Shown here: piece after piece, positions 1 through 64,000 of the stretch
How positions within the stretch are numbered: the stretch's first letter is position 1
Layout of the letters: each line of letters begins with the position of its first letter
Assembly: GCA_044892525.1 (NCBI GenBank)
Contig: CM097886.1
Coordinates: 107,322,001 to 107,386,000, forward strand
Reading direction: 5' to 3'
Length of the DNA: 64,000 nucleotides
Source of the DNA: Schmidtea polychroa
Lineage: Eukaryota
Translations under genes and position numbers: made by a program
Notes under the pieces: generated by a model
What the model was told of the DNA's origin: nothing
Seen by the model: only the letters and a program-made list of their open reading frames with translations
Database searches by the model: none

Positions 1-1878
1 CATTTTTATCCGCGCAGGAGAAACATGGGCGAAGAGTTTTCTCAGCAGTTGTAAAAGTAGTCATCTAAAGAATGAGAAGTCCTTTATTTACATCATTAAA
101 ATCCTTTCTACTATTTATTTTCTTTTTATCGTGAGCTTTATCCTACCACATATGCATACAATCAGGATTGTCCCCCACATCCATACCTTTGACATCACTT
201 AACTCATCCAAACCGTAAACCTTCAAATCAACCCATCACATCGTTCGTAATGAAGAGAAAATGAGAACCATCACACGTTATTTCTCTACTCATATTGATA
301 TTGTACCTAGGTTCCTGGGTCGACAGTTATCATCTAATCGCAATAAGTTACTCCTTACCACGGATATATTTTTTCCACTTTTATTTATTATGACCTATTA
401 AGGGTGGGTCTACTCCCTGGTTTTTATGGCTTATTGCGTTATGCCTGCTTTAATTTAAAAGAAGTAGTTCCATACTGTTGATGCACTTGGCGCTGTATTA
501 AGTTAAAACGAATTTGTTAAAAATTATTATTAGTATTAATTTCCCTCATAAATTATAATTTAATTATTTAAATTTTCGCATTTCATGTTGTCATAACGAC
601 GCGTATCGGTATGTAGTTGTGTACTGGTTTCAGACTCTACCTGATGTGCGCTAATGTGTATTATCTCGTTTTACTCAATTATCGCTGTCCTCTCTTAACA
701 ACTCTAGACATGGTGTCTGTTAGTGTACTTTGATCTCGTCGTTTATTTATGTATGCCTACTAACACATTCTACTATGACGCAATGATGATGTCAACTCAC
801 ACACGTCCCTTGTACTAGTGGATTTATCTGTGTGTGGGTTTGGGCCTACTTATCTCAGTTATAACATTATTAGCAGATGGGCTAGACGGATGGAAGATAA
901 TGATTCAGGCTTATAGAAGTAACGATTGTTATGATTTCAAGATTGCCCAAATCTGTTACCGGGTAAAAATGGATTTAACTCCTATCTCTCTCGTGAATGT
1001 TGACTATTCTCAAAAACCTAATCGTCTCATCGATTTGGCGCATGTCGTTCCACAATCGAACCGCTGGAATATTTTATCTACGCTACTTGCTTCTCTGCAA
1101 TAGTCGTTTCTCGATCAGATGGAAAATTTATCGATAATTTGTTCGAAATGGTCGATGATAATTTCCTTTAGGACTGTAATAAGTACCTATGATTAATTAG
1201 AACTTTGCTGTTTACTTTCCTGTCAGGACGAATCCTTATCGATGACAGTAGTTAATCGAAGGTTGATAACTAAGTCTCCTACTCGTCAAATGACATATCA
1301 CCGCGATGGGTTTACTCGCTAACGTTCTCTTAATTTATCAATTCTTAGGAATATAGAATATTCTAGATTTTTATCATTCCTCAAGAAACGAAAATGGACG
1401 TTAGAATTATCAGTGAAGTTCGAGAATTTCATTACCCTCAAGGATAGTCGATATTCACATTCTGACGAAAAGAAGTAACCTAGCTCTGAATTGAATATGG
1501 CCGAACTCAAACTCGGATTAAATATCGAAAAATGTCGTCGATCTCCTAGAATTTTCAGTCAGCACGTTGTCGGCATCGAAACCAGTATCGTTCAGAAGTT
1601 TCCTCAATAGAAAACTTCCGACGGCTAATTTTATGGATATCACTCGATGAAAGGATCATTGACTCGATTCGTTTTCTCTCACAGGGTTTCCTCACCCCTC
1701 ACAACCCACCCAAGGACAGTACGCATTTCTGCCCACTGCCCTTGGACCGTCGTGAAGGACAACTCGACCCGACTTATCTCAAATCCTTCTCCAATAAATG
1801 TACAATTAATAAATTCATATTACTGTCAAACAAATATGGGAATAATGAAATTAAAAGAAAAATCAAATAAATAAACGT

Positions 1879-2118
1879 TTACCTAGCGACCACGCCATCT
1901 GGATTCCGGGTATGATGACTCTTGCCATCGTAAATTTTTACATTCATTAAGTAATCATCATAGTACCCAAGTTCATGTAGATCCTTGGCTGGTTCTGTCA
2001 ATTCAATTTCTGGGTATTCATATTCATAAGTTTTCTCCGAAATGCATACGTAATCCAGCCGCATCATACCCGAACTTCAAAAGACGTCGTCGCTAGCATC
2101 ATAGAGAGAAAGCAACAT
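1879..2118 (-). other. Small LTR ORF (62 aa; 79 codons if the TGA at 2077-2079 is read through); also at 28291-28530 and 54703-54942
   Basis: MLLSLYDASDDVF*SSGMMRLDYVCISEKTYEYEYPE...; short, no family recognised. Confidence 0.3.
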
Positions 2119-2402
2119 CTTTTGTTTTTAAATATAAATTTTATTGAAACATAAAACGTCTTTTGATATTAAATTCATAGTAAACATTAAAATTATCATA
2201 CTAAAATTCAAAACATAATTTACCAAAATTCTCCGAAGGTGTTGGGATTGAAATCAAAGTTTTGTCAAATTTTTCCTTAGTTAGACTGGTTCTTCTCAAC
2301 TGGATTCGATCTCGACTATTATTTGCCTCTAAGTACTATCTGTTATGTCCAAGTATGAATATCGTTCGTAAGTCTGTGCTCGTGAGTGGTTCCTAGTTTC
2401 GT

Positions 2403-2484
2403 CCTGTAGAGTTTCGGGTTAGAATGATCATGATTTTAAATAAATTTTACCTGTAGAGTTTCGGGTTAGAATGATACTCTACAG
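2403..2484. repeat. 26-bp direct repeat plus 9-bp hairpin in U3 (present in every LTR)
   Basis: CCTGTAGAGTTTCGGGTTAGAATGAT at 2403-2428 and 2450-2475; CTGTAGAGT (2451-2459) pairs with ACTCTACAG (2476-2484). Confidence 0.85.
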
Positions 2485-3256
2485 AGTTTTGTTGCTCTTT
2501 ATATATTATTTTCCGTCCAATCAGGACACACCTTGCTTGTAATTTTGTTATTTATTATTATTTTATGTTTTTCTTATCGTAGTATATTATATTTTAATGA
2601 CCCTACCTATTTCTATTATTGTTTTATTTATTTTCCTATTTTTTATTATTTTTCTCCTATTTTTCTGTGGTTTTATTGCTATTTTATTGTAACTTCATTT
2701 TTTGTTTTAATTATCCTTATGGATGATTTTATTTTTATTTTGTTTTCCTTTAGTTTTCGTTTGTTTTCCCTAAATTTTGTGCCATTTTATTTCTCTTTTA
2801 CTGTTGTGCTCATTGGGTGCCTTCCCTTTTGTCTTATTTCCCCTTTACAGGTTTTGTTATTTTATTTAGTTATTCTTGTTTCTTTATGGATGTTTAATTT
2901 GTTTCTTCCTATATTTCTCGTAATTTTTATATGTTTTTATTTTATTTACTCTGTCTCTTCCTGGGTTCGTTTTTCCAACACCTTCAGAGCTTGGCCCAAC
3001 AAATCACTCCGGGGGCCGTTAAAATTGCGTCCCGCAATTCACACAATATCATACATTTAGATCATACCTTCTTTCGGTATAACCCATAATCTCACAATCA
3101 AAATCCACACAAACATAAAATCAAATTAACACAAAAATACTTTAATTAAACAGAGAAAATGACAAATATAAGCAAGCAGTGGCCACTTAAGGTGACCGGT
3201 TTCATCAGAAGATAATAAAACAGCAAAAATTTTGTCAATAGTTACAGTTCGAAATG

Positions 3257-3916
3257 TTATGTTTGTTGTTCGGTTGCCGTTGATGATGGGTGATTTGGTT
3301 GTTGGGTTTCGATGTTGTAGTATATTCGGCGACTTGTGGACGGTCTGACTGTTTCTGCGATGGAGGTTCGTTGTCGGAGATTTTCTTGGATTACGTCAGC
3401 CATATTATCTTCTTGGGATCTTCAAGACGATCTTTCCGGTACGGGGTGACTTTTCTTCCAAACTTGGTAGATATTATGGATTTTTAGGAGGATGATTACC
3501 ATGATTACGGTGGTTTCGACGATTACTACGTAGAGGAGTTCATGGTGGTCATTTATTTCTTTGGCGATTTCTACTGGTTCGACTGGGTTTTGTATTTCTT
3601 GATGTTGGACCTGTTGTTCCAGCTGATCGAGTTGGTGAATTTGGTCCAGGATTCTTTTATCAATAATTTTGCACATGGGGTGGTTATTACACATTAATCT
3701 GATATTGTTGACGTACGTTCGGGTAACTCGAATATTGTCGGTAAGACGGGTTTTTAGGATACTTGGATAGATGCATGATTTGGCTGTTGGTTCGGTCTTT
3801 TGGTTGGGTTTTCTGCTGTCTCGAATATGTTCAATTTCGGGTTTTACGGGTTGTCGCCTTGTCAGATCAAGGACTATCGTCATCATCAGGATTATTATGA
3901 TCGGTTTGTTTCTCAT
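3257..3916 (-). CDS. Accessory putative membrane protein; stops at TGA 3422-3424, or continues 54 more codons to TAA at 3257 if read through
   Basis: N-terminal MRNKPIIIILMMTIVL and second hydrophobic stretch LLYVVIVETTVIMVIILL. The frame stays open after the TGA (RSQEDNMADVIQENLRQRT...). Confidence 0.6.
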
Positions 3917-3975
3917 ACTACTGATATACATTTAGTAATTTTATACACATTTATATACATCGCTTTTTGTCGGTT

Positions 3976-4683
3976 TTAATTTTGTCGTTTCTTTTTAGGG
4001 TTTTTCTCCCGGATTCGCATTAATTTAGACTCCGCTTTAATGACTCTATGTCGGAGTTCCGGCAACATTTCTAGTTGTCTCTCTTTCTCCTGGACCTTGT
4101 CTGTCAAGTGTCTTATCTCTCTTTTCAAGGTTTTTATCTCCTTCTTCTTTTCTTTCAGGTTCCGTTCCAGTTCCAATTGTAGGAAATCATTTTCCTCTGG
4201 GTCGTTTGTCTTTGAGTTTTGTTTCTGCCGTTTTGTTTCTATTTCTCGATATTTACTATTCCATTTCTCCATTTCTGTACTTTCTTGTACTTTTACTTCC
4301 AGCTGGTTTTCTAACTCCTTGATGGTTTCTTGTCGTTTCCTTGCTTCCGTTTTCCAATAATCTTCGATTACTTCGTTTGCCTTGAAACTGGCTCTCTCCT
4401 GCCATAATTCTTCCGCGATCTTTTCCCAATTTCTCCCTCGCTTTCTTTGTTCGTGAAGCCATTCGTTTTCTACTTCTACTTCTTTCTTTATTTCCTCCAA
4501 TGTTTTGCATTCCCTTTTTAGCGCCTTTATCATTCTTCGATCATCCATATATTTGTCTATCATCCTTTCTTTTTCCTGTTTCTCCTCTATCAACTCGTCC
4601 TTCGGCGTTTTCATTTTTATGGGGTCTGTTTCAATTTCTCCCTCTTCTAGCTCGGTCATGGTGGATATTTCTTCTATTTTCAT
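3976..4683 (-). CDS. Accessory coiled-coil protein (~235 aa from MKIEE)
   Basis: Long K/E-rich ORF; likely ATG at 4683, preceded by TTGTAG|AA. Confidence 0.75.
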   Translation of the reverse strand: MKIEEISTMTELEEGEIETDPIKMKTPKDELIEEKQEKERMIDKYMDDRRMIKALKRECKTLEEIKKEVEVENEWLHEQRKRGRNWEKIAEELWQERASFKANEVIEDYWKTEARKRQETIKELENQLEVKVQESTEMEKWNSKYREIETKRQKQNSKTNDPEENDFLQLELERNLKEKKKEIKTLKREIRHLTDKVQEKERQLEMLPELRHRVIKAESKLMRIREKNPKKKRQN

Positions 4684-4858
4684 TTCTACAATATTTACAA
4701 TTAATAGTGCGCTACAGTGCGGCTTATACTTATACATTTATAGGTAATTTTATATAATCAGGGTTACAGTCCCGTAAATATTTTTATCGTACTAATAATT
4801 TTTTTTTGTTGGGATACAGGTCCCGCTTTTTATATTTTTTTATCTTTTCTCCTTATCT

Positions 4859-5897
4859 TTATACAAAGGTTTCTTCCTGGCCTACATACCCTTCATCGCT
4901 GTCTATTGACGTTTGTAGTTGGATTGCGATGGGATCGAATGGGATGTGGTACCGGGGAATCTGCGCTCTAAGCTCCTGAACTTCGTCTCTTAGCGCTCTT
5001 GACACGTTGAGTTCCTCGTCTAACAGGTATGTCAGATACCTGGTTTCATCATCTCTTACTTCTATCTGTTTTTCTAACTCCTCCGCTTTTTCGCCGTTCT
5101 CCCATTTTTTGATCTCCTTTTCGAGGTTCTTGATATTTTCGTCATACATCTTCCTCTCGTTTTCCAATTTCTTGTTCTTACCGGCTAGCACTATATTCCT
5201 TTGTTCTAGTGCCCCCTTATAGCCGTTATTGTCTCTTTCAAGGTCTGCCACCTTGTTTACGAGTTCGACGATTCTACCTGACTGTTGCAGGATCATCTCT
5301 TCCATGGCGGTATTCTCCTGTTCCTTCATGGACAGTTTCATGGCCAGATGCCTTTCAAATTCCATGGCCTTGGTCTGCCAGGTTTGACTTCTAGCTGCTA
5401 CTTTCCGGAGCCTTCTTAGCTCTTCTTTCTGATCCAGGTTTTCTTCCCATTTCCCTTGATCACTCTCGTGTTCCAATCTCTGCGGCAATTCTCTCATCTC
5501 TTTTTGGATTTCTCGATGTTGTTTTTTTCCCCTTTCTGGCTTCTGCTAATAGTTGGCGGGTCTTTCTTTCCTCCTTTTGTTTTTCTATTTCCCGCTTCTT
5601 ATTCTCATCCGTTAGTCTTTTTCTTGACTCCTGTACCAGCTGCTTCAGGTAATGCCCGTGTGCCTCTTGCCTGGTATTTTCTAATGCCGACCATTTGGCG
5701 GCTCTTTTGCAGGCCTCGGCCTCCGCCCGTAAATTCTGTACTAACCACTGGAACTGGTGGTTTTCCCATTCTCTCGCTTCTTCGAGGTAATTTCGTGTTT
5801 GATTTGATAATTGTGCCATCACTTTGGCCCATCTTTCTCTATGTATTCTACTGATGTTTATTTCGTTATTTGGGGCTTCCGTTTGATCTTGAGTCAT
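4859..5897 (-). pseudogene. Coiled-coil accessory gene split by a 1-nt frameshift in an A7 run
   Basis: Removing one A from GGGGAAAAAAAC (T7 at 5522-5528) joins LLAEARKGKK to QHREIQKEMRELPQRL in a continuous helical protein of about 345 aa. Confidence 0.65.
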
Positions 5898-6115
5898 CTT
5901 TGTCTAAATAACGATATCATTAACTCAACGTTGTACGCTTTTATCTGGTTTATTATTTATTTATTTTTACAATTCGTTATAGGAGTTGTTTTAGGAGTTT
6001 TACGCTTAAGTTTACCTTTAGTAGATTTGGGGGATTTTTCTACACTACTATATAATATTTTACGGGGTATATATGCCGATATTTACAATTAGTATATACA
6101 AAATTATTCGTCTCT

Positions 6116-7504
6116 CTACTCAGTCCTACTCTTCCCGTCTCGCCTCACCGCTATTTTTATGTATATAGTGTCGTTTCTCGTCATGTCTTCTACTTTCCGC
6201 TGTAGGATGAAATTCGGTGCTCCAGTTGCTGGTCCTTCTTCTTCCAAGGGCCTTTGGTAACATACGAGGTTTCCCGCTGTATGGAAACTCTGTTCATGTA
6301 TACTTTGATAGTTCATCATTGCGAGGTCTATTTTTGCTTTGAATGGCCATTCTATTAACTCGTCGTATAGCCCTTTGCACATCAAGAAGAATACTGAGAA
6401 ATGCGTTCCGTATGCACTTCCATCCCCATTGGGGTATGCTTTCATTTTCATTTTATACCCGTTTTTTCATGAGTAGAATGCTGGACTTAGTAATGTGGTA
6501 TCCTTTCCATTTCTCGCTCTCTGCATCTTCTCTTTTACTCCCGTTATTTTCCATATGTATGGAGCCGTTGGTATTAATTCGTTGAGGTTTAATTCGCTTA
6601 CTTTTTGACGTAGTTCTTTCACCATAATGTTGCTAGTTTCCACTAGATCTGTCTGTATCTTTGTACTTGTTCTCGCCTCTTCAAATGCTTCCTTTTCTTC
6701 CAATAACTCTTTTACCAACGCTTTTAGCGAGACCATTTCTTTCTCTAAGTTTTCGGTTTTCCTTTCGTTTTCTTGTAATACCGTTGACCATATTTCCGCG
6801 TGTGTTGATACGTTTTCTGCTAGATGTTGGGGTAATTCTCCTCGGTGTAATTGTTTCTGACATCCCCATTTTCCTAGCACACACGTTATCTTTTTCCTTT
6901 CACATTCTCTGAGATGTTGAGCGAGTCTTATTACTCCAGATTTATCGCATTTATTGGGACATTCTCCTCTGAACCCTGCTCACACTTTCTCCTCTTGTAT
7001 GTTGTGATGTTGACTGATTAGTTTTTTCCAGGTGTCGGTTTCTCCGCAATACTCACATTTCTCCAGTCTTTCTTCGCATCGACTTTGATGTTCTGCTTCT
7101 TCATTGACTTTAATCTCTTCTTGGCAACGTTTGCATTGACTGATTTTATACTCACATTGCTCCATATGTTGCCTCACTTCCCATATCCCTCCTCGCCAAT
7201 TGCATGGGGTGTTTTTACATCCTAAATTTGAATTTAACATATCTTTCACGGCTGCTTTATCTTCGTTTGTATCTCCCAAACTTGTTATCATGGTTTCTTT
7301 ACATACTGGGCACCATTGTGGTCCCTTCTTTATTATCTCCTCTACACATTCTCTGCACATTCTGCATCCACATCTGGTTTGGTGAGGTTCTCTTAATAAG
7401 CTCTTGCATATTCCACACGTTACATGGTTGTGTATTCGAATTGTGGTGGACTTTCTGACTTGTTCAACAATTTCTTTGAATTCTTCTCGTTGTCGCTTAT
7501 CCAT
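6116..7504 (-). pseudogene. TRAF: Full-length TRAF-family gene (RING, TRAF zinc fingers, coiled coil, MATH) with two in-frame TGA codons; pseudogene or read-through
   Basis: The three track ORFs (6980-7504, 6467-6880, 6116-6451) share one frame of 463 codons. RING CGICKSLLREPHQTRCGCRMCREC...CPVC; CPNKC zinc finger; MATH YIWKI...SPAFYS*KNGYKM..YPNGDG...THFSVFF...G.YDELIEWPF. Confidence 0.92.
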
Positions 7505-7593
7505 TTCTATAATTATATATATACATATATTCGTTACTGGTACAGTTTCGTATTTTTATTTACAGTTATTTACATTGCTATTTTAGGTTATAT

Positions 7594-7953
7594 TTATTGG
7601 CTGGAAGAGTCGGCCTCTTGTCCGCCCTCTTCCCTACTGGTTAACCATTCTGACCAGTCTTCTATCTCCTCTCGCTCCATCTCTTCCGCGATTCTTATTA
7701 ACTCCTCTTCTTGCACCTGGCTGTATCGTGATATTCGGTCTATCTCTCGCTGCATTTGTTCTATTTTTATTCGTTGGTCTTCGATTATTCTTACATAACT
7801 GAAGCCTTTATTTAAACTTTCGACTAAGCTTCTTTGTACAGCGAGTCCTTGTTCCTGTAAATTCGAAATCACTTGAGTTAACATTGCACATTGTTGTTTC
7901 CACATCTCCTCGGTTGTCGTACTGTGATTTACTTCCTCGCCTATTCGCTCCAT
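7594..7953 (-). CDS. Accessory acidic coiled-coil protein (~119 aa from the ATG at 7953)
   Basis: E/Q/R-rich ORF bounded by AT-rich spacers; no family recognised. Confidence 0.6.
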   Translation of the reverse strand: MERIGEEVNHSTTTEEMWKQQCAMLTQVISNLQEQGLAVQRSLVESLNKGFSYVRIIEDQRIKIEQMQREIDRISRYSQVQEEELIRIAEEMEREEIEDWSEWLTSREEGGQEADSSSQ

Positions 7954-8121
7954 TCTTAATTTATATATACTTTTCAACCCTTATCCAATTTTATTTTTAT
8001 ATTATTTATCCCCATCGTTATATAATATTGATACCGCGGTTATATAAAAATATATCATACTGTTATATAAATAAATATTATCTACTTACTTTTTACAATC
8101 TATATACAGTCATAATCCTTT

Positions 8122-9125
8122 CTATATACGTGAGCTTGGAGGGCGCTGAGCATTCCAGGCCTCCACCCACTGTTCCTGCTTGATATTACTTGGTCGTTTT
8201 ACACGATGTTGAAAATTTCTTATTCTGGCCATTTCTAGTTCTCCGCGATGCCGTCTATCTTTGATTATTTTTATTGTCCCCCCCGTTATGATTAAAAAGG
8301 CCCCTGTTATTATTATGCCGCTGATCCACATCATCTGTTTTACGCTTATAATTTCCGCTTTTTCCTTGTTCATTATTGTTGATATTGCCTCTGTGCTTTT
8401 TAGATTACCGTCTTTGCCATTTCCTTTTATCATTCCTCGTATTCTTGCTATTTCCTCGTTCATACCTTCCTTTGCCATTCTTTGTATTTTCTCCATCTCT
8501 TCCTCTGATACATAATTGTCCTGATATTTCTCACCGGTTTTCTTGCGTTTTCCTTGCTCATCTTTTTCGTCATTGATTTTTCTTTTCTTCCCTCTTTTCC
8601 CAGGGTATCGTCGACATTCTCTTTCTGGACCGTTTCTCAGGATACAGACCGTATATTCCTTTGGTGGTTGTTGTTGCGTTACATATTGCAGACAATTTTC
8701 TCCTGGGCCTAGCCTTGAAATACACACTTTGTGCTCTTTTCTTGGTTGAAGCTGTGTTATCACTATTTCACCTCCTTTACTCAGGTGTACCTCTTTCCAT
8801 TTGACTTTTGTTATCTTCTTCCCGTTTCGATGTTGGTACGCTTCTTGTATTCCCACTTCCGTTATTGGTTCTGCATCTTCATTTTTTAACACTAGTCTCT
8901 GATAAGCTCTAGACATACATCTTCCTAATATACACCTTTCTTTTAAATCCCATTCTTCTTTTAGATCCCATTGCTGCTCTTGTACTTGTTTTTTCTTTTC
9001 TTGTTTTAGTTCTTCCTCTTTGTTGTCCTTATTTTCCGTTTCTTTGGCTTCTTTTATCGTTCTCATTCCTCCCTGGGCTGTTATCATTTCCACCATTGTT
9101 AATACGAGTATCATTATCATCATAT
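8122..9125 (-). other. C-terminal type-I-membrane-protein-like module
   Basis: Signal-like MMIMILVLTMVEMITAQG (9071-9125), two Cys-loop repeats, and TM MMWISGIIITGAFLIITGGTIKII followed by basic KDRRHR. Confidence 0.6.
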
Positions 9126-12100
9126 TTGTCTCCACTTCTTTGTTGGTAAAAAGTAGGCATACCCTCTGTTTTCCACTATTCGTCTTTTCTTCTTGCTTCA
9201 TTCGGTTTCCCGGGTTATTTTCCTCTTTTTTCCTACTCGCGTCGTTATTTTCTTGATTATTCTCCTCTGATTTCTCTTTCTCTTTATTCCCGTTTCGACC
9301 TTTTTCATTATTATCGTCGTCTTTATCGTCTTTATCTCCCCCGCTATCGTTTAAAATGTCGTCCTCGACATTTATATCATTCAACAGTCTGCGGTATGCC
9401 GTTAGCACCCTGTTTCTTGCTAATTTTGCTTCGAATTCGAACTCTTTTCTGCCTGTTGCTGCATGTCTCTTTCTATTCCATTCTTTTACTAGTTCTCTCA
9501 ATTGTATACGGCGATGTTTTCCGATTCGTTTTTGTTCGTTTAGATTTTGCGTAAATTTGAGGTCTTCTCTGTTCAATACTATCGTTATGATTTTCGGAGT
9601 TCCTCCTTTTGTTAATGTATTTTTAACCATGGCATTTTCTCCGTTTTCATAGAACTCATTTATATTTATTGCATATTTATTACTTTGCGGTAATTTCCAT
9701 GTTAACAATAGCTTCATGGCTTCTAAGTTTTTCCGTATCGTGTTCCATTGGAACTGTGACGTATTTTTACAGATATTTTCTACCTCAGTTCTTGTAGCAT
9801 TTTTACAAATGAATCTAATCATTTCCAAGTTTGGTTGTATTGTTGCCCAATCCATGGTAGAATTTCCTTCGTTTGATATTTCGTCAAGACTCGAACCTGA
9901 TTGATGTAGTATATGTAAGGTTTTCGGGTGTATCTTTGTTATTGCTGCATACATCATTGCTGTTTCTCCTTGTTCATTTTTTGCATTAGATTCTTCTCCG
10001 AAGTCTCTAAGAATTCTTATGATGGTTATTGCTCTGTTTTCTTTTGCTGCTAAAATGGCTTGTTGTAATGGTGTTCTTGAATCTTTTGTTGGTAAGGTGA
10101 ATGCGAGTGGTATAAATGTTTTTATTTTTCCTATGTCTAGATTTGTGGTCTGGTCTCTTGCGTAGGTGTGTACTGTTTTTGTTATTTTTGCTAGTATCGC
10201 TTCATCGGATAGATCTTGCCTTTCCTCCACGAATACTTCTTTAGCCTTACGTACTACTATCTCTTGGTCGGAGTTTATTATCTTTGGTTTACTTGTTGTT
10301 GCTATATCGCTTATTATTTGATTGACTCGTTTCTCAGACTCCCTTGCTGTTATTTTCTTGGTTTTTATCCTTTTCTGGTTCGAACTGTTAATGCGTTCCT
10401 CTGCCGTTAGAACTTGAATAATACTTAGGTAGTTTTCTCGAATGTCATTCATAGTTTCCATCATATATAATACACTCACGGTTTCCCAAAATTTTTCTTG
10501 TACTTTATCGGTAAATTGAGATATAGCTTTTTCGAAGTTGGTAATTCGTTTTCTGATTAGTTGTTCGTCTTTGTGATTTGAGAACTTTATGCCACGTTGT
10601 AGTAGTTGATTTGGAATTTCGAATAGGTGATGTCCTCTCATCGCTTCTCTCATCAAGGTGTTTTCTCCTTTGGTAAATGTTTCGTTTATATCTACCATAT
10701 AATCGTTTTTGATCGGGTTCCTCCATGCAATTAGTAATCCAGCAATTGTTATTAATTTCTCTTTGATTGCAGTTAATAGCCCGTCATACATGTTTCCTAT
10801 CTCCCTATTATCCTCGTATGATAATAGATCTACTAAGATTATGAAGGCTTTCGTACTTTTCCCTTCGATTGCATGATGTAGTGCATTTTTCTGGTTGTGA
10901 TCTTGTGTGGTTATCTTTGACCCAGTTTCAAGTAATGCGATATTAATATCTTTAGCTTTATCCCGATTGGCTGCTATCATTAGTGGAGTGTAACCTTGGT
11001 TGTTTTCTTGATCCGTCGAAATGTTACAGTCGCGAAATGCTTCGATCGTTTCCAGTATTTGTTCATTATTCCCGACCTTTAAAAGTTTGTGCAGCGGTGT
11101 ATCTCCATAATGGTCTGTGATCGTAAATAATATAGGCCATTGACTTTTTACTACCCTGAGTAATGGGTGTGTTCTTTCTCGGTTTGCATAGTTTTCGATC
11201 ATGGTTAGCAGACCTCCCAATATCTCAAAATCTAATCTGTCTTTTGCCCATCCGGGCATTTTAGCTTTCACTTCCTTTATGATTTTCTCGGCTTCTGATG
11301 GTTGTAACCCCAATCGGTTACCTGTTGGTTCGTTTATCTGCTGTAACACATTTATTCTATACGTTTGTGATCTTGTTGTTAATGTTCGCCCTTCCGGCTG
11401 GCTGGTGGCTGTTTTCGGTATTGGCTTACATCGTGCCACGTTTACATATATTGGCCTCGTGAAGGGGTTGTTTACCAATCGTACTCGCACATTGGTTTCT
11501 CCGACGAATAGAATCTCATACGGACCTTTGCCGTTTCGTTGTAATTTTTTGGTGGTTCCTGGAATTAATTCTGGTGTTTCGATCATCACCCAATCACCGG
11601 TTTGAAATGTATGTTGTTTAACGTTTTTCTTTCTATCATGCAGATCTTTGTAACTTTCCTGATAAAACTTTATATTTAATCCCGCAGTTTCCCAGATTTC
11701 TTGCATTCTTTCCTTGAACTTGGTTACATAATCATCTATTTCCATATACTGTGATATTGGTGGCTGATATTCTAAATCCATTGGCATATTGCATTCTCTG
11801 CCGTACATCAACTTAAACGGACTCATCTTTGTGGACGCGTGAATCGACATTCTGTAAGCCATTAAACATAATTTTATATACTCGTCCCAGTCGCGTTGAT
11901 GACGATCGACATAATTTGATAACATTTGAATCAGTGTTCCATTGAATCTTTCTGTCATACCATTAGTTTGTGGATGGTACGGTGATGTTCTTAATTTTGC
12001 GATCTTGAAGTAGTTGGTGACTTCGCTCATTATTTCGCTCATGAAATTTGTCCCCTGATCGGTCAGTATCTGTTTTGGTGTTCCATATCGACAACATATC

Positions 12101-15100
12101 TCTTCCACTAATATTTTCGCGATTGTTTTTGCTTTCTGATCTGTCATGGCGAATGCTTCCGGGAATTTCGTCAAATAATCCGTAATCACCAATATATATA
12201 TATTCCCTCTATCTGATTCTGGTAATGGACCGACTACATCCATAGATATCATTGTCATTGGTTCTGCTGGTACTGGCATTGGCTTTAATGGTGCCTTCCA
12301 TTTTGTTCCCGTGTTTTTTCTGGTGGCGCAAGTTATGCAATTTTTCACCCATTCCGTTACATCCTCGGTCAAGGTAGGCCAAAAATACTTTTGTTTCATT
12401 CGGGCTAACGTCTTTTTAGATGACATATGTCCTCCGAGTCTACCGTCATGATATTGCGTTAGCAAATCTTTACGTCTATTCTCGGGAATGCACATCAGTC
12501 TTTTCTCGCCATCCATTATCAATAACCAGTCTTTCTCTATTATATATCGATGTCGATGTTTATCCATATGCTCTTTCAATTTTTGATCTTTCTCATATAC
12601 CTCTGCTTTCCCTGTTTTCACATATTCAATGATTTGCTTCAACTCTGTATCCTCTTGTTGGTCTTTCCGTAATTGGCAAAAATCTAAATCTTCTGCCACC
12701 ATCAGACATATTCGTTGCATTTCGTGATCTACTAAATCTGGAAAGATAAATCTTGACATACAATCTGCATTGGCATTCGCTCTTCCCGCTTTGAATTTTA
12801 TGAACGGTGAATATTCTTGTAACTGCATTGCCCATCGCATCAATCTGCTTGACGCCTCCTTATGCTGACCGAGCCATACTAATGGTTGGTGATCTGTGGT
12901 GATACATATTTCGTGTCCCCATAACAAATATCGAAAATGTTTAATCGCTTGTATAATTGCTAACGCTTCTCTCTCGGTTACGGAATAGTTTTTCTCATGC
13001 TTTTTAAACGTTCTGCTGTAGTATCCAATCACTCTTTCTTTTCCTTCTTCATCCAGTTGTCCTAATATTGCTCCGGCTGCATATCCACTTGCATCTGTTG
13101 CTAATAAGAACGGTTTCTTGAAATCAGGATGTACCAGTATTGGGGCTTCAATTAATTTATCTCGCAATGTCTCAAATGCTTTTTGTTGTTCTGCACCCCA
13201 AATAAATGAAATATCCTTTTTCACTAATTCCTGTATTGGTTTCGCAATACCTGCATAGTTTTTGATGAATTTTCGATAATATCCGCATAATCCGAGAAAT
13301 TCTTGGACTTGAGTGACGGTTTTCGGTGCTGGACAGGTTTTTATTTTCTCTATATTTCTGGGATCTGGTTCTTTGCCTTTTGCTGACACTATGTGTCCTA
13401 AAAACGTAACTTTCTCTTTTGCCCAATCACACTTTGATGGTTTGAGTTTCAATTTCCATTGTCGTAATCGAACGAACACGTTTCTGATATCCTCCAAATG
13501 TTGTTCGAATGTTGCTGAATATATTAATAAATCATCAATATATACCATGCACTGCTTGATCCCGTGCGTGACGAAATTCATACATCTCTGAAATGATGCT
13601 GGGGCATTGGTCAGTCCAAATGGCATTTTCCTGAATTGATACAGGTCTCGACCCAACGTGAAGGCCGTTTTCTCCTTGTCTTCCTCTTTAACTTTGATCT
13701 GCCAATATCCGCTTTTTAGATCTAAAGACGTAAAATATGCGGCCCCTTGCAGCATAAGTAACATCTCATTGATGTCTGGTAACGGGTATGTGTCTCTTTT
13801 TGTTACTGCGTTTAGTTTCCGATAATCGATACAGAATCTCTGAGTACCGTCTTTTTTCTTCACCATGACTACCGGAAATTGCCATGGCGAACAACTTGGT
13901 TCGATCACTTGTGCATCTAGCATTTTTTGTACTTCTGCTTCGGCTATCTCTTTTTGCTTCTCTGCTAGTTTGTATGGACGTAGTGCGATTGGAGTTTCGT
14001 CTATTAATGGTATTGCGTGTAATGTAACATCGCATGCTCCCAAATCTAAATCCGAAATAGCGAATATATCTTTATATTCTATCAATAATTGTTGAAGTCT
14101 TTCCTTTTCTTTTTCCGTTAGCAATGTGCTATCGATTGTCCATAATTCGTCAGCTTTCGTTGTTTCATTGGTGATTTTTGGTAATTCGATGTCTATCATG
14201 GGTGTCAATCTACCCAATCTTTCATTTTCATATATGATCTTGTCTTCTTCCTCGAAATTTGTGATGTTAATTGGTATTTCCCCTTCGTCATTTATTGTTA
14301 TTATTTCTCTTGCTAATGGTAATTCTCGTCGTTTTTCGAATGATTTGCTTGGCTCAAAAATGGCTTCTCCTTCCATTCCTGCATCCACTTTTATTTGACA
14401 TATCATCTGGGATTTTGCTGGTACAATTATTTTCTCCGGAAATCTGATTATTGCGTTCATTTTGCATATTCTACCCATTTTATCTTTTAGGCACATTGTT
14501 GTTAGATCTATTACTACTTCTTTGAACAATTCCGGCATTAAATCCGTTCCGATTATACATGGTTCACTCAGTTTGGGTATCACCGCTAGATACGTTTCAA
14601 TTTCATTATCTTGATATCGTAACGTAGTCCACCATCTTCCTACTACGTCTACGGTTTCTTTACTGCATGCAATAATATGGATAGTTGTTTGTTCGATGTC
14701 TTTCCAACATTTACTGGGTATTTGGTTTATTGCTATTGCTGATACATTTGCTCCGGTATCTATCATTGCGCTTGTCTCTTTCCCGTTGATTTGGATCATG
14801 ACTGTTACTGCCGCGCCTCCTGGTGAACTCATTACTGCTATTGTTCTGACGTCATCAGCTTGGTCTACGCTTTTCGTTCTTCGGGTTGGCATATAGTTCA
14901 TTCCTGGTTGACTTGGTAACTGTGGATACATATTTTGTGTCATGGTCAAAGCTGTTTGTTGTCCAACGATATCTGGTGGTATATAACTTCCGTTGGCTAT
15001 CCAGGTATTTGTTTTTTCTTTCTCCCAATATGGCGCTGTTTCTATTGGCTTTTCATTCGGGTTTCTGCTTGGATATGGGTATTTGTCATTCCCATTGTCG

Positions 15101-18100
15101 TCATCATCACTATCGCTGCTGTTTGATCGATTTCTAAATCTGTCTAAAAATTTTGGTTTGTTCTTTTTCAGTTGCGTCCTTGTTGCTTCATCATACATTG
15201 TTTTCCGAAATCGTCTACCGACTTCCTCGTCAGTCCCTTTTATTTTTGTCAGTATTTTGATTAACCGTTTTATTCTGTGTATATCTTTAGAATGACCGTG
15301 CAACACCATTGTTTTCGCCAAAAATGGTAGGAAGCCTACTATCAATTTCCAATTTACTTTCTTTTCTCTCTTATAGATATCAAAACACGCTAACATTTGA
15401 GTCAATATTACTCTGACAATCTGAATAATTAAGATGATTCCCAATATTCCTGCCATCATTTGACCGAACACTAGAAATCTTCCCCACATTGCTTTCATCA
15501 TGTTTGACGTGGCTTGTTGAAAATGATCGGGTGACAATAATAGTTCGTAATTGGGACCTGATTGGAAATTCGTTCCCCCAGTTATGGTAACCATATTTGA
15601 TAGAATGGATTCTCGTCTTGCTGGGAATAGTACGTTTAGTCGTGCTGTTTCTAAATCCTCTGCTGAGTACATACCTGCTTTTGACACATCAATTGGTTTG
15701 AAATCTTGCTCTGTTGCGAGTTCTATTAATCCAAACTTTTTAGGCTCTTGTACTTCGGTTTTTACCGGTAACATTATCCATTTCCCATCGGGTTTTTCAT
15801 ATAACGGTCCGTATGCATTTGAACAGTTAAAGGTGTTCGGATAAAATCCAATTGGGTTCATAATTCTAGTGACGGGTTGAACGAATCTGTTTTGCCCTTT
15901 GTAACTAATTTCCAACTCGTTTGCGCATTTCCCTGGTGGAATTGTGGGTTTTCTTGGCAGTCGCGCAAACGTCTTGGTACATGCATATGTATACATTACC
16001 TCTCCCACCATTCTACCAAAATGTCCATCCGGTAACGGGAGTGATGGCATTGTGTTATCTGGGTGTGTTATTGCGATGGCTAATTTTGTTTTTAGTATCT
16101 CTTTATTCAATGAACAGTCATTTTGTATAAGATCGTAGTATACTTTTTGCATTGTCGTTTGTCCTCGATGAAATAAGAAGTCCATTTTGTTATTGGCGTA
16201 CAAGTACAATTTTACGTCCTCTGTTGATACCTTTCCCACTGCTCGGTCTATTACTTGCCTTGACATGTAGATACCTGCGTAGTTCGTCCGATATACTATG
16301 CTGTCACATTTGGTGGTCTCTTTTTCTCTGATGAATCTCATACCGATATCTGGATCATCTGTAATTAATGCCGTTGGTGTTTTTTGTGTTGTGAGTCTCT
16401 TTTCTTTGGGGGATGGTGGAACTGGTTTCCCATTTCGCATCCTTACGTTTCCATTCTCTTCATCGTCGTCTTCGTTTTCGTAAATTTCTCCTTTTACTTC
16501 ATTGAATAGGGCACTTTTTAACAATTGGAGTCGGCATTTTTGGGTGTTAGCTTCATAGATTATAGTCGAAATTCCCGTTCTGCACACGTTTTCCGTAGCT
16601 CTGCATGCTGGGTTGGTTTTCATTTGATAGTTGTTTGCGTCGAATTGTGCTTCGTATTCCTTCAACTCCACTGTGTAGGACTCAATTACTACTACTCCCG
16701 ATATCACCTCTCCTCTGATCGTATATGTGCCTCCGTTACATGATCCATCAGTTGATTTTACTCGTCCGGCTACATAGATACTTTCCGTCTTGATCATTCC
16801 GCTTTGTCCGTGTATTGTTACTCCATCCCTGATTCTCATCGCTCCGGTTCTAAAAAGCTCTTTACAGTCTTCCCGTTGTATAGGTACTATTTCTTTATCT
16901 AATCCAGGTAATATGAGGGTTGAATATGAGTATTGTCCACAGTAGTATGCCAACACTTTCTTCGATACTACGCATTCTCTAGCTTGCGTTCTAATGAAAT
17001 CTGATTCTTGGTATACGTGATAGGAGACTTTCTTTTTTACTATATCTAATTTATTCGGAGATGCCTGTCTACATTCCTCTATATCTCTCAGGGAGTATCT
17101 TTCTCCTATTATCGAATTGTCACAGTCGTAAATTGTAAATCCCGCGGCTCCACTGGTGCAGAGCATCCATATCATCATGGTCATCATTAGTGAATTAATC
17201 GACGCTTTTCTGCTGGCTGGGTCTTTCAATGGCAATTCCCATTCCAGCTCGTTTAGCAATTTCTTCAACCGAATTTGCATTGATCTCTCTTGGTCGTTTT
17301 TTCGTGGCGCTTGTATGAGTCTTTTCCACCCACCGGCACGGATAATATGTGGTTCGATTGTATTTTCAATGATTGTAACGGTCATTTCTACATGATTTGC
17401 GAATTGTTTGTTAGGTATTTTCCTTGCTGCTAATCCCATCAAATTGTACATTAGATACGTTAATACTACTAAATGATGTTCGTCGTCGTTTGCGTTTAAA
17501 GTTAATTGTTCAATTACTCTTCTTGTCTCTTCCCAATCGGTTTTAGTGGTTTTTGTCTTCTCTTTGATTAATTTCGGAATTATTCCGGATATTGTATTCC
17601 ATAGCTGTCTGGCATCTACGCTTGCTACTTTTCGTTGCCATAACCGTCGCAATTGTGGGTTCGTTATTATTAGCATATCTTTTACTAGCTCTCGTATCCA
17701 TTTTTCGCCTCTTTCGATTGTTGGCTGGGCCTCTTTTAGATCCCACACTATTTTATCCAGTTTCTCCAATCTGACTTGTCCTTGTTCTTGTTTCAGTTGT
17801 TCTCTGGTTTTGAATTCTGGTTTTTCTCCTTGCTTCCTAGGTCTTCCTTTTGCCCGTTTCTCCATCATTGTTCCAGTCTCTCTGGTTGTTTCGTAACTCG
17901 GGTTTCTCTCATTATCTGTTCTTGGCAATGAGCTATCGTTGTTTCTCAACCACTCATTCCATTCGTCTATTATTTTGTCCGTTTGACCTTCTGGTGTTGC
18001 TTTCGTTGGTCCTTTCTGTCGTTGGAATTGTTCGTCGGTTTCGGTTTCTGTTGTATTATCGATAATCTCCTCGATACTTAGCTTATTTGGCTGCTGATAG

Positions 18101-21100
18101 CTAGTTGACGGTTGGCTTGTTGTCCATATTTCGGCTCCTGTCGGCCATCTTACCAGAATTTGTGATCTTTCCCCAGCTCCTTCATCGCTGTCTTCCAATA
18201 TGATCTCCTCGATCTCCTCGGTTTCGTTTGATTTACTCGCCACTTTGTTAGGGCTTGGTGTACTCAAGCTACCTTTCGTAGGTTTACTGGATTTGCTCTT
18301 CCTTTTAATCGGTTTTCCCAATGTTTCTGCCATTGTCAATACATTGATCTCCCCCAATCTCATGGGTGTTATTCCGACATCTGCATTATCATCCAACGAT
18401 TTTCCGAATAGTTGTAGGTGAAATGGAGTTTCGTATGCTAATTTCTTTTTTAACTCTCTGATCTTTGTTGTTGGATGTACTTCTGTATCCTCAATGCTTT
18501 GGTCGGGATACTTGACTCGGATACGATACCTTTCCTGGGTATCTTGTGCCCATTCTTGGTTTCTCCATTTCCTAATAATTTGTTCTAGCTGCTCTGGGTA
18601 CCATTCGTTATATTGTCGGTATTCCTCAATCGCTTTCGCCATTTCTCTTAGATTGTGGATATTCTCTGATGTCTTTAGGATGATGTTAGCCAATGCTATT
18701 ACTTGTCGTTTTTGATTTTTTGCTCCCGTTGCTAAGATATCACCTAATTGTTTATATCTTTCCTTCTCTTCTCGTTCTCGAGCTTCCATCGCTTCTTCGC
18801 TGTCCATATCGGCATATTCGCGTTCTTTCTTTCTCATCGCATGAATATGTCTGGTTTCCGTTTCACTTTCTGACGTAACATCCGTTTCGCTTTCGTCGTC
18901 CGATATCGATTCTATTTCGTCCTCTTCGTATTTTGGAGGTTCATCTTCCTCTTCTTCTGATTCACTTTCTGTCTCACCAATGTCTGTTTCTACGAAAATC
19001 CCTTTCCTGATTTCCCATTCTTTGTTTTCCGCATTCCACATCCTTTCCCATGGGGTTCGTCTGCAGGATCTAGTACTCAGTTTCTTTATTTTTCCTTGAA
19101 GCTCTTTTTCTTTTAGCCACTGTTGATGAATTTCAATTATCTCTACTGATTTTTGGTATAGCGTTTTCATCCTGTCTCGTATTTCTTTCTGGTATGTTAC
19201 ATCTCTTGTTCGGAATTCGTCCATGGGCAATATTTTGATGATTTGATGATTATCCCACATTCCCATTTCACTTAACGAGGTATCGTCTTCAGCCCGTAAT
19301 ATTATTTTATCGTACATCATGACTACGTCATCTATCATACCATCACTACTCTCGCTTCGTACCTTTTCCGTTATCTCTTGGTTTATCTTGGTTACTAAGT
19401 CATCCACCGTACTCTGATTACTCATCTTTATTCGTCGTTTCTCCTCGTTTGGTAACCATATGGTTATTTCTAATTTCTGCGGTTGCGTTTCTTTTAATCT
19501 TCCGTATTTGTGGATCAAATTTATGGTTCTCCAATCGCTCATCCTGAGCAATTCTGTATCTCGTAATCGGCTCATTAGTTCATGCATAGTTGGGGTTCGT
19601 TTTGCTATGAGCAAATCCCAGTTGTCTTCAACTTGTTCTTGGATTTGTTTGATTAGTTTATCTAGATTCCGCCTTAAAGTGCATTGTTTTATTTGTTCCA
19701 ATTTCAGCTTGATATTGAAATCGTATTCAGCCTTGGCGTCTTTAGCCCATTCATGAACATTAGCTGGTTGCTTCTCTTTATGCAACTTCAATATTTGAGT
19801 TTCTCCTGGCCAGATCAATGCATCTATTAGGTGCATGTCTGGTTTGATTTGTTCTCCTTGATATTGATACAGATATTCTTTCTTTCTTGAATTACCCAAA
19901 TGTTCTCTTATCCAATCGAAAAGATCGTCTGTAACTGTATTTTTTATCCATATTCTCTCGAGTCCTTTACTCGTTCCGATTTTTATTACGTAGCGTGTTG
20001 TCTCCGCTTGTTTCATTTTTTCCATATACTTCTTTATTATCGCTTTCTCCTCGCTTGGTATTAAATCTTTTTCGTTTCTTTCCAGTTTCATTATCTTTTG
20101 TATGAAGCGTCTGTATGGTATGATGTCAATGAAATCCTGGTTTCTTACCACCACTGGAAGTATTTCTTTTACTTGTTTTATCGCCTCTTCTTTTTCCTTT
20201 CTCAGTTTCATCTCGATATTCTCATCTTCACTTTCGCTTGCCACATCGCTTTCACTTTTCTCCTCATCTTCTCCGATCTTTTTCTTTAGTTGTTCGATAT
20301 TTTCATTTAACTGTAATATTTCTCCACCAAGGCTACTCACATAATCCTCCTCGTCATCTGTTGACAATACCTTCTTTGTCGTCCTCATCATGTTAATTCG
20401 TAAGTTTCTCATTCTTGATACTTTCTTGAGCTTTTTATTCTCAAATATCGTTAATTCTTCCGATTCTAATTCTTGTACCATTTCATGGGTTAAATGACTA
20501 GTTTGTTTCTCGTTTCCGTCATTTATCGCTTCTGCTTCTGTTTTTGTTTTCTCATGTTCTCTTTCGATCTTATCTTTTATCTTTTTCCAAAATATTTTCT
20601 GGATTCTCTGATTTCCCTTTAGTGGTGTTGTTGGATTTTCCTTTTTATCTTCCGTAACCGTTTCTTTCGGCTTCTCTGGTTCGATCATAGGTACAACTCT
20701 TGGATTTTTACCATAATTGTAACAATATTGCTCCTTTATCTCTTTTACCATTCTCATCATATTTATTCGTAATGGTTGTTCTTGTCGCTGCTGAATTCGC
20801 TCTCTTTTTATTCTCTCTTCCTCAGCTTGTAGTCTCTGCCATTCTTGTGCATGTTGTTGCACTTCATAATTGTTAAGATTTTCGGTGCTCCTCATCATAC
20901 GTATATTCTGAGTTTGTTGTGCTACTGGTTCTTGTCTCGGTCTCATCATTTGTTGCATCATCTGTTTCATTTGTGAAATTTCTTGCATCACGTTCATTTG
21001 CTTTCCTTCACTGGGGTTACTTTGTCGTTGCGGATTAGGTGCATAATTATTGTTTCGTTGTGGTGGTTGTTGTTGTTGGCTCCTTTCTCGGCAATCTCTT

Positions 21101-21996
21101 GAGATGTGACCTGGCTGACCGCAGTTAAAGCATCCTCTCAACTGGCATATATTTTCCGTGTGTCCTCGTCGTCCGCATCTATTACAATTTGCGTTTCGGT
21201 AACAATTTCTATCCCAATGTCCTGGTTTACCGCATGTTCGGCATTGTTTGTTATCGTTCGTATTTCGTCGATTATTAAAATTATTTCCATTGTTCGAGTT
21301 GTTGCGTTCACTGTTATTCCCGTTTGATCGTCCTTGCGGTGGTTTGAAAATTTGATGCGCACCTGGTATAAACTGATTCATCTTCGGTTCATGATTGTTG
21401 TTATCTCCATTTTCCGTTTTCACCGTTGCTGATGCGATTCTTCCCTCCTCCTGCATGACATTCATTTGTGCCGGGAGGTGTAGTTCGCATCTTGTGGCCC
21501 AATCTATGGCCTCTTCTAGTGTTTTACACATCTGACATCCCACCGAGGCTCTTACCTCTTCCCGGCGTAGTCCTTCTATGAAGTAACCAATTAGATTTTC
21601 CTCCGGCAAGTTTCCGTTCATGGCCTTCTTTGCCAATCTTCGCAATTCGCTCGCGTATAACGTTATTGATTCATTGGCTCTTTGTTTTCTACTCGCTAAT
21701 TCTCCTAGGGCTTGATTTATTGGTTTGCTGGCCCCGAATGTTTTCCTCAAAAATGTTTTGATGCTTTCCCAATTGTCTAATTTCGTATTCCTCTCTTTTG
21801 CTTCTAGGTATACTTCGAGTGCGCTATCGCACAAAAACAGAGGCATTCGTTTACTAATTGCTTCCGCTGTCCATCCGCACACATCGATATAGACTTCAAA
21901 ATTTGTTATGAACGTTGCCAACTTGTTCGCATTCCCGTTAAACGGTTCGCCTCTAAATTTTTCTTTATACTCGTCGGTTTTTACCACATTCATCAT
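8122..21996 (-). CDS. 4,624-aa Gag-UBL-Bcl2-Env-PR-RT-RH-IN-ANK-TM polyprotein, copy 1
   Basis: Single uninterrupted ORF ending in TAG. Motifs: CCHC x3, DTG, YIDD, TDAS, HHCC/DDE integrase, ankyrin TPLH-type repeats. Confidence 0.97.
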   Translation of the reverse strand: MMNVVKTDEYKEKFRGEPFNGNANKLATFITNFEVYIDVCGWTAEAISKRMPLFLCDSALEVYLEAKERNTKLDNWESIKTFLRKTFGASKPINQALGELASRKQRANESITLYASELRRLAKKAMNGNLPEENLIGYFIEGLRREEVRASVGCQMCKTLEEAIDWATRCELHLPAQMNVMQEEGRIASATVKTENGDNNNHEPKMNQFIPGAHQIFKPPQGRSNGNNSERNNSNNGNNFNNRRNTNDNKQCRTCGKPGHWDRNCYRNANCNRCGRRGHTENICQLRGCFNCGQPGHISRDCRERSQQQQPPQRNNNYAPNPQRQSNPSEGKQMNVMQEISQMKQMMQQMMRPRQEPVAQQTQNIRMMRSTENLNNYEVQQHAQEWQRLQAEEERIKRERIQQRQEQPLRINMMRMVKEIKEQYCYNYGKNPRVVPMIEPEKPKETVTEDKKENPTTPLKGNQRIQKIFWKKIKDKIEREHEKTKTEAEAINDGNEKQTSHLTHEMVQELESEELTIFENKKLKKVSRMRNLRINMMRTTKKVLSTDDEEDYVSSLGGEILQLNENIEQLKKKIGEDEEKSESDVASESEDENIEMKLRKEKEEAIKQVKEILPVVVRNQDFIDIIPYRRFIQKIMKLERNEKDLIPSEEKAIIKKYMEKMKQAETTRYVIKIGTSKGLERIWIKNTVTDDLFDWIREHLGNSRKKEYLYQYQGEQIKPDMHLIDALIWPGETQILKLHKEKQPANVHEWAKDAKAEYDFNIKLKLEQIKQCTLRRNLDKLIKQIQEQVEDNWDLLIAKRTPTMHELMSRLRDTELLRMSDWRTINLIHKYGRLKETQPQKLEITIWLPNEEKRRIKMSNQSTVDDLVTKINQEITEKVRSESSDGMIDDVVMMYDKIILRAEDDTSLSEMGMWDNHQIIKILPMDEFRTRDVTYQKEIRDRMKTLYQKSVEIIEIHQQWLKEKELQGKIKKLSTRSCRRTPWERMWNAENKEWEIRKGIFVETDIGETESESEEEEDEPPKYEEDEIESISDDESETDVTSESETETRHIHAMRKKEREYADMDSEEAMEAREREEKERYKQLGDILATGAKNQKRQVIALANIILKTSENIHNLREMAKAIEEYRQYNEWYPEQLEQIIRKWRNQEWAQDTQERYRIRVKYPDQSIEDTEVHPTTKIRELKKKLAYETPFHLQLFGKSLDDNADVGITPMRLGEINVLTMAETLGKPIKRKSKSSKPTKGSLSTPSPNKVASKSNETEEIEEIILEDSDEGAGERSQILVRWPTGAEIWTTSQPSTSYQQPNKLSIEEIIDNTTETETDEQFQRQKGPTKATPEGQTDKIIDEWNEWLRNNDSSLPRTDNERNPSYETTRETGTMMEKRAKGRPRKQGEKPEFKTREQLKQEQGQVRLEKLDKIVWDLKEAQPTIERGEKWIRELVKDMLIITNPQLRRLWQRKVASVDARQLWNTISGIIPKLIKEKTKTTKTDWEETRRVIEQLTLNANDDEHHLVVLTYLMYNLMGLAARKIPNKQFANHVEMTVTIIENTIEPHIIRAGGWKRLIQAPRKNDQERSMQIRLKKLLNELEWELPLKDPASRKASINSLMMTMMIWMLCTSGAAGFTIYDCDNSIIGERYSLRDIEECRQASPNKLDIVKKKVSYHVYQESDFIRTQARECVVSKKVLAYYCGQYSYSTLILPGLDKEIVPIQREDCKELFRTGAMRIRDGVTIHGQSGMIKTESIYVAGRVKSTDGSCNGGTYTIRGEVISGVVVIESYTVELKEYEAQFDANNYQMKTNPACRATENVCRTGISTIIYEANTQKCRLQLLKSALFNEVKGEIYENEDDDEENGNVRMRNGKPVPPSPKEKRLTTQKTPTALITDDPDIGMRFIREKETTKCDSIVYRTNYAGIYMSRQVIDRAVGKVSTEDVKLYLYANNKMDFLFHRGQTTMQKVYYDLIQNDCSLNKEILKTKLAIAITHPDNTMPSLPLPDGHFGRMVGEVMYTYACTKTFARLPRKPTIPPGKCANELEISYKGQNRFVQPVTRIMNPIGFYPNTFNCSNAYGPLYEKPDGKWIMLPVKTEVQEPKKFGLIELATEQDFKPIDVSKAGMYSAEDLETARLNVLFPARRESILSNMVTITGGTNFQSGPNYELLLSPDHFQQATSNMMKAMWGRFLVFGQMMAGILGIILIIQIVRVILTQMLACFDIYKREKKVNWKLIVGFLPFLAKTMVLHGHSKDIHRIKRLIKILTKIKGTDEEVGRRFRKTMYDEATRTQLKKNKPKFLDRFRNRSNSSDSDDDDNGNDKYPYPSRNPNEKPIETAPYWEKEKTNTWIANGSYIPPDIVGQQTALTMTQNMYPQLPSQPGMNYMPTRRTKSVDQADDVRTIAVMSSPGGAAVTVMIQINGKETSAMIDTGANVSAIAINQIPSKCWKDIEQTTIHIIACSKETVDVVGRWWTTLRYQDNEIETYLAVIPKLSEPCIIGTDLMPELFKEVVIDLTTMCLKDKMGRICKMNAIIRFPEKIIVPAKSQMICQIKVDAGMEGEAIFEPSKSFEKRRELPLAREIITINDEGEIPINITNFEEEDKIIYENERLGRLTPMIDIELPKITNETTKADELWTIDSTLLTEKEKERLQQLLIEYKDIFAISDLDLGACDVTLHAIPLIDETPIALRPYKLAEKQKEIAEAEVQKMLDAQVIEPSCSPWQFPVVMVKKKDGTQRFCIDYRKLNAVTKRDTYPLPDINEMLLMLQGAAYFTSLDLKSGYWQIKVKEEDKEKTAFTLGRDLYQFRKMPFGLTNAPASFQRCMNFVTHGIKQCMVYIDDLLIYSATFEQHLEDIRNVFVRLRQWKLKLKPSKCDWAKEKVTFLGHIVSAKGKEPDPRNIEKIKTCPAPKTVTQVQEFLGLCGYYRKFIKNYAGIAKPIQELVKKDISFIWGAEQQKAFETLRDKLIEAPILVHPDFKKPFLLATDASGYAAGAILGQLDEEGKERVIGYYSRTFKKHEKNYSVTEREALAIIQAIKHFRYLLWGHEICITTDHQPLVWLGQHKEASSRLMRWAMQLQEYSPFIKFKAGRANANADCMSRFIFPDLVDHEMQRICLMVAEDLDFCQLRKDQQEDTELKQIIEYVKTGKAEVYEKDQKLKEHMDKHRHRYIIEKDWLLIMDGEKRLMCIPENRRKDLLTQYHDGRLGGHMSSKKTLARMKQKYFWPTLTEDVTEWVKNCITCATRKNTGTKWKAPLKPMPVPAEPMTMISMDVVGPLPESDRGNIYILVITDYLTKFPEAFAMTDQKAKTIAKILVEEICCRYGTPKQILTDQGTNFMSEIMSEVTNYFKIAKLRTSPYHPQTNGMTERFNGTLIQMLSNYVDRHQRDWDEYIKLCLMAYRMSIHASTKMSPFKLMYGRECNMPMDLEYQPPISQYMEIDDYVTKFKERMQEIWETAGLNIKFYQESYKDLHDRKKNVKQHTFQTGDWVMIETPELIPGTTKKLQRNGKGPYEILFVGETNVRVRLVNNPFTRPIYVNVARCKPIPKTATSQPEGRTLTTRSQTYRINVLQQINEPTGNRLGLQPSEAEKIIKEVKAKMPGWAKDRLDFEILGGLLTMIENYANRERTHPLLRVVKSQWPILFTITDHYGDTPLHKLLKVGNNEQILETIEAFRDCNISTDQENNQGYTPLMIAANRDKAKDINIALLETGSKITTQDHNQKNALHHAIEGKSTKAFIILVDLLSYEDNREIGNMYDGLLTAIKEKLITIAGLLIAWRNPIKNDYMVDINETFTKGENTLMREAMRGHHLFEIPNQLLQRGIKFSNHKDEQLIRKRITNFEKAISQFTDKVQEKFWETVSVLYMMETMNDIRENYLSIIQVLTAEERINSSNQKRIKTKKITARESEKRVNQIISDIATTSKPKIINSDQEIVVRKAKEVFVEERQDLSDEAILAKITKTVHTYARDQTTNLDIGKIKTFIPLAFTLPTKDSRTPLQQAILAAKENRAITIIRILRDFGEESNAKNEQGETAMMYAAITKIHPKTLHILHQSGSSLDEISNEGNSTMDWATIQPNLEMIRFICKNATRTEVENICKNTSQFQWNTIRKNLEAMKLLLTWKLPQSNKYAININEFYENGENAMVKNTLTKGGTPKIITIVLNREDLKFTQNLNEQKRIGKHRRIQLRELVKEWNRKRHAATGRKEFEFEAKLARNRVLTAYRRLLNDINVEDDILNDSGGDKDDKDDDNNEKGRNGNKEKEKSEENNQENNDASRKKEENNPGNRMKQEEKTNSGKQRVCLLFTNKEVETNMMIMILVLTMVEMITAQGGMRTIKEAKETENKDNKEEELKQEKKKQVQEQQWDLKEEWDLKERCILGRCMSRAYQRLVLKNEDAEPITEVGIQEAYQHRNGKKITKVKWKEVHLSKGGEIVITQLQPRKEHKVCISRLGPGENCLQYVTQQQPPKEYTVCILRNGPERECRRYPGKRGKKRKINDEKDEQGKRKKTGEKYQDNYVSEEEMEKIQRMAKEGMNEEIARIRGMIKGNGKDGNLKSTEAISTIMNKEKAEIISVKQMMWISGIIITGAFLIITGGTIKIIKDRRHRGELEMARIRNFQHRVKRPSNIKQEQWVEAWNAQRPPSSRI
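9560..11170 (-). other. Two ankyrin-repeat modules after integrase (~10590-11170 and ~9560-10090)
   Basis: GDTPLHKLL, GYTPLMIAA, KNALHHAI, SRTPLQQAI, GETAMMYAA, GNSTMDWA. Confidence 0.85.
11415..12460 (-). other. DDE integrase with HHCC zinc domain and GPY/F motif; no chromodomain seen
   Basis: H...GH...CITC; DVVGPLP; TDQGTNF; PYHPQTNGMTERFN; GKGPYEI. Confidence 0.96.
12750..14030 (-). other. pol: Reverse transcriptase and RNase H
   Basis: YIDD at 13531-13542; LDLKSGYWQI; FLGH; RNase H LATDASG, EREALAI, TDHQPL, NANADCMSR. Confidence 0.97.
14480..14810 (-). other. Aspartic protease
   Basis: VMIQING...AMIDTGANVS (DTG at 14752-14760) and CIIGTDLM. Confidence 0.93.
15300..17200 (-). other. env: Envelope glycoprotein, chuvirus-glycoprotein-like (class III-type), with internal signal peptide and C-terminal TM anchor
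   Basis: Signal SLMMTMMIWMLCTSGAAG then FTIYDC...YSLRDIEEC; YYCG; AGRV..DGSC.GG; YANNKMDFL; GEVMYTYAC; CANELEI...F.QP.TR; GMYS.EDL...VLFP; TM FLVFGQMMAGILGIILIIQIV. This Cys/motif order is what I recognise from chuvirus-like glycoproteins. Confidence 0.8.
17311..17775 (-). other. Bcl-2-like domain within the polyprotein
   Basis: ENTIEPHIIRAGGWKRLI matches BH2 (Bcl-xL NDHLEPWIQENGGWDTFV). Helix spacing upstream fits alpha4-alpha6. The BH1 NWGR motif is degenerate. Confidence 0.7.
18334..19998 (-). other. Three ubiquitin/SUMO-like beta-grasp domains (~19785-19998, ~19228-19476, ~18334-18531)
   Basis: YQYQGEQIKPDMHLIDALIWPGETQI (SUMO-like); LEITIWLPNEEKRRIKMSNQSTVDDLVTKI...DDTSLSEMGM; YRIRVKYPDQSIEDTEVHPTTKIRELKKKL...LQLFGKSLDD (ubiquitin-like). 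Matched by eye to ubiquitin/SUMO patterns. Confidence 0.6.
21091..21996 (-). other. gag: Gag capsid plus three CCHC zinc knuckles (copy 2 = +26412)
   Basis: Capsid-like FNG...FITNFE...W...L...A...W..IK..L...F; knuckles CRTCGKPGHWDRNC, CNRCGRRGHTENIC, CFNCGQPGHISRDC at 21091-21243. Confidence 0.93.
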
Positions 21997-23265
21997 GACT
22001 GGTTCTTGTAACTCTATTGTTTCTTTTAAATTTTCCAGCGGTGTCGCTAAATTATGGACGGATAATTCTTCGGTTGACCCGGTTAGGTTGTTTGTTATAT
22101 CGGATAGGCTTTCTCTGCTTCTAGATCGACTAGGGGTGTATCCGAGGTTTTCTTGGTCAAATGTTGGTACTTGATTTGTTCTTTTTGCTCCTTGTGATCT
22201 TCCTCTTTGCTGTTTTATGGATCGTCCTCTTCTGAGCTGTTCTAGTTCGTCTCCTGAAATTAATACGTCTCTTGACTTACTTGAGGATCTGAGATTTAGT
22301 TTCTCCGTGATTTCTTCTTACGCCTCTTTATCGTCTCTTATGGATTTCTCGGCAATTATCGGCTGCTGACTTGAGCGAATTCGGTTTTGTCGGTGTTCCG
22401 AGTCCTTGGCAATTGGTTGTTAGCGTTATGAGACGTCTTCCGTTCTTGGAATCTTCGGGTTGTGTTACTCCTACTGAGCGGGTTCTGGATTGGTTATTTC
22501 TAGTTGGTCGTTGATTTCTTCGAATTCCTTTGTGCAGGTTCTGGATTGGCTTGATTGACTGGATTGGTTTGGTATCTAAAATGAAAAAATGATCTCGTGT
22601 TGCATCTGCTCACACGACTTCATCATTCTTTCTTCAACATTCAAACACAGACACCGTTTAGGGCCTCTGTTATGCTTCTCTTTATTTCCCCATACAATTT
22701 CTCGTGGATTATAGTTACCCATCAACCCATAATTTTCGTCGATTTTAAATTATCTATTTAGGGTAGTAATAATTATCTATATGGTCGTATGAATTATCTA
22801 TAATTATCATTTATAATATCGATAGGTCGTTGTCAGTTACTGCTTATCACCCCCCATATTCTCTTAATCCTTTTACGCGGTTCCGCTATTTTACTTAGTC
22901 TTCCGTCTCTGTTCCCTTTTACTCGGTTCTACTCTGAACCAAAAAAAAAATCAGATTCGTTTATCCAGTTTAAACCAAAAATTCTGTAGACTTTTGTCTA
23001 CTTACTTGGGATCCCCTTTAATTAATTAATTATCTTCCTTTTTACTCGTCATTTATTCCCACTTATTCTCTACTTTTACTATCTCCTCAATTCATTTTCC
23101 TTTTCTGATTCTCCTTTTCTACTAAAAGGGTTTTACTTTCATCTTCTACGAGCTCGTTTAATCCTTTCTAAATTCGACTTCTCGTATCCCAATTCAATTC
23201 GTTTCTAGCTAGCTTAATATTCTATCTCATTATCAACTTAAATATTATCCAATCATTTTCTAGGC

Positions 23266-23700
23266 CTTTACGACTGGCTGGCACTTTTCAACAGCTCAAT
23301 CTTCTTCCTTCTGACCGGTTGGACTATTCGACAACTCGATCTTACGACTGGCTGGCACTATTCAACAGCTCAATCTTCTTCCTTCTGACCGGTTGGACTA
23401 TTCGACAACTCGATCTTACGACTGGCTGGCACTATTCAACAGCTCAATCTTCTTCCTTCTGACCGGTTGGACTATTCGACAACTCGATCTTACGACTGGC
23501 TGGCACTATTCAACAGCTCAATCTTCTTCCTCTCCAAACTGGCTGGACTTTTCACAGCTCAGTTTTTAATTTTTTTTTCCTGACCGGCTGGACTTCTCGA
23601 CAGCTCGGCCTTAATATCTCCCGACTGGCTGGACTTTTCACAGCTCAGTTTCAATTTCCCTGGCCGGCGGGACTATTCAATAGCTCGGCCTTAACATCTT
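23266..23700. repeat. Tandem repeat in the 5' leader: 74-bp unit of two related ~37-bp halves, then degenerate monomers
   Basis: CGACTGGCTG recurs at 23271, 23345, 23419 and 23493; (GA)CYGGYTGG-C/A-CTWTTC-ACAGCTC monomers continue to ~23695. Confidence 0.92.
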
Positions 23701-24271
23701 CGACTCTGCATGCTTCTATCTTTTCTTTACCTTTATTCTAGACTGTCATCTCTCCTTTTATTTTTACTTTTTATTTGTCGATCTAATCTGTGCCGCTTGA
23801 GAATGTTTCCCCTTTCCCCCCTTGCTCAAAACGCAAAACGATCGCATTGATCCATTTCTACATTGGTATGGTGATCAGTCATACCGCAGAAACTTTTCAA
23901 TATTCGCGATGGTACCTCGCCTTACATCTCTTACTCGGGGTGATCGGTTATCCCTTCCCAACCGGTTTTCGTGTATCGTACCTCCCGAAGGTGGCTCGGT
24001 TTATTCCCCCTTTAATCCTATGTTGGGACTAGCTCCACTTTATTTATTTGTTCAAATTAAATTTATAGATGTTCTCTCTCTATGATGAAAATTATCATAA
24101 AGTTACTGAATTCACAATAAAATGAACACGCAAAACATTCTATTCATTAGTTGGCTTAAATCACATGCAATATACAAATTTACTAGAAAATTGTTGATAC
24201 ATCAATTAAACATAAAGGATTTAGTCAAATCGTCAATCAGATCAATTCTTTCACCGAGTGCTGCTCGCGTG

Positions 24272-24751
24272 TTAACTGAAGTAAATCGTGTGCTTCTCCT
24301 TTATTGCACATACACATAAAGAACAATCCGTTAAACTGACAGCGCATTCGTCGCAATGGCTAAGGTGTCCACAAGGTAGCATTAGAATTCTGGCAGGTCG
24401 CGTCTTACAAATGTTACAAGTTCTCAAGGCCGCTGCTTTTTCTATTATCGAGGTTCGTATTCTCTGAGATAGAGTTTTTACTTGTTCGCGTATTCTCACC
24501 TATTCGAGGTTCAGAGCGGGGTCGTCGAGTCGTTGCTGCATCCATTGGTAATGGACAGACAAGTCGGTGTCGGTATTTGTTGACCCCAATCTGTCGGTTA
24601 GAAAGTTTTGTTTGGATATCAGCGGTGCGTTGTGGCGTTGTTGCTCTAGGGTGTCTATTTGTTGCAGTTTTTCTCTTAACGTCTTTATGGAATCGTTTTC
24701 TATGTCGACGAACCGGCTTAGTCGTTGTAGGTGTTGTCGGGCTCCTGACAT
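24272..24751 (-). pseudogene. Coiled-coil plus IAP-type C-terminal RING gene in the 5' leader, with an in-frame TAG at 24500-24502
   Basis: Track ORFs 24500-24751 and 24272-24499 are in one frame (PALNLE*VRIREQ). CNICKTRPARILMLPCGHLSHCDECAVSLTDCSLCVCAIKEKHTIYFS follows the XIAP/IAP-type RING pattern. No BIR domain seen. Confidence 0.8.
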
Positions 24752-25158
24752 ATCTAAATAAGTATGTTGTCATTACTCGGTCTCACTTACAAAAATAAAA
24801 ATAATATTATCGTGTTATAATCAATGTTCGTTTGGCTTTGTTCGCCATTGTTTCTAGTTTATGTATTTTATTCAATCTTTAATAATTCTTTTTAATTTAA
24901 TTCATTTAAAATTAAACAAAATTAGTCAATTCCCATTTTCTCTTCCCTTCATATTCAATCGCATTCATTCAAACTTATTTAGGTTCGTTTTTGTTCATAG
25001 CATGTTCTATTTTACGCAAAGACAGTTCGCATCATCATCTTAATACACTATTATATCGATTCATTTCAGTCCCGATTCCCTTTTTTATTATAATTAATTA
25101 AATTGTTAGTCTAACACATCGTAATGCAGTAATAGGCAATCAAACAATTCGAAATCAG

Positions 25159-25176
25159 ATCCCGGCTGAGCCCCCA
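25159..25176 (-). promoter_or_regulatory. Primer-binding site complementary to the 3' end of tRNA-Pro
   Basis: Minus strand TGGGGGCTCAGCCGGGAT. The plus strand ATCCCGGCTGAGCCCCCA resembles the eukaryotic tRNA-Pro 3' end (ATCCCGGACGAGCCC-CCA type). It lies 7 nt inside the LTR end. Confidence 0.85.
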
Positions 25177-25183
25177 AAAATCA

Positions 25184-28100
25184 TGTTGGCATATGTGGGG
25201 AAAAAGAAATTTGTTGCACACATCATCATCTCACATCTCACATACCCTGCATCATTACTCCGCTCAGATACTCCCCATACATACACCAAATGATCATGTA
25301 CATATTCCCACGCATGAGCCCGTGGTGATGTTCCACGTTGGTGCTGCTCACACGGGTTGGAAAAGGTTAGCAGGTGAGCCTCTGCCTTAAGACTACTCCT
25401 AACCCTTTCTCGATACGGGTTCTACGGTGCCTTAGAAGGTCTTACCCCGTCCCACATACACAATTCGGTCCGACCCTGGTCCAAGGGGACGACCTTGTAT
25501 TATCACCTACATTCGACATCATCTTTCCACTCGTATCAACTTCGATATCTCACCTGTTAAAATCAATCATCAGAAACAATAAAAGATGTATTAACTTATA
25601 ACAAATCATTACACGCAGAATAATCAAGAACTGTTTTACATGTAAACATACAGCATTTATAAACACGCAAGTTCACTTCGGGACCATGCATAGAACAAGG
25701 CACCTTTGAATTGATCAATCGAAGGGTTCTCCATCCGCAAGCATTGCGTCGATATCGACCGGCAGTCGTGGGTTAGAAATGTACTTGATGCCTTCTGCCG
25801 GTATTACACGAAAGATTTCCTTTGATGGGATGGAATGGCTGGAGGATATTTCTCTTATGGTAGATTGAGCTACAGATAGTGACGCCTCGAGAGCAGCCAT
25901 CGCATCTCGGCGTTTCTGATTTTTCTCGGCTCAGGTCGGCCGTTTCCGTTTGCGAGACGACGGGGGATTGTCAGTGTGCGGGGTGACGACGGTTGCCCCC
26001 AAGATTGGAGCCAAGATGGGCTCGGTAGGTCTACCTACCAAGGGTTGAGAACCCGATAAGATTGGAGCTGGAATGGGCGGTAGGCACGATCCATGCCCTT
26101 GGCAGCTCGTAGCAGTCGGTTCGGATACTTGATGATGAAGAGGGAAAACGTTCATTTTCTCTATGACGGGAAATTCCCGTACCCGCTTGGCGAGTTCTGC
26201 CTCCGTATAAACCTTGTGGAGGGCTTCTGATTGGGCTTTGATTGTAAGCCGTTGGCATCGGCTTTCCTCCAGCAAGCTATCTCTACAATGTTCTAACCGG
26301 AGGATTTTCTTTCGTTCCTCCTTCATTTGTGGCGGGGAGAACCACGTGCCTTCGTAAAGGTCGATTCTTTTCTTTAAAGCCCCGATGTATAGATGGAGCT
26401 GCGCGATATCTGCATTTTTATCCGCGCAGGAGAAACATGGGCGAAGAGTTTTCTCAGCAGTTGTAAAAGTAGTCATCTAAAGAATGAGAAGTCCTTTATT
26501 TACATCATTAAAATCCTTTCTACTATTTATTTTCTTTTTATCGTGAGCTTTATCCTACCACATATGCATACAATCAGGATTGTCCCCCACATCCATACCT
26601 TTGACATCACTTAACTCATCCAAACCGTAAACCTTCAAATCAACCCATCACATCGTTCGTAATGAAGAGAAAATGAGAACCATCACACGTTATTTCTCTA
26701 CTCATATTGATATTGTACCTAGGTTCCTGGGTCGACAGTTATCATCTAATCGCAATAAGTTACTCCTTACCACGGATATATTTTTTCCACTTTTATTTAT
26801 TATGACCTATTAAGGGTGGGTCTACTCCCTGGTTTTTATGGCTTATTGCGTTATGCCTGCTTTAATTTAAAAGAAGTAGTTCCATACTGTTGATGCACTT
26901 GGCGCTGTATTAAGTTAAAACGAATTTGTTAAAAATTATTATTAGTATTAATTTCCCTCATAAATTATAATTTAATTATTTAAATTTTCGCATTTCATGT
27001 TGTCATAACGACGCGTATCGGTATGTAGTTGTGTACTGGTTTCAGACTCTACCTGATGTGCGCTAATGTGTATTATCTCGTTTTACTCAATTATCGCTGT
27101 CCTCTCTTAACAACTCTAGACATGGTGTCTGTTAGTGTACTTTGATCTCGTCGTTTATTTATGTATGCCTACTAACACATTCTACTATGACGCAATGATG
27201 ATGTCAACTCACACACGTCCCTTGTACTAGTGGATTTATCTGTGTGTGGGTTTGGGCCTACTTATCTCAGTTATAACATTATTAGCAGATGGGCTAGACG
27301 GATGGAAGATAATGATTCAGGCTTATAGAAGTAACGATTGTTATGATTTCAAGATTGCCCAAATCTGTTACCGGGTAAAAATGGATTTAACTCCTATCTC
27401 TCTCGTGAATGTTGACTATTCTCAAAAACCTAATCGTCTCATCGATTTGGCGCATGTCGTTCCACAATCGAACCGCTGGAATATTTTATCTACGCTACTT
27501 GCTTCTCTGCAATAGTCGTTTCTCGATCAGATGGAAAATTTATCGATAATTTGTTCGAAATGGTCGATGATAATTTCCTTTAGGACTGTAATAAGTACCT
27601 ATGATTAATTAGAACTTTGCTGTTTACTTTCCTGTCAGGACGAATCCTTATCGATGACAGTAGTTAATCGAAGGTTGATAACTAAGTCTCCTACTCGTCA
27701 AATGACATATCACCGCGATGGGTTTACTCGCTAACGTTCTCTTAATTTATCAATTCTTAGGAATATAGAATATTCTAGATTTTTATCATTCCTCAAGAAA
27801 CGAAAATGGACGTTAGAATTATCAGTGAAGTTCGAGAATTTCATTACCCTCAAGGATAGTCGATATTCACATTCTGACGAAAAGAAGTAACCTAGCTCTG
27901 AATTGAATATGGCCGAACTCAAACTCGGATTAAATATCGAAAAATGTCGTCGATCTCCTAGAATTTTCAGTCAGCACGTTGTCGGCATCGAAACCAGTAT
28001 CGTTCAGAAGTTTCCTCAATAGAAAACTTCCGACGGCTAATTTTATGGATATCACTCGATGAAAGGATCATTGACTCGATTCGTTTTCTCTCACAGGGTT

Positions 28101-29413
28101 TCCTCACCCCTCACAACCCACCCAAGGACAGTACGCATTTCTGCCCACTGCCCTTGGACCGTCGTGAAGGACAACTCGACCCGACTTATCTCAAATCCTT
28201 CTCCAATAAATGTACAATTAATAAATTCATATTACTGTCAAACAAATATGGGAATAATGAAATTAAAAGAAAAATCAAATAAATAAACGTTTACCTAGCG
28301 ACCACGCCATCTGGATTCCGGGTATGATGACTCTTGCCATCGTAAATTTTTACATTCATTAAGTAATCATCATAGTACCCAAGTTCATGTAGATCCTTGG
28401 CTGGTTCTGTCAATTCAATTTCTGGGTATTCATATTCATAAGTTTTCTCCGAAATGCATACGTAATCCAGCCGCATCATACCCGAACTTCAAAAGACGTC
28501 GTCGCTAGCATCATAGAGAGAAAGCAACATCTTTTGTTTTTAAATATAAATTTTATTGAAACATAAAACGTCTTTTGATATTAAATTCATAGTAAACATT
28601 AAAATTATCATACTAAAATTCAAAACATAATTTACCAAAATTCTCCGAAGGTGTTGGGATTGAAATCAAAGTTTTGTCAAATTTTTCCTTAGTTAGACTG
28701 GTTCTTCTCAACTGGATTCGATCTCGACTATTATTTGCCTCTAAGTACTATCTGTTATGTCCAAGTATGAATATCGTTCGTAAGTCTGTGCTCGTGAGTG
28801 GTTCCTAGTTTCGTCCTGTAGAGTTTCGGGTTAGAATGATCATGATTTTAAATAAATTTTACCTGTAGAGTTTCGGGTTAGAATGATACTCTACAGAGTT
28901 TTGTTGCTCTTTATATATTATTTTCCGTCCAATCAGGACACACCTTGCTTGTAATTTTGTTATTTATTATTATTTTATGTTTTTCTTATCGTAGTATATT
29001 ATATTTTAATGACCCTACCTATTTCTATTATTGTTTTATTTATTTTCCTATTTTTTATTATTTTTCTCCTATTTTTCTGTGGTTTTATTGCTATTTTATT
29101 GTAACTTCATTTTTTGTTTTAATTATCCTTATGGATGATTTTATTTTTATTTTGTTTTCCTTTAGTTTTCGTTTGTTTTCCCTAAATTTTGTGCCATTTT
29201 ATTTCTCTTTTACTGTTGTGCTCATTGGGTGCCTTCCCTTTTGTCTTATTTCCCCTTTACAGGTTTTGTTATTTTATTTAGTTATTCTTGTTTCTTTATG
29301 GATGTTTAATTTGTTTCTTCCTATATTTCTCGTAATTTTTATATGTTTTTATTTTATTTACTCTGTCTCTTCCTGGGTTCGTTTTTCCAACACCTTCAGA
29401 GCTTGGCCCAACA
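25184..29413 (-). repeat. LTR copy 2 (4,230 bp, shared by the two units)
   Basis: Starts TGTTGG (25184) and ends CCAACA (29413), a perfect 6-bp terminal inverted repeat. The PBS lies next to the left edge. The right edge is fixed by the host junction of copy 3. Confidence 0.92.
25715..26476 (-). CDS. LTR-encoded ORF (181 aa, or ~253 aa if the TGA at 25931-25933 is read through) with basic NLS-like RKRKR
   Basis: ATG directly after TTCTCATTCTTTAG; the downstream 61-aa ORF is in frame across RKRKRPT*AEKNQKRRDAM. Confidence 0.6.
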
Positions 29414-29668
29414 AATCACTCCGGGGGCCGTTAAAATTGCGTCCCGCAATTCACACAATATCATACATTTAGATCATACCTTCTTTCGGTATAACCCATA
29501 ATCTCACAATCAAAATCCACACAAACATAAAATCAAATTAACACAAAAATACTTTAATTAAACAGAGAAAATGACAAATATAAGCAAGCAGTGGCCACTT
29601 AAGGTGACCGGTTTCATCAGAAGATAATAAAACAGCAAAAATTTTGTCAATAGTTACAGTTCGAAATG

Positions 29669-30328
29669 TTATGTTTGTTGTTCGGTTGCCGTTGATGATG
29701 GGTGATTTGGTTGTTGGGTTTCGATGTTGTAGTATATTCGGCGACTTGTGGACGGTCTGACTGTTTCTGCGATGGAGGTTCGTTGTCGGAGATTTTCTTG
29801 GATTACGTCAGCCATATTATCTTCTTGGGATCTTCAAGACGATCTTTCCGGTACGGGGTGACTTTTCTTCCAAACTTGGTAGATATTATGGATTTTTAGG
29901 AGGATGATTACCATGATTACGGTGGTTTCGACGATTACTACGTAGAGGAGTTCATGGTGGTCATTTATTTCTTTGGCGATTTCTACTGGTTCGACTGGGT
30001 TTTGTATTTCTTGATGTTGGACCTGTTGTTCCAGCTGATCGAGTTGGTGAATTTGGTCCAGGATTCTTTTATCAATAATTTTGCACATGGGGTGGTTATT
30101 ACACATTAATCTGATATTGTTGACGTACGTTCGGGTAACTCGAATATTGTCGGTAAGACGGGTTTTTAGGATACTTGGATAGATGCATGATTTGGCTGTT
30201 GGTTCGGTCTTTTGGTTGGGTTTTCTGCTGTCTCGAATATGTTCAATTTCGGGTTTTACGGGTTGTCGCCTTGTCAGATCAAGGACTATCGTCATCATCA
30301 GGATTATTATGATCGGTTTGTTTCTCAT
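29669..30328 (-). CDS. Accessory putative membrane protein, copy 2
   Basis: Same as 3257-3916. Confidence 0.6.
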
Positions 30329-30387
30329 ACTACTGATATACATTTAGTAATTTTATACACATTTATATACATCGCTTTTTGTCGGTT

Positions 30388-31095
30388 TTAATTTTGTCGT
30401 TTCTTTTTAGGGTTTTTCTCCCGGATTCGCATTAATTTAGACTCCGCTTTAATGACTCTATGTCGGAGTTCCGGCAACATTTCTAGTTGTCTCTCTTTCT
30501 CCTGGACCTTGTCTGTCAAGTGTCTTATCTCTCTTTTCAAGGTTTTTATCTCCTTCTTCTTTTCTTTCAGGTTCCGTTCCAGTTCCAATTGTAGGAAATC
30601 ATTTTCCTCTGGGTCGTTTGTCTTTGAGTTTTGTTTCTGCCGTTTTGTTTCTATTTCTCGATATTTACTATTCCATTTCTCCATTTCTGTACTTTCTTGT
30701 ACTTTTACTTCCAGCTGGTTTTCTAACTCCTTGATGGTTTCTTGTCGTTTCCTTGCTTCCGTTTTCCAATAATCTTCGATTACTTCGTTTGCCTTGAAAC
30801 TGGCTCTCTCCTGCCATAATTCTTCCGCGATCTTTTCCCAATTTCTCCCTCGCTTTCTTTGTTCGTGAAGCCATTCGTTTTCTACTTCTACTTCTTTCTT
30901 TATTTCCTCCAATGTTTTGCATTCCCTTTTTAGCGCCTTTATCATTCTTCGATCATCCATATATTTGTCTATCATCCTTTCTTTTTCCTGTTTCTCCTCT
31001 ATCAACTCGTCCTTCGGCGTTTTCATTTTTATGGGGTCTGTTTCAATTTCTCCCTCTTCTAGCTCGGTCATGGTGGATATTTCTTCTATTTTCAT
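30388..31095 (-). CDS. Accessory coiled-coil protein, copy 2
   Basis: Same as 3976-4683. Confidence 0.75.
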   Translation of the reverse strand: MKIEEISTMTELEEGEIETDPIKMKTPKDELIEEKQEKERMIDKYMDDRRMIKALKRECKTLEEIKKEVEVENEWLHEQRKRGRNWEKIAEELWQERASFKANEVIEDYWKTEARKRQETIKELENQLEVKVQESTEMEKWNSKYREIETKRQKQNSKTNDPEENDFLQLELERNLKEKKKEIKTLKREIRHLTDKVQEKERQLEMLPELRHRVIKAESKLMRIREKNPKKKRQN

Positions 31096-31270
31096 TTCTA
31101 CAATATTTACAATTAATAGTGCGCTACAGTGCGGCTTATACTTATACATTTATAGGTAATTTTATATAATCAGGGTTACAGTCCCGTAAATATTTTTATC
31201 GTACTAATAATTTTTTTTTGTTGGGATACAGGTCCCGCTTTTTATATTTTTTTATCTTTTCTCCTTATCT

Positions 31271-32309
31271 TTATACAAAGGTTTCTTCCTGGCCTACATA
31301 CCCTTCATCGCTGTCTATTGACGTTTGTAGTTGGATTGCGATGGGATCGAATGGGATGTGGTACCGGGGAATCTGCGCTCTAAGCTCCTGAACTTCGTCT
31401 CTTAGCGCTCTTGACACGTTGAGTTCCTCGTCTAACAGGTATGTCAGATACCTGGTTTCATCATCTCTTACTTCTATCTGTTTTTCTAACTCCTCCGCTT
31501 TTTCGCCGTTCTCCCATTTTTTGATCTCCTTTTCGAGGTTCTTGATATTTTCGTCATACATCTTCCTCTCGTTTTCCAATTTCTTGTTCTTACCGGCTAG
31601 CACTATATTCCTTTGTTCTAGTGCCCCCTTATAGCCGTTATTGTCTCTTTCAAGGTCTGCCACCTTGTTTACGAGTTCGACGATTCTACCTGACTGTTGC
31701 AGGATCATCTCTTCCATGGCGGTATTCTCCTGTTCCTTCATGGACAGTTTCATGGCCAGATGCCTTTCAAATTCCATGGCCTTGGTCTGCCAGGTTTGAC
31801 TTCTAGCTGCTACTTTCCGGAGCCTTCTTAGCTCTTCTTTCTGATCCAGGTTTTCTTCCCATTTCCCTTGATCACTCTCGTGTTCCAATCTCTGCGGCAA
31901 TTCTCTCATCTCTTTTTGGATTTCTCGATGTTGTTTTTTTCCCCTTTCTGGCTTCTGCTAATAGTTGGCGGGTCTTTCTTTCCTCCTTTTGTTTTTCTAT
32001 TTCCCGCTTCTTATTCTCATCCGTTAGTCTTTTTCTTGACTCCTGTACCAGCTGCTTCAGGTAATGCCCGTGTGCCTCTTGCCTGGTATTTTCTAATGCC
32101 GACCATTTGGCGGCTCTTTTGCAGGCCTCGGCCTCCGCCCGTAAATTCTGTACTAACCACTGGAACTGGTGGTTTTCCCATTCTCTCGCTTCTTCGAGGT
32201 AATTTCGTGTTTGATTTGATAATTGTGCCATCACTTTGGCCCATCTTTCTCTATGTATTCTACTGATGTTTATTTCGTTATTTGGGGCTTCCGTTTGATC
32301 TTGAGTCAT
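31271..32309 (-). pseudogene. Frameshifted coiled-coil accessory gene, copy 2
   Basis: Same as 4859-5897. Confidence 0.65.
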
Positions 32310-32527
32310 CTTTGTCTAAATAACGATATCATTAACTCAACGTTGTACGCTTTTATCTGGTTTATTATTTATTTATTTTTACAATTCGTTATAGGAGTTG
32401 TTTTAGGAGTTTTACGCTTAAGTTTACCTTTAGTAGATTTGGGGGATTTTTCTACACTACTATATAATATTTTACGGGGTATATATGCCGATATTTACAA
32501 TTAGTATATACAAAATTATTCGTCTCT

Positions 32528-33916
32528 CTACTCAGTCCTACTCTTCCCGTCTCGCCTCACCGCTATTTTTATGTATATAGTGTCGTTTCTCGTCATGTCT
32601 TCTACTTTCCGCTGTAGGATGAAATTCGGTGCTCCAGTTGCTGGTCCTTCTTCTTCCAAGGGCCTTTGGTAACATACGAGGTTTCCCGCTGTATGGAAAC
32701 TCTGTTCATGTATACTTTGATAGTTCATCATTGCGAGGTCTATTTTTGCTTTGAATGGCCATTCTATTAACTCGTCGTATAGCCCTTTGCACATCAAGAA
32801 GAATACTGAGAAATGCGTTCCGTATGCACTTCCATCCCCATTGGGGTATGCTTTCATTTTCATTTTATACCCGTTTTTTCATGAGTAGAATGCTGGACTT
32901 AGTAATGTGGTATCCTTTCCATTTCTCGCTCTCTGCATCTTCTCTTTTACTCCCGTTATTTTCCATATGTATGGAGCCGTTGGTATTAATTCGTTGAGGT
33001 TTAATTCGCTTACTTTTTGACGTAGTTCTTTCACCATAATGTTGCTAGTTTCCACTAGATCTGTCTGTATCTTTGTACTTGTTCTCGCCTCTTCAAATGC
33101 TTCCTTTTCTTCCAATAACTCTTTTACCAACGCTTTTAGCGAGACCATTTCTTTCTCTAAGTTTTCGGTTTTCCTTTCGTTTTCTTGTAATACCGTTGAC
33201 CATATTTCCGCGTGTGTTGATACGTTTTCTGCTAGATGTTGGGGTAATTCTCCTCGGTGTAATTGTTTCTGACATCCCCATTTTCCTAGCACACACGTTA
33301 TCTTTTTCCTTTCACATTCTCTGAGATGTTGAGCGAGTCTTATTACTCCAGATTTATCGCATTTATTGGGACATTCTCCTCTGAACCCTGCTCACACTTT
33401 CTCCTCTTGTATGTTGTGATGTTGACTGATTAGTTTTTTCCAGGTGTCGGTTTCTCCGCAATACTCACATTTCTCCAGTCTTTCTTCGCATCGACTTTGA
33501 TGTTCTGCTTCTTCATTGACTTTAATCTCTTCTTGGCAACGTTTGCATTGACTGATTTTATACTCACATTGCTCCATATGTTGCCTCACTTCCCATATCC
33601 CTCCTCGCCAATTGCATGGGGTGTTTTTACATCCTAAATTTGAATTTAACATATCTTTCACGGCTGCTTTATCTTCGTTTGTATCTCCCAAACTTGTTAT
33701 CATGGTTTCTTTACATACTGGGCACCATTGTGGTCCCTTCTTTATTATCTCCTCTACACATTCTCTGCACATTCTGCATCCACATCTGGTTTGGTGAGGT
33801 TCTCTTAATAAGCTCTTGCATATTCCACACGTTACATGGTTGTGTATTCGAATTGTGGTGGACTTTCTGACTTGTTCAACAATTTCTTTGAATTCTTCTC
33901 GTTGTCGCTTATCCAT
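32528..33916 (-). pseudogene. TRAF: TRAF-family gene with two in-frame TGA, copy 2
   Basis: Same as 6116-7504. Confidence 0.92.
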
Positions 33917-34005
33917 TTCTATAATTATATATATACATATATTCGTTACTGGTACAGTTTCGTATTTTTATTTACAGTTATTTACATTGCTATTTTAGGT
34001 TATAT

Positions 34006-34365
34006 TTATTGGCTGGAAGAGTCGGCCTCTTGTCCGCCCTCTTCCCTACTGGTTAACCATTCTGACCAGTCTTCTATCTCCTCTCGCTCCATCTCTTCCG
34101 CGATTCTTATTAACTCCTCTTCTTGCACCTGGCTGTATCGTGATATTCGGTCTATCTCTCGCTGCATTTGTTCTATTTTTATTCGTTGGTCTTCGATTAT
34201 TCTTACATAACTGAAGCCTTTATTTAAACTTTCGACTAAGCTTCTTTGTACAGCGAGTCCTTGTTCCTGTAAATTCGAAATCACTTGAGTTAACATTGCA
34301 CATTGTTGTTTCCACATCTCCTCGGTTGTCGTACTGTGATTTACTTCCTCGCCTATTCGCTCCAT
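34006..34365 (-). CDS. Accessory acidic coiled-coil protein, copy 2
   Basis: Same as 7594-7953. Confidence 0.6.
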   Translation of the reverse strand: MERIGEEVNHSTTTEEMWKQQCAMLTQVISNLQEQGLAVQRSLVESLNKGFSYVRIIEDQRIKIEQMQREIDRISRYSQVQEEELIRIAEEMEREEIEDWSEWLTSREEGGQEADSSSQ

Positions 34366-34533
34366 TCTTAATTTATATATACTTTTCAACCCTTATCCAA
34401 TTTTATTTTTATATTATTTATCCCCATCGTTATATAATATTGATACCGCGGTTATATAAAAATATATCATACTGTTATATAAATAAATATTATCTACTTA
34501 CTTTTTACAATCTATATACAGTCATAATCCTTT

Positions 34534-37500
34534 CTATATACGTGAGCTTGGAGGGCGCTGAGCATTCCAGGCCTCCACCCACTGTTCCTGCTTGATATTA
34601 CTTGGTCGTTTTACACGATGTTGAAAATTTCTTATTCTGGCCATTTCTAGTTCTCCGCGATGCCGTCTATCTTTGATTATTTTTATTGTCCCCCCCGTTA
34701 TGATTAAAAAGGCCCCTGTTATTATTATGCCGCTGATCCACATCATCTGTTTTACGCTTATAATTTCCGCTTTTTCCTTGTTCATTATTGTTGATATTGC
34801 CTCTGTGCTTTTTAGATTACCGTCTTTGCCATTTCCTTTTATCATTCCTCGTATTCTTGCTATTTCCTCGTTCATACCTTCCTTTGCCATTCTTTGTATT
34901 TTCTCCATCTCTTCCTCTGATACATAATTGTCCTGATATTTCTCACCGGTTTTCTTGCGTTTTCCTTGCTCATCTTTTTCGTCATTGATTTTTCTTTTCT
35001 TCCCTCTTTTCCCAGGGTATCGTCGACATTCTCTTTCTGGACCGTTTCTCAGGATACAGACCGTATATTCCTTTGGTGGTTGTTGTTGCGTTACATATTG
35101 CAGACAATTTTCTCCTGGGCCTAGCCTTGAAATACACACTTTGTGCTCTTTTCTTGGTTGAAGCTGTGTTATCACTATTTCACCTCCTTTACTCAGGTGT
35201 ACCTCTTTCCATTTGACTTTTGTTATCTTCTTCCCGTTTCGATGTTGGTACGCTTCTTGTATTCCCACTTCCGTTATTGGTTCTGCATCTTCATTTTTTA
35301 ACACTAGTCTCTGATAAGCTCTAGACATACATCTTCCTAATATACACCTTTCTTTTAAATCCCATTCTTCTTTTAGATCCCATTGCTGCTCTTGTACTTG
35401 TTTTTTCTTTTCTTGTTTTAGTTCTTCCTCTTTGTTGTCCTTATTTTCCGTTTCTTTGGCTTCTTTTATCGTTCTCATTCCTCCCTGGGCTGTTATCATT
35501 TCCACCATTGTTAATACGAGTATCATTATCATCATATTTGTCTCCACTTCTTTGTTGGTAAAAAGTAGGCATACCCTCTGTTTTCCACTATTCGTCTTTT
35601 CTTCTTGCTTCATTCGGTTTCCCGGGTTATTTTCCTCTTTTTTCCTACTCGCGTCGTTATTTTCTTGATTATTCTCCTCTGATTTCTCTTTCTCTTTATT
35701 CCCGTTTCGACCTTTTTCATTATTATCGTCGTCTTTATCGTCTTTATCTCCCCCGCTATCGTTTAAAATGTCGTCCTCGACATTTATATCATTCAACAGT
35801 CTGCGGTATGCCGTTAGCACCCTGTTTCTTGCTAATTTTGCTTCGAATTCGAACTCTTTTCTGCCTGTTGCTGCATGTCTCTTTCTATTCCATTCTTTTA
35901 CTAGTTCTCTCAATTGTATACGGCGATGTTTTCCGATTCGTTTTTGTTCGTTTAGATTTTGCGTAAATTTGAGGTCTTCTCTGTTCAATACTATCGTTAT
36001 GATTTTCGGAGTTCCTCCTTTTGTTAATGTATTTTTAACCATGGCATTTTCTCCGTTTTCATAGAACTCATTTATATTTATTGCATATTTATTACTTTGC
36101 GGTAATTTCCATGTTAACAATAGCTTCATGGCTTCTAAGTTTTTCCGTATCGTGTTCCATTGGAACTGTGACGTATTTTTACAGATATTTTCTACCTCAG
36201 TTCTTGTAGCATTTTTACAAATGAATCTAATCATTTCCAAGTTTGGTTGTATTGTTGCCCAATCCATGGTAGAATTTCCTTCGTTTGATATTTCGTCAAG
36301 ACTCGAACCTGATTGATGTAGTATATGTAAGGTTTTCGGGTGTATCTTTGTTATTGCTGCATACATCATTGCTGTTTCTCCTTGTTCATTTTTTGCATTA
36401 GATTCTTCTCCGAAGTCTCTAAGAATTCTTATGATGGTTATTGCTCTGTTTTCTTTTGCTGCTAAAATGGCTTGTTGTAATGGTGTTCTTGAATCTTTTG
36501 TTGGTAAGGTGAATGCGAGTGGTATAAATGTTTTTATTTTTCCTATGTCTAGATTTGTGGTCTGGTCTCTTGCGTAGGTGTGTACTGTTTTTGTTATTTT
36601 TGCTAGTATCGCTTCATCGGATAGATCTTGCCTTTCCTCCACGAATACTTCTTTAGCCTTACGTACTACTATCTCTTGGTCGGAGTTTATTATCTTTGGT
36701 TTACTTGTTGTTGCTATATCGCTTATTATTTGATTGACTCGTTTCTCAGACTCCCTTGCTGTTATTTTCTTGGTTTTTATCCTTTTCTGGTTCGAACTGT
36801 TAATGCGTTCCTCTGCCGTTAGAACTTGAATAATACTTAGGTAGTTTTCTCGAATGTCATTCATAGTTTCCATCATATATAATACACTCACGGTTTCCCA
36901 AAATTTTTCTTGTACTTTATCGGTAAATTGAGATATAGCTTTTTCGAAGTTGGTAATTCGTTTTCTGATTAGTTGTTCGTCTTTGTGATTTGAGAACTTT
37001 ATGCCACGTTGTAGTAGTTGATTTGGAATTTCGAATAGGTGATGTCCTCTCATCGCTTCTCTCATCAAGGTGTTTTCTCCTTTGGTAAATGTTTCGTTTA
37101 TATCTACCATATAATCGTTTTTGATCGGGTTCCTCCATGCAATTAGTAATCCAGCAATTGTTATTAATTTCTCTTTGATTGCAGTTAATAGCCCGTCATA
37201 CATGTTTCCTATCTCCCTATTATCCTCGTATGATAATAGATCTACTAAGATTATGAAGGCTTTCGTACTTTTCCCTTCGATTGCATGATGTAGTGCATTT
37301 TTCTGGTTGTGATCTTGTGTGGTTATCTTTGACCCAGTTTCAAGTAATGCGATATTAATATCTTTAGCTTTATCCCGATTGGCTGCTATCATTAGTGGAG
37401 TGTAACCTTGGTTGTTTTCTTGATCCGTCGAAATGTTACAGTCGCGAAATGCTTCGATCGTTTCCAGTATTTGTTCATTATTCCCGACCTTTAAAAGTTT

Positions 37501-40500
37501 GTGCAGCGGTGTATCTCCATAATGGTCTGTGATCGTAAATAATATAGGCCATTGACTTTTTACTACCCTGAGTAATGGGTGTGTTCTTTCTCGGTTTGCA
37601 TAGTTTTCGATCATGGTTAGCAGACCTCCCAATATCTCAAAATCTAATCTGTCTTTTGCCCATCCGGGCATTTTAGCTTTCACTTCCTTTATGATTTTCT
37701 CGGCTTCTGATGGTTGTAACCCCAATCGGTTACCTGTTGGTTCGTTTATCTGCTGTAACACATTTATTCTATACGTTTGTGATCTTGTTGTTAATGTTCG
37801 CCCTTCCGGCTGGCTGGTGGCTGTTTTCGGTATTGGCTTACATCGTGCCACGTTTACATATATTGGCCTCGTGAAGGGGTTGTTTACCAATCGTACTCGC
37901 ACATTGGTTTCTCCGACGAATAGAATCTCATACGGACCTTTGCCGTTTCGTTGTAATTTTTTGGTGGTTCCTGGAATTAATTCTGGTGTTTCGATCATCA
38001 CCCAATCACCGGTTTGAAATGTATGTTGTTTAACGTTTTTCTTTCTATCATGCAGATCTTTGTAACTTTCCTGATAAAACTTTATATTTAATCCCGCAGT
38101 TTCCCAGATTTCTTGCATTCTTTCCTTGAACTTGGTTACATAATCATCTATTTCCATATACTGTGATATTGGTGGCTGATATTCTAAATCCATTGGCATA
38201 TTGCATTCTCTGCCGTACATCAACTTAAACGGACTCATCTTTGTGGACGCGTGAATCGACATTCTGTAAGCCATTAAACATAATTTTATATACTCGTCCC
38301 AGTCGCGTTGATGACGATCGACATAATTTGATAACATTTGAATCAGTGTTCCATTGAATCTTTCTGTCATACCATTAGTTTGTGGATGGTACGGTGATGT
38401 TCTTAATTTTGCGATCTTGAAGTAGTTGGTGACTTCGCTCATTATTTCGCTCATGAAATTTGTCCCCTGATCGGTCAGTATCTGTTTTGGTGTTCCATAT
38501 CGACAACATATCTCTTCCACTAATATTTTCGCGATTGTTTTTGCTTTCTGATCTGTCATGGCGAATGCTTCCGGGAATTTCGTCAAATAATCCGTAATCA
38601 CCAATATATATATATTCCCTCTATCTGATTCTGGTAATGGACCGACTACATCCATAGATATCATTGTCATTGGTTCTGCTGGTACTGGCATTGGCTTTAA
38701 TGGTGCCTTCCATTTTGTTCCCGTGTTTTTTCTGGTGGCGCAAGTTATGCAATTTTTCACCCATTCCGTTACATCCTCGGTCAAGGTAGGCCAAAAATAC
38801 TTTTGTTTCATTCGGGCTAACGTCTTTTTAGATGACATATGTCCTCCGAGTCTACCGTCATGATATTGCGTTAGCAAATCTTTACGTCTATTCTCGGGAA
38901 TGCACATCAGTCTTTTCTCGCCATCCATTATCAATAACCAGTCTTTCTCTATTATATATCGATGTCGATGTTTATCCATATGCTCTTTCAATTTTTGATC
39001 TTTCTCATATACCTCTGCTTTCCCTGTTTTCACATATTCAATGATTTGCTTCAACTCTGTATCCTCTTGTTGGTCTTTCCGTAATTGGCAAAAATCTAAA
39101 TCTTCTGCCACCATCAGACATATTCGTTGCATTTCGTGATCTACTAAATCTGGAAAGATAAATCTTGACATACAATCTGCATTGGCATTCGCTCTTCCCG
39201 CTTTGAATTTTATGAACGGTGAATATTCTTGTAACTGCATTGCCCATCGCATCAATCTGCTTGACGCCTCCTTATGCTGACCGAGCCATACTAATGGTTG
39301 GTGATCTGTGGTGATACATATTTCGTGTCCCCATAACAAATATCGAAAATGTTTAATCGCTTGTATAATTGCTAACGCTTCTCTCTCGGTTACGGAATAG
39401 TTTTTCTCATGCTTTTTAAACGTTCTGCTGTAGTATCCAATCACTCTTTCTTTTCCTTCTTCATCCAGTTGTCCTAATATTGCTCCGGCTGCATATCCAC
39501 TTGCATCTGTTGCTAATAAGAACGGTTTCTTGAAATCAGGATGTACCAGTATTGGGGCTTCAATTAATTTATCTCGCAATGTCTCAAATGCTTTTTGTTG
39601 TTCTGCACCCCAAATAAATGAAATATCCTTTTTCACTAATTCCTGTATTGGTTTCGCAATACCTGCATAGTTTTTGATGAATTTTCGATAATATCCGCAT
39701 AATCCGAGAAATTCTTGGACTTGAGTGACGGTTTTCGGTGCTGGACAGGTTTTTATTTTCTCTATATTTCTGGGATCTGGTTCTTTGCCTTTTGCTGACA
39801 CTATGTGTCCTAAAAACGTAACTTTCTCTTTTGCCCAATCACACTTTGATGGTTTGAGTTTCAATTTCCATTGTCGTAATCGAACGAACACGTTTCTGAT
39901 ATCCTCCAAATGTTGTTCGAATGTTGCTGAATATATTAATAAATCATCAATATATACCATGCACTGCTTGATCCCGTGCGTGACGAAATTCATACATCTC
40001 TGAAATGATGCTGGGGCATTGGTCAGTCCAAATGGCATTTTCCTGAATTGATACAGGTCTCGACCCAACGTGAAGGCCGTTTTCTCCTTGTCTTCCTCTT
40101 TAACTTTGATCTGCCAATATCCGCTTTTTAGATCTAAAGACGTAAAATATGCGGCCCCTTGCAGCATAAGTAACATCTCATTGATGTCTGGTAACGGGTA
40201 TGTGTCTCTTTTTGTTACTGCGTTTAGTTTCCGATAATCGATACAGAATCTCTGAGTACCGTCTTTTTTCTTCACCATGACTACCGGAAATTGCCATGGC
40301 GAACAACTTGGTTCGATCACTTGTGCATCTAGCATTTTTTGTACTTCTGCTTCGGCTATCTCTTTTTGCTTCTCTGCTAGTTTGTATGGACGTAGTGCGA
40401 TTGGAGTTTCGTCTATTAATGGTATTGCGTGTAATGTAACATCGCATGCTCCCAAATCTAAATCCGAAATAGCGAATATATCTTTATATTCTATCAATAA

Positions 40501-43500
40501 TTGTTGAAGTCTTTCCTTTTCTTTTTCCGTTAGCAATGTGCTATCGATTGTCCATAATTCGTCAGCTTTCGTTGTTTCATTGGTGATTTTTGGTAATTCG
40601 ATGTCTATCATGGGTGTCAATCTACCCAATCTTTCATTTTCATATATGATCTTGTCTTCTTCCTCGAAATTTGTGATGTTAATTGGTATTTCCCCTTCGT
40701 CATTTATTGTTATTATTTCTCTTGCTAATGGTAATTCTCGTCGTTTTTCGAATGATTTGCTTGGCTCAAAAATGGCTTCTCCTTCCATTCCTGCATCCAC
40801 TTTTATTTGACATATCATCTGGGATTTTGCTGGTACAATTATTTTCTCCGGACATCTGATTATTGCGTTCATTTTGCATATTCTACCCATTTTATCTTTT
40901 AGGCACATTGTTGTTAGATCTATTACTACTTCTTTGAACAATTCCGGCATTAAATCCGTTCCGATTATACATGGTTCACTCAGTTTGGGTATCACCGCTA
41001 GATACGTTTCAATTTCATTATCTTGATATCGTAACGTAGTCCACCATCTTCCTACTACGTCTACGGTTTCTTTACTGCATGCAATAATATGGATAGTTGT
41101 TTGTTCGATGTCTTTCCAACATTTACTGGGTATTTGGTTTATTGCTATTGCTGATACATTTGCTCCGGTATCTATCATTGCGCTTGTCTCTTTCCCGTTG
41201 ATTTGGATCATGACTGTTACTGCCGCGCCTCCTGGTGAACTCATTACTGCTATTGTTCTGACGTCATCAGCTTGGTCTACGCTTTTCGTTCTTCGGGTTG
41301 GCATATAGTTCATTCCTGGTTGACTTGGTAACTGTGGATACATATTTTGTGTCATGGTCAAAGCTGTTTGTTGTCCAACGATATCTGGTGGTATATAACT
41401 TCCGTTGGCTATCCAGGTATTTGTTTTTTCTTTCTCCCAATATGGCGCTGTTTCTATTGGCTTTTCATTCGGGTTTCTGCTTGGATATGGGTATTTGTCA
41501 TTCCCATTGTCGTCATCATCACTATCGCTGCTGTTTGATCGATTTCTAAATCTGTCTAAAAATTTTGGTTTGTTCTTTTTCAGTTGCGTCCTTGTTGCTT
41601 CATCATACATTGTTTTCCGAAATCGTCTACCGACTTCCTCGTCAGTCCCTTTTATTTTTGTCAGTATTTTGATTAACCGTTTTATTCTGTGTATATCTTT
41701 AGAATGACCGTGCAACACCATTGTTTTCGCCAAAAATGGTAGGAAGCCTACTATCAATTTCCAATTTACTTTCTTTTCTCTCTTATAGATATCAAAACAC
41801 GCTAACATTTGAGTCAATATTACTCTGACAATCTGAATAATTAAGATGATTCCCAATATTCCTGCCATCATTTGACCGAACACTAGAAATCTTCCCCACA
41901 TTGCTTTCATCATGTTTGACGTGGCTTGTTGAAAATGATCGGGTGACAATAATAGTTCGTAATTGGGACCTGATTGGAAATTCGTTCCCCCAGTTATGGT
42001 AACCATATTTGATAGAATGGATTCTCGTCTTGCTGGGAATAGTACGTTTAGTCGTGCTGTTTCTAAATCCTCTGCTGAGTACATACCTGCTTTTGACACA
42101 TCAATTGGTTTGAAATCTTGCTCTGTTGCGAGTTCTATTAATCCAAACTTTTTAGGCTCTTGTACTTCGGTTTTTACCGGTAACATTATCCATTTCCCAT
42201 CGGGTTTTTCATATAACGGTCCGTATGCATTTGAACAGTTAAAGGTGTTCGGATAAAATCCAATTGGGTTCATAATTCTAGTGACGGGTTGAACGAATCT
42301 GTTTTGCCCTTTGTAACTAATTTCCAACTCGTTTGCGCATTTCCCTGGTGGAATTGTGGGTTTTCTTGGCAGTCGCGCAAACGTCTTGGTACATGCATAT
42401 GTATACATTACCTCTCCCACCATTCTACCAAAATGTCCATCCGGTAACGGGAGTGATGGCATTGTGTTATCTGGGTGTGTTATTGCGATGGCTAATTTTG
42501 TTTTTAGTATCTCTTTATTCAATGAACAGTCATTTTGTATAAGATCGTAGTATACTTTTTGCATTGTCGTTTGTCCTCGATGAAATAAGAAGTCCATTTT
42601 GTTATTGGCGTACAAGTACAATTTTACGTCCTCTGTTGATACCTTTCCCACTGCTCGGTCTATTACTTGCCTTGACATGTAGATACCTGCGTAGTTCGTC
42701 CGATATACTATGCTGTCACATTTGGTGGTCTCTTTTTCTCTGATGAATCTCATACCGATATCTGGATCATCTGTAATTAATGCCGTTGGTGTTTTTTGTG
42801 TTGTGAGTCTCTTTTCTTTGGGGGATGGTGGAACTGGTTTCCCATTTCGCATCCTTACGTTTCCATTCTCTTCATCGTCGTCTTCGTTTTCGTAAATTTC
42901 TCCTTTTACTTCATTGAATAGGGCACTTTTTAACAATTGGAGTCGGCATTTTTGGGTGTTAGCTTCATAGATTATAGTCGAAATTCCCGTTCTGCACACG
43001 TTTTCCGTAGCTCTGCATGCTGGGTTGGTTTTCATTTGATAGTTGTTTGCGTCGAATTGTGCTTCGTATTCCTTCAACTCCACTGTGTAGGACTCAATTA
43101 CTACTACTCCCGATATCACCTCTCCTCTGATCGTATATGTGCCTCCGTTACATGATCCATCAGTTGATTTTACTCGTCCGGCTACATAGATACTTTCCGT
43201 CTTGATCATTCCGCTTTGTCCGTGTATTGTTACTCCATCCCTGATTCTCATCGCTCCGGTTCTAAAAAGCTCTTTACAGTCTTCCCGTTGTATAGGTACT
43301 ATTTCTTTATCTAATCCAGGTAATATGAGGGTTGAATATGAGTATTGTCCACAGTAGTATGCCAACACTTTCTTCGATACTACGCATTCTCTAGCTTGCG
43401 TTCTAATGAAATCTGATTCTTGGTATACGTGATAGGAGACTTTCTTTTTTACTATATCTAATTTATTCGGAGATGCCTGTCTACATTCCTCTATATCTCT

Positions 43501-46500
43501 CAGGGAGTATCTTTCTCCTATTATCGAATTGTCACAGTCGTAAATTGTAAATCCCGCGGCTCCACTGGTGCAGAGCATCCATATCATCATGGTCATCATT
43601 AGTGAATTAATCGACGCTTTTCTGCTGGCTGGGTCTTTCAATGGCAATTCCCATTCCAGCTCGTTTAGCAATTTCTTCAACCGAATTTGCATTGATCTCT
43701 CTTGGTCGTTTTTTCGTGGCGCTTGTATGAGTCTTTTCCACCCACCGGCACGGATAATATGTGGTTCGATTGTATTTTCAATGATTGTAACGGTCATTTC
43801 TACATGATTTGCGAATTGTTTGTTAGGTATTTTCCTTGCTGCTAATCCCATCAAATTGTACATTAGATACGTTAATACTACTAAATGATGTTCGTCGTCG
43901 TTTGCGTTTAAAGTTAATTGTTCAATTACTCTTCTTGTCTCTTCCCAATCGGTTTTAGTGGTTTTTGTCTTCTCTTTGATTAATTTCGGAATTATTCCGG
44001 ATATTGTATTCCATAGCTGTCTGGCATCTACGCTTGCTACTTTTCGTTGCCATAACCGTCGCAATTGTGGGTTCGTTATTATTAGCATATCTTTTACTAG
44101 CTCTCGTATCCATTTTTCGCCTCTTTCGATTGTTGGCTGGGCCTCTTTTAGATCCCACACTATTTTATCCAGTTTCTCCAATCTGACTTGTCCTTGTTCT
44201 TGTTTCAGTTGTTCTCTGGTTTTGAATTCTGGTTTTTCTCCTTGCTTCCTAGGTCTTCCTTTTGCCCGTTTCTCCATCATTGTTCCAGTCTCTCTGGTTG
44301 TTTCGTAACTCGGGTTTCTCTCATTATCTGTTCTTGGCAATGAGCTATCGTTGTTTCTCAACCACTCATTCCATTCGTCTATTATTTTGTCCGTTTGACC
44401 TTCTGGTGTTGCTTTCGTTGGTCCTTTCTGTCGTTGGAATTGTTCGTCGGTTTCGGTTTCTGTTGTATTATCGATAATCTCCTCGATACTTAGCTTATTT
44501 GGCTGCTGATAGCTAGTTGACGGTTGGCTTGTTGTCCATATTTCGGCTCCTGTCGGCCATCTTACCAGAATTTGTGATCTTTCCCCAGCTCCTTCATCGC
44601 TGTCTTCCAATATGATCTCCTCGATCTCCTCGGTTTCGTTTGATTTACTCGCCACTTTGTTAGGGCTTGGTGTACTCAAGCTACCTTTCGTAGGTTTACT
44701 GGATTTGCTCTTCCTTTTAATCGGTTTTCCCAATGTTTCTGCCATTGTCAATACATTGATCTCCCCCAATCTCATGGGTGTTATTCCGACATCTGCATTA
44801 TCATCCAACGATTTTCCGAATAGTTGTAGGTGAAATGGAGTTTCGTATGCTAATTTCTTTTTTAACTCTCTGATCTTTGTTGTTGGATGTACTTCTGTAT
44901 CCTCAATGCTTTGGTCGGGATACTTGACTCGGATACGATACCTTTCCTGGGTATCTTGTGCCCATTCTTGGTTTCTCCATTTCCTAATAATTTGTTCTAG
45001 CTGCTCTGGGTACCATTCGTTATATTGTCGGTATTCCTCAATCGCTTTCGCCATTTCTCTTAGATTGTGGATATTCTCTGATGTCTTTAGGATGATGTTA
45101 GCCAATGCTATTACTTGTCGTTTTTGATTTTTTGCTCCCGTTGCTAAGATATCACCTAATTGTTTATATCTTTCCTTCTCTTCTCGTTCTCGAGCTTCCA
45201 TCGCTTCTTCGCTGTCCATATCGGCATATTCGCGTTCTTTCTTTCTCATCGCATGAATATGTCTGGTTTCCGTTTCACTTTCTGACGTAACATCCGTTTC
45301 GCTTTCGTCGTCCGATATCGATTCTATTTCGTCCTCTTCGTATTTTGGAGGTTCATCTTCCTCTTCTTCTGATTCACTTTCTGTCTCACCAATGTCTGTT
45401 TCTACGAAAATCCCTTTCCTGATTTCCCATTCTTTGTTTTCCGCATTCCACATCCTTTCCCATGGGGTTCGTCTGCAGGATCTAGTACTCAGTTTCTTTA
45501 TTTTTCCTTGAAGCTCTTTTTCTTTTAGCCACTGTTGATGAATTTCAATTATCTCTACTGATTTTTGGTATAGCGTTTTCATCCTGTCTCGTATTTCTTT
45601 CTGGTATGTTACATCTCTTGTTCGGAATTCGTCCATGGGCAATATTTTGATGATTTGATGATTATCCCACATTCCCATTTCACTTAACGAGGTATCGTCT
45701 TCAGCCCGTAATATTATTTTATCGTACATCATGACTACGTCATCTATCATACCATCACTACTCTCGCTTCGTACCTTTTCCGTTATCTCTTGGTTTATCT
45801 TGGTTACTAAGTCATCCACCGTACTCTGATTACTCATCTTTATTCGTCGTTTCTCCTCGTTTGGTAACCATATGGTTATTTCTAATTTCTGCGGTTGCGT
45901 TTCTTTTAATCTTCCGTATTTGTGGATCAAATTTATGGTTCTCCAATCGCTCATCCTGAGCAATTCTGTATCTCGTAATCGGCTCATTAGTTCATGCATA
46001 GTTGGGGTTCGTTTTGCTATGAGCAAATCCCAGTTGTCTTCAACTTGTTCTTGGATTTGTTTGATTAGTTTATCTAGATTCCGCCTTAAAGTGCATTGTT
46101 TTATTTGTTCCAATTTCAGCTTGATATTGAAATCGTATTCAGCCTTGGCGTCTTTAGCCCATTCATGAACATTAGCTGGTTGCTTCTCTTTATGCAACTT
46201 CAATATTTGAGTTTCTCCTGGCCAGATCAATGCATCTATTAGGTGCATGTCTGGTTTGATTTGTTCTCCTTGATATTGATACAGATATTCTTTCTTTCTT
46301 GAATTACCCAAATGTTCTCTTATCCAATCGAAAAGATCGTCTGTAACTGTATTTTTTATCCATATTCTCTCGAGTCCTTTACTCGTTCCGATTTTTATTA
46401 CGTAGCGTGTTGTCTCCGCTTGTTTCATTTTTTCCATATACTTCTTTATTATCGCTTTCTCCTCGCTTGGTATTAAATCTTTTTCGTTTCTTTCCAGTTT

Positions 46501-48408
46501 CATTATCTTTTGTATGAAGCGTCTGTATGGTATGATGTCAATGAAATCCTGGTTTCTTACCACCACTGGAAGTATTTCTTTTACTTGTTTTATCGCCTCT
46601 TCTTTTTCCTTTCTCAGTTTCATCTCGATATTCTCATCTTCACTTTCGCTTGCCACATCGCTTTCACTTTTCTCCTCATCTTCTCCGATCTTTTTCTTTA
46701 GTTGTTCGATATTTTCATTTAACTGTAATATTTCTCCACCAAGGCTACTCACATAATCCTCCTCGTCATCTGTTGACAATACCTTCTTTGTCGTCCTCAT
46801 CATGTTAATTCGTAAGTTTCTCATTCTTGATACTTTCTTGAGCTTTTTATTCTCAAATATCGTTAATTCTTCCGATTCTAATTCTTGTACCATTTCATGG
46901 GTTAAATGACTAGTTTGTTTCTCGTTTCCGTCATTTATCGCTTCTGCTTCTGTTTTTGTTTTCTCATGTTCTCTTTCGATCTTATCTTTTATCTTTTTCC
47001 AAAATATTTTCTGGATTCTCTGATTTCCCTTTAGTGGTGTTGTTGGATTTTCCTTTTTATCTTCCGTAACCGTTTCTTTCGGCTTCTCTGGTTCGATCAT
47101 AGGTACAACTCTTGGATTTTTACCATAATTGTAACAATATTGCTCCTTTATCTCTTTTACCATTCTCATCATATTTATTCGTAATGGTTGTTCTTGTCGC
47201 TGCTGAATTCGCTCTCTTTTTATTCTCTCTTCCTCAGCTTGTAGTCTCTGCCATTCTTGTGCATGTTGTTGCACTTCATAATTGTTAAGATTTTCGGTGC
47301 TCCTCATCATACGTATATTCTGAGTTTGTTGTGCTACTGGTTCTTGTCTCGGTCTCATCATTTGTTGCATCATCTGTTTCATTTGTGAAATTTCTTGCAT
47401 CACGTTCATTTGCTTTCCTTCACTGGGGTTACTTTGTCGTTGCGGATTAGGTGCATAATTATTGTTTCGTTGTGGTGGTTGTTGTTGTTGGCTCCTTTCT
47501 CGGCAATCTCTTGAGATGTGACCTGGCTGACCGCAGTTAAAGCATCCTCTCAACTGGCATATATTTTCCGTGTGTCCTCGTCGTCCGCATCTATTACAAT
47601 TTGCGTTTCGGTAACAATTTCTATCCCAATGTCCTGGTTTACCGCATGTTCGGCATTGTTTGTTATCGTTCGTATTTCGTCGATTATTAAAATTATTTCC
47701 ATTGTTCGAGTTGTTGCGTTCACTGTTATTCCCGTTTGATCGTCCTTGCGGTGGTTTGAAAATTTGATGCGCACCTGGTATAAACTGATTCATCTTCGGT
47801 TCATGATTGTTGTTATCTCCATTTTCCGTTTTCACCGTTGCTGATGCGATTCTTCCCTCCTCCTGCATGACATTCATTTGTGCCGGGAGGTGTAGTTCGC
47901 ATCTTGTGGCCCAATCTATGGCCTCTTCTAGTGTTTTACACATCTGACATCCCACCGAGGCTCTTACCTCTTCCCGGCGTAGTCCTTCTATGAAGTAACC
48001 AATTAGATTTTCCTCCGGCAAGTTTCCGTTCATGGCCTTCTTTGCCAATCTTCGCAATTCGCTCGCGTATAACGTTATTGATTCATTGGCTCTTTGTTTT
48101 CTACTCGCTAATTCTCCTAGGGCTTGATTTATTGGTTTGCTGGCCCCGAATGTTTTCCTCAAAAATGTTTTGATGCTTTCCCAATTGTCTAATTTCGTAT
48201 TCCTCTCTTTTGCTTCTAGGTATACTTCGAGTGCGCTATCGCACAAAAACAGAGGCATTCGTTTACTAATTGCTTCCGCTGTCCATCCGCACACATCGAT
48301 ATAGACTTCAAAATTTGTTATGAACGTTGCCAACTTGTTCGCATTCCCGTTAAACGGTTCGCCTCTAAATTTTTCTTTATACTCGTCGGTTTTTACCACA
48401 TTCATCAT
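34534..48408 (-). CDS. 4,624-aa polyprotein, copy 2
   Basis: Same as copy 1 except one noticed substitution (IIRFPEK to IIRCPEK; 14441 A vs 40853 C). Confidence 0.97.
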   Translation of the reverse strand: MMNVVKTDEYKEKFRGEPFNGNANKLATFITNFEVYIDVCGWTAEAISKRMPLFLCDSALEVYLEAKERNTKLDNWESIKTFLRKTFGASKPINQALGELASRKQRANESITLYASELRRLAKKAMNGNLPEENLIGYFIEGLRREEVRASVGCQMCKTLEEAIDWATRCELHLPAQMNVMQEEGRIASATVKTENGDNNNHEPKMNQFIPGAHQIFKPPQGRSNGNNSERNNSNNGNNFNNRRNTNDNKQCRTCGKPGHWDRNCYRNANCNRCGRRGHTENICQLRGCFNCGQPGHISRDCRERSQQQQPPQRNNNYAPNPQRQSNPSEGKQMNVMQEISQMKQMMQQMMRPRQEPVAQQTQNIRMMRSTENLNNYEVQQHAQEWQRLQAEEERIKRERIQQRQEQPLRINMMRMVKEIKEQYCYNYGKNPRVVPMIEPEKPKETVTEDKKENPTTPLKGNQRIQKIFWKKIKDKIEREHEKTKTEAEAINDGNEKQTSHLTHEMVQELESEELTIFENKKLKKVSRMRNLRINMMRTTKKVLSTDDEEDYVSSLGGEILQLNENIEQLKKKIGEDEEKSESDVASESEDENIEMKLRKEKEEAIKQVKEILPVVVRNQDFIDIIPYRRFIQKIMKLERNEKDLIPSEEKAIIKKYMEKMKQAETTRYVIKIGTSKGLERIWIKNTVTDDLFDWIREHLGNSRKKEYLYQYQGEQIKPDMHLIDALIWPGETQILKLHKEKQPANVHEWAKDAKAEYDFNIKLKLEQIKQCTLRRNLDKLIKQIQEQVEDNWDLLIAKRTPTMHELMSRLRDTELLRMSDWRTINLIHKYGRLKETQPQKLEITIWLPNEEKRRIKMSNQSTVDDLVTKINQEITEKVRSESSDGMIDDVVMMYDKIILRAEDDTSLSEMGMWDNHQIIKILPMDEFRTRDVTYQKEIRDRMKTLYQKSVEIIEIHQQWLKEKELQGKIKKLSTRSCRRTPWERMWNAENKEWEIRKGIFVETDIGETESESEEEEDEPPKYEEDEIESISDDESETDVTSESETETRHIHAMRKKEREYADMDSEEAMEAREREEKERYKQLGDILATGAKNQKRQVIALANIILKTSENIHNLREMAKAIEEYRQYNEWYPEQLEQIIRKWRNQEWAQDTQERYRIRVKYPDQSIEDTEVHPTTKIRELKKKLAYETPFHLQLFGKSLDDNADVGITPMRLGEINVLTMAETLGKPIKRKSKSSKPTKGSLSTPSPNKVASKSNETEEIEEIILEDSDEGAGERSQILVRWPTGAEIWTTSQPSTSYQQPNKLSIEEIIDNTTETETDEQFQRQKGPTKATPEGQTDKIIDEWNEWLRNNDSSLPRTDNERNPSYETTRETGTMMEKRAKGRPRKQGEKPEFKTREQLKQEQGQVRLEKLDKIVWDLKEAQPTIERGEKWIRELVKDMLIITNPQLRRLWQRKVASVDARQLWNTISGIIPKLIKEKTKTTKTDWEETRRVIEQLTLNANDDEHHLVVLTYLMYNLMGLAARKIPNKQFANHVEMTVTIIENTIEPHIIRAGGWKRLIQAPRKNDQERSMQIRLKKLLNELEWELPLKDPASRKASINSLMMTMMIWMLCTSGAAGFTIYDCDNSIIGERYSLRDIEECRQASPNKLDIVKKKVSYHVYQESDFIRTQARECVVSKKVLAYYCGQYSYSTLILPGLDKEIVPIQREDCKELFRTGAMRIRDGVTIHGQSGMIKTESIYVAGRVKSTDGSCNGGTYTIRGEVISGVVVIESYTVELKEYEAQFDANNYQMKTNPACRATENVCRTGISTIIYEANTQKCRLQLLKSALFNEVKGEIYENEDDDEENGNVRMRNGKPVPPSPKEKRLTTQKTPTALITDDPDIGMRFIREKETTKCDSIVYRTNYAGIYMSRQVIDRAVGKVSTEDVKLYLYANNKMDFLFHRGQTTMQKVYYDLIQNDCSLNKEILKTKLAIAITHPDNTMPSLPLPDGHFGRMVGEVMYTYACTKTFARLPRKPTIPPGKCANELEISYKGQNRFVQPVTRIMNPIGFYPNTFNCSNAYGPLYEKPDGKWIMLPVKTEVQEPKKFGLIELATEQDFKPIDVSKAGMYSAEDLETARLNVLFPARRESILSNMVTITGGTNFQSGPNYELLLSPDHFQQATSNMMKAMWGRFLVFGQMMAGILGIILIIQIVRVILTQMLACFDIYKREKKVNWKLIVGFLPFLAKTMVLHGHSKDIHRIKRLIKILTKIKGTDEEVGRRFRKTMYDEATRTQLKKNKPKFLDRFRNRSNSSDSDDDDNGNDKYPYPSRNPNEKPIETAPYWEKEKTNTWIANGSYIPPDIVGQQTALTMTQNMYPQLPSQPGMNYMPTRRTKSVDQADDVRTIAVMSSPGGAAVTVMIQINGKETSAMIDTGANVSAIAINQIPSKCWKDIEQTTIHIIACSKETVDVVGRWWTTLRYQDNEIETYLAVIPKLSEPCIIGTDLMPELFKEVVIDLTTMCLKDKMGRICKMNAIIRCPEKIIVPAKSQMICQIKVDAGMEGEAIFEPSKSFEKRRELPLAREIITINDEGEIPINITNFEEEDKIIYENERLGRLTPMIDIELPKITNETTKADELWTIDSTLLTEKEKERLQQLLIEYKDIFAISDLDLGACDVTLHAIPLIDETPIALRPYKLAEKQKEIAEAEVQKMLDAQVIEPSCSPWQFPVVMVKKKDGTQRFCIDYRKLNAVTKRDTYPLPDINEMLLMLQGAAYFTSLDLKSGYWQIKVKEEDKEKTAFTLGRDLYQFRKMPFGLTNAPASFQRCMNFVTHGIKQCMVYIDDLLIYSATFEQHLEDIRNVFVRLRQWKLKLKPSKCDWAKEKVTFLGHIVSAKGKEPDPRNIEKIKTCPAPKTVTQVQEFLGLCGYYRKFIKNYAGIAKPIQELVKKDISFIWGAEQQKAFETLRDKLIEAPILVHPDFKKPFLLATDASGYAAGAILGQLDEEGKERVIGYYSRTFKKHEKNYSVTEREALAIIQAIKHFRYLLWGHEICITTDHQPLVWLGQHKEASSRLMRWAMQLQEYSPFIKFKAGRANANADCMSRFIFPDLVDHEMQRICLMVAEDLDFCQLRKDQQEDTELKQIIEYVKTGKAEVYEKDQKLKEHMDKHRHRYIIEKDWLLIMDGEKRLMCIPENRRKDLLTQYHDGRLGGHMSSKKTLARMKQKYFWPTLTEDVTEWVKNCITCATRKNTGTKWKAPLKPMPVPAEPMTMISMDVVGPLPESDRGNIYILVITDYLTKFPEAFAMTDQKAKTIAKILVEEICCRYGTPKQILTDQGTNFMSEIMSEVTNYFKIAKLRTSPYHPQTNGMTERFNGTLIQMLSNYVDRHQRDWDEYIKLCLMAYRMSIHASTKMSPFKLMYGRECNMPMDLEYQPPISQYMEIDDYVTKFKERMQEIWETAGLNIKFYQESYKDLHDRKKNVKQHTFQTGDWVMIETPELIPGTTKKLQRNGKGPYEILFVGETNVRVRLVNNPFTRPIYVNVARCKPIPKTATSQPEGRTLTTRSQTYRINVLQQINEPTGNRLGLQPSEAEKIIKEVKAKMPGWAKDRLDFEILGGLLTMIENYANRERTHPLLRVVKSQWPILFTITDHYGDTPLHKLLKVGNNEQILETIEAFRDCNISTDQENNQGYTPLMIAANRDKAKDINIALLETGSKITTQDHNQKNALHHAIEGKSTKAFIILVDLLSYEDNREIGNMYDGLLTAIKEKLITIAGLLIAWRNPIKNDYMVDINETFTKGENTLMREAMRGHHLFEIPNQLLQRGIKFSNHKDEQLIRKRITNFEKAISQFTDKVQEKFWETVSVLYMMETMNDIRENYLSIIQVLTAEERINSSNQKRIKTKKITARESEKRVNQIISDIATTSKPKIINSDQEIVVRKAKEVFVEERQDLSDEAILAKITKTVHTYARDQTTNLDIGKIKTFIPLAFTLPTKDSRTPLQQAILAAKENRAITIIRILRDFGEESNAKNEQGETAMMYAAITKIHPKTLHILHQSGSSLDEISNEGNSTMDWATIQPNLEMIRFICKNATRTEVENICKNTSQFQWNTIRKNLEAMKLLLTWKLPQSNKYAININEFYENGENAMVKNTLTKGGTPKIITIVLNREDLKFTQNLNEQKRIGKHRRIQLRELVKEWNRKRHAATGRKEFEFEAKLARNRVLTAYRRLLNDINVEDDILNDSGGDKDDKDDDNNEKGRNGNKEKEKSEENNQENNDASRKKEENNPGNRMKQEEKTNSGKQRVCLLFTNKEVETNMMIMILVLTMVEMITAQGGMRTIKEAKETENKDNKEEELKQEKKKQVQEQQWDLKEEWDLKERCILGRCMSRAYQRLVLKNEDAEPITEVGIQEAYQHRNGKKITKVKWKEVHLSKGGEIVITQLQPRKEHKVCISRLGPGENCLQYVTQQQPPKEYTVCILRNGPERECRRYPGKRGKKRKINDEKDEQGKRKKTGEKYQDNYVSEEEMEKIQRMAKEGMNEEIARIRGMIKGNGKDGNLKSTEAISTIMNKEKAEIISVKQMMWISGIIITGAFLIITGGTIKIIKDRRHRGELEMARIRNFQHRVKRPSNIKQEQWVEAWNAQRPPSSRI

Positions 48409-49677
48409 GACTGGTTCTTGTAACTCTATTGTTTCTTTTAAATTTTCCAGCGGTGTCGCTAAATTATGGACGGATAATTCTTCGGTTGACCCGGTTAGGT
48501 TGTTTGTTATATCGGATAGGCTTTCTCTGCTTCTAGATCGACTAGGGGTGTATCCGAGGTTTTCTTGGTCAAATGTTGGTACTTGATTTGTTCTTTTTGC
48601 TCCTTGTGATCTTCCTCTTTGCTGTTTTATGGATCGTCCTCTTCTGAGCTGTTCTAGTTCGTCTCCTGAAATTAATACGTCTCTTGACTTACTTGAGGAT
48701 CTGAGATTTAGTTTCTCCGTGATTTCTTCTTACGCCTCTTTATCGTCTCTTATGGATTTCTCGGCAATTATCGGCTGCTGACTTGAGCGAATTCGGTTTT
48801 GTCGGTGTTCCGAGTCCTTGGCAATTGGTTGTTAGCGTTATGAGACGTCTTCCGTTCTTGGAATCTTCGGGTTGTGTTACTCCTACTGAGCGGGTTCTGG
48901 ATTGGTTATTTCTAGTTGGTCGTTGATTTCTTCGAATTCCTTTGTGCAGGTTCTGGATTGGCTTGATTGACTGGATTGGTTTGGTATCTAAAATGAAAAA
49001 ATGATCTCGTGTTGCATCTGCTCACACGACTTCATCATTCTTTCTTCAACATTCAAACACAGACACCGTTTAGGGCCTCTGTTATGCTTCTCTTTATTTC
49101 CCCATACAATTTCTCGTGGATTATAGTTACCCATCAACCCATAATTTTCGTCGATTTTAAATTATCTATTTAGGGTAGTAATAATTATCTATATGGTCGT
49201 ATGAATTATCTATAATTATCATTTATAATATCGATAGGTCGTTGTCAGTTACTGCTTATCACCCCCCATATTCTCTTAATCCTTTTACGCGGTTCCGCTA
49301 TTTTACTTAGTCTTCCGTCTCTGTTCCCTTTTACTCGGTTCTACTCTGAACCAAAAAAAAAATCAGATTCGTTTATCCAGTTTAAACCAAAAATTCTGTA
49401 GACTTTTGTCTACTTACTTGGGATCCCCTTTAATTAATTAATTATCTTCCTTTTTACTCGTCATTTATTCCCACTTATTCTCTACTTTTACTATCTCCTC
49501 AATTCATTTTCCTTTTCTGATTCTCCTTTTCTACTAAAAGGGTTTTACTTTCATCTTCTACGAGCTCGTTTAATCCTTTCTAAATTCGACTTCTCGTATC
49601 CCAATTCAATTCGTTTCTAGCTAGCTTAATATTCTATCTCATTATCAACTTAAATATTATCCAATCATTTTCTAGGC

Positions 49678-50112
49678 CTTTACGACTGGCTGGCACTTTT
49701 CAACAGCTCAATCTTCTTCCTTCTGACCGGTTGGACTATTCGACAACTCGATCTTACGACTGGCTGGCACTATTCAACAGCTCAATCTTCTTCCTTCTGA
49801 CCGGTTGGACTATTCGACAACTCGATCTTACGACTGGCTGGCACTATTCAACAGCTCAATCTTCTTCCTTCTGACCGGTTGGACTATTCGACAACTCGAT
49901 CTTACGACTGGCTGGCACTATTCAACAGCTCAATCTTCTTCCTCTCCAAACTGGCTGGACTTTTCACAGCTCAGTTTTTAATTTTTTTTTCCTGACCGGC
50001 TGGACTTCTCGACAGCTCGGCCTTAATATCTCCCGACTGGCTGGACTTTTCACAGCTCAGTTTCAATTTCCCTGGCCGGCGGGACTATTCAATAGCTCGG
50101 CCTTAACATCTT
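49678..50112. repeat. 74-bp tandem repeat, copy 2
   Basis: Same as 23266-23700. Confidence 0.92.
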
Positions 50113-50683
50113 CGACTCTGCATGCTTCTATCTTTTCTTTACCTTTATTCTAGACTGTCATCTCTCCTTTTATTTTTACTTTTTATTTGTCGATCTAATC
50201 TGTGCCGCTTGAGAATGTTTCCCCTTTCCCCCCTTGCTCAAAACGCAAAACGATCGCATTGATCCATTTCTACATTGGTATGGTGATCAGTCATACCGCA
50301 GAAACTTTTCAATATTCGCGATGGTACCTCGCCTTACATCTCTTACTCGGGGTGATCGGTTATCCCTTCCCAACCGGTTTTCGTGTATCGTACCTCCCGA
50401 AGGTGGCTCGGTTTATTCCCCCTTTAATCCTATGTTGGGACTAGCTCCACTTTATTTATTTGTTCAAATTAAATTTATAGATGTTCTCTCTCTATGATGA
50501 AAATTATCATAAAGTTACTGAATTCACAATAAAATGAACACGCAAAACATTCTATTCATTAGTTGGCTTAAATCACATGCAATATACAAATTTACTAGAA
50601 AATTGTTGATACATCAATTAAACATAAAGGATTTAGTCAAATCGTCAATCAGATCAATTCTTTCACCGAGTGCTGCTCGCGTG

Positions 50684-51163
50684 TTAACTGAAGTAAATCG
50701 TGTGCTTCTCCTTTATTGCACATACACATAAAGAACAATCCGTTAAACTGACAGCGCATTCGTCGCAATGGCTAAGGTGTCCACAAGGTAGCATTAGAAT
50801 TCTGGCAGGTCGCGTCTTACAAATGTTACAAGTTCTCAAGGCCGCTGCTTTTTCTATTATCGAGGTTCGTATTCTCTGAGATAGAGTTTTTACTTGTTCG
50901 CGTATTCTCACCTATTCGAGGTTCAGAGCGGGGTCGTCGAGTCGTTGCTGCATCCATTGGTAATGGACAGACAAGTCGGTGTCGGTATTTGTTGACCCCA
51001 ATCTGTCGGTTAGAAAGTTTTGTTTGGATATCAGCGGTGCGTTGTGGCGTTGTTGCTCTAGGGTGTCTATTTGTTGCAGTTTTTCTCTTAACGTCTTTAT
51101 GGAATCGTTTTCTATGTCGACGAACCGGCTTAGTCGTTGTAGGTGTTGTCGGGCTCCTGACAT
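50684..51163 (-). pseudogene. IAP-type RING gene, copy 2
   Basis: Same as 24272-24751. Confidence 0.8.
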
Positions 51164-51570
51164 ATCTAAATAAGTATGTTGTCATTACTCGGTCTCACTT
51201 ACAAAAATAAAAATAATATTATCGTGTTATAATCAATGTTCGTTTGGCTTTGTTCGCCATTGTTTCTAGTTTATGTATTTTATTCAATCTTTAATAATTC
51301 TTTTTAATTTAATTCATTTAAAATTAAACAAAATTAGTCAATTCCCATTTTCTCTTCCCTTCATATTCAATCGCATTCATTCAAACTTATTTAGGTTCGT
51401 TTTTGTTCATAGCATGTTCTATTTTACGCAAAGACAGTTCGCATCATCATCTTAATACACTATTATATCGATTCATTTCAGTCCCGATTCCCTTTTTTAT
51501 TATAATTAATTAAATTGTTAGTCTAACACATCGTAATGCAGTAATAGGCAATCAAACAATTCGAAATCAG

Positions 51571-51588
51571 ATCCCGGCTGAGCCCCCA
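51571..51588 (-). promoter_or_regulatory. Primer-binding site (tRNA-Pro), copy 2
   Basis: Identical to 25159-25176. Confidence 0.85.
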
Positions 51589-51595
51589 AAAATCA

Positions 51596-54500
51596 TGTTG
51601 GCATATGTGGGGAAAAAGAAATTTGTTGCACACATCATCATCTCACATCTCACATACCCTGCATCATTACTCCGCTCAGATACTCCCCATACATACACCA
51701 AATGATCATGTACATATTCCCACGCATGAGCCCGTGGTGATGTTCCACGTTGGTGCTGCTCACACGGGTTGGAAAAGGTTAGCAGGTGAGCCTCTGCCTT
51801 AAGACTACTCCTAACCCTTTCTCGATACGGGTTCTACGGTGCCTTAGAAGGTCTTACCCCGTCCCACATACACAATTCGGTCCGACCCTGGTCCAAGGGG
51901 ACGACCTTGTATTATCACCTACATTCGACATCATCTTTCCACTCGTATCAACTTCGATATCTCACCTGTTAAAATCAATCATCAGAAACAATAAAAGATG
52001 TATTAACTTATAACAAATCATTACACGCAGAATAATCAAGAACTGTTTTACATGTAAACATACAGCATTTATAAACACGCAAGTTCACTTCGGGACCATG
52101 CATAGAACAAGGCACCTTTGAATTGATCAATCGAAGGGTTCTCCATCCGCAAGCATTGCGTCGATATCGACCGGCAGTCGTGGGTTAGAAATGTACTTGA
52201 TGCCTTCTGCCGGTATTACACGAAAGATTTCCTTTGATGGGATGGAATGGCTGGAGGATATTTCTCTTATGGTAGATTGAGCTACAGATAGTGACGCCTC
52301 GAGAGCAGCCATCGCATCTCGGCGTTTCTGATTTTTCTCGGCTCAGGTCGGCCGTTTCCGTTTGCGAGACGACGGGGGATTGTCAGTGTGCGGGGTGACG
52401 ACGGTTGCCCCCAAGATTGGAGCCAAGATGGGCTCGGTAGGTCTACCTACCAAGGGTTGAGAACCCGATAAGATTGGAGCTGGAATGGGCGGTAGGCACG
52501 ATCCATGCCCTTGGCAGCTCGTAGCAGTCGGTTCGGATACTTGATGATGAAGAGGGAAAACGTTCATTTTCTCTATGACGGGAAATTCCCGTACCCGCTT
52601 GGCGAGTTCTGCCTCCGTATAAACCTTGTGGAGGGCTTCTGATTGGGCTTTGATTGTAAGCCGTTGGCATCGGCTTTCCTCCAGCAAGCTATCTCTACAA
52701 TGTTCTAACCGGAGGATTTTCTTTCGTTCCTCCTTCATTTGTGGCGGGGAGAACCACGTGCCTTCGTAAAGGTCGATTCTTTTCTTTAAAGCCCCGATGT
52801 ATAGATGGAGCTGCGCGATATCTGCATTTTTATCCGCGCAGGAGAAACATGGGCGAAGAGTTTTCTCAGCAGTTGTAAAAGTAGTCATCTAAAGAATGAG
52901 AAGTCCTTTATTTACATCATTAAAATCCTTTCTACTATTTATTTTCTTTTTATCGTGAGCTTTATCCTACCACATATGCATACAATCAGGATTGTCCCCC
53001 ACATCCATACCTTTGACATCACTTAACTCATCCAAACCGTAAACCTTCAAATCAACCCATCACATCGTTCGTAATGAAGAGAAAATGAGAACCATCACAC
53101 GTTATTTCTCTACTCATATTGATATTGTACCTAGGTTCCTGGGTCGACAGTTATCATCTAATCGCAATAAGTTACTCCTTACCACGGATATATTTTTTCC
53201 ACTTTTATTTATTATGACCTATTAAGGGTGGGTCTACTCCCTGGTTTTTATGGCTTATTGCGTTATGCCTGCTTTAATTTAAAAGAAGTAGTTCCATACT
53301 GTTGATGCACTTGGCGCTGTATTAAGTTAAAACGAATTTGTTAAAAATTATTATTAGTATTAATTTCCCTCATAAATTATAATTTAATTATTTAAATTTT
53401 CGCATTTCATGTTGTCATAACGACGCGTATCGGTATGTAGTTGTGTACTGGTTTCAGACTCTACCTGATGTGCGCTAATGTGTATTATCTCGTTTTACTC
53501 AATTATCGCTGTCCTCTCTTAACAACTCTAGACATGGTGTCTGTTAGTGTACTTTGATCTCGTCGTTTATTTATGTATGCCTACTAACACATTCTACTAT
53601 GACGCAATGATGATGTCAACTCACACACGTCCCTTGTACTAGTGGATTTATCTGTGTGTGGGTTTGGGCCTACTTATCTCAGTTATAACATTATTAGCAG
53701 ATGGGCTAGACGGATGGAAGATAATGATTCAGGCTTATAGAAGTAACGATTGTTATGATTTCAAGATTGCCCAAATCTGTTACCGGGTAAAAATGGATTT
53801 AACTCCTATCTCTCTCGTGAATGTTGACTATTCTCAAAAACCTAATCGTCTCATCGATTTGGCGCATGTCGTTCCACAATCGAACCGCTGGAATATTTTA
53901 TCTACGCTACTTGCTTCTCTGCAATAGTCGTTTCTCGATCAGATGGAAAATTTATCGATAATTTGTTCGAAATGGTCGATGATAATTTCCTTTAGGACTG
54001 TAATAAGTACCTATGATTAATTAGAACTTTGCTGTTTACTTTCCTGTCAGGACGAATCCTTATCGATGACAGTAGTTAATCGAAGGTTGATAACTAAGTC
54101 TCCTACTCGTCAAATGACATATCACCGCGATGGGTTTACTCGCTAACGTTCTCTTAATTTATCAATTCTTAGGAATATAGAATATTCTAGATTTTTATCA
54201 TTCCTCAAGAAACGAAAATGGACGTTAGAATTATCAGTGAAGTTCGAGAATTTCATTACCCTCAAGGATAGTCGATATTCACATTCTGACGAAAAGAAGT
54301 AACCTAGCTCTGAATTGAATATGGCCGAACTCAAACTCGGATTAAATATCGAAAAATGTCGTCGATCTCCTAGAATTTTCAGTCAGCACGTTGTCGGCAT
54401 CGAAACCAGTATCGTTCAGAAGTTTCCTCAATAGAAAACTTCCGACGGCTAATTTTATGGATATCACTCGATGAAAGGATCATTGACTCGATTCGTTTTC

Positions 54501-55825
54501 TCTCACAGGGTTTCCTCACCCCTCACAACCCACCCAAGGACAGTACGCATTTCTGCCCACTGCCCTTGGACCGTCGTGAAGGACAACTCGACCCGACTTA
54601 TCTCAAATCCTTCTCCAATAAATGTACAATTAATAAATTCATATTACTGTCAAACAAATATGGGAATAATGAAATTAAAAGAAAAATCAAATAAATAAAC
54701 GTTTACCTAGCGACCACGCCATCTGGATTCCGGGTATGATGACTCTTGCCATCGTAAATTTTTACATTCATTAAGTAATCATCATAGTACCCAAGTTCAT
54801 GTAGATCCTTGGCTGGTTCTGTCAATTCAATTTCTGGGTATTCATATTCATAAGTTTTCTCCGAAATGCATACGTAATCCAGCCGCATCATACCCGAACT
54901 TCAAAAGACGTCGTCGCTAGCATCATAGAGAGAAAGCAACATCTTTTGTTTTTAAATATAAATTTTATTGAAACATAAAACGTCTTTTGATATTAAATTC
55001 ATAGTAAACATTAAAATTATCATACTAAAATTCAAAACATAATTTACCAAAATTCTCCGAAGGTGTTGGGATTGAAATCAAAGTTTTGTCAAATTTTTCC
55101 TTAGTTAGACTGGTTCTTCTCAACTGGATTCGATCTCGACTATTATTTGCCTCTAAGTACTATCTGTTATGTCCAAGTATGAATATCGTTCGTAAGTCTG
55201 TGCTCGTGAGTGGTTCCTAGTTTCGTCCTGTAGAGTTTCGGGTTAGAATGATCATGATTTTAAATAAATTTTACCTGTAGAGTTTCGGGTTAGAATGATA
55301 CTCTACAGAGTTTTGTTGCTCTTTATATATTATTTTCCGTCCAATCAGGACACACCTTGCTTGTAATTTTGTTATTTATTATTATTTTATGTTTTTCTTA
55401 TTGTAGTATATTATATTTTAATGACCCTACCTATTTCTATTATTGTTTTATTTATTTTCCTATTTTTTATTATTTTTCTCCTATTTTTCTGTGGTTTTAT
55501 TGCTATTTTATTGTAACTTCATTTTTTGTTTTAATTATCCTTATGGATGATTTTATTTTTATTTTGTTTTCCTTTAGTTTTCGTTTGTTTTCCCTAAATT
55601 TTGTGCCATTTTATTTCTCTTTTACTGTTGTGCTCATTGGGTGCCTTCCCTTTTGTCTTATTTCCCCTTTACAGGTTTTGTTATTTTATTTAGTTATTCT
55701 TGTTTCTTTATGGATGTTTAATTTGTTTCTTCCTATATTTCTCGTAATTTTTATATGTTTTTATTTTATTTACTCTGTCTCTTCCTGGGTTCGTTTTTCC
55801 AACACCTTCAGAGCTTGGCCCAACA
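51596..55825 (-). repeat. LTR copy 3 (5' LTR of the array, 4,230 bp)
   Basis: TGTTGG at 51596 and CCAACA at 55825, then non-repeated flank (taaacaaag...). PBS at 51571-51588. Confidence 0.93.
52127..52888 (-). CDS. LTR-encoded ORF, copy in the 5' LTR
   Basis: Same as 25715-26476; its first 64 nt are also at window 1-64. Confidence 0.6.
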
Positions 55826-56788
55826 TAAACAAAGTTTATTATTTGTTAATACTCGAACCAAAGCAAACAGCACAACGAAATAATAAATACGTTCAATTAG
55901 TCCGATTGGAAACTATTCTCAGAAAGTTTCTTTTCAGCGTTACCCAGCAACTGATCTAGGTCAAACAGGTTAGTTTCTTTCATTTGGCCTGGGGAAAACG
56001 ACATCCCTCAAGTCTGTCGATCTTGGTACGTAACAGTCGATTTTCTTCACGGAGAACAGCGTTTTGCGCGTTCTTTTCAGCGCAAAAAAAAACATGGTTT
56101 CAGCATGGTTTTAGAAGACTCCATTTGTTTTGAGACTAGAAAATATAAAAGGGCCATTAATCCAAAGAAGGTTTGAAACCTTGTAATAAATCAAAAGAAG
56201 ACCGTCCTAAGTGAACGTTACTGTCGCAATTTAGTGTAAACACCCAGGCCCAGTGATGATGAACTTAATAATAATTGAAATGAAGATATTATGATAGTAA
56301 CTCCTAATCGAATAATTACAATAGTTTGTATAATGATATTACTAATACACAGAATAGTTCTTTACCCTAATAATTGTCCAACCCACGGCACTGCGAATAT
56401 TACTGGTATTGAGGATACATAAATAGCAAATAATATAATAAATAAGTAAATTACTTGGGGGAAATCGTCATGACAAACGGGACGATTTAAGGGAACTCGG
56501 AGAAGAAAACGAAAGTAAAAAGAAATTTAAATACGAGAAAGATAAATCAAATAAAAGAAAACAAACAAGAAATTAAAACAAAGGTCAGTTAGATGATGTT
56601 GAGTATTTATTTGATCGTGACTGTGTACCACGAAAGCTCGAGGAAAATAATGATAATGATAATAATGTTACTAATGAAAATAATAACCGCGATATTATCC
56701 ACATCGTTAACAATATTCGTGATAATAATACTATGATCCATAATAATCGCAAAAATAATTATAATGGTGGTAATAAATATAACGATAT

Positions 56789-56915
56789 AACAATAAAGTC
56801 ATAATTTAGGCTTTCGCTGCGAATAATGAAAAAAATTTCGACTATCAGATAGTCGAAAATTTTTTCATTAAATACATTATTCGCAGAAAAAGGCTTAAAT
56901 TATTACTTTATTGTT
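56789..56915. repeat. ~127-bp imperfect palindrome (foldback)
   Basis: Core TTCGACTATC-A-GATAGTCGAA centred at 56847; arms extend to AACAATAAAG...CTTTATTGTT. Confidence 0.8.
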
Positions 56916-57789
56916 TTAATAATAAATGCTGCTACCAAGAAATCAAATATAACGATAATTATGATAATAGTAATTGTTATGTACGAAAATTGTTGTATTA
57001 TAATTGTTGTTTTTTATTGTTACGTTATTAAAGAGAAATTTGTTGCACCAAACAACACCTTTAAAATCTGTATTGGGACTGCTGCGGTGCATGTGTGTAA
57101 GCTAATATTTTATTATATGATATGATTATGAAAAAGTAATAAAACTTGAACAACCTTTATTAAATTAGTAAATAACATACAACCCAATCTGATTTGAAGG
57201 ATGCATAAAAAATTCGCATAACAACACTCTTTCTGTGAATCTTCCAGAATTTTTCCAATAATTTTTTATTTTTCACTTTAGTTTTATTTCCAAGATAGTT
57301 ATTTTTTTATCAATTTTTAATTTAAAATCAAATTTGATTTATAATGAAAACCAATATCGGTCAGTAGTATTTATAAATAAATAAATAAATAATAAATTAA
57401 AATATAAAAATAATCTCCTGTCGGATATTTAAAATGAAACTGAAGATGATTTCAGTGGAGTGTCTTTTCGCATGATTGAAAAAACGCATTGCAAAATTCA
57501 ACTAAATTTATACACATTAATAAAAAAATAATAAATATAATACTTAATTTTCAAACTTAAAAAATAAAATACAGCTTATTTACATTTGTTTGTATTTTTA
57601 ATGTAGGTCTGTGTGGTCTGTGTGTTATAATCAACACTAGATAAAACATAAAAATTGTAAAATTTACCATTGTTTATGTTTAATTTTAGTTGTTTAATTT
57701 CTGTATGTGTTTGGTGTAGGGGTGTTTTATTGGAGGTTTGTGATGGTTCATTGTTGTTGAGTGTAACGTGTCTTTGCTTTGTTTGGTTC

Positions 57790-58400
57790 TCTCTCAATAA
57801 TTTTATATACAGGGTTTTCACTATCTAATGAATTTGGCGTGTTTCTCAATACCAGTAGGATTGTTGATAGTTGTTCTAACCAATTTCTGTCTTCCGCTTT
57901 TGTTCTTATGCTTTAATCATTATGTGTAGCCTTTCAATTTCCCCGAGGATTGTCGGCGGTTGTCCTGTTACTTTTGATATTGTATTTTTGCATAGTATTT
58001 CGAATAGTGGTGATTCAAATTGTCTTTCAGTGATTATAATTTGCTTGACCGTAGTCGGCTATTCAATTAAGTTCTAGGTTGTTGCATATGTTTTTTGCTG
58101 ATATTTCTTTGAGAAGGGCTGCTTCGAACCAGTTGGTTTCCTTTTCTATTATAATGAGCCGGTATTGATAGCCGTTGTTGGCTGCTAGTCGTCCTACTAT
58201 ATCGGTATGTATCATTTCAAATGGTTGGTTGCTTGGAAAATTTACTTTTTTGCTACTAGTTTTTTTGATGTTTTGTTGATTTGATAATTTTTGTACGTTT
58301 TACGAAATTTTTTATTTCTGTTTTCATGTTTGGCCATATGCATTTGTTAAGGATTATTTCCTAAGTGATTCTGTTTTCTGGATGGCTGAGGTTATGTACC
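57790..58400 (-). pseudogene. Decayed Gypsy integrase fragment from a different, older element
   Basis: Translates with stops and frameshifts as HNLSHP...IWPNMKTEIKNFVK, PFEMIHTDIVGRL..NGYQY, WFEAA, RQFESPLF, NWLEQLSTILLVLRNTP. Confidence 0.8.
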
Positions 58401-59076
58401 TTTGAAATGCACTTGTTTCTAAATTCTATTGGTAGTAAATCAATAACCTACTACAGTAGTACGTGTGGCAACTATCTAAATAAAATTTAATAAATTATTA
58501 CTGCCAGGTTGCCACTAGCCCATCAAATTACACGGTTTTATTTTCTAAATGACAAAATTTTTAAAAATTATTTTGTATTTTGGAAATATTGTTAATTTAT
58601 ATTCATTTGTTATCCAATCATACCGCGTTCTTCAGAAAATATTCATTTTCGATTTTTTTAAATTAATTATTTAGTAGAAATTTATTTTGCACTAAAAGGA
58701 AAAAGAACTCAAATTTTGTCATTTTAATCAGAGATAAAATTTATCAATTAAATTTTGAACTAAATCCAAAAAATTTAAGCTAGATATTGGCTATGAGATT
58801 TCCAAGCGCTTTTGTCAGAATATATTATTGTTTCTAAATAGCTTGTCTCAGTTCTCCGTATTTATTTAAATCATTGTAGAAAGCAGACCTGTCAGTAACA
58901 AATAAAACAAAGATATTCAAATCCAGCCTTATTACTGGAAGAAAACGGACCAATCATATCACAAAAAAAAACGAATCCCAATAAAATCTAAAACAATAGG
59001 CAAACGATCAATATACAAATATATTTATAAAAATTTATCGCTAGCTCTGTTGTTAAATATCTGTCAACCAATTTTG

Positions 59077-59940
59077 TTAGCTATTGAGTCGATCATAGCC
59101 CGGGCGTGAATGGTTTCTCAAGTGTGATTTAATATTTCCATAAAGAACTTTTAGCAACGTGGTAAATTTAAATTTCAATTTCTTTTTGTTGCAATAATAG
59201 CAAATATAATAAGCATACGATTCTTTAATTGAATCTGAGTTAAAATGAAATTCCAAATCAAAATTCTCCTTCGGAACTAAATTCAGATTAAAACATTCAT
59301 TTAAAACTTCAGCAATTTCTTCATAATATTTGTCAATGTTTATTTTAAATTCGCCGACTTGGAAATCGTTTGGTTGGTTTGTCAGACCAATCTTATAGCC
59401 ATTATTGTTTATAACTTCCGTATTAGATTCAAATTCCAAAACTTGTGAACTATTTGTTGATTCATCAGGATTTTTTCGAGCTGATATTCTAGAATTATTT
59501 TCGGATATACCAAGTATGTTATCAGAAAATACTAGATTATTATTTGTATTATTCTGTAAGTCAGTTGTATTTTCAAAATCGGATAATTTTTGATATAACA
59601 TATTTTGCATATTGAAAGATTTATGAATTGGATTGTGTGGCGAATTCACTTTAAAATATGATTGTAAAATATCAACAGCTTTTAATAATCTGTTTCGTAA
59701 CCCAGGAGAAATTAAAAAATTTCCAGGACTTAATATATCTGATTCATTTAAATAAAGTTGTCTTAGATTTATTGGCATTAAAGGACATTGGATTTGAATA
59801 TATTTTTCTATTTTATCAACTGTGTTGTTATCAAAATTTAGAAAATCATCCATTAATTCATATTTACATAACTCTAACCAATTTGCCATTTTTGGAAAAT
59901 TACATAAATATGCAATAGCATTAGGAATATCAATATTCAT
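59077..59940 (-). CDS. 287-aa hypothetical protein with C-terminal C2H2/BED-like zinc finger
   Basis: Intact ORF in very AT-rich DNA; CYYC...NIKSHLRNH. The ATG follows TTTTGTAG|GTT, so it may be a downstream exon. Confidence 0.6.
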   Translation of the reverse strand: MNIDIPNAIAYLCNFPKMANWLELCKYELMDDFLNFDNNTVDKIEKYIQIQCPLMPINLRQLYLNESDILSPGNFLISPGLRNRLLKAVDILQSYFKVNSPHNPIHKSFNMQNMLYQKLSDFENTTDLQNNTNNNLVFSDNILGISENNSRISARKNPDESTNSSQVLEFESNTEVINNNGYKIGLTNQPNDFQVGEFKINIDKYYEEIAEVLNECFNLNLVPKENFDLEFHFNSDSIKESYAYYICYYCNKKKLKFKFTTLLKVLYGNIKSHLRNHSRPGYDRLNS

Positions 59941-60539
59941 AACCTACAAAATTTATAAATTAATTATCTTTATAAAATATTACTTATAAATTTCGATTAA
60001 ATTTATTATTATTTAAACAATATTTTATTATAGTAAATTACGCTTATGGATAAATATAATTATTACTATGGTTTAGTTTTAAGTTAATAAAAAATATCCG
60101 TATTATTTATATAAAATTAATACAAAATATAGTCATTAGTAGTAAAATATTCAAAAGCTCAGGTATTAAATTAAATAACAAATGTTGTTTGTCTTAAAAG
60201 GTTAGAAATTGGTTGTTAAAGATTTAATTTATATTTTTCTTAATTTTTTTAAAATTCTAAAATAAAATATAAATAATATGAAAATATAAATAAAACCATA
60301 AAATTATTTTATTTACAATTTTTTTCATTTAATATAATATTAATTTTTCAGGTACTTTTTACTTCTTTATGTAAACCAAACACATTTGAAAACATTATAA
60401 CCGCATTTCAATAATATTTTTAATAATTTTTTTAACCTAGAAAATACATTAAATATATGGTTAAAAATTGATTACAGCTAAAGGCGTCATTCGTGACGAA
60501 CGGCTTAATTACTACAAGGCACAAGGATACCAAACGATG

Positions 60540-60740
60540 ACTCGAATTCAAATATAATAAAATAAAATCAAGTGGGGTCCCCAGAAGGAAATATTTACAA
60601 AAATTTAAAATTAATTAAAAATTAATTATCTAATGGAAAACCCGAGATTTGTGAGAAACCAAAGTGGTCATCAAAAATATTCAATTAAGTCGCGCCAAAT
60701 TTGGGAATAAGGAAAACCCGAGATAAACGGGAATCCATCA
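60540..60740. repeat. Diverged inverted copy of the MITE interior
   Basis: TTCAAATATAATAAAATAAAATCAA.TGGGGTCCC.AGAA...CTAATGGA.AACCCGAG matches the reverse complement of ~63330-63470. Confidence 0.65.
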
Positions 60741-61546
60741 GTAAATTTAATAATTGGGCAAAATTACCACAAAGTAAATAAATTACCCGAAGACCTGAAG
60801 GCTTCAAATTGAAAATAAATTAGATTAACGTGGGAATCCTTGAGAGAGAGGCCAAAAAATGATGAAATCAATTTGAGTACGAGAGAATCTAAATAAAGGA
60901 CGAGTATAAAAGGAGCAGGCAAGTCAACACAATTGCCAATTAGTCGCTGAAATAACTTAATGAATATCAAAATTATTTGAAACAATTTTAGACTTAGTAA
61001 TAGTTAAATCAAGTTGAGTCTTATCGTAACAGAAAGGAAGATCTAAATCGGCAGACTTATCCTTAAGGTGTTTTCAATAATTGTATAGAATAAATAGTGG
61101 TATTAAAAGTGATGCAAAGTGAAATTGTTGTATTAAAGTGTGTGGATAATAAAAATGTAATTGTGGTGATTTTGAATAAACGTTATTGTGTTGTGTTGTT
61201 CGATTTATTTAACTGAGGACACTGAGAAGTCAGATATTGATACTGACTTTCATAAACACCCAACATATTTGGTTATATGTACTACCGATGTGATCGTGTG
61301 AAACCTTTGAAAAATTAATTGGAAAATATGAAATACAATTGACATGATTGACAGTCAATGGAGAGTTTGTTAAAATATTTGAAATATTTAATTGAAAAAG
61401 ATTATACCTATTGAATAATATAATTGTGAAAAGTGATTACGAAAAGTTAATTTTAAAATTGCAATACTTTAAAATTTAAACGAGTAAAACTTGTGTTGAC
61501 CTGGTCATTTTATAAATTCAGAAGCCATAAACAAGTAGAAAATATA

Positions 61547-61950
61547 ATGAGTACTCAAAAACAAACTAATAATACAAATAACAATGATGAAACACCCGCG
61601 TACACTGTTACTACGGAGAACGCAAAGCCAATAATTATGTGATATGCCAAAAATTATCAGTAGATTAGTACAGAGGAGATTCGGTGTAATTTATCGACTT
61701 CATGACAGATTATTGTATGTATGCGACAGATTATGGATAGAGCTTAAATCGATAATGGTGCAAAGATAAAGGAGCAGCCAGAAAAGCGTGGCAACAAATT
61801 GATGAAAGAGCAGTAGCAATTGGCTAGAAAAAGTTGAAGGACGCGCTATCCACGAAATTAATCGAAGATATAAAAAGGATAATGCTACAGAAGTTTTATG
61901 ACCGTATTCAAAAGTCAGAAATGAGTTTGCTTATCATTTAACAACTCTTT
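61547..61950 (+). pseudogene. Decayed Gypsy gag (capsid) fragment running into the assembly gap
   Basis: Broken frames give FMTDYCMYATDYG..., KGAARKAWQQIDE...KKLKDAL...KFYDRIQK. A possible LTR end CCCAACA at 61259-61265 is followed by TGG at 61270. Confidence 0.5.
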
Positions 61951-62084
61951 NNNNNNNNNNNNNNNNNNNNNNNNNNNNNNNNNNNNNNNNNNNNNNNNNN
62001 NNNNNNNNNNNNNNNNNNNNNNNNNNNNNNNNNNNNNNNNNNNNNNNNNNNNNNNNNNNNNNNNNNNNNNNNNNNNNNNNNNNN
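61951..62084. other. Assembly gap (134 N)
   Basis: Run of N. Confidence 1.
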
Positions 62085-63223
62085 TATAATTTCAAACTTG
62101 TTAGAGGATCATAGAAGTGTATGACTGTGAAAGTTTACATACATCGTTACCCTTGGTGACTGGTGCAAAGTAAACTCGTTCCCTCTAATATCATAACTTG
62201 ATTGTCATTCATCTTAAACCCAAATCAGCAACATGCTTTAATAAACCTGTACTCACCATAAATGACGTTGGTAGGCTGGAAACTGGATGGAACTCAAAAA
62301 TATAGTTGAACACTCATTGGACTTGCTGATTCTCCAGGTTCCCTGAGTCCAAGATGTCGACACCAACTCTTTCCTTCCAGGGACGTCCATCATTACTAAA
62401 CCCAATGAATGCTTAATATTTTCATGATTAGAAACACAATTATTGAAACGAATGATATGTAATTTCTAAACTAAAACAAAACTCTATTATTCGCAATAAT
62501 ATAGGATGTCTCTACAGAAATGTTAAGTTGATATTCCCGTACAAATATATATATATATATACTCACATGAGTACATCTACACACATACACGCATATTTTC
62601 CCTTTAGATGAGGTCCTATTTTTAACCAGAGACATCCCACTGACAACTGTATGACCCCAACATCACTCACCTTATTATGATGGTTTAATTCATCCGACCG
62701 CATCCTATATAATTGGCCAATTAATCAATTAAAGTTTTTGAAAAATCCTGTTAATTCTGTTGGGTATTTTGTGCAAGTCGGTATTACTGTCTGACTCCTT
62801 TGTGTTCTTTTCAAAGTAAATAAACGACCCAACACAAAATCTTTATTTAAGACTGATACCGTTACACTTTAGTTACACTTTTTTAATTCAACCGCACTTG
62901 ACACAACCCCTTTTGGTCTGCACTTTTCAATACAACTACAAATCTCACGCAAGGAAAGATCTTCCAGTGGGAGATGTCCCTTTCTGGTACGTTCGATTTA
63001 AATTATCCAATTGCTACTAACTTTAACGTTTTCTTTGTCGCTCTCGCTAAACTTTTTGTTTTCTTTTTCTTCGACCAACTGGCAATTTTGTTTTCTTGTC
63101 AGTCGCTTTTATACCCATTTTGTAATTGATTTTACTTTGTCGGATTAGTCTGGATCCAACTTCCTCCCGGGCTTCCTCTCGTTGCTCTAATTCGCTTTGA
63201 GGAATTTGCCCGTCACCTTTAAA

Positions 63224-63773
63224 AAGTTTAAAATAATAAATTAATAAAATTCAACCTTTTTTGATAAATTTTGAGGTTAACGGATATCAAATTGAGAATT
63301 TTAAACAAACGGAGTCTCGCGTTTCTCTTGTCTCAGTTTCCCATTGTCTCAGGTTTCCCATTAGCTCGGGTTCTCCATTAGTTGATTAATTTTTATTAAT
63401 TTTTGTTTTTTGTAATTTATTCTTTCTAGGGACCCCCATTGATTTTATTTTATTATATTTGAACTCGTCTCATTATTTAGCATCCGCCCATACCAGTTTA
63501 CCCGAAAAATATTCATTTTTAATTTTTTTTAATTTTTAATTAATATTTTGTACTTTAAATTTTTATTGTGAATTTGTGTTTTTATTGATTTTCCACCTCA
63601 TTTTCGTGTCTCTCCTGTTGAACCACAACAATTCCTACGATGTAATTTTTAGATAAAACGCCCAAAATGGAAATTTTAGAAATTCCGTTTGTTTAAAATT
63701 CTCAATTTGATATCCGTTAACCTCAAAATTTATCAAAAAAGGTTGAATTTTATTAATTTATTATTTTAAACTT
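63224..63773. mobile_element. MITE-like element with 90-bp terminal inverted repeats
   Basis: 63224-63313 is the reverse complement of 63684-63773; the interior is non-coding. Confidence 0.8.
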
Positions 63774-64000
63774 GGAATATTTCTTTTTAGGAAACAAATA
63801 TAAGCTGATTCAAAGGAAGTAGGAGAAAGAGAGGATTCTTGCCGATTTATTGATATGTGGTTGGATCGTAAAAATTGAGAATTCGAAACTTCGGAAGAAA
63901 ATTTGTTCGGGTTAAAAATTTGGAAAATTCGTAATTTAGTGCGCGATAAGTCAATTGCATAAATTCTTGATTTATTGATTATATATTTATAGGGTATATC

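Follow-up and report, generated by a model that had tools for sequence, protein, structure and literature searches.

The closest described system is Burro1/GYPSM1, a giant gypsy-like LTR retrotransposon of Schmidtea mediterranea (Jurka 2007, Grohme 2018; via PMC6431247). An env encoded in frame between gag and pol, together with Ubi2/SUMO, BCL2, MATH_TRAF_C, BIR, and ankyrin modules, has already been published, and provirus status and interference with apoptosis and ubiquitination have already been proposed (PMC6431247). GAG-ENV-POL elements have also been catalogued in flatworms, nematodes, and bryozoans and are read, in the available portion of that work, as ancient and mostly host-inherited (PMC13524379). 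The Burro1 BIR-RING protein is reported to shield stem cells from apoptosis (Lee et al. 2026, Dev Cell, as cited in the accessible part of PMC13465017), whereas Burro1 RNAi left the smedwi-2 phenotype unchanged (PMC8532177, available in part). Knock-down of host TRAF increased cell death in planarians (PMC7586133, likewise available in part). A sequence-only reading of the present locus took neither the env-before-pol order nor the TRAF/IAP kit to be described; because of these reports, both features must be regarded as mostly in print (PMC6431247; for the env order, also the consulted portion of PMC13524379).

We analyzed a 64,000-nucleotide stretch of the Schmidtea polychroa genome (the window), which contains a giant Ty3/Gypsy element of the Burro type, present as a young tandem insertion. 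Coordinates refer to the window, and features lie on the minus strand unless noted. The element is 30,642 bp long with 4,230-bp LTRs, and its gag and PR-RT-RH-IN order, TG...CA LTR ends, target duplication, and tRNA primer site are those of Ty3/Gypsy. Two units and three 4,230-bp LTRs are present. The 26.4-kb unit delimited by the sequence-only reading (3002..29413) is real and represents exactly one 26,412-bp tandem period, comprising the internal region plus one LTR. The left (3') LTR (1..3001) extends 1,229 bp past the window start, the middle LTR (25184..29413; 4,230 bp, TGTTGG...CCAACA) is common to both units, and the right (5') LTR spans 51596..55825. Both outer LTRs are flanked by TAAA, and this single 4-bp target-site duplication encloses the whole tandem. 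The units differ at 2 bases (99.99% identity), with one difference between the first internal region and the second (29414..51595), and the LTRs differ at 3 of 4,230 bases. The middle LTR is a hybrid of the outer two, carrying the right-LTR base at positions 113 and 997 of the LTR and the left-LTR base at 3808. The tandem likely formed when the two LTRs of a single insertion underwent unequal crossing-over, and spacings of ~26 kb like this one occur elsewhere in the genome. The primer-binding site, 18 nt complementary to host tRNA-Pro, lies 7 nt inside the LTR end (25159..25176); it recurs without mismatch in 29 of 30 5' stretches from other copies. The leader carries 74-bp tandem repeats (23194..23705; strand undefined), and the 40 nt preceding the 3' LTR lack a plain purine run of the kind that would mark a polypurine tract. 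The family is high-copy: identity is 98-100% across the best 150 RT matches in the genome, and 73 of these matches, counted by hand, lie in frames of at least 4,700 aa. An element of this type likely still copies itself through tRNA-Pro-primed reverse transcription and one giant polyprotein.

The polyprotein frame is intact in the window copy (8122..22317; 4,731 codons, first ATG at 21996). Pfam analysis of the 4,731-aa frame bore out the earlier claims of a complete Gypsy replication module and a fusion glycoprotein. A gag capsid domain with three CCHC zinc knuckles (21088..21843; E 3e-9) is followed downstream by the envelope region (15388..17202), which combines a signal-like segment, a Monjiviricetes/gB-type fusion glycoprotein (PF24664, E 1e-71), and a C-terminal membrane anchor (residues 2287-2305). 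This envelope precedes the protease, in frame between the protease and a Bcl-2-like domain. Protease, a weak dUTPase-like segment (E 0.21), RT, RNase H, and integrase follow in Gypsy order (11640..14802). The predicted ankyrin repeats were also recovered, downstream of integrase (9718..11115; Pfam E 9e-14), and the frame closes with a membrane module that matched no Pfam family and is hydrophobic in two stretches, residues 4395-4413 and 4659-4677 (8122..9135). Between subfamilies, dN/dS is 0.016 for gag, 0.033 for env, 0.005 for RT-RH, 0.059 for the ankyrins, and 0.081 for the C-terminal membrane module. The polyprotein would be cleaved by the protease it contains together with signal peptidase, and the envelope would function as a class III fusion protein. 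Searches of the PDB by sequence and by profile returned nothing significant for the env, ubiquitin-like, or Bcl-2-like segments.

Three ubiquitin/SUMO-like domains had been proposed. All lie upstream of the envelope, and for the third (18313..18531) a predicted model confirmed the fold (Z 9.9, rmsd 2.0 A over 70 residues). For the first two, at residues about 773-855 and 948-1035 (19213..20001), the fold is only suggested, by a low-confidence strand-strand-helix pattern in both and a weak PI3K Ras-binding-domain match in the second (E 0.004); their dN/dS values are 0.044 and 0.014, respectively. The Bcl-2-like domain (17278..17715) retains the BH2 GGW, and the call rests on this BH2 half; the BH1 NWGR is degenerate and the Pfam match (E 0.023) falls below the Pfam cut-off. 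Among the 35 Foldseek rows listed, 34 are Bcl-2 family members, none reaching E 0.001, and the domain scores 32.5 against a host Bcl-2 profile compared with at most 17.8 in 30 shuffles. The structural model is poor (pTM 0.51, TM-score about 0.3); a wide fold search with it gave a best Z of 7.5 with no Bcl-2 protein among the 50 rows listed, an outcome that, given the poor model, counts neither for nor against the assignment, and the ESM Atlas yielded no usable match. With dN/dS of 0.015 between subfamilies, the domain is a putative Bcl-2 homolog for which the evidence is weak but concordant.

Outside the polyprotein, the element carries seven accessory ORFs, four of which have no known family. 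One is encoded by the LTR (25715..26476), spans 247-266 aa in other copies, matches no Pfam family, and contains an in-frame stop at 25931-25933 in the window copy. The leader encodes a 159-aa protein with a helical N-terminal part and a C-terminal C3HC4 RING (24272..24751), interrupted by a stop at 24500-24502. Its RING is of the IAP/MDM2-like type (E 2e-9, Pfam), as the sequence-only reading held; however, neither the window's ORFs nor the intact accessory ORFs of two other copies yielded a BIR domain. Downstream of the polyprotein are an intact 119-aa helical ORF with a homologue in a sister family (ORF119; 7594..7953) and an intronless TRAF gene (6116..7504; 462 aa in other copies). The claimed full TRAF architecture is complete, with RING, zinc fingers, coiled coil, and MATH (E 4e-22, Pfam), but two in-frame stops (6980-6982 and 6467-6469) leave the gene itself broken here. 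Two coiled-coil ORFs follow, one of 345 aa with a frameshift near 5520 (4859..5897) and an intact one of 253 aa (3976..4737), and the last is a fast-evolving membrane ORF (3257..3931; 208-224 aa in other copies) with a stop at 3422-3424. The membrane proteins and LTR ORF noted previously are thus present, although the LTR ORF and the last membrane ORF are disrupted.

Five of the seven accessory ORFs (TRAF, RING, LTR ORF, 345-aa ORF, and last membrane ORF) are therefore broken in the window copy, so most of its kit outside the polyprotein is broken. In most copies, the accessory genes are intact and under purifying selection. The RING ORF lacks an internal stop in 112 of the 118 best rows, and a TRAF frame of at least 461 aa is open in 90 of the 123 best. 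Among 20 copies selected because their polyprotein is intact, the accessory ORFs are open in 137 of 140 cases, with dN/dS mostly 0.08-0.14 (0.06 for TRAF); these genes are not one-off captures. Each of the five stops is shared by none of the 8-30 other copies covering its site. Stop-codon readthrough or another genetic code was rejected as an explanation for the broken ORFs, because the frames of other copies are open and none shares the stops.

Anatomy and RT placement support the identification of the element as a Burro, which the sequence-only reading had also raised. At ~30 kb, with long LTRs and a single polyprotein of about 4,700-4,900 aa (near 4,900 aa is the size given for Burro giants), it shares with Burro1/GYPSM1 a gag with three CCHC knuckles, Ubi2/SUMO-like and weak BCL2-like domains, an env between BCL2 and protease, a dUTPase-like segment, ankyrins, tandem repeats, accessory ORFs, and TRAF/MATH cargo. 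Published descriptions nevertheless set the window family apart from Burro1: its polyprotein lacks MATH, it has no BIR-RING (B-IAP) gene, and its TRAF occurs only as a full-length downstream ORF. A nearer match to Burro1 in the same genome is the sister family (77% identical in pol, 59% in env), whose polyprotein (4,791 aa) includes MATH and which carries a BIR-RING gene (BIR E 1e-15), as published for Burro1/GYPSM1. The RT tree places the window family as sister to this Burro1-like family (SH-aLRT 100), in a tree built without the named Burro sequences. A Burro-like element of Dugesia tigrina likewise lacks MATH in its polyprotein and carries it on a separate accessory ORF (PMC6431247); there, however, the MATH ORF is upstream, whereas the window family has TRAF downstream and the RING ORF upstream, and the Dugesia polyprotein is 5,140 aa with two CCHC knuckles. 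Smed_errantivirus_1-6, of the HSV/gB-type GAG-ENV-POL group, share the env-before-pol order and fusion protein family according to the available part of PMC13524379. By eye, the window env is ~55% identical to Smed_errantivirus_5 (87/157 positions), the sister family resembles no. 6, and a third family resembles no. 2, with no exact env counterpart in the set as available. The main text of that article, as available, contains no occurrence of "Burro" or "ankyrin".

We consider it probable that the locus represents a young, likely still copying Burro-type tandem whose family keeps TRAF, RING, Bcl-2-like, ubiquitin-like, and ankyrin modules under purifying selection, likely for the survival of the expressing cell; selection was seen on every module that could be measured. 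These host-like modules would likely keep that cell alive, with TRAF and RING acting as ubiquitin ligases or decoys in survival signaling. Expression of the seven small ORFs would go through spliced or trans-spliced transcripts. Ahead of the TRAF start, a T-rich, TAG acceptor-like motif is present in 19 of 19 copies, and ahead of the LTR ORF start in 16 of 20, compared with 4 of 162 internal ATGs; it is found in 0 of 19 copies for ORF119 and in under half for three other ORFs. The host TRAF knock-down (PMC7586133) and the Burro1 BIR-RING effect (via PMC13465017), both from partly available sources, favor a survival role. Burro1 B-IAP mutualism offers the analogy of a Burro element with host-derived apoptosis genes, yet its functional gene, as described in the accessible part of PMC13465017, combines BIR and RING, whereas the window family has a BIR-less RING ORF only. 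Also weighing against a survival role are the absence from the window family of the BIR gene on which the reported effect rests, the lack of a BH1 motif in the Bcl-2-like domain, and the Burro1 RNAi result with smedwi-2 (PMC8532177, in its available part).

It is possible, though we judge it unlikely, that the element is an infectious complex retrovirus-like agent passing between cells or worms, with accessory genes serving immune evasion as in large DNA viruses. The env is intact, with its signal-like segment and anchor, and under strong purifying selection, and two more membrane proteins are encoded. Moreover, the RT clade containing the window family (SH-aLRT 99, 18 of 52 rows) has env before protease in three planarian-genome families and 12 of 12 metagenome proteins. 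However, conservation of env also fits cell-to-cell spread within one animal, and such elements are read as ancient and mostly host-inherited in the available text of PMC13524379. The idea itself was put forward earlier, in PMC6431247.

Considerably less probable is a reading in which the accessory genes work for the cycle of the element itself, in particle assembly, trafficking, ubiquitin-dependent budding, or RNA export, and not for cell survival or immunity. Fusion of the ubiquitin-like, Bcl-2-like, and ankyrin modules into a structural polyprotein is consistent with such a role, as are the missing BH1, the missing BIR, and the four of seven small ORFs outside known families. Full TRAF and the sister family's BIR-RING, however, are signaling proteins, and a fresh insertion apparently still came from a lineage in which five of the seven small ORFs are broken.

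The distribution of changes private to the window copy bears on the survival reading as well. Five stops are found among 13-16 private changes in accessory genes and none among 61-174 in the polyprotein; recounting under two further definitions, which address divergent-copy bias, gave these five stops again, among 13 and 16 changes. This excess exceeds the relaxed-selection prediction and counts against our preferred explanation. A deaminase-type origin is not favored, given three transitions and two transversions. Most private changes are likely older than the insertion, which would make the accessory ORFs dispensable in cis and provided, if needed, by other copies; a single copy suggests as much. 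We regard as speculative, and on balance improbable, an extension in which Burro accessory proteins are trans-acting shared goods, the BIR-IAP was traded for a TRAF/RING/Bcl-2-like route, and the window lineage is a replication-competent cheater selected to shed shared genes while keeping its polyprotein. If true, cooperators and cheaters of a host-transposon mutualism would coexist in planarian genomes.

Errors of assembly or polishing could be invoked for the tandem or the breaks, given the 99.99% identity of the units, five private stops missing from all other copies covering their sites, and 0 of 40 scored copies 100% identical to the window copy, but they are very improbable: one target duplication surrounds the entire tandem, the middle LTR combines the two outer ones in an ordered hybrid, comparable 26-kb spacings exist at other places, and 14 kb of polyprotein would not escape such errors. 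When the stop alleles were sought in public contigs, none of the listed pieces bridged the stop sites. The element is also covered by contigs from sequencing runs whose RNA origin is a guess; these show two poly-T loose ends plus one non-canonical 3863-7263 joint and are given no weight as evidence.

As a high-copy sister of Burro1 that lacks the BIR-IAP, this family can serve as a natural contrast in work on the reported host-transposon mutualism, and the gene map with per-module selection points to cargo worth testing. Many MATH/TRAF-coding sequences in the genome are element-borne, so planarian TRAF transcript counts and RNAi (PMC6109357, PMC7586133) may include element transcripts. The view of the planarian TRAF expansion as purely a transposon artefact is not supported: the 50 best of 150 MATH matches lack element-family frame lengths, and Burro cargo lies beside TRAF in 0 of 12 such loci fetched. 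In a tree with open forks, the element TRAF groups with intronless non-element TRAFs (SH-aLRT 94, 26-31% identity), and apparently non-element TRAF genes number in the dozens in this genome.

The window is nearly all one repeat, with 1-29413 and 26413-55825 separated by two differences. Of the three 4,230-bp LTRs, the right lies at 51596-55825, the middle at 25184-29413, and the left ends at 3001, starting 1,229 bp upstream of the window as seen by extension into the neighboring genome stretch. All three have the ends TGTTGG...CCAACA, and TAAA flanks the tandem on both outer sides. Positions 3002-29413, taken in the sequence-only reading as one Gypsy unit with apoptosis and innate-immunity genes, correspond to one period, made up of one LTR and one internal region. 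Between the two outer LTRs, 3 of 4,230 bases differ; at two of these sites the middle LTR has the base of the right LTR, and at the third that of the left, an order expected if the tandem arose by unequal crossing-over between the LTRs of a single insertion, as we infer. Other family copies also show a 26-kb spacing (C1:72659033/72685426 and C4:46239039-46291874 in the same genome), so LTR-sharing tandems recur. Inside the 5' LTR end, at a distance of 7 nt, lies an 18-nt primer site that complements the 3' terminus of a host tRNA-Pro and is identical in 29 of 30 5' stretches of other copies. The tRNA that fits it, tRNA-Pro(TGG), is encoded in a long tandem gene array with a period of ~475 bp (C1:130899509-130952345, L103-L105); the 22-nt pattern has 1,555 occurrences genome-wide.

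The polyprotein frame (22317-8122, minus strand, 4,731 codons) is open in the window copy and encodes, in order, gag, three CCHC knuckles, a Monjiviricetes-type fusion glycoprotein (E 1e-71), protease, RT, RNase H, integrase, and ankyrin repeats. Env carries a signal-like segment and a membrane anchor, the C-terminal end forms a second membrane module, and a dUTPase-like trace (E 0.21) falls between protease and RT. Three ubiquitin-like domains had been proposed. The third holds, its predicted model matching ubiquitin, SUMO, and ISG15 (Z 9.9, rmsd 2.0 Å, 70 residues); the first two are low-confidence candidates with the expected secondary-structure pattern only. The coding strand (8122-22317) is strongly A-rich, with 40-46% A at every codon position, and a RINMMR-like motif, a possible protease site, repeats at residues 472, 518, 641, and 3655.

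The proposed Bcl-2-like domain was borne out in part, and the assignment is weak. A seven-segment element profile scored 32.5 against host Bcl-2 proteins over the BH1-BH2 half, whereas 30 shuffles reached at most 17.8; in the window's family BH2 is kept and BH1 is degenerate. The Pfam match (E 0.023) is under the cut-off, and Foldseek on a poor model gave E-values of at least 0.1 and TM-scores of ~0.3, with Bcl-2 family proteins making up 34 of the 35 matches listed. A wide structure search with this poor model had no Bcl-2 protein among its 50 listed rows (best Z 7.5), which weighs neither way. In the genome, Bcl-2 Pfam matches are many and repeated, some in ~3,050-aa frames and a set in ~176-aa frames with a common internal TAG; they may represent additional element families that carry Bcl-2, or the TAG may be a conserved stop. 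At C4:89.9-90.8 Mb there is a cluster of seven near-identical Bcl-2 genes.

Seven small sense-strand ORFs accompany the polyprotein: one in the LTR, one in the leader (a 159-aa RING), and five downstream (a 119-aa ORF, TRAF, 345-aa and 253-aa ORFs, and a membrane ORF). In 20 other copies, picked because their polyprotein is intact, 137 of the 140 small ORFs are open. By hand count, TRAF frames of at least 461 aa occur in 90 of the 123 best genome matches, and the leader RING has no stop in 112 of its best 118. Within the nearer subfamily, five small ORFs have NG86 dN/dS values of 0.08-0.14 and the membrane ORF 0.44, figures that cover all but the LTR ORF, for which no estimate was obtainable. 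Between subfamilies it is 0.005-0.08 for ten polyprotein modules (saturated pairs removed, integrase saturated throughout) and 0.06 for TRAF. The accessory genes are thus maintained by selection as part of the family rather than being one-off captures. That family is large and young: the best 150 RT matches in the genome show 98-100% identity, and 73 lie in frames of at least 4,700 aa. Contigs of two runs from two studies join the ends of 3863-7263, skipping 3,399 bases with non-canonical ends, possibly a deletion variant without most accessory genes.

The window copy has five in-frame stops and one frameshift spread over five of the seven small ORFs, while its polyprotein is open. None of the five stops recurs in any of the 8-30 other copies covering each site. 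No listed piece of the public contigs spans the stop sites, so those contigs speak neither for nor against the stop alleles. By contrast with the window copy, the TRAF frame is intact in 32 of 34 other near copies with intact polyproteins (matched by hand). Of the 13-16 private changes that fall in the small ORFs, 5 are stops, where ~5% is expected without selection (P 3e-4 to 9e-4, in a test picked post hoc, after the pattern was seen); of the 61-174 in the polyprotein, none is. Because the 0.07% LTR divergence predicts only ~7 changes since insertion, versus 74-190 private changes, most of the latter likely predate insertion. The stop excess may be due to chance, selection for loss, or local error.

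A Burro1-like sister family in the same genome (L063-L070) shares 77% pol and 59% env identity with the window's family. It has the same leader RING, and its 4,791-aa polyprotein contains a MATH domain, the second beside that of its TRAF. Downstream (L070:259-7190), in the gene order of the window's family, lie a 151-aa ORF, a full TRAF, a BIR-RING IAP (BIR, E 1e-15), two coiled-coil ORFs, and a membrane ORF; a search of the window's family for a BIR domain, covering the window's ORFs and the intact accessory ORFs of L004/L024, found none. In a third, compact family (L106-L107), the polyprotein is 3,334 aa long and comprises gag, ubiquitin-like and Bcl-2-like segments, and env before pol, its env being by eye nearly identical to that of Smed_errantivirus_2. 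The nearest pol regions in the protein database (49-52%) belong to 12 unnamed metagenome polyproteins, each of which has the same env ahead of protease. A quick tree of RT-RNase H, covering 52 of 89 rows and no named Metaviridae references, places these and the three local families in one clade (SH-aLRT 99). Cargo varies among metagenome polyproteins of this clade (P0030-P0043), with ankyrins, ubiquitin-like domains, extra proteases, C2H2 fingers, and an Ig domain.

The window element is real and belongs to an already published kind, the Burro-type elements. PMC13524379 describes GAG-ENV-POL elements of HSV/gB type from flatworms, nematodes, and bryozoans, of which S. mediterranea has six; the window env is by eye ~55% like no. 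5. Other papers report BURRO1 derepression upon SMEDWI-2 loss (PMC8532177) and TRAF expansion (PMC6109357), mention Burro once (PMC11410931), and cite Lee et al. 2026 on the B-IAP of Burro1 (PMC13465017). Our literature search found no account of Burro elements with a full-length TRAF or a leader RING lacking BIR, or of a Burro family without BIR; such an account may exist in Grohme 2018 or Lee 2026, which lay outside that search. What this adds is modest: a sister of Burro1 without BIR, a map of selection across the family's cargo, and one copy with an unexplained stop excess in its accessory genes.

Structure, youth, copy number, and selection are demonstrated for the family. Following Gypsy biology, the LTR would drive transcription, tRNA-Pro would act as primer, the protease would process the polyprotein, and integration would leave a 4-bp duplication. 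Gene order suggests that env would be produced together with gag and pol and freed at the signal-like segment. The small ORFs need RNAs of their own. A T-rich, acceptor-like TAG lies ahead of the TRAF start in 19/19 copies and of the LTR ORF in 16/20, versus 4 of 162 control ATGs; the 119-aa ORF has it in 0/19 and the other small ORFs in 7-12 of 19-20. By analogy with host TRAFs (PMC7586133) and the reported Burro1 BIR-RING role, the TRAF, RING, and Bcl-2-like domain would most likely favor survival of the expressing cell.

By its MATH domain, the element TRAF clusters with TRAF genes of this genome that lack introns, have 455-476 codons, and lie outside Burro elements (L071-L078, L080); either side could be the donor. 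The window also holds, on the minus strand, a 288-codon frame that matches no Pfam family (59077-59943) and a 550-bp MITE-like element with 95-bp terminal inverted repeats (63224-63773).

Follow-up and report, generated by a model that had tools for sequence, protein, structure and literature searches.

A single short leader is joined to many alternative acceptors in the adenovirus major late unit and in complex retroviruses, and the genomic RNA of foamy viruses is unspliced. We know of no common-leader system in which the genomic RNA is spliced at the leader and strand transfer then restores the intron.

Among known LTR retrotransposons, those of the Burro type are the largest; they are abundant in planarian genomes and are de-repressed upon loss of PIWI (PMC6431247; PMC8532177). 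In S. mediterranea, Burro RNA increases when PIWI is knocked down (PMC8532177). Burro/GYPSM1 elements are about 30 kb long, bounded by LTRs, and encode a polyprotein of 4.6k amino acids with env in frame between gag and pol, along with ankyrin repeats, MATH/TRAF and RING modules and accessory ORFs, all of which are also features of the element studied here; the portion of the account available to us is silent on accessory-ORF expression and on a leader repeat in the LTR (PMC6431247). Foamy viruses carry their major splice donor within the LTR, where it precedes the poly(A) signal of R, and share with our element an LTR donor that is present at both ends and whose behaviour must differ between the 5′ and 3′ LTRs; however, the available text describes no duplicated leader, and masking of the donor by a U3-dependent fold is not general in the element here (PMC3694450). 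Cer1 of C. elegans, likewise of the gypsy type, relies on host splice sites to make a subgenomic mRNA, but it makes a single spliced mRNA that is partly SL1-capped, its 8-kb RNA skips all splice sites, and a leader repeat goes unmentioned in the accessible part of that report (PMC3315495). In the ta-TRIM LTRs of Echinococcus, as proposed here, a flatworm LTR donor is cis-spliced to downstream acceptors, including even an SL site, although these elements are non-autonomous and their targets are host genes (PMC4558846).

Identity and layout of the element

The window (the whole 64-kb stretch of Schmidtea polychroa DNA that was analysed) contains a Burro-type giant Ty3/gypsy element, arranged on the minus strand as two tandem units with 4.2-kb LTRs. 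The LTR common to both units (25184..29413, minus strand) is 4,230 bp long and reads TGTTGG...CCAACA. Further copies lie on the same strand at 51596-55825 and 1-3001, the latter extending 1.2 kb past the window. All parts of the first unit recur at +26,412 in the second (29414..55825, minus strand), with 2 mismatches over 29.4 kb, and a 4-bp target duplication, TTTA, flanks the entire tandem array. The element length of 30.6 kb (the 26,412-bp period plus one 4,230-bp LTR) fits the LTR-bounded size of ~30 kb of Burro/GYPSM1.

Pfam analysis of the polyprotein (8122..21996, minus strand; 4,624 amino acids) identified gag, CCHC, fusion glycoprotein, protease, RT, RNase H, integrase and ankyrin. 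This gag-env-PR-RT-RH-IN order plus ankyrin in a single polyprotein agrees with the available description of Burro/GYPSM1, and MATH/TRAF and RING modules were also found in the element by Pfam (PMC6431247). Unlike in that description, as far as it is available, TRAF is a downstream accessory ORF here, and BIR and BCL2-like motifs had no Pfam match in the polyprotein at E 0.01, a comparison in which the published work used more sensitive methods (PMC6431247). The element is of the Burro/GYPSM1 type, as assigned by the published description rather than by alignment to the named Burro1-4. Just after the LTR lies an 18-mer that resembles a primer-binding site (25159..25176, minus strand), which we take to be of the tRNA-Pro type. 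No tRNA genes were detected in the window.

Acceptor-like sites precede eight ORFs

A first-pass annotation had pointed to seven minus-strand contexts in which an AG closely precedes a start codon (ATGs at 26476, 24751, 7953, 7504, 5897, 4683 and 3916), and all seven read as quoted. We ranked them among the 2,169 AGs of the element using a host acceptor matrix based on 67 inferred introns. All features described here are on the minus strand. The AG at 26477..26478 (rank 36; kept in 20/20 and 9/9 copies) directly precedes the LTR ORF (25931-26476), which is truncated by a stop in this copy. Two nucleotides before the RING ORF (24272-24751; RING PF13920, E 2e-9; in-frame stop at 24500-24502) lies the AG at 24754..24755 (rank 26; kept in 19/20 and 8/8 copies).

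Five further sites belong to the 3′ accessory genes. An AAG at 7955-7956 precedes a 119-amino-acid ORF from 7953 (7594..7956; rank 56; AAG or YAG in 35/38 copies). The TRAF gene from 7504, identified by Pfam, runs from RING to MATH, is interrupted in this copy by in-frame stops at 6980 and 6467, and follows an AG at 7507-7508 (6116..7508; rank 6; YAG in 34/39 copies). The ORF from 5897, labelled a coiled coil by the first-pass annotation, is spread over two frames in this copy (4859..5905); its AG at 5904-5905 ranks 12, and across copies (YAG in 37/40) TAG and CAG exchange and the distance to the ATG ranges from 2 to 6 nt. A 235-amino-acid ORF from 4683 has its AG at 4686-4687 (3976..4687; rank 31; YAG in 36/39 copies). 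The weakest site is the CAG at 3921-3922 before the ORF from 3916 (3422..3922; rank 63), with YAG in 32/40 copies and none in 5. This last site is also readable as a TATA plus a TCAGT initiator.

We identified an eighth, strong site before gag that was absent from the first-pass list (22576..22577; rank 2; kept in 19/19 aligned and 7/7 divergent copies). The 579 nt from this site up to the gag start are free of ATG. In the divergent copies the acceptor lies 469-668 nt upstream, and an intervening ATG is absent in 6/7. Each of the eight ORFs is preceded by an acceptor-like site after which its own ATG comes first, as in a complex-retrovirus type of layout.

The spacing of AG and ATG was compared with shuffled sequence, as the first-pass annotation had proposed, and it beats chance: against dinucleotide shuffles of the 60 nt upstream of each ATG, a YAG lies 0-6 nt from the ATG at 6/7 sites (P=3e-4) and a YAG or AAG lies close before it at 7/7 (P=8e-4), values to be read with the ORF starts having been chosen with the AGs in view and with in-frame ATGs lying upstream of 4683 (at 4737) and 3916 (at 3931). 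The seven sites are all within the top 3% of AGs by the host matrix. An acceptor score of ≥4 is equally close at just 2.3% of 610 other ATGs, and the scores exceed those of base shuffles (Fisher p=8e-7). In 5/5 spacers, no other AG is retained across 40 copies more often than the claimed one (one tie), and acceptor-like AGs survive in subfamilies down to ~35% protein identity. Pyrimidine tracts are longer in subfamilies at 46-58% (LTR ORF) and 32-37% (RING) identity. The AG is retained while T and C swap at -3 and the distance to the ATG floats, being 0-6 nt without frame bias at 6/7 sites. At the LTR ORF the distance is mostly 0 or 9 nt and thus in frame, which is what an SL AUG would prefer and counts against the cis model proposed below. 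We consider the AG-before-ATG sites to be confirmed as sequence features.

The spacers, previously given as about 60-220 nt, measure 59-218 nt and are indeed AT-rich. The occurrence of AATAAA in several of them did not hold up as a signal: it is present in 3/5, and the 4 occurrences match the 4.0 expected by shuffling. The spacers show a strong enrichment of TGTA(A/C/T)ATA (8 versus 0.2 expected), a possible 3′-end or Pumilio-type signal. TATA-like motifs (TATAWAW) are also enriched (17 versus 3.2 expected), an observation that counts against the cis model.

A duplicated leader in the LTR

Within the LTR, a predicted promoter TATA box (28910..28917, minus strand) lies 30 nt before a predicted first exon, here termed leader X (28863..28887, minus strand). 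X is 25 nt long, lacks ATG in this copy, and ends in CAG before a GT donor at 28862 that ranks 3 of 1,031 GTs; a strong 5′ donor near the predicted transcription start is characteristic of the complex-retrovirus type. The donor opens an intron-like stretch of 47 nt (28816..28862, minus strand; GTAAAA...CTACAG). Its final 25 nt, termed X′ (28816-28840, minus strand), are an exact copy of X that includes a branch-point-like CTAAC. As an acceptor, X′ scores poorly (rank 175, 12th host percentile). The first-pass annotation, whose acceptor reading and comparison with complex retroviruses are supported, had missed the LTR leader and its strong donor.

The TATA-to-donor distance is 54-57 nt and the donor reads GTAA at 80/80 repeat-bearing sites (some LTRs counted twice). 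X occurs in ~18 versions that are a median of 48% alike, and X′ matches X at 25/25 positions in 65 of 73 distinct LTRs and at 24/25 in 6. The borders of this identity are sharp (0.35 at -26, ≥0.96 from -25 to -1, 0.18 at +2), and it stops at AG|GT. X and X′ of one LTR carry the same single-base variants (L060; L041 versus L042), and YTAA is present in 18/18 versions of X′. The intron-like stretch measures 44-53 nt in the 73 LTRs, and short host introns measure 40-67 nt. Exactly this stretch is missing from 9/97 copies, and 9/9 copies without the GT lack precisely it. The copies with precise loss include apparently both LTRs of one element; another element lacks the stretch in a single LTR only (L159 versus L160), and such a case illustrates that splicing is not needed for direct repeats to become homogenised or to be lost. 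The X/X′ repeat was found at 0/4 loci of simpler env-bearing relatives that lack accessory ORFs. The concerted change of X and X′ suggests a fossil record of transcription start and splicing that may be read from DNA alone.

Contigs from putative RNA runs

The material examined for splice joints consisted of assembled contigs from seven of 12 listed runs: six that were presumed RNA-like or bore no label, and run X2. No GT-AG joints on the element strand were present among the joints listed (15/69 and 13/13), nor did any of the loose contig ends listed (23/873 and 15/147) read as the leader at an acceptor. Contig cover in runs X7-X9 amounted to 10, 4 and 1 contigs, and the depth profile of run X1 resembles that of the unlabelled run X2. 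One run-X7 contig spans 28813-28968, and one run-X8 contig continues across the intron-like stretch, the pattern expected of either DNA or a 3′ LTR transcript. We give these contigs no weight in either direction. A 30275/33675 joint seen in runs X1 and X7 was rejected as a splice junction, its ends not being GT-AG.

Proposed splicing and replication mechanism

The anatomy, its conservation and the identity of X′ with X are observations made in DNA, from which we infer every RNA step, splicing included. Given the element's own TATA box, X, GT donor, X′ and a conserved AG for each ORF, it is likely that in each transcript the host spliceosome links X in cis to a single acceptor, generating nested single-gene mRNAs, and the donor used is probably the element's own. 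Transcription would start at the first base of X. Joining X to 26477, 24754, 22576, 7955, 7507, 5904, 4686 or 3921 would make the ATG of the selected ORF the first one. The gag-env-pol mRNA would be made via 22576, as the unspliced leader of 6,891 nt holds 137 ATGs. Joining X to X′, the nearest acceptor, would remove only 47 nt, together with the donor itself, and the resulting full-length RNA would keep the primer site and be the likely genomic RNA. At the first strand transfer, the end of the cDNA (X) would anneal to X′ of the unspliced 3′ LTR. In each round X would overwrite X′, and the intron and donor would be copied back from the 3′ LTR.

On balance we lean slightly towards a retroelement with a spliced genome RNA, in which the X-to-X′ splice would spend the sole strong donor and so switch an mRNA precursor to a genome, strand transfer would rebuild the intron in each cycle, and the same leader would drive at least 8 single-gene mRNAs across introns of up to 25 kb. 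A distance of 20.9-24.9 kb separates the donor from the five 3′ acceptors, which counts against the model, as it exceeds any intron in the host set; that set was drawn from 10-kb stretches in which longer introns are not visible. A search for genomic copies joining this X to a distal acceptor gave 0/2 matches, both being a base variant after X′. We found no description of the X/X′ mechanism in the literature searched, which was chiefly open-access.

Several candidate features were rejected. A U3/X hairpin masking the 3′ donor has 9-10 bp in the clade of the window only and 2-4 bp in 7/17 types, and folding revealed no general masking or pairing gain for the 3′ donor (10/17 types). An AG|GT at 25554, considered as a recursive splice site, is not conserved, and a GTAAGT at 24790 is lost in most subfamilies.

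Alternative explanations

The acceptors may be used in cis while the identity of X′ with X is maintained by gene conversion or by RT switching templates from one direct repeat to the other, with the genomic RNA unspliced as in ordinary retroviruses. We consider this a possible but unlikely alternative. Repeat-mediated deletion by RT is textbook, and splicing is not needed to explain the element with the intron missing from just one LTR, but the repeat beginning 30 nt past the TATA box and ending at AG|GT in every subfamily would be unexplained, as would the host intron size of the unit and the YTAA kept in X. A distinctly less probable proposal is that the five 3′ accessory genes form an operon, resolved by host SL trans-splicing that is coupled to the formation of 3′ ends within the spacers, the LTR leader serving the 5′ acceptors only. 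Planarians possess an SL (PMC10899757), Cer1 places SL1 on its spliced mRNA (PMC3315495), and the short same-strand spacers with acceptors, at 59-218 nt, are within the 300-bp threshold for flatworm operons (PMC12582326), as far as the available portions of these sources go. Introns of 21-25 kb would also be avoided, and the enrichment of TGTA(A/C/T)ATA would be accommodated. However, a conserved LTR donor precedes all of the acceptors, and such an upstream cis donor should win (PMC4558846, in part). AATAAA, counted here aside from its variants, is at chance level and missing from two spacers. At distances of 1, 2, 4 and 5 nt, the AUG that ends the flatworm SL would lie out of frame just before the start (PMC12582326, in part), so the floating 0-6 nt distance suits an AUG-free leader better. 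An Rfam search of 22000-35000 returned one chance-level match and no SL family. The operon half of the first-pass interpretation is thus disfavoured by the element's own cis donor, the floating distance and the chance level of AATAAA, its short spacers with acceptors notwithstanding.

It seems more doubtful still that the 3′ ORFs are transcribed individually from TATA promoters in their spacers, the AG being part of an initiator or start context. The excess of TATAWAW fits such promoters, as does the site at 3916, where TCAGT follows a TATA by 32-34 nt and 5/40 copies have lost the AG. Yet the TATA-like runs at 7504 are within 20 nt of the ATG, 5897 has none in this copy, the fixed element is a YAG behind a T-rich tract, and the gag, RING and LTR-ORF acceptors and X/X′ would be left unexplained. 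It is highly improbable that the AGs arose by chance in AT-rich spacers. A YAG occurs within 6 nt of 19.8% of other ATGs, starts were selected with the AG in view, and proximity to a conserved ATG aids alignment, but acceptor scores, retention across copies and persistence at ~35% protein identity all argue against this reading.

Significance

How the TRAF, RING and other accessory ORFs of Burro elements are expressed is not described in the available portions of the literature covered, and exact predicted junctions are now given. If the X/X′ mechanism is true, it would explain the persistence of an intron in an element whose replication passes through RNA: reverse transcription would maintain a spliceosomal intron. 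It would also offer a new solution to the retroviral problem of how one promoter can supply spliced mRNAs as well as a full-length genome, with full-length retroelement RNA that would be exported without a Rev-like factor.

Structure of the element

We identified two tandem units of an LTR retroelement on the minus strand of the window, with a period of 26,412 bp and three LTR copies. The LTR (25184-29413, minus strand) ends in TGTTGG and CCAACA and is followed by an 18-mer resembling a primer site; a 4-bp target duplication flanks the array. A 4,624-aa ORF comprises gag, fusion glycoprotein, protease, RT, RNase H, integrase and ankyrin repeats, in agreement with the Burro/GYPSM1 elements of planarians (PMC6431247), the sole ground here for regarding the host as a planarian; candidate copies in the same genome number in the hundreds. 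Accessory ORFs, several of them broken in the window copy, lie inside the LTR (one), after the primer site (the RING ORF) and after the polyprotein (five). Over 29.4 kb, the units sharing the middle LTR (window 1-55825) differ at only 2 positions and have all broken ORFs in common. Either a damaged copy was duplicated in tandem very recently or the duplication arose in the assembly; further tandem pairs were found elsewhere in the genome. Between the RING ORF and gag, the leader carries a 74-bp tandem repeat array (23194-23699). Outside the element are a 287-aa ORF with no Pfam match (59077-59940, minus strand) and a 550-bp stretch with inverted ends of 95 nt (63224-63773). Smaller env-bearing gypsy families (loci L135-L150) encode a 3.3k-aa gag-env-pol at 37% identity, have LTRs of about 1 kb and lack both accessory ORFs and the leader repeat described below.

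Acceptor-like sites precede the ORFs

The first-pass annotation had described acceptor-like YAGs before the accessory ORFs, read as complex-retrovirus splicing or a spliced-leader (SL) operon. At all seven starts (26476, 24751, 7953, 7504, 5897, 4683 and 3916) the sequence reads exactly as it gave. We built a host acceptor matrix from 67 introns that we inferred at 20 dynein heavy-chain loci in this genome; these acceptors are AT-rich, with T (41), C (18), A (7) or G (1) at -3, and 37/67 introns measure 40-67 nt. On this matrix the seven sites are within the top 0.3-2.9% of 2,169 element AGs and at the 18th-61st percentile of host acceptors, and a comparable site lies near only 2.3% of 610 other ATGs. 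Comparison with shuffles also bore out the association (p=8e-7, a generous figure, with self-inferred introns and starts picked with the AG in view). We conclude that the AG-before-ATG feature is real; the AATAAA motifs remarked in the same spacers occur at chance frequency. A gag site absent from that annotation (AG at 22576-22577) ranks 2 among the 2,169 AGs and opens a 579-nt stretch without ATG. The unspliced leader to gag would measure 6,891 nt, with 137 ATGs.

In all five spacers 3' of the polyprotein, no AG is kept better across 40 copies than the claimed one (36/39, tied; 35/40; 39/40; 38/40; 34/40). YAG or AAG stands ahead of the homologous ATG in 35/38, 34/39, 37/40, 36/39 and 32/40, some of the misses being truncated loci. 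The -3 base alternates between T and C among copies, and the AG-to-ATG distance varies from 0 to 6 nt. The LTR-ORF, RING and gag sites are retained in 20/20, 19/20 and 19/19 of 20 further loci, and in 9/9, 8/8 and 7/7 of a set of 12 loci picked for divergence (two without the element), where pyrimidine tracts are often longer.

The spacers also contain eight TGTA(A/C/T)ATA motifs in 714 nt (8108, 7574, 7564, 7525, 6100, 6087, 4699 and 3959), compared with none in the 13.9-kb polyprotein. Per spacer, 34-37 of 36-39 copies keep them, and they may be Pumilio-element-like or donor-like. A donor-like GTAAGT (8084-8089, minus strand) 33 nt past the polyprotein stop, with GTAAG in that spacer in 30/36 copies, could define an additional exon.

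A duplicated putative leader in the LTR

A predicted 25-nt leader, X (28863-28887, minus strand), starts 30 bases downstream of the LTR TATA box and ends CAG/GTAA; its GT donor ranks 3 among 1,031 GTs. A copy, X' (28816-28840), begins about 22 nt after X, ends in AG and closes a 47-nt intron-like stretch (28816-28862). In 73 distinct LTRs, preselected for at least 16/25 X/X' matches among TATA...AG/GTA sites, X' matches X at 25/25 positions in 65 and at 24/25 in 6; their GT-AG stretches measure 44-53 nt. The 61 sites below 19/25 had 4-16 matches; judged by their places (two were inspected), all but one, which carries an indel, fall outside the promoter. X itself occurs in 18 versions of 48% median likeness. 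Identity between X and X', computed from 49 distinct pairs, is 0.35 at -26, 0.96-1.0 over -25 to -1, 0.55 at +1 and 0.18 at +2. All 18 X' versions keep YTAA at the would-be branch-point place and none ends in ATG. When the window's X with upstream bases was the query, GT followed X in 88/97 genomic copies; the other nine each lack exactly the intron-like stretch. Two of the nine are apparently the paired LTRs of a single element, and another element lacks the stretch in just one LTR. The repeat was not found at four loci of simpler env-bearing families.

In the window's clade only, the nine bases directly upstream of X (28888-28896, minus strand) are the reverse complement of its last nine. 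Extra donor-like sites surround a short coding-like stretch within the LTR (28236-28636, minus strand) and possibly mark more LTR exons; 28294 is kept as GTAAA/GTAAG in most subfamilies, and that at about 28635 in some.

Alternative explanations

Host SL trans-splicing could also use the acceptor-like sites: PMC3315495 describes it for the gypsy element Cer1, and PMC12582326 places such spacers in flatworm operons. We consider it less likely, as a cis donor upstream should beat the SL (PMC4558846) and six of the seven sites lack the frame bias of an SL-supplied AUG, the exception being the LTR ORF, with distances mostly of 0 or 9 nt. For the ORF at 3916, internal promoters are plausible. Template switching could maintain X'=X without splicing, but leaves the repeat boundaries unexplained.

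Assembled contigs from runs X1 and X7 link window 30275 to 33675, skipping 3.4 kb so that TRAF leads into the last ORF. The joint's ends are not GT-AG, and it is probably an internally deleted derivative, a form that locus L043 resembles. In run X6, contigs terminate in an A-run (29428-29549, plus strand) opposite the element and adjoining the LTR start, which either marks the end of an antisense RNA or reflects priming within A-rich DNA.

Proposed mechanism

We propose, as the most likely course, that transcription begins at the first base of X and that the host spliceosome links X to a single acceptor out of at least nine. Distal acceptors would yield one mRNA per ORF, its own ATG first. Splicing to the nearest, X', would remove 47 nt, the donor among them, and leave an otherwise full-length RNA that still carries the primer site. 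On its reverse transcription, strong-stop cDNA would end in X and pair with the X' copy in the still unspliced 3' LTR, copying then running on through the intron, X and U3. Every round would thus copy X over X', beginning at the cap and stopping at the splice junction, which is the identity pattern that we observed. Were the 3' copy spliced as well, both progeny LTRs would lose the stretch, as in the element apparently lacking it twice. Foamy viruses likewise face a donor problem at two ends (PMC3694450); a U3-dependent mask of the 3' donor of that kind, tested here, is not general.

In the literature searched we found neither a description of how Burro elements are expressed nor a report of strand transfer restoring a duplicated leader. 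The element family and retroviral leader splicing are already known, and the window feature is a variation on these. Its mechanistically unusual core, which the sequence evidence leads us to favour slightly, would be the splicing of X to X' with the intron restored by strand transfer.

Follow-up and report, generated by a model that had tools for sequence, protein, structure and literature searches.

A TRAF accessory frame with two array-private TGA codons in a giant Burro-like LTR retroelement of Schmidtea polychroa

A tandem array of a Burro-like element

The window (the whole 64,000-nt stretch of S. polychroa DNA that was analysed) holds a retroelement array on the minus strand, laid out as LTR, internal part, LTR, internal part, LTR. 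The array is a tandem of two units that repeats every 26,412 bp; over 29,413 bp, the units differ at 2 sites. The element measures 30.6 kb, with LTRs of 4,230 bp that have TG...CA ends and an internal part of 22.2 kb. Its LTRs, polyprotein and accessory ORFs other than TRAF are as follows:

1..3001, minus strand, last LTR of the array (4,230 bp, starting 1,229 bp left of the window)
3422..3931, minus strand, accessory ORF cut short by a private TGA to 169 aa (seven other copies have frames of 220-224 aa)
3976..4737, minus strand, intact accessory ORF of 253 aa, no Pfam match
4859..5897, minus strand, accessory ORF, frameshifted in the array and thereby split (about 350 aa long in most copies)
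7594..7953, minus strand, intact accessory ORF of 119 aa, no informative Pfam match, between pol and TRAF
8122..21996, minus strand, intact polyprotein of 4,624 aa (Pfam run on its 4,731-codon frame)
25184..29413, minus strand, middle LTR shared by both units, TG...CA ends, hybrid of both outer LTR types
51596..55825, minus strand, first LTR of the array

A 4-bp target-site duplication lies at the outer flanks of the array, and the outer LTRs differ from each other at 3 of 4,230 sites. In the middle LTR, positions 112 and 996 are as in one outer type and position 3807 is as in the other. This is the pattern expected of unequal crossing-over, which may have produced the array; an assembly join inside an LTR would mimic it. 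A further tandem pair, with a spacing of 26,393 bp, was seen in the genome (loci L010 and L011).

The polyprotein, encoded in each of the two units, comprises, in order, gag, zinc knuckles, a weak Bcl-2-like stretch, a Monjiviricetes-type fusion protein, protease, reverse transcriptase, RNase H, integrase and ankyrin repeats. Env in frame between gag and pol and ankyrins after the integrase, both identified with Pfam, make up a Burro-like layout. The Bcl-2-like stretch before env gave a weak match to Pfam Bcl-2 (E 0.054), at the place expected for Burro elements, and no PDB match. Pfam found neither MATH nor BIR in the polyprotein or the other accessory ORFs of the array. On its layout and domain content, the element is provisionally classed as Burro-like, not as Burro1.

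Other features of the window include tandem repeats of 74 bp (23194-23705), located in the leader that separates LTR from gag, and a 181-codon ORF within the LTR (25931-26476), which lacks a Pfam match and has homologues in both of the other element lineages described below. The flank carries a stop-free frame of 288 codons without a Pfam match (59077-59943) and a MITE-like element of 550 bp with 95-bp inverted ends (63224-63773). ARAGORN found no tRNA.

The TRAF frame

Five accessory ORFs lie between pol and the 3' LTR, and TRAF is the second of them. The sequence-only reading placed TRAF downstream of pol; it does lie inside the element behind the polyprotein, but the 119-aa ORF comes between the two. 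The TRAF features are:

6116..7504, minus strand, full-length TRAF frame (462 codons plus TAG) with RING, zinc fingers, coiled coil and MATH, interrupted by two stops
6467..6469, minus strand, premature TGA at codon 346, early in MATH, private to the array
6980..6982, minus strand, premature TGA at codon 175, in the third zinc finger, private to the array
32528..33916, minus strand, identical second copy of the TRAF frame, with both stops

The frame runs from the ATG at 7504 to a final TAG at 6116-6118 (463 codons including the stop) and is cut into three stop-to-stop pieces of 191, 170 and 116 aa. These three apparent ORFs had been read as one frame with RING, zinc fingers, coiled coil and MATH, and Pfam, matches to TRAF proteins and a structural model confirm this. 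The RING was detected on the first piece (zf-C3HC4, E 2.2e-5, 24.6 bits against a cut-off of 21) and TRAF-mep_MATH on the third (E 4e-22). On the second piece, zf-TRAF scored below the cut-off (E 2.5e-4); the zinc-finger Cys/His columns are invariant in our alignment A1 and are modelled at pLDDT 72-90. With the stops bridged by X, the protein matched the TRAF domains of TRAF3 and TRAF2 (E 2.5e-28 and 1e-26) and the RING/zinc-finger region of TRAF6 (E 4e-15), and its coiled-coil (TRAF-N) part aligns to the TRAF3 coiled coil. An AlphaFold model built on a 12-row alignment (mean pLDDT 84, pTM 0.36) shows the RING, the zinc fingers, a continuous helix at 232-304 and a beta-sandwich at 316-454; its best match among solved structures is TRAF3 (Foldseek E 5.6e-17). 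For the TRAF protein of a sister subfamily of elements, all ten of the nearest ESM Atlas clusters carry the TRAF MATH family. In the alignment, the receptor groove differs from that of TRAF2 in its serine-rich part, whose residues have a receptor-binding role in TRAF2.

Thus, the domains and the position between LTRs support the earlier view of a full-length, intronless TRAF carried as cargo by an LTR retroelement. The sites of the two stops had also been placed correctly: the first TGA interrupts the third zinc finger where the spacing calls for a zinc ligand, and the second falls early in MATH.

Private nonsense damage

We compared the two TGA sites across copies of the element in its own genome. 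In a DNA search, 40 of 359 candidates were scored and 30 were fetched, including the two of the array; all 28 others have sense codons at both sites, as do 21 of 21 other copies in the set used for dN/dS. In a protein search, 92 of 1,889 candidates were scored, all of them full length. Only 2 of the 92 carry the two TGAs, both in the array, and among the other 90 copies, 84 are stop-free and a single TAA or TAG interrupts the remaining 6. Each TGA allele was also searched for as an exact string including its flanks, a search that would miss copies changed elsewhere in those flanks; this returned two matches per allele, the two units of the array. Both TGAs are ordinary nonsense damage private to this tandem array. 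The suggestion that they hide a TRAF awaiting read-through is not borne out, as other genomic copies replace them with sense codons.

The TRAF stops are not the only damage. The frameshift in the ORF of about 350 aa and the early TGA in the last ORF were likewise found only in this array, which brings the private gene-breaking lesions to four (3422-7504), in three of the five accessory ORFs, and none in the 4,624 codons of the polyprotein. The chance of all four falling in the accessory block is 0.003 by length, a post hoc value for a copy that was picked for its stops. Among the array-only accessory substitutions, 3 of 7-8 are nonsense where about 5% would be expected (binomial P 0.006-0.011, also post hoc). 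A cross-copy Fisher test of the stop excess gave P 0.018 and was given no weight, as its two-allele filter had dropped one stop of the array and one of another copy. Because the outer LTRs are near-identical, most of the lesions would predate this insertion; simple post-insertion decay is thus not a full explanation, given the nonsense excess together with these LTRs. Relative to its nearest copy, the array TRAF has 1 synonymous and 6 non-synonymous differences (a ratio of 1.56 on 7 changes), so that its recent changes look neutral rather than purified.

Most likely, the array lineage lost accessory genes under relaxed selection while it needed its polyprotein. Loss of TRAF was probably tolerable with so many intact copies as a source of the protein in trans; the polyprotein, by contrast, stayed intact. 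Alternatively, the accessory block may have been knocked out under selection, as costly to host or element, leaving a "disarmed" element with an intact polyprotein. On the one hand, this would fit the concentration and apparent age of the lesions and the share of nonsense changes, and all five near copies, read along most of their length, show the reverse pattern, with a stop or frameshift in the polyprotein and none with a TRAF stop. On the other hand, the case comes from one lineage and one insertion chosen for having stops, the TGA alleles are in no second insertion, so the lineage has not spread, and relaxed selection plus chance would give a similar picture. We therefore consider a selected knock-out unlikely and favour relaxed selection.

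The product of the array TRAF would stop at codon 174, and this 174-aa fragment is most likely non-functional. The sequence-only reading proposed that such a RING/zinc-finger product could act as a dominant negative, here on host or element TRAFs. Codons 1-174 do hold the RING and two whole zinc fingers, but TRAF trimerisation and receptor contact need the coiled coil and MATH, and a fragment without them should neither trimerise nor reach receptors. The classical dominant negative, TRAF2[241-501], is the opposite half, with the TRAF domain kept and the RING absent (PMC2196258, in part). A shortened duck TRAF3 isoform is inhibitory, though it too keeps the TRAF domain (accessible part of PMC5863512). 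Two such copies would also face at least 84 intact ones, and the second, downstream stop adds nothing to the proposed role, which makes a dominant negative very unlikely.

We regard it as similarly improbable that assembly errors produced the tandem and its private changes. Near-identity of the units would be compatible with this, and the array's letter at 6467 is in no public contig checked (such contigs drop rare variants). However, a target-site duplication flanks the array, other tandem pairs exist in the genome, and the hybrid middle LTR is as unequal crossing-over would leave it, with the caveat of a join inside the LTR given above. Moreover, both units share all lesions, so a base-calling error would require duplication of a unit in silico as well.

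Programmed read-through, or selenocysteine recoding, of both TGAs to give full-length TRAF at a tuned level is hardly credible. It would suit a frame that is otherwise whole, in which both stops are TGA, the first of them at zinc-finger ligand spacing, and near which a third private stop is also TGA. But the TGAs are private to one array among the 92 copies scored; the two sites hold different residues in intact copies, and no single recoding would suit both; an Rfam scan of 1-8200 found no SECIS or other relevant match, only one chance-level bacterial sRNA match; and read-through could not repair the frameshift in the ORF that follows. Given the stop frequency of the remaining copies (6/90), the probability of one or more two-stop insertions among 91 is 0.18. 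The 3' contexts of both TGAs fit no read-through motif that we know of. An alternative genetic code was rejected on the 4,624-codon ORF without an in-frame TGA and on other ORFs that end in TGA, and an intron or frameshift joining the TRAF pieces on a single frame without indels relative to 25 of 28 copies.

Retention of TRAF across element lineages

Twenty of the 92 scored copies were fetched with flanks (the 13 most diverged, 4 intermediate and 3 near; two are identical). The end of the polyprotein lies directly upstream of TRAF in 19 of the 20, and the remaining copy has an internal deletion there. Pairwise dN/dS (NG86) was 0.118 for the family TRAF (21 sequences), 0.136 for the polyprotein C-terminus (20 sequences) and between 0.08 and 0.10 for three further accessory frames. 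Within TRAF, the values were 0.13 for RING, 0.17 for zinc fingers, 0.14 for coiled coil and 0.07 for MATH. Judged from these substitution patterns, the family TRAF is under purifying selection about as strong as that on the polyprotein. A TRAF confined to this array with dN/dS near 1 would have spoken against the capture; instead, the TRAF is spread over 92 scored copies and its dN/dS, about 0.12, is far from 1.

The arrangement is shared by three element lineages. In a sister subfamily, TRAF is 68-70% identical and sits in the same place in 10 of 10 loci read (dN/dS between the subfamilies is 0.09, with dS near saturation). A Burro1-like family has MATH inside a 4,791-codon polyprotein and, in the same place as the array family, a separate 487-codon TRAF frame that is 32% identical. 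The order polyprotein, small ORF, TRAF is common to all three, and a homologue of the 119-aa ORF occupies its place in each. Because TRAF holds the same position in three lineages down to 32% identity and has a low dN/dS, this cargo is old and retained.

The Burro1-like family shows further variation. Its downstream TRAF ORF has a BIR-RING IAP ORF directly after it (L115:839-3618), a neighbourhood that echoes the TRAF2-cIAP pairing; no IAP ORF next to TRAF is present in the window's family. In another copy (L144:2937-7133), an internal deletion fuses part of env in frame to the downstream TRAF, giving a 1,399-codon frame. A small RING ORF lies upstream of gag in this family (L121:1800-2279).

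Origin of the element TRAF

Database homologue searches returned 17 and 18 distant TRAFs (24-29% identity) and no flatworm relative. All 10 genome-derived rows of alignment A1, element and host, have the same RING ligand variant and an insertion within zinc finger 3, whereas the two outside TRAFs have neither, which points to a TRAF of the host lineage as the donor. We built two trees, one of MATH domains with 53 rows (14 from elements, 33 host-type, 6 outside) and one of full-length sequences with 19 rows; 4-6 distant TRAFs served as outgroup, and the element clade is unstarred in both. Here "host-type" means that no Burro ORF was found in the 3-10 kb read around a locus; near two of these loci there is a distant pol fragment. 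In the MATH tree, element rows fall on one side of a branch at 63/72, downstream TRAFs group at 89/86, and the two-frame host cluster stands apart at 95/91. Support for the element side in the full-length tree is 88/85, which is not conclusive. The pattern suggests a single, ancient capture of a host TRAF of the planarian lineage, ahead of the split between the element lineages.

The element had also been proposed as a vehicle for the expansion of host TRAFs, with intronless host paralogs nested inside the element clade as its expected trace. Neither tree shows such nesting (0 of the 33 host-type TRAFs sampled in the MATH tree), and the proposal is unsupported. In AU tests, for which both groups were named after the tree was seen, forcing four conserved host TRAFs in with the two close subfamilies was rejected (p-AU 0.015), and forcing in the host pair of L126, at 28.396-28.400 Mb of G000:C4, was not (p-AU 0.073). 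Seven host-type TRAF frames of 454-487 aa, some of them paired, run from RING to MATH in a single exon (L126, L129-L133) and are 24-32% identical to the element TRAF. Intronless structure is thus no marker of element origin; the single-exon host-type genes could possibly stem from ancient retroposition in the host lineage.

Element copies are numerous among MATH matches in the genome. About 94 of the best 150 matches (1,551 candidates) look element-borne, a call made by frame length and match pattern, with 6 of them read directly. The genome also has large clusters of short, two-frame RING and MATH host TRAF genes (L090-L113) on contig C2 of the assembly (G000:C2), at about 105-124 Mb and 1-5 Mb; the window, at 107.3 Mb, lies within the span of the larger one.

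Candidate expression signals

The TRAF start codon is preceded by the following spacer:

7505..7593, minus strand, 89-nt spacer ahead of TRAF; poly(A)-type hexamer 56 nt upstream of the ATG, splice-acceptor-like AG immediately before it

This spacer is 85-89 nt long and carries both signals in all three element lineages. Within the array, the operon-like, AT-rich spacers at 5898-6115, 7505-7593 and 7954-8121 place an acceptor-like AG 0-6 nt ahead of an accessory ATG and a poly(A)-type hexamer some 40-60 nt upstream; such spacers are conserved between the element lineages. Each motif, chosen after inspection, arose in less than 0.5% of 20,000 shuffles. The last two accessory spacers of the array family lack both signals. 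Public contigs over 3000-9000 and 7250-8150 represent related copies, and among the matches listed none shows a splice joint or leader at the TRAF acceptor; the survey covered four runs per region, whose RNA origin was partly guessed, and contigs cannot show transcript starts. The signals suggest that TRAF may be translated from a sub-genomic RNA, formed by splicing to the acceptor next to its ATG, with the upstream part supplied either in cis by the LTR leader or by spliced-leader trans-splicing, which occurs in planarians (available parts of PMC12582326 and PMC8629364).

Proposed function

We conclude that the frame is very probably a broken copy of the TRAF accessory ORF of a giant Burro-like LTR retroelement, that its TGAs are nonsense mutations private to this array and that the family TRAF is maintained by purifying selection, likely as an adaptor and ubiquitin ligase that would tilt host death or immune signalling for the element. 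An intact element TRAF would be predicted to trimerise and to bind host partners through its altered MATH groove, and its effect on host death and immune pathways could go in either direction. Action on signalling of the apoptosis, NF-kB or JNK type is moderately probable, judging from TRAF biology and from the Bcl-2, BIR and ankyrin cargo of Burro elements.

A far wider reading can be drawn, in which Burro elements are retrovirus-like parasites with a spliced, operon-like 3' cassette whose own TRAF (and, in one lineage, a BIR-RING IAP) rewires host death and immunity, element copies make up much of the reported planarian TRAF expansion, old Burro elements seeded some intronless host TRAFs, and the array was disarmed by selection. 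As a whole, this reading is doubtful.

Comparison with known systems

Burro, or GYPSM1, denotes giant Gypsy-like LTR elements of planarians (Jurka 2007; Grohme 2018; reviewed in PMC6431247). Published cargo includes MATH_TRAF_C, BIR, BCL2-like and ankyrin domains, and MATH has been described in ORF1 of Burro1 and in an upstream accessory ORF of a Dugesia tigrina element (PMC6431247). Like Burro, the element of the array is about 30 kb long and has LTRs, a polyprotein of around 5,000 aa, a mononegavirus-type fusion protein between gag and pol, ankyrins, accessory ORFs and MATH cargo of the TRAF type. Unlike in Burro1, its ORF1 has no MATH and a complete TRAF forms a separate ORF downstream of pol; and unlike in Burro1/GYPSM1 proper, the array family has no BIR, whereas MATH and BIR occur in another family of the genome. 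The apparently new part is the whole, separate TRAF ORF in a Burro-like element; MATH cargo was already known. Our literature search found neither a complete TRAF ORF downstream of pol in Burro nor a link between Burro and planarian TRAF numbers; the Grohme 2018 supplements and the Repbase GYPSM1 entry, which may describe such an ORF, were outside its scope.

Such a link would matter for the planarian counts of TRAF/MATH, given as 121 domains (PMC6109357) and 282 contigs (PMC7586133) in the accessible parts of these sources. Because about 94 of the best 150 MATH matches look element-borne, these counts may include element copies, which probably inflate them, and results of TRAF RNAi and expression studies may include them as well.

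Animal TRAF2/3/5 and planarian host TRAFs (PMC7586133 and PMC6109357, in part) share the domain order and fold of the element TRAF, which differs from them in being element-borne and high-copy. Viral TRAFs offer another parallel: that of megalocytivirus (ORF111L, reported to induce apoptosis in the available part of PMC3352826) and those of iridoviruses and giant viruses are also host TRAFs captured and kept by a mobile genome. The best viral fold match of our TRAF model had an E value of 1.5e-26, and the iridovirus TRAF one of 3.8e-19. Viral TRAFs, however, sit in DNA viruses and are 10-29% identical to the element TRAF, and at such identities the captures are likely independent. For expression of a downstream ORF, Cer1 of C. 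elegans is a precedent, being a Gypsy element with a spliced sub-genomic mRNA that can take a spliced leader (accessible part of PMC3315495), whereas the element of the array is known by its DNA signals, which precede several accessory ORFs in a row. With a retroelement that keeps a whole TRAF under selection of polyprotein strength, the suggestion that Burro elements meddle with host apoptosis and ubiquitin pathways (PMC6431247) becomes testable.

Follow-up and report, generated by a model that had tools for sequence, protein, structure and literature searches.

A tandem pair of giant LTR retroelements

The window, which is the whole stretch of 64,000 nucleotides from Schmidtea polychroa that was analysed, contains a head-to-tail pair of giant LTR retroelements that share one LTR and repeat with a period of 26,412 bp. 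The element has a unit length of 26,412 bp, LTRs of ~4.23 kb and a total length of ~30.6 kb, and its assignment to the Burro type rests on layout, as described for Burro (PMC6431247). The main features of the pair are as follows.

25183..29413, no strand assigned: shared middle LTR of the tandem pair, ~4.23 kb
51595..55825, no strand assigned: right-hand LTR of the tandem pair, from repeat comparison
8122..22317, minus strand: polyprotein frame, a single open frame of 4731 codons in the order Gag-Env-Pol, one per tandem copy
15298..17139 (3′ end approximate), minus strand: Env, a Monjiviricetes/gB-type fusion glycoprotein (Pfam PF24664, E 1.3e-71)
17833..17859, minus strand: AT-hook-like basic motif KRAKGRPRK in the sequence just upstream of the Bcl-2 domain
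6116..7555, minus strand: TRAF-like accessory gene downstream of the polyprotein, with a RING, TRAF zinc fingers, a coiled coil and a presumably MATH-like end

The LTR-internal-LTR-internal-LTR tandem spans window positions 1–55825, and comparison of the two copies revealed 2 mismatches in 29,413 bases (29.4 kb). This arrangement could be due to a recent tandem insertion, to recombination or to duplication in the assembly. Further close pairs spaced ~26.4 kb apart are found in the genome, for example loci L007 and L008. The region is present in at least 150 copies sharing 93–100% identity in the 781-Mb genome (150 of 935 candidates were scored), and many of the other copies carry 4732–4817 open codons.

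A Pfam scan of the polyprotein found, in order, Gag with three CCHC knuckles, a weak Bcl-2 match, Env, PR-RT-RH-IN and ankyrins. Between the zinc knuckles and the Bcl-2 domain lie ~1100 aa made up of a variable linker and ubiquitin-like sequence, and the Env transmembrane segment lies at aa 2287–2305 (hydropathy, KD19 2.53). Weak ubiquitin/RA-like matches (E 0.01–0.12) upstream of the Bcl-2 domain, at 18300–20100 on the minus strand, correspond to the Ubi/SUMO-like motif noted for Burro (PMC6431247). A GRPR motif comparable to that in KRAKGRPRK is found in family B and in the outside relative P0008, with a similar one in P0004. Two more hydrophobic segments near the C-terminus of the polyprotein (window ~9150–8260, minus strand), one signal-like at aa 4400–4418 and one transmembrane-like at aa 4667–4685, suggest a second small membrane protein, and an array of ~74-bp tandem repeats is located between the LTR and gag at 23268–23705.

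The TRAF-like gene has a tandem counterpart at 33967–32528 (minus strand). Here it is interrupted by two in-frame stops that are private to this tandem pair, and it is stop-free in 84 of the 92 genomic copies scored. No BIR match was found in the polyprotein or in the seven accessory ORFs of at least 150 aa that were scanned.

A Bcl-2-like domain between Gag and Env

An earlier note on this DNA had proposed a viral-type Bcl-2 domain directly upstream of the Env signal peptide, in the segment at 17311–17775 on the minus strand, which corresponds to aa 1515–1669 of the polyprotein. The features of this region are listed below.

17305..17727, minus strand: predicted Bcl-2-fold domain core, aa ~1531–1671, from structural alignment and a profile match to Bcl-xL
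17473..17487, minus strand: BH1-equivalent site DDEHH, in which NWGR is lost
17326..17358, minus strand: BH2-like motif IEPHIIRAGGW, in which His replaces the first Trp
43723..44187, minus strand: the same Bcl-2-fold region in the other element of the pair, at an offset of 26412

Using the window sequence alone, the Pfam Bcl-2 model (PF00452) matched aa 1614–1664 with an E value of 0.018 and a score of 16 bits, against a cut-off of 31.4. A profile built from seven other Bcl-2 ORFs of the same genome scored the window domain at 13.0 bits, a score reached by none of 2000 shuffled sequences, while the reversed sequence scored −0.2 and the best domain across the whole polyprotein was at aa 1618–1667. 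A profile made from family B only was weaker (8.0 bits, reached by 7 of the 2000 shuffles), and alignment of the window's domain with hhalign to family B alone or to the host set alone gave 3.5% and 5.8%, respectively. The host set (A3) includes L043, which sits in a Maverick-like element. Two word-index homologue searches with the domain found no match, which is weak evidence.

Genome searches based on the Pfam Bcl-2 model, the env family and a GGW..YDC pattern found five more env-bearing families; the pattern, which gave 826 control matches against 409 real ones, served only to find further families and not as a statistic. The window's domain and these five sister families align with hhalign at 82% (E 1e-5), and the sister families align with the host-type Bcl-2 set at 95.8%. 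The alignment A1 is made up of 27 retroelement rows and no host rows, and outside the window's own family the rows are 13–22% identical to the window's domain. These are 27 of 32 rows, five near-duplicate family B rows having been omitted. Loci L068, L069, L071, L079, L083, L084, L088 and L089 are also absent from it because they have stops or frameshifts near the domain, have fewer than 100 open residues, were missed by a filter or gave no match. As A1 was partly chosen by the Bcl-2 search or the GGW pattern (family B and families E–G), motif conservation within it is inflated.

The Pfam Bcl-2 model matches all 27 rows of A1 at E≤0.1, the best at 4.6e-7, and when the A1 profile was compared to the sequences in the PDB, Bcl-xL ranked first (E 5.7e-5). 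A search of 1.84 billion proteins with the same profile gave 13 matches, namely five with the order Bcl-2, hydrophobic segment, env, three canonical Bcl-2s, four other retroelement-like proteins or fragments and one that is likely false. A Bcl-2-like domain before env is therefore confirmed as a real feature of the element.

Other Bcl-2 genes in the genome

Stand-alone, multicopy Bcl-2 ORFs were seen at L073–L077 and also at L036–L050, some apparently with a short intron. They adjoin genes for TBP, an rve integrase, an A32-type ATPase and a PolB-like protein, and are likely to be cargo of Maverick/Polinton-type elements, which would make these a second mobile source of Bcl-2 in this genome. 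Separately, seven near-identical host-type Bcl-2 exons (L021–L027) are clustered on one contig at ~89.9–90.8 Mb, with NWGR intact and a BH3-like motif present.

Predicted fold

An AlphaFold model made from the single sequence (pLDDT 52) was uninformative and was set aside, as its Foldseek matches were helical-repeat noise with no Bcl-2 among the matches listed. The model made with A1 (pLDDT 61, pTM 0.63) predicts a helical bundle around a central hydrophobic helix, a Bcl-2 fold, and residues 12–152 of 155 align to Bcl-2 structures. When this model was compared to known structures with Foldseek, the check that the earlier note had proposed, it matched the Bcl-2 bundle; all 34 of the matches listed belong to the Bcl-2 family (TM 0.51–0.65), although no hit reached an E value of 0.001. 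In a search of a viral library, those of the top 17 matches that carry a name were Bcl-2 homologues or apoptosis inhibitors. VIA comparison to 48,161 chains placed KSHV Bcl-2 first (Z 13.3, rmsd 2.6 Å over 128 residues), followed by A179L (13.2), BHRF1 (13.1) and the cellular Bfl-1 (12.7). Every one of the 28 rows at Z≥8 is a Bcl-2 fold, and unrelated structures first appear at a Z of 7.6, over 74 residues. The profile, Pfam, Foldseek and VIA results alike support a Bcl-2 fold immediately before the hydrophobic segment of env. They do not show it to be viral-type, as the best viral matches tie with Bfl-1 to within 1 Z.

The possibility that the GGW is merely a chance occurrence in a helical region was also considered. 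The single-sequence Pfam score is below the cut-off, and the score for ribosomal L17 is nearly as good; L17 was the sole match (E 0.4) in a phmmer search of the PDB with the single sequence and was rejected as a chance match. However, the shuffle test, the profile searches, the reciprocal matches and the structure all indicate Bcl-2, and we consider a chance origin to be refuted by the match of the A1 profile to Bcl-xL, the VIA result and the search of 1.84 billion proteins, leaving it with a negligible probability.

Conservation in six families

The six families share a common order, with the Bcl-2-like domain followed by a spacer, basic residues, a hydrophobic segment and an env that starts near YDC, and in relatives outside this genome, too, Bcl-2 is followed by a spacer, the hydrophobic segment and env. 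A GGW or GEW motif was present upstream in all seven of the loci that were picked by their env match alone.

Within the window's family, the domain is 93–94% identical between the window's subfamily and a second subfamily (L062, L063). Synonymous sites between the two are at or near saturation (74 differences in 98 sites), and the dN for the domain is 0.04, giving a dN/dS of ~0.01; in the same comparison, dN is ~0.03 for the linker and 0.045 for env. The dN/dS for five pairs within sister families ranges from 0.11 to 0.37. Purifying selection on the domain is strong, and the degenerate motifs are therefore being maintained and are not decaying. It covers the whole region and is thus not specific to the Bcl-2 domain.

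A role in assembly of the element would suit the findings that the domain sits directly ahead of env in all six families and in relatives from elsewhere, that it is under a constraint equal to or above that on env, and that Gag, Env and Pol follow one another in a single frame. The domain would then stay uncut from Gag and, together with a retained signal, hold the Gag precursor at the membrane beside Env in a matrix-like manner, comparable to the signal-anchored capsid of rubella. The long variable linker and ubiquitin-like sequence that parts the zinc knuckles from the domain argues against such a role, which we rate as improbable.

Loss of BH3-groove residues

The earlier note had described the BH2 motif, IEPHIIRAGGW, as clear, and the motif was located with GGW kept, though the first Trp is a His. 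This Trp is kept in 24 of the 27 A1 rows, including all 24 sister rows, and the three rows with His all belong to the window's family. The replacement of NWGR by DEHH held up only in part. The BH1 register is ambiguous by one residue, and the site reads DEHH when counted ungapped from GGW or DDEH when aligned to the sister families and Bcl-xL, but W, G and R are absent under either register. In the register of A1, the BH1 Gly column contains D or E in 26 of 27 rows and G in none. A BH3-like pattern (L-x3-G-D) was not found in the first 95 aa of any of the 27 rows, and hot-spot residues of the groove have been lost from every one of the six families. The further claim that this divergence of NWGR is typical of viral Bcl-2s does not hold generally, as TWGR is still present in canarypox CNP058 and NWGR in fowlpox FPV039, according to an excerpt of PMC5691656.

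In human Bcl-2, the substitutions W144A, G145A/E, R146A and W188A each abolish Bax binding, as listed in Table 1 of PMC6825947. As the W, G and R of BH1 and the first Trp of BH2, the positions needed for Bax binding, have changed here, classical BH3 capture is doubtful, and on sequence grounds the case for an anti-apoptotic role via the classical groove is weakened. A classical pro-survival protein that sequesters BH3 motifs and has a mitochondrial tail anchor, as the earlier note implied, would be in keeping with a fold match that spans the whole bundle and with the existence of host Bcl-2 genes with intact NWGR, one of which (L021) has a BH3-like motif. Against it stand these four changed positions and a tail that is weak and is followed by luminal Env, and we regard it as very unlikely.

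In poxviruses, M11L and F1 are pro-survival proteins whose sequences resemble Bcl-2 little or not at all, whereas the vaccinia Bcl-2 folds A52, B14, K7 and A49 bind no pro-death protein and inhibit NF-κB or IRF3 (PMC5691656, in excerpt). As survival proteins with few motifs and non-binders are both found among the Bcl-2 folds of poxviruses, the fold does not reveal the function. The domain could, like A52, B14, K7 and A49, be a Bcl-2 fold repurposed as a non-apoptotic scaffold that blocks innate or stress signalling, perhaps with the TRAF-like, ubiquitin-like and ankyrin cargo. The loss of the hot-spot residues in every family, the documented poxviral precedent for such inhibition without pro-death binding, and the TRAF-like gene in the same element, stop-free in most scored copies, are consistent with this. 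However, the BH2 GGW is kept, the model is nearer to the BH3-binding viral Bcl-2s (Z ~13) than to A52 (9.0), N1 (8.9) or A46 (7.8), which scored lower in the VIA comparison, and M11L and F1 show that survival function can persist with hardly any Bcl-2 sequence likeness. Overall, we consider a scaffold of this kind to be rather unlikely.

The hydrophobic segment

The Bcl-2 domain is connected to Env by the following two features.

17191..17325, minus strand: spacer of 45 aa from GGW to the hydrophobic core, from the sequence; dN 0.032 between subfamilies
17140..17190, minus strand: predicted internal env signal sequence and candidate anchor, with the h-region LMMTMMIWMLC (17190–17158) and a small-residue c-region, from hydropathy

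Env begins near FTIYDC at 17139. In the window's family the 11-residue core of the hydrophobic segment is located 40–45 aa after GGW, and no other of the six families has a segment of such low hydrophobicity (KD19 1.40 vs 1.85–2.45 in the sisters, whose cores are up to 17 aa long). The spacer between GGW and the core ranges from 20 to 50 aa among the families, the segment in family B contains an Asp, and in sister family C a 17-residue core lies only 20 aa after GGW, so the segment may be a tail anchor that the captured gene brought with it.

No Met is present within the 12 aa before the hydrophobic core in five of nine representatives, which fits an internal signal sequence. Signal peptidase sites follow a (−3,−1) small-residue rule, on which the putative cleavage before FTIYDC is based, and in the families inspected a small residue precedes this cut, three residues before YDC. 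If Env is to reach the ER as part of this polyprotein, the hydrophobic segment would have to serve as its internal signal, which would leave the Bcl-2 domain in the cytosol. We consider it probable that the segment functions in this way, as an internal signal sequence whose N-terminal end faces the cytosol, and that the domain is tethered at least until the segment is cut or released. Env may also come from a spliced env mRNA; no splice joint for env was found among the matches listed in contigs of three presumed-RNA runs (four runs were examined).

A role for the segment as a membrane anchor is plausible, as it fits the topology and the gene order. A lasting tether that functions like the tail anchor of Bcl-2 proteins is possible but somewhat doubtful. 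Mitochondrial tail anchors have basic residues after the segment, and none would follow the putative cut here.

A proposed role for the domain

The explanation that we favour, though with no more than even confidence, is that the domain between Gag and Env, which is diverged and predicted to have a Bcl-2 fold, is likely to be held by the Env signal at the ER membrane, on its cytosolic side, and is likely to sustain the host cell by means of a remodelled surface and not the BH3 groove. As part of the single frame of this giant LTR retroelement of Burro type, the domain would be made after Gag and before Env, the protease of the element would presumably cut it free of Gag, and the internal signal sequence of Env would hold it at the ER membrane, facing the cytosol. 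There it may help the host cell to survive through a surface other than the classical BH3 groove. Suppression of cell death, taken by itself, is a role to which we give slightly less than an even chance.

A broader proposal is that, in this env-bearing clade of retroelements, one hydrophobic segment doubles as the Env signal and the anchor of a captured Bcl-2, with a groove rebuilt in all families (BH1 Gly to Asp or Glu) such that it would act on host death or stress signalling in a non-classical way and in step with every Env molecule. We put this forward as a speculative and fairly unlikely generalization.

Comparison with known systems

Grohme 2018 and Jurka 2007 are reportedly the original descriptions behind the account of Burro/GYPSM1 elements given by Arkhipova & Yushenova 2019. 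In these giant Ty3/gypsy elements of planarians, env lies in frame after a BCL2-like motif (PMC6431247). That the domain exists, and where it lies, is therefore already known from published work on Burro elements (PMC6431247). The element in the window resembles Burro in exceeding 30 kb with LTRs, in having one huge ORF, of ~4.8k aa in Burro, that includes Gag with three CCHC knuckles and a BCL2-like motif, in having env in frame between BCL2 and PR, and in its ankyrins and its TRAF-like, presumably MATH/TRAF, cargo (PMC6431247). It differs in that no BIR match was found in the polyprotein and the seven accessory ORFs, and in that the TRAF-like gene is downstream of the polyprotein. The Burro section of PMC6431247 makes no mention of the fold, the groove residues or an anchor. 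New to this analysis are the structural support, the evidence that six families and relatives from elsewhere retain the domain, and the fact that the hot spot of the BH3 groove has been lost in common. None of the papers listed by a literature search puts forward a signal-peptide anchor for this domain; Grohme 2018 and Lee 2026 may treat the domain further.

The gene order and the type of Env are also those of the GAG-ENV-POL errantiviruses of Platyhelminthes, which carry an HSV/gB-type Env (PMC13524379, in excerpt). The term "bcl" is absent from the main text of that paper. Among Bcl-2 proteins, the domain resembles Bcl-xL, Bfl-1 and Bak and the herpesvirus, ASFV and poxvirus proteins KsBcl-2, BHRF1, A179L, CNP058 and M11L in its predicted bundle (Z 10–13.3, rmsd 2.4–4.0 Å) and in its BH2 GGW. 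Unlike the cellular and viral proteins, it lies within a polyprotein, has lost NWGR and the first BH2 Trp and has no BH3 motif, and its C-terminal hydrophobic segment leads into Env.

The capsid of rubella virus, which we take not to be a Bcl-2 fold, is likewise a cytosolic protein upstream of a glycoprotein with a signal peptide as its anchor, an arrangement established for rubella and proposed here. The E2 signal peptide is retained as the membrane anchor of the capsid, which is anti-apoptotic, and the signal peptide is dispensable for this protection (PMC3040668, in excerpt).

Should the signal-sequence anchor prove true, the retroelement would couple a death-regulator fold to the production of its envelope. 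A further parallel is the B-IAP of Burro1, for which Lee et al. 2026 in Dev Cell is said to be the source study. It too is a cargo of the anti-death type in a Burro element, and it has been credited with protecting planarian stem cells (PMC13465017, second-hand and in excerpt). Unlike the domain described here, B-IAP is an IAP with RING and BIR that acts on caspases and is not a Bcl-2 fold (PMC13465017, in excerpt). With the anchor in place, the Bcl-2-like domain would be a second candidate, beside B-IAP, for effects of these elements on the survival of planarian stem cells.
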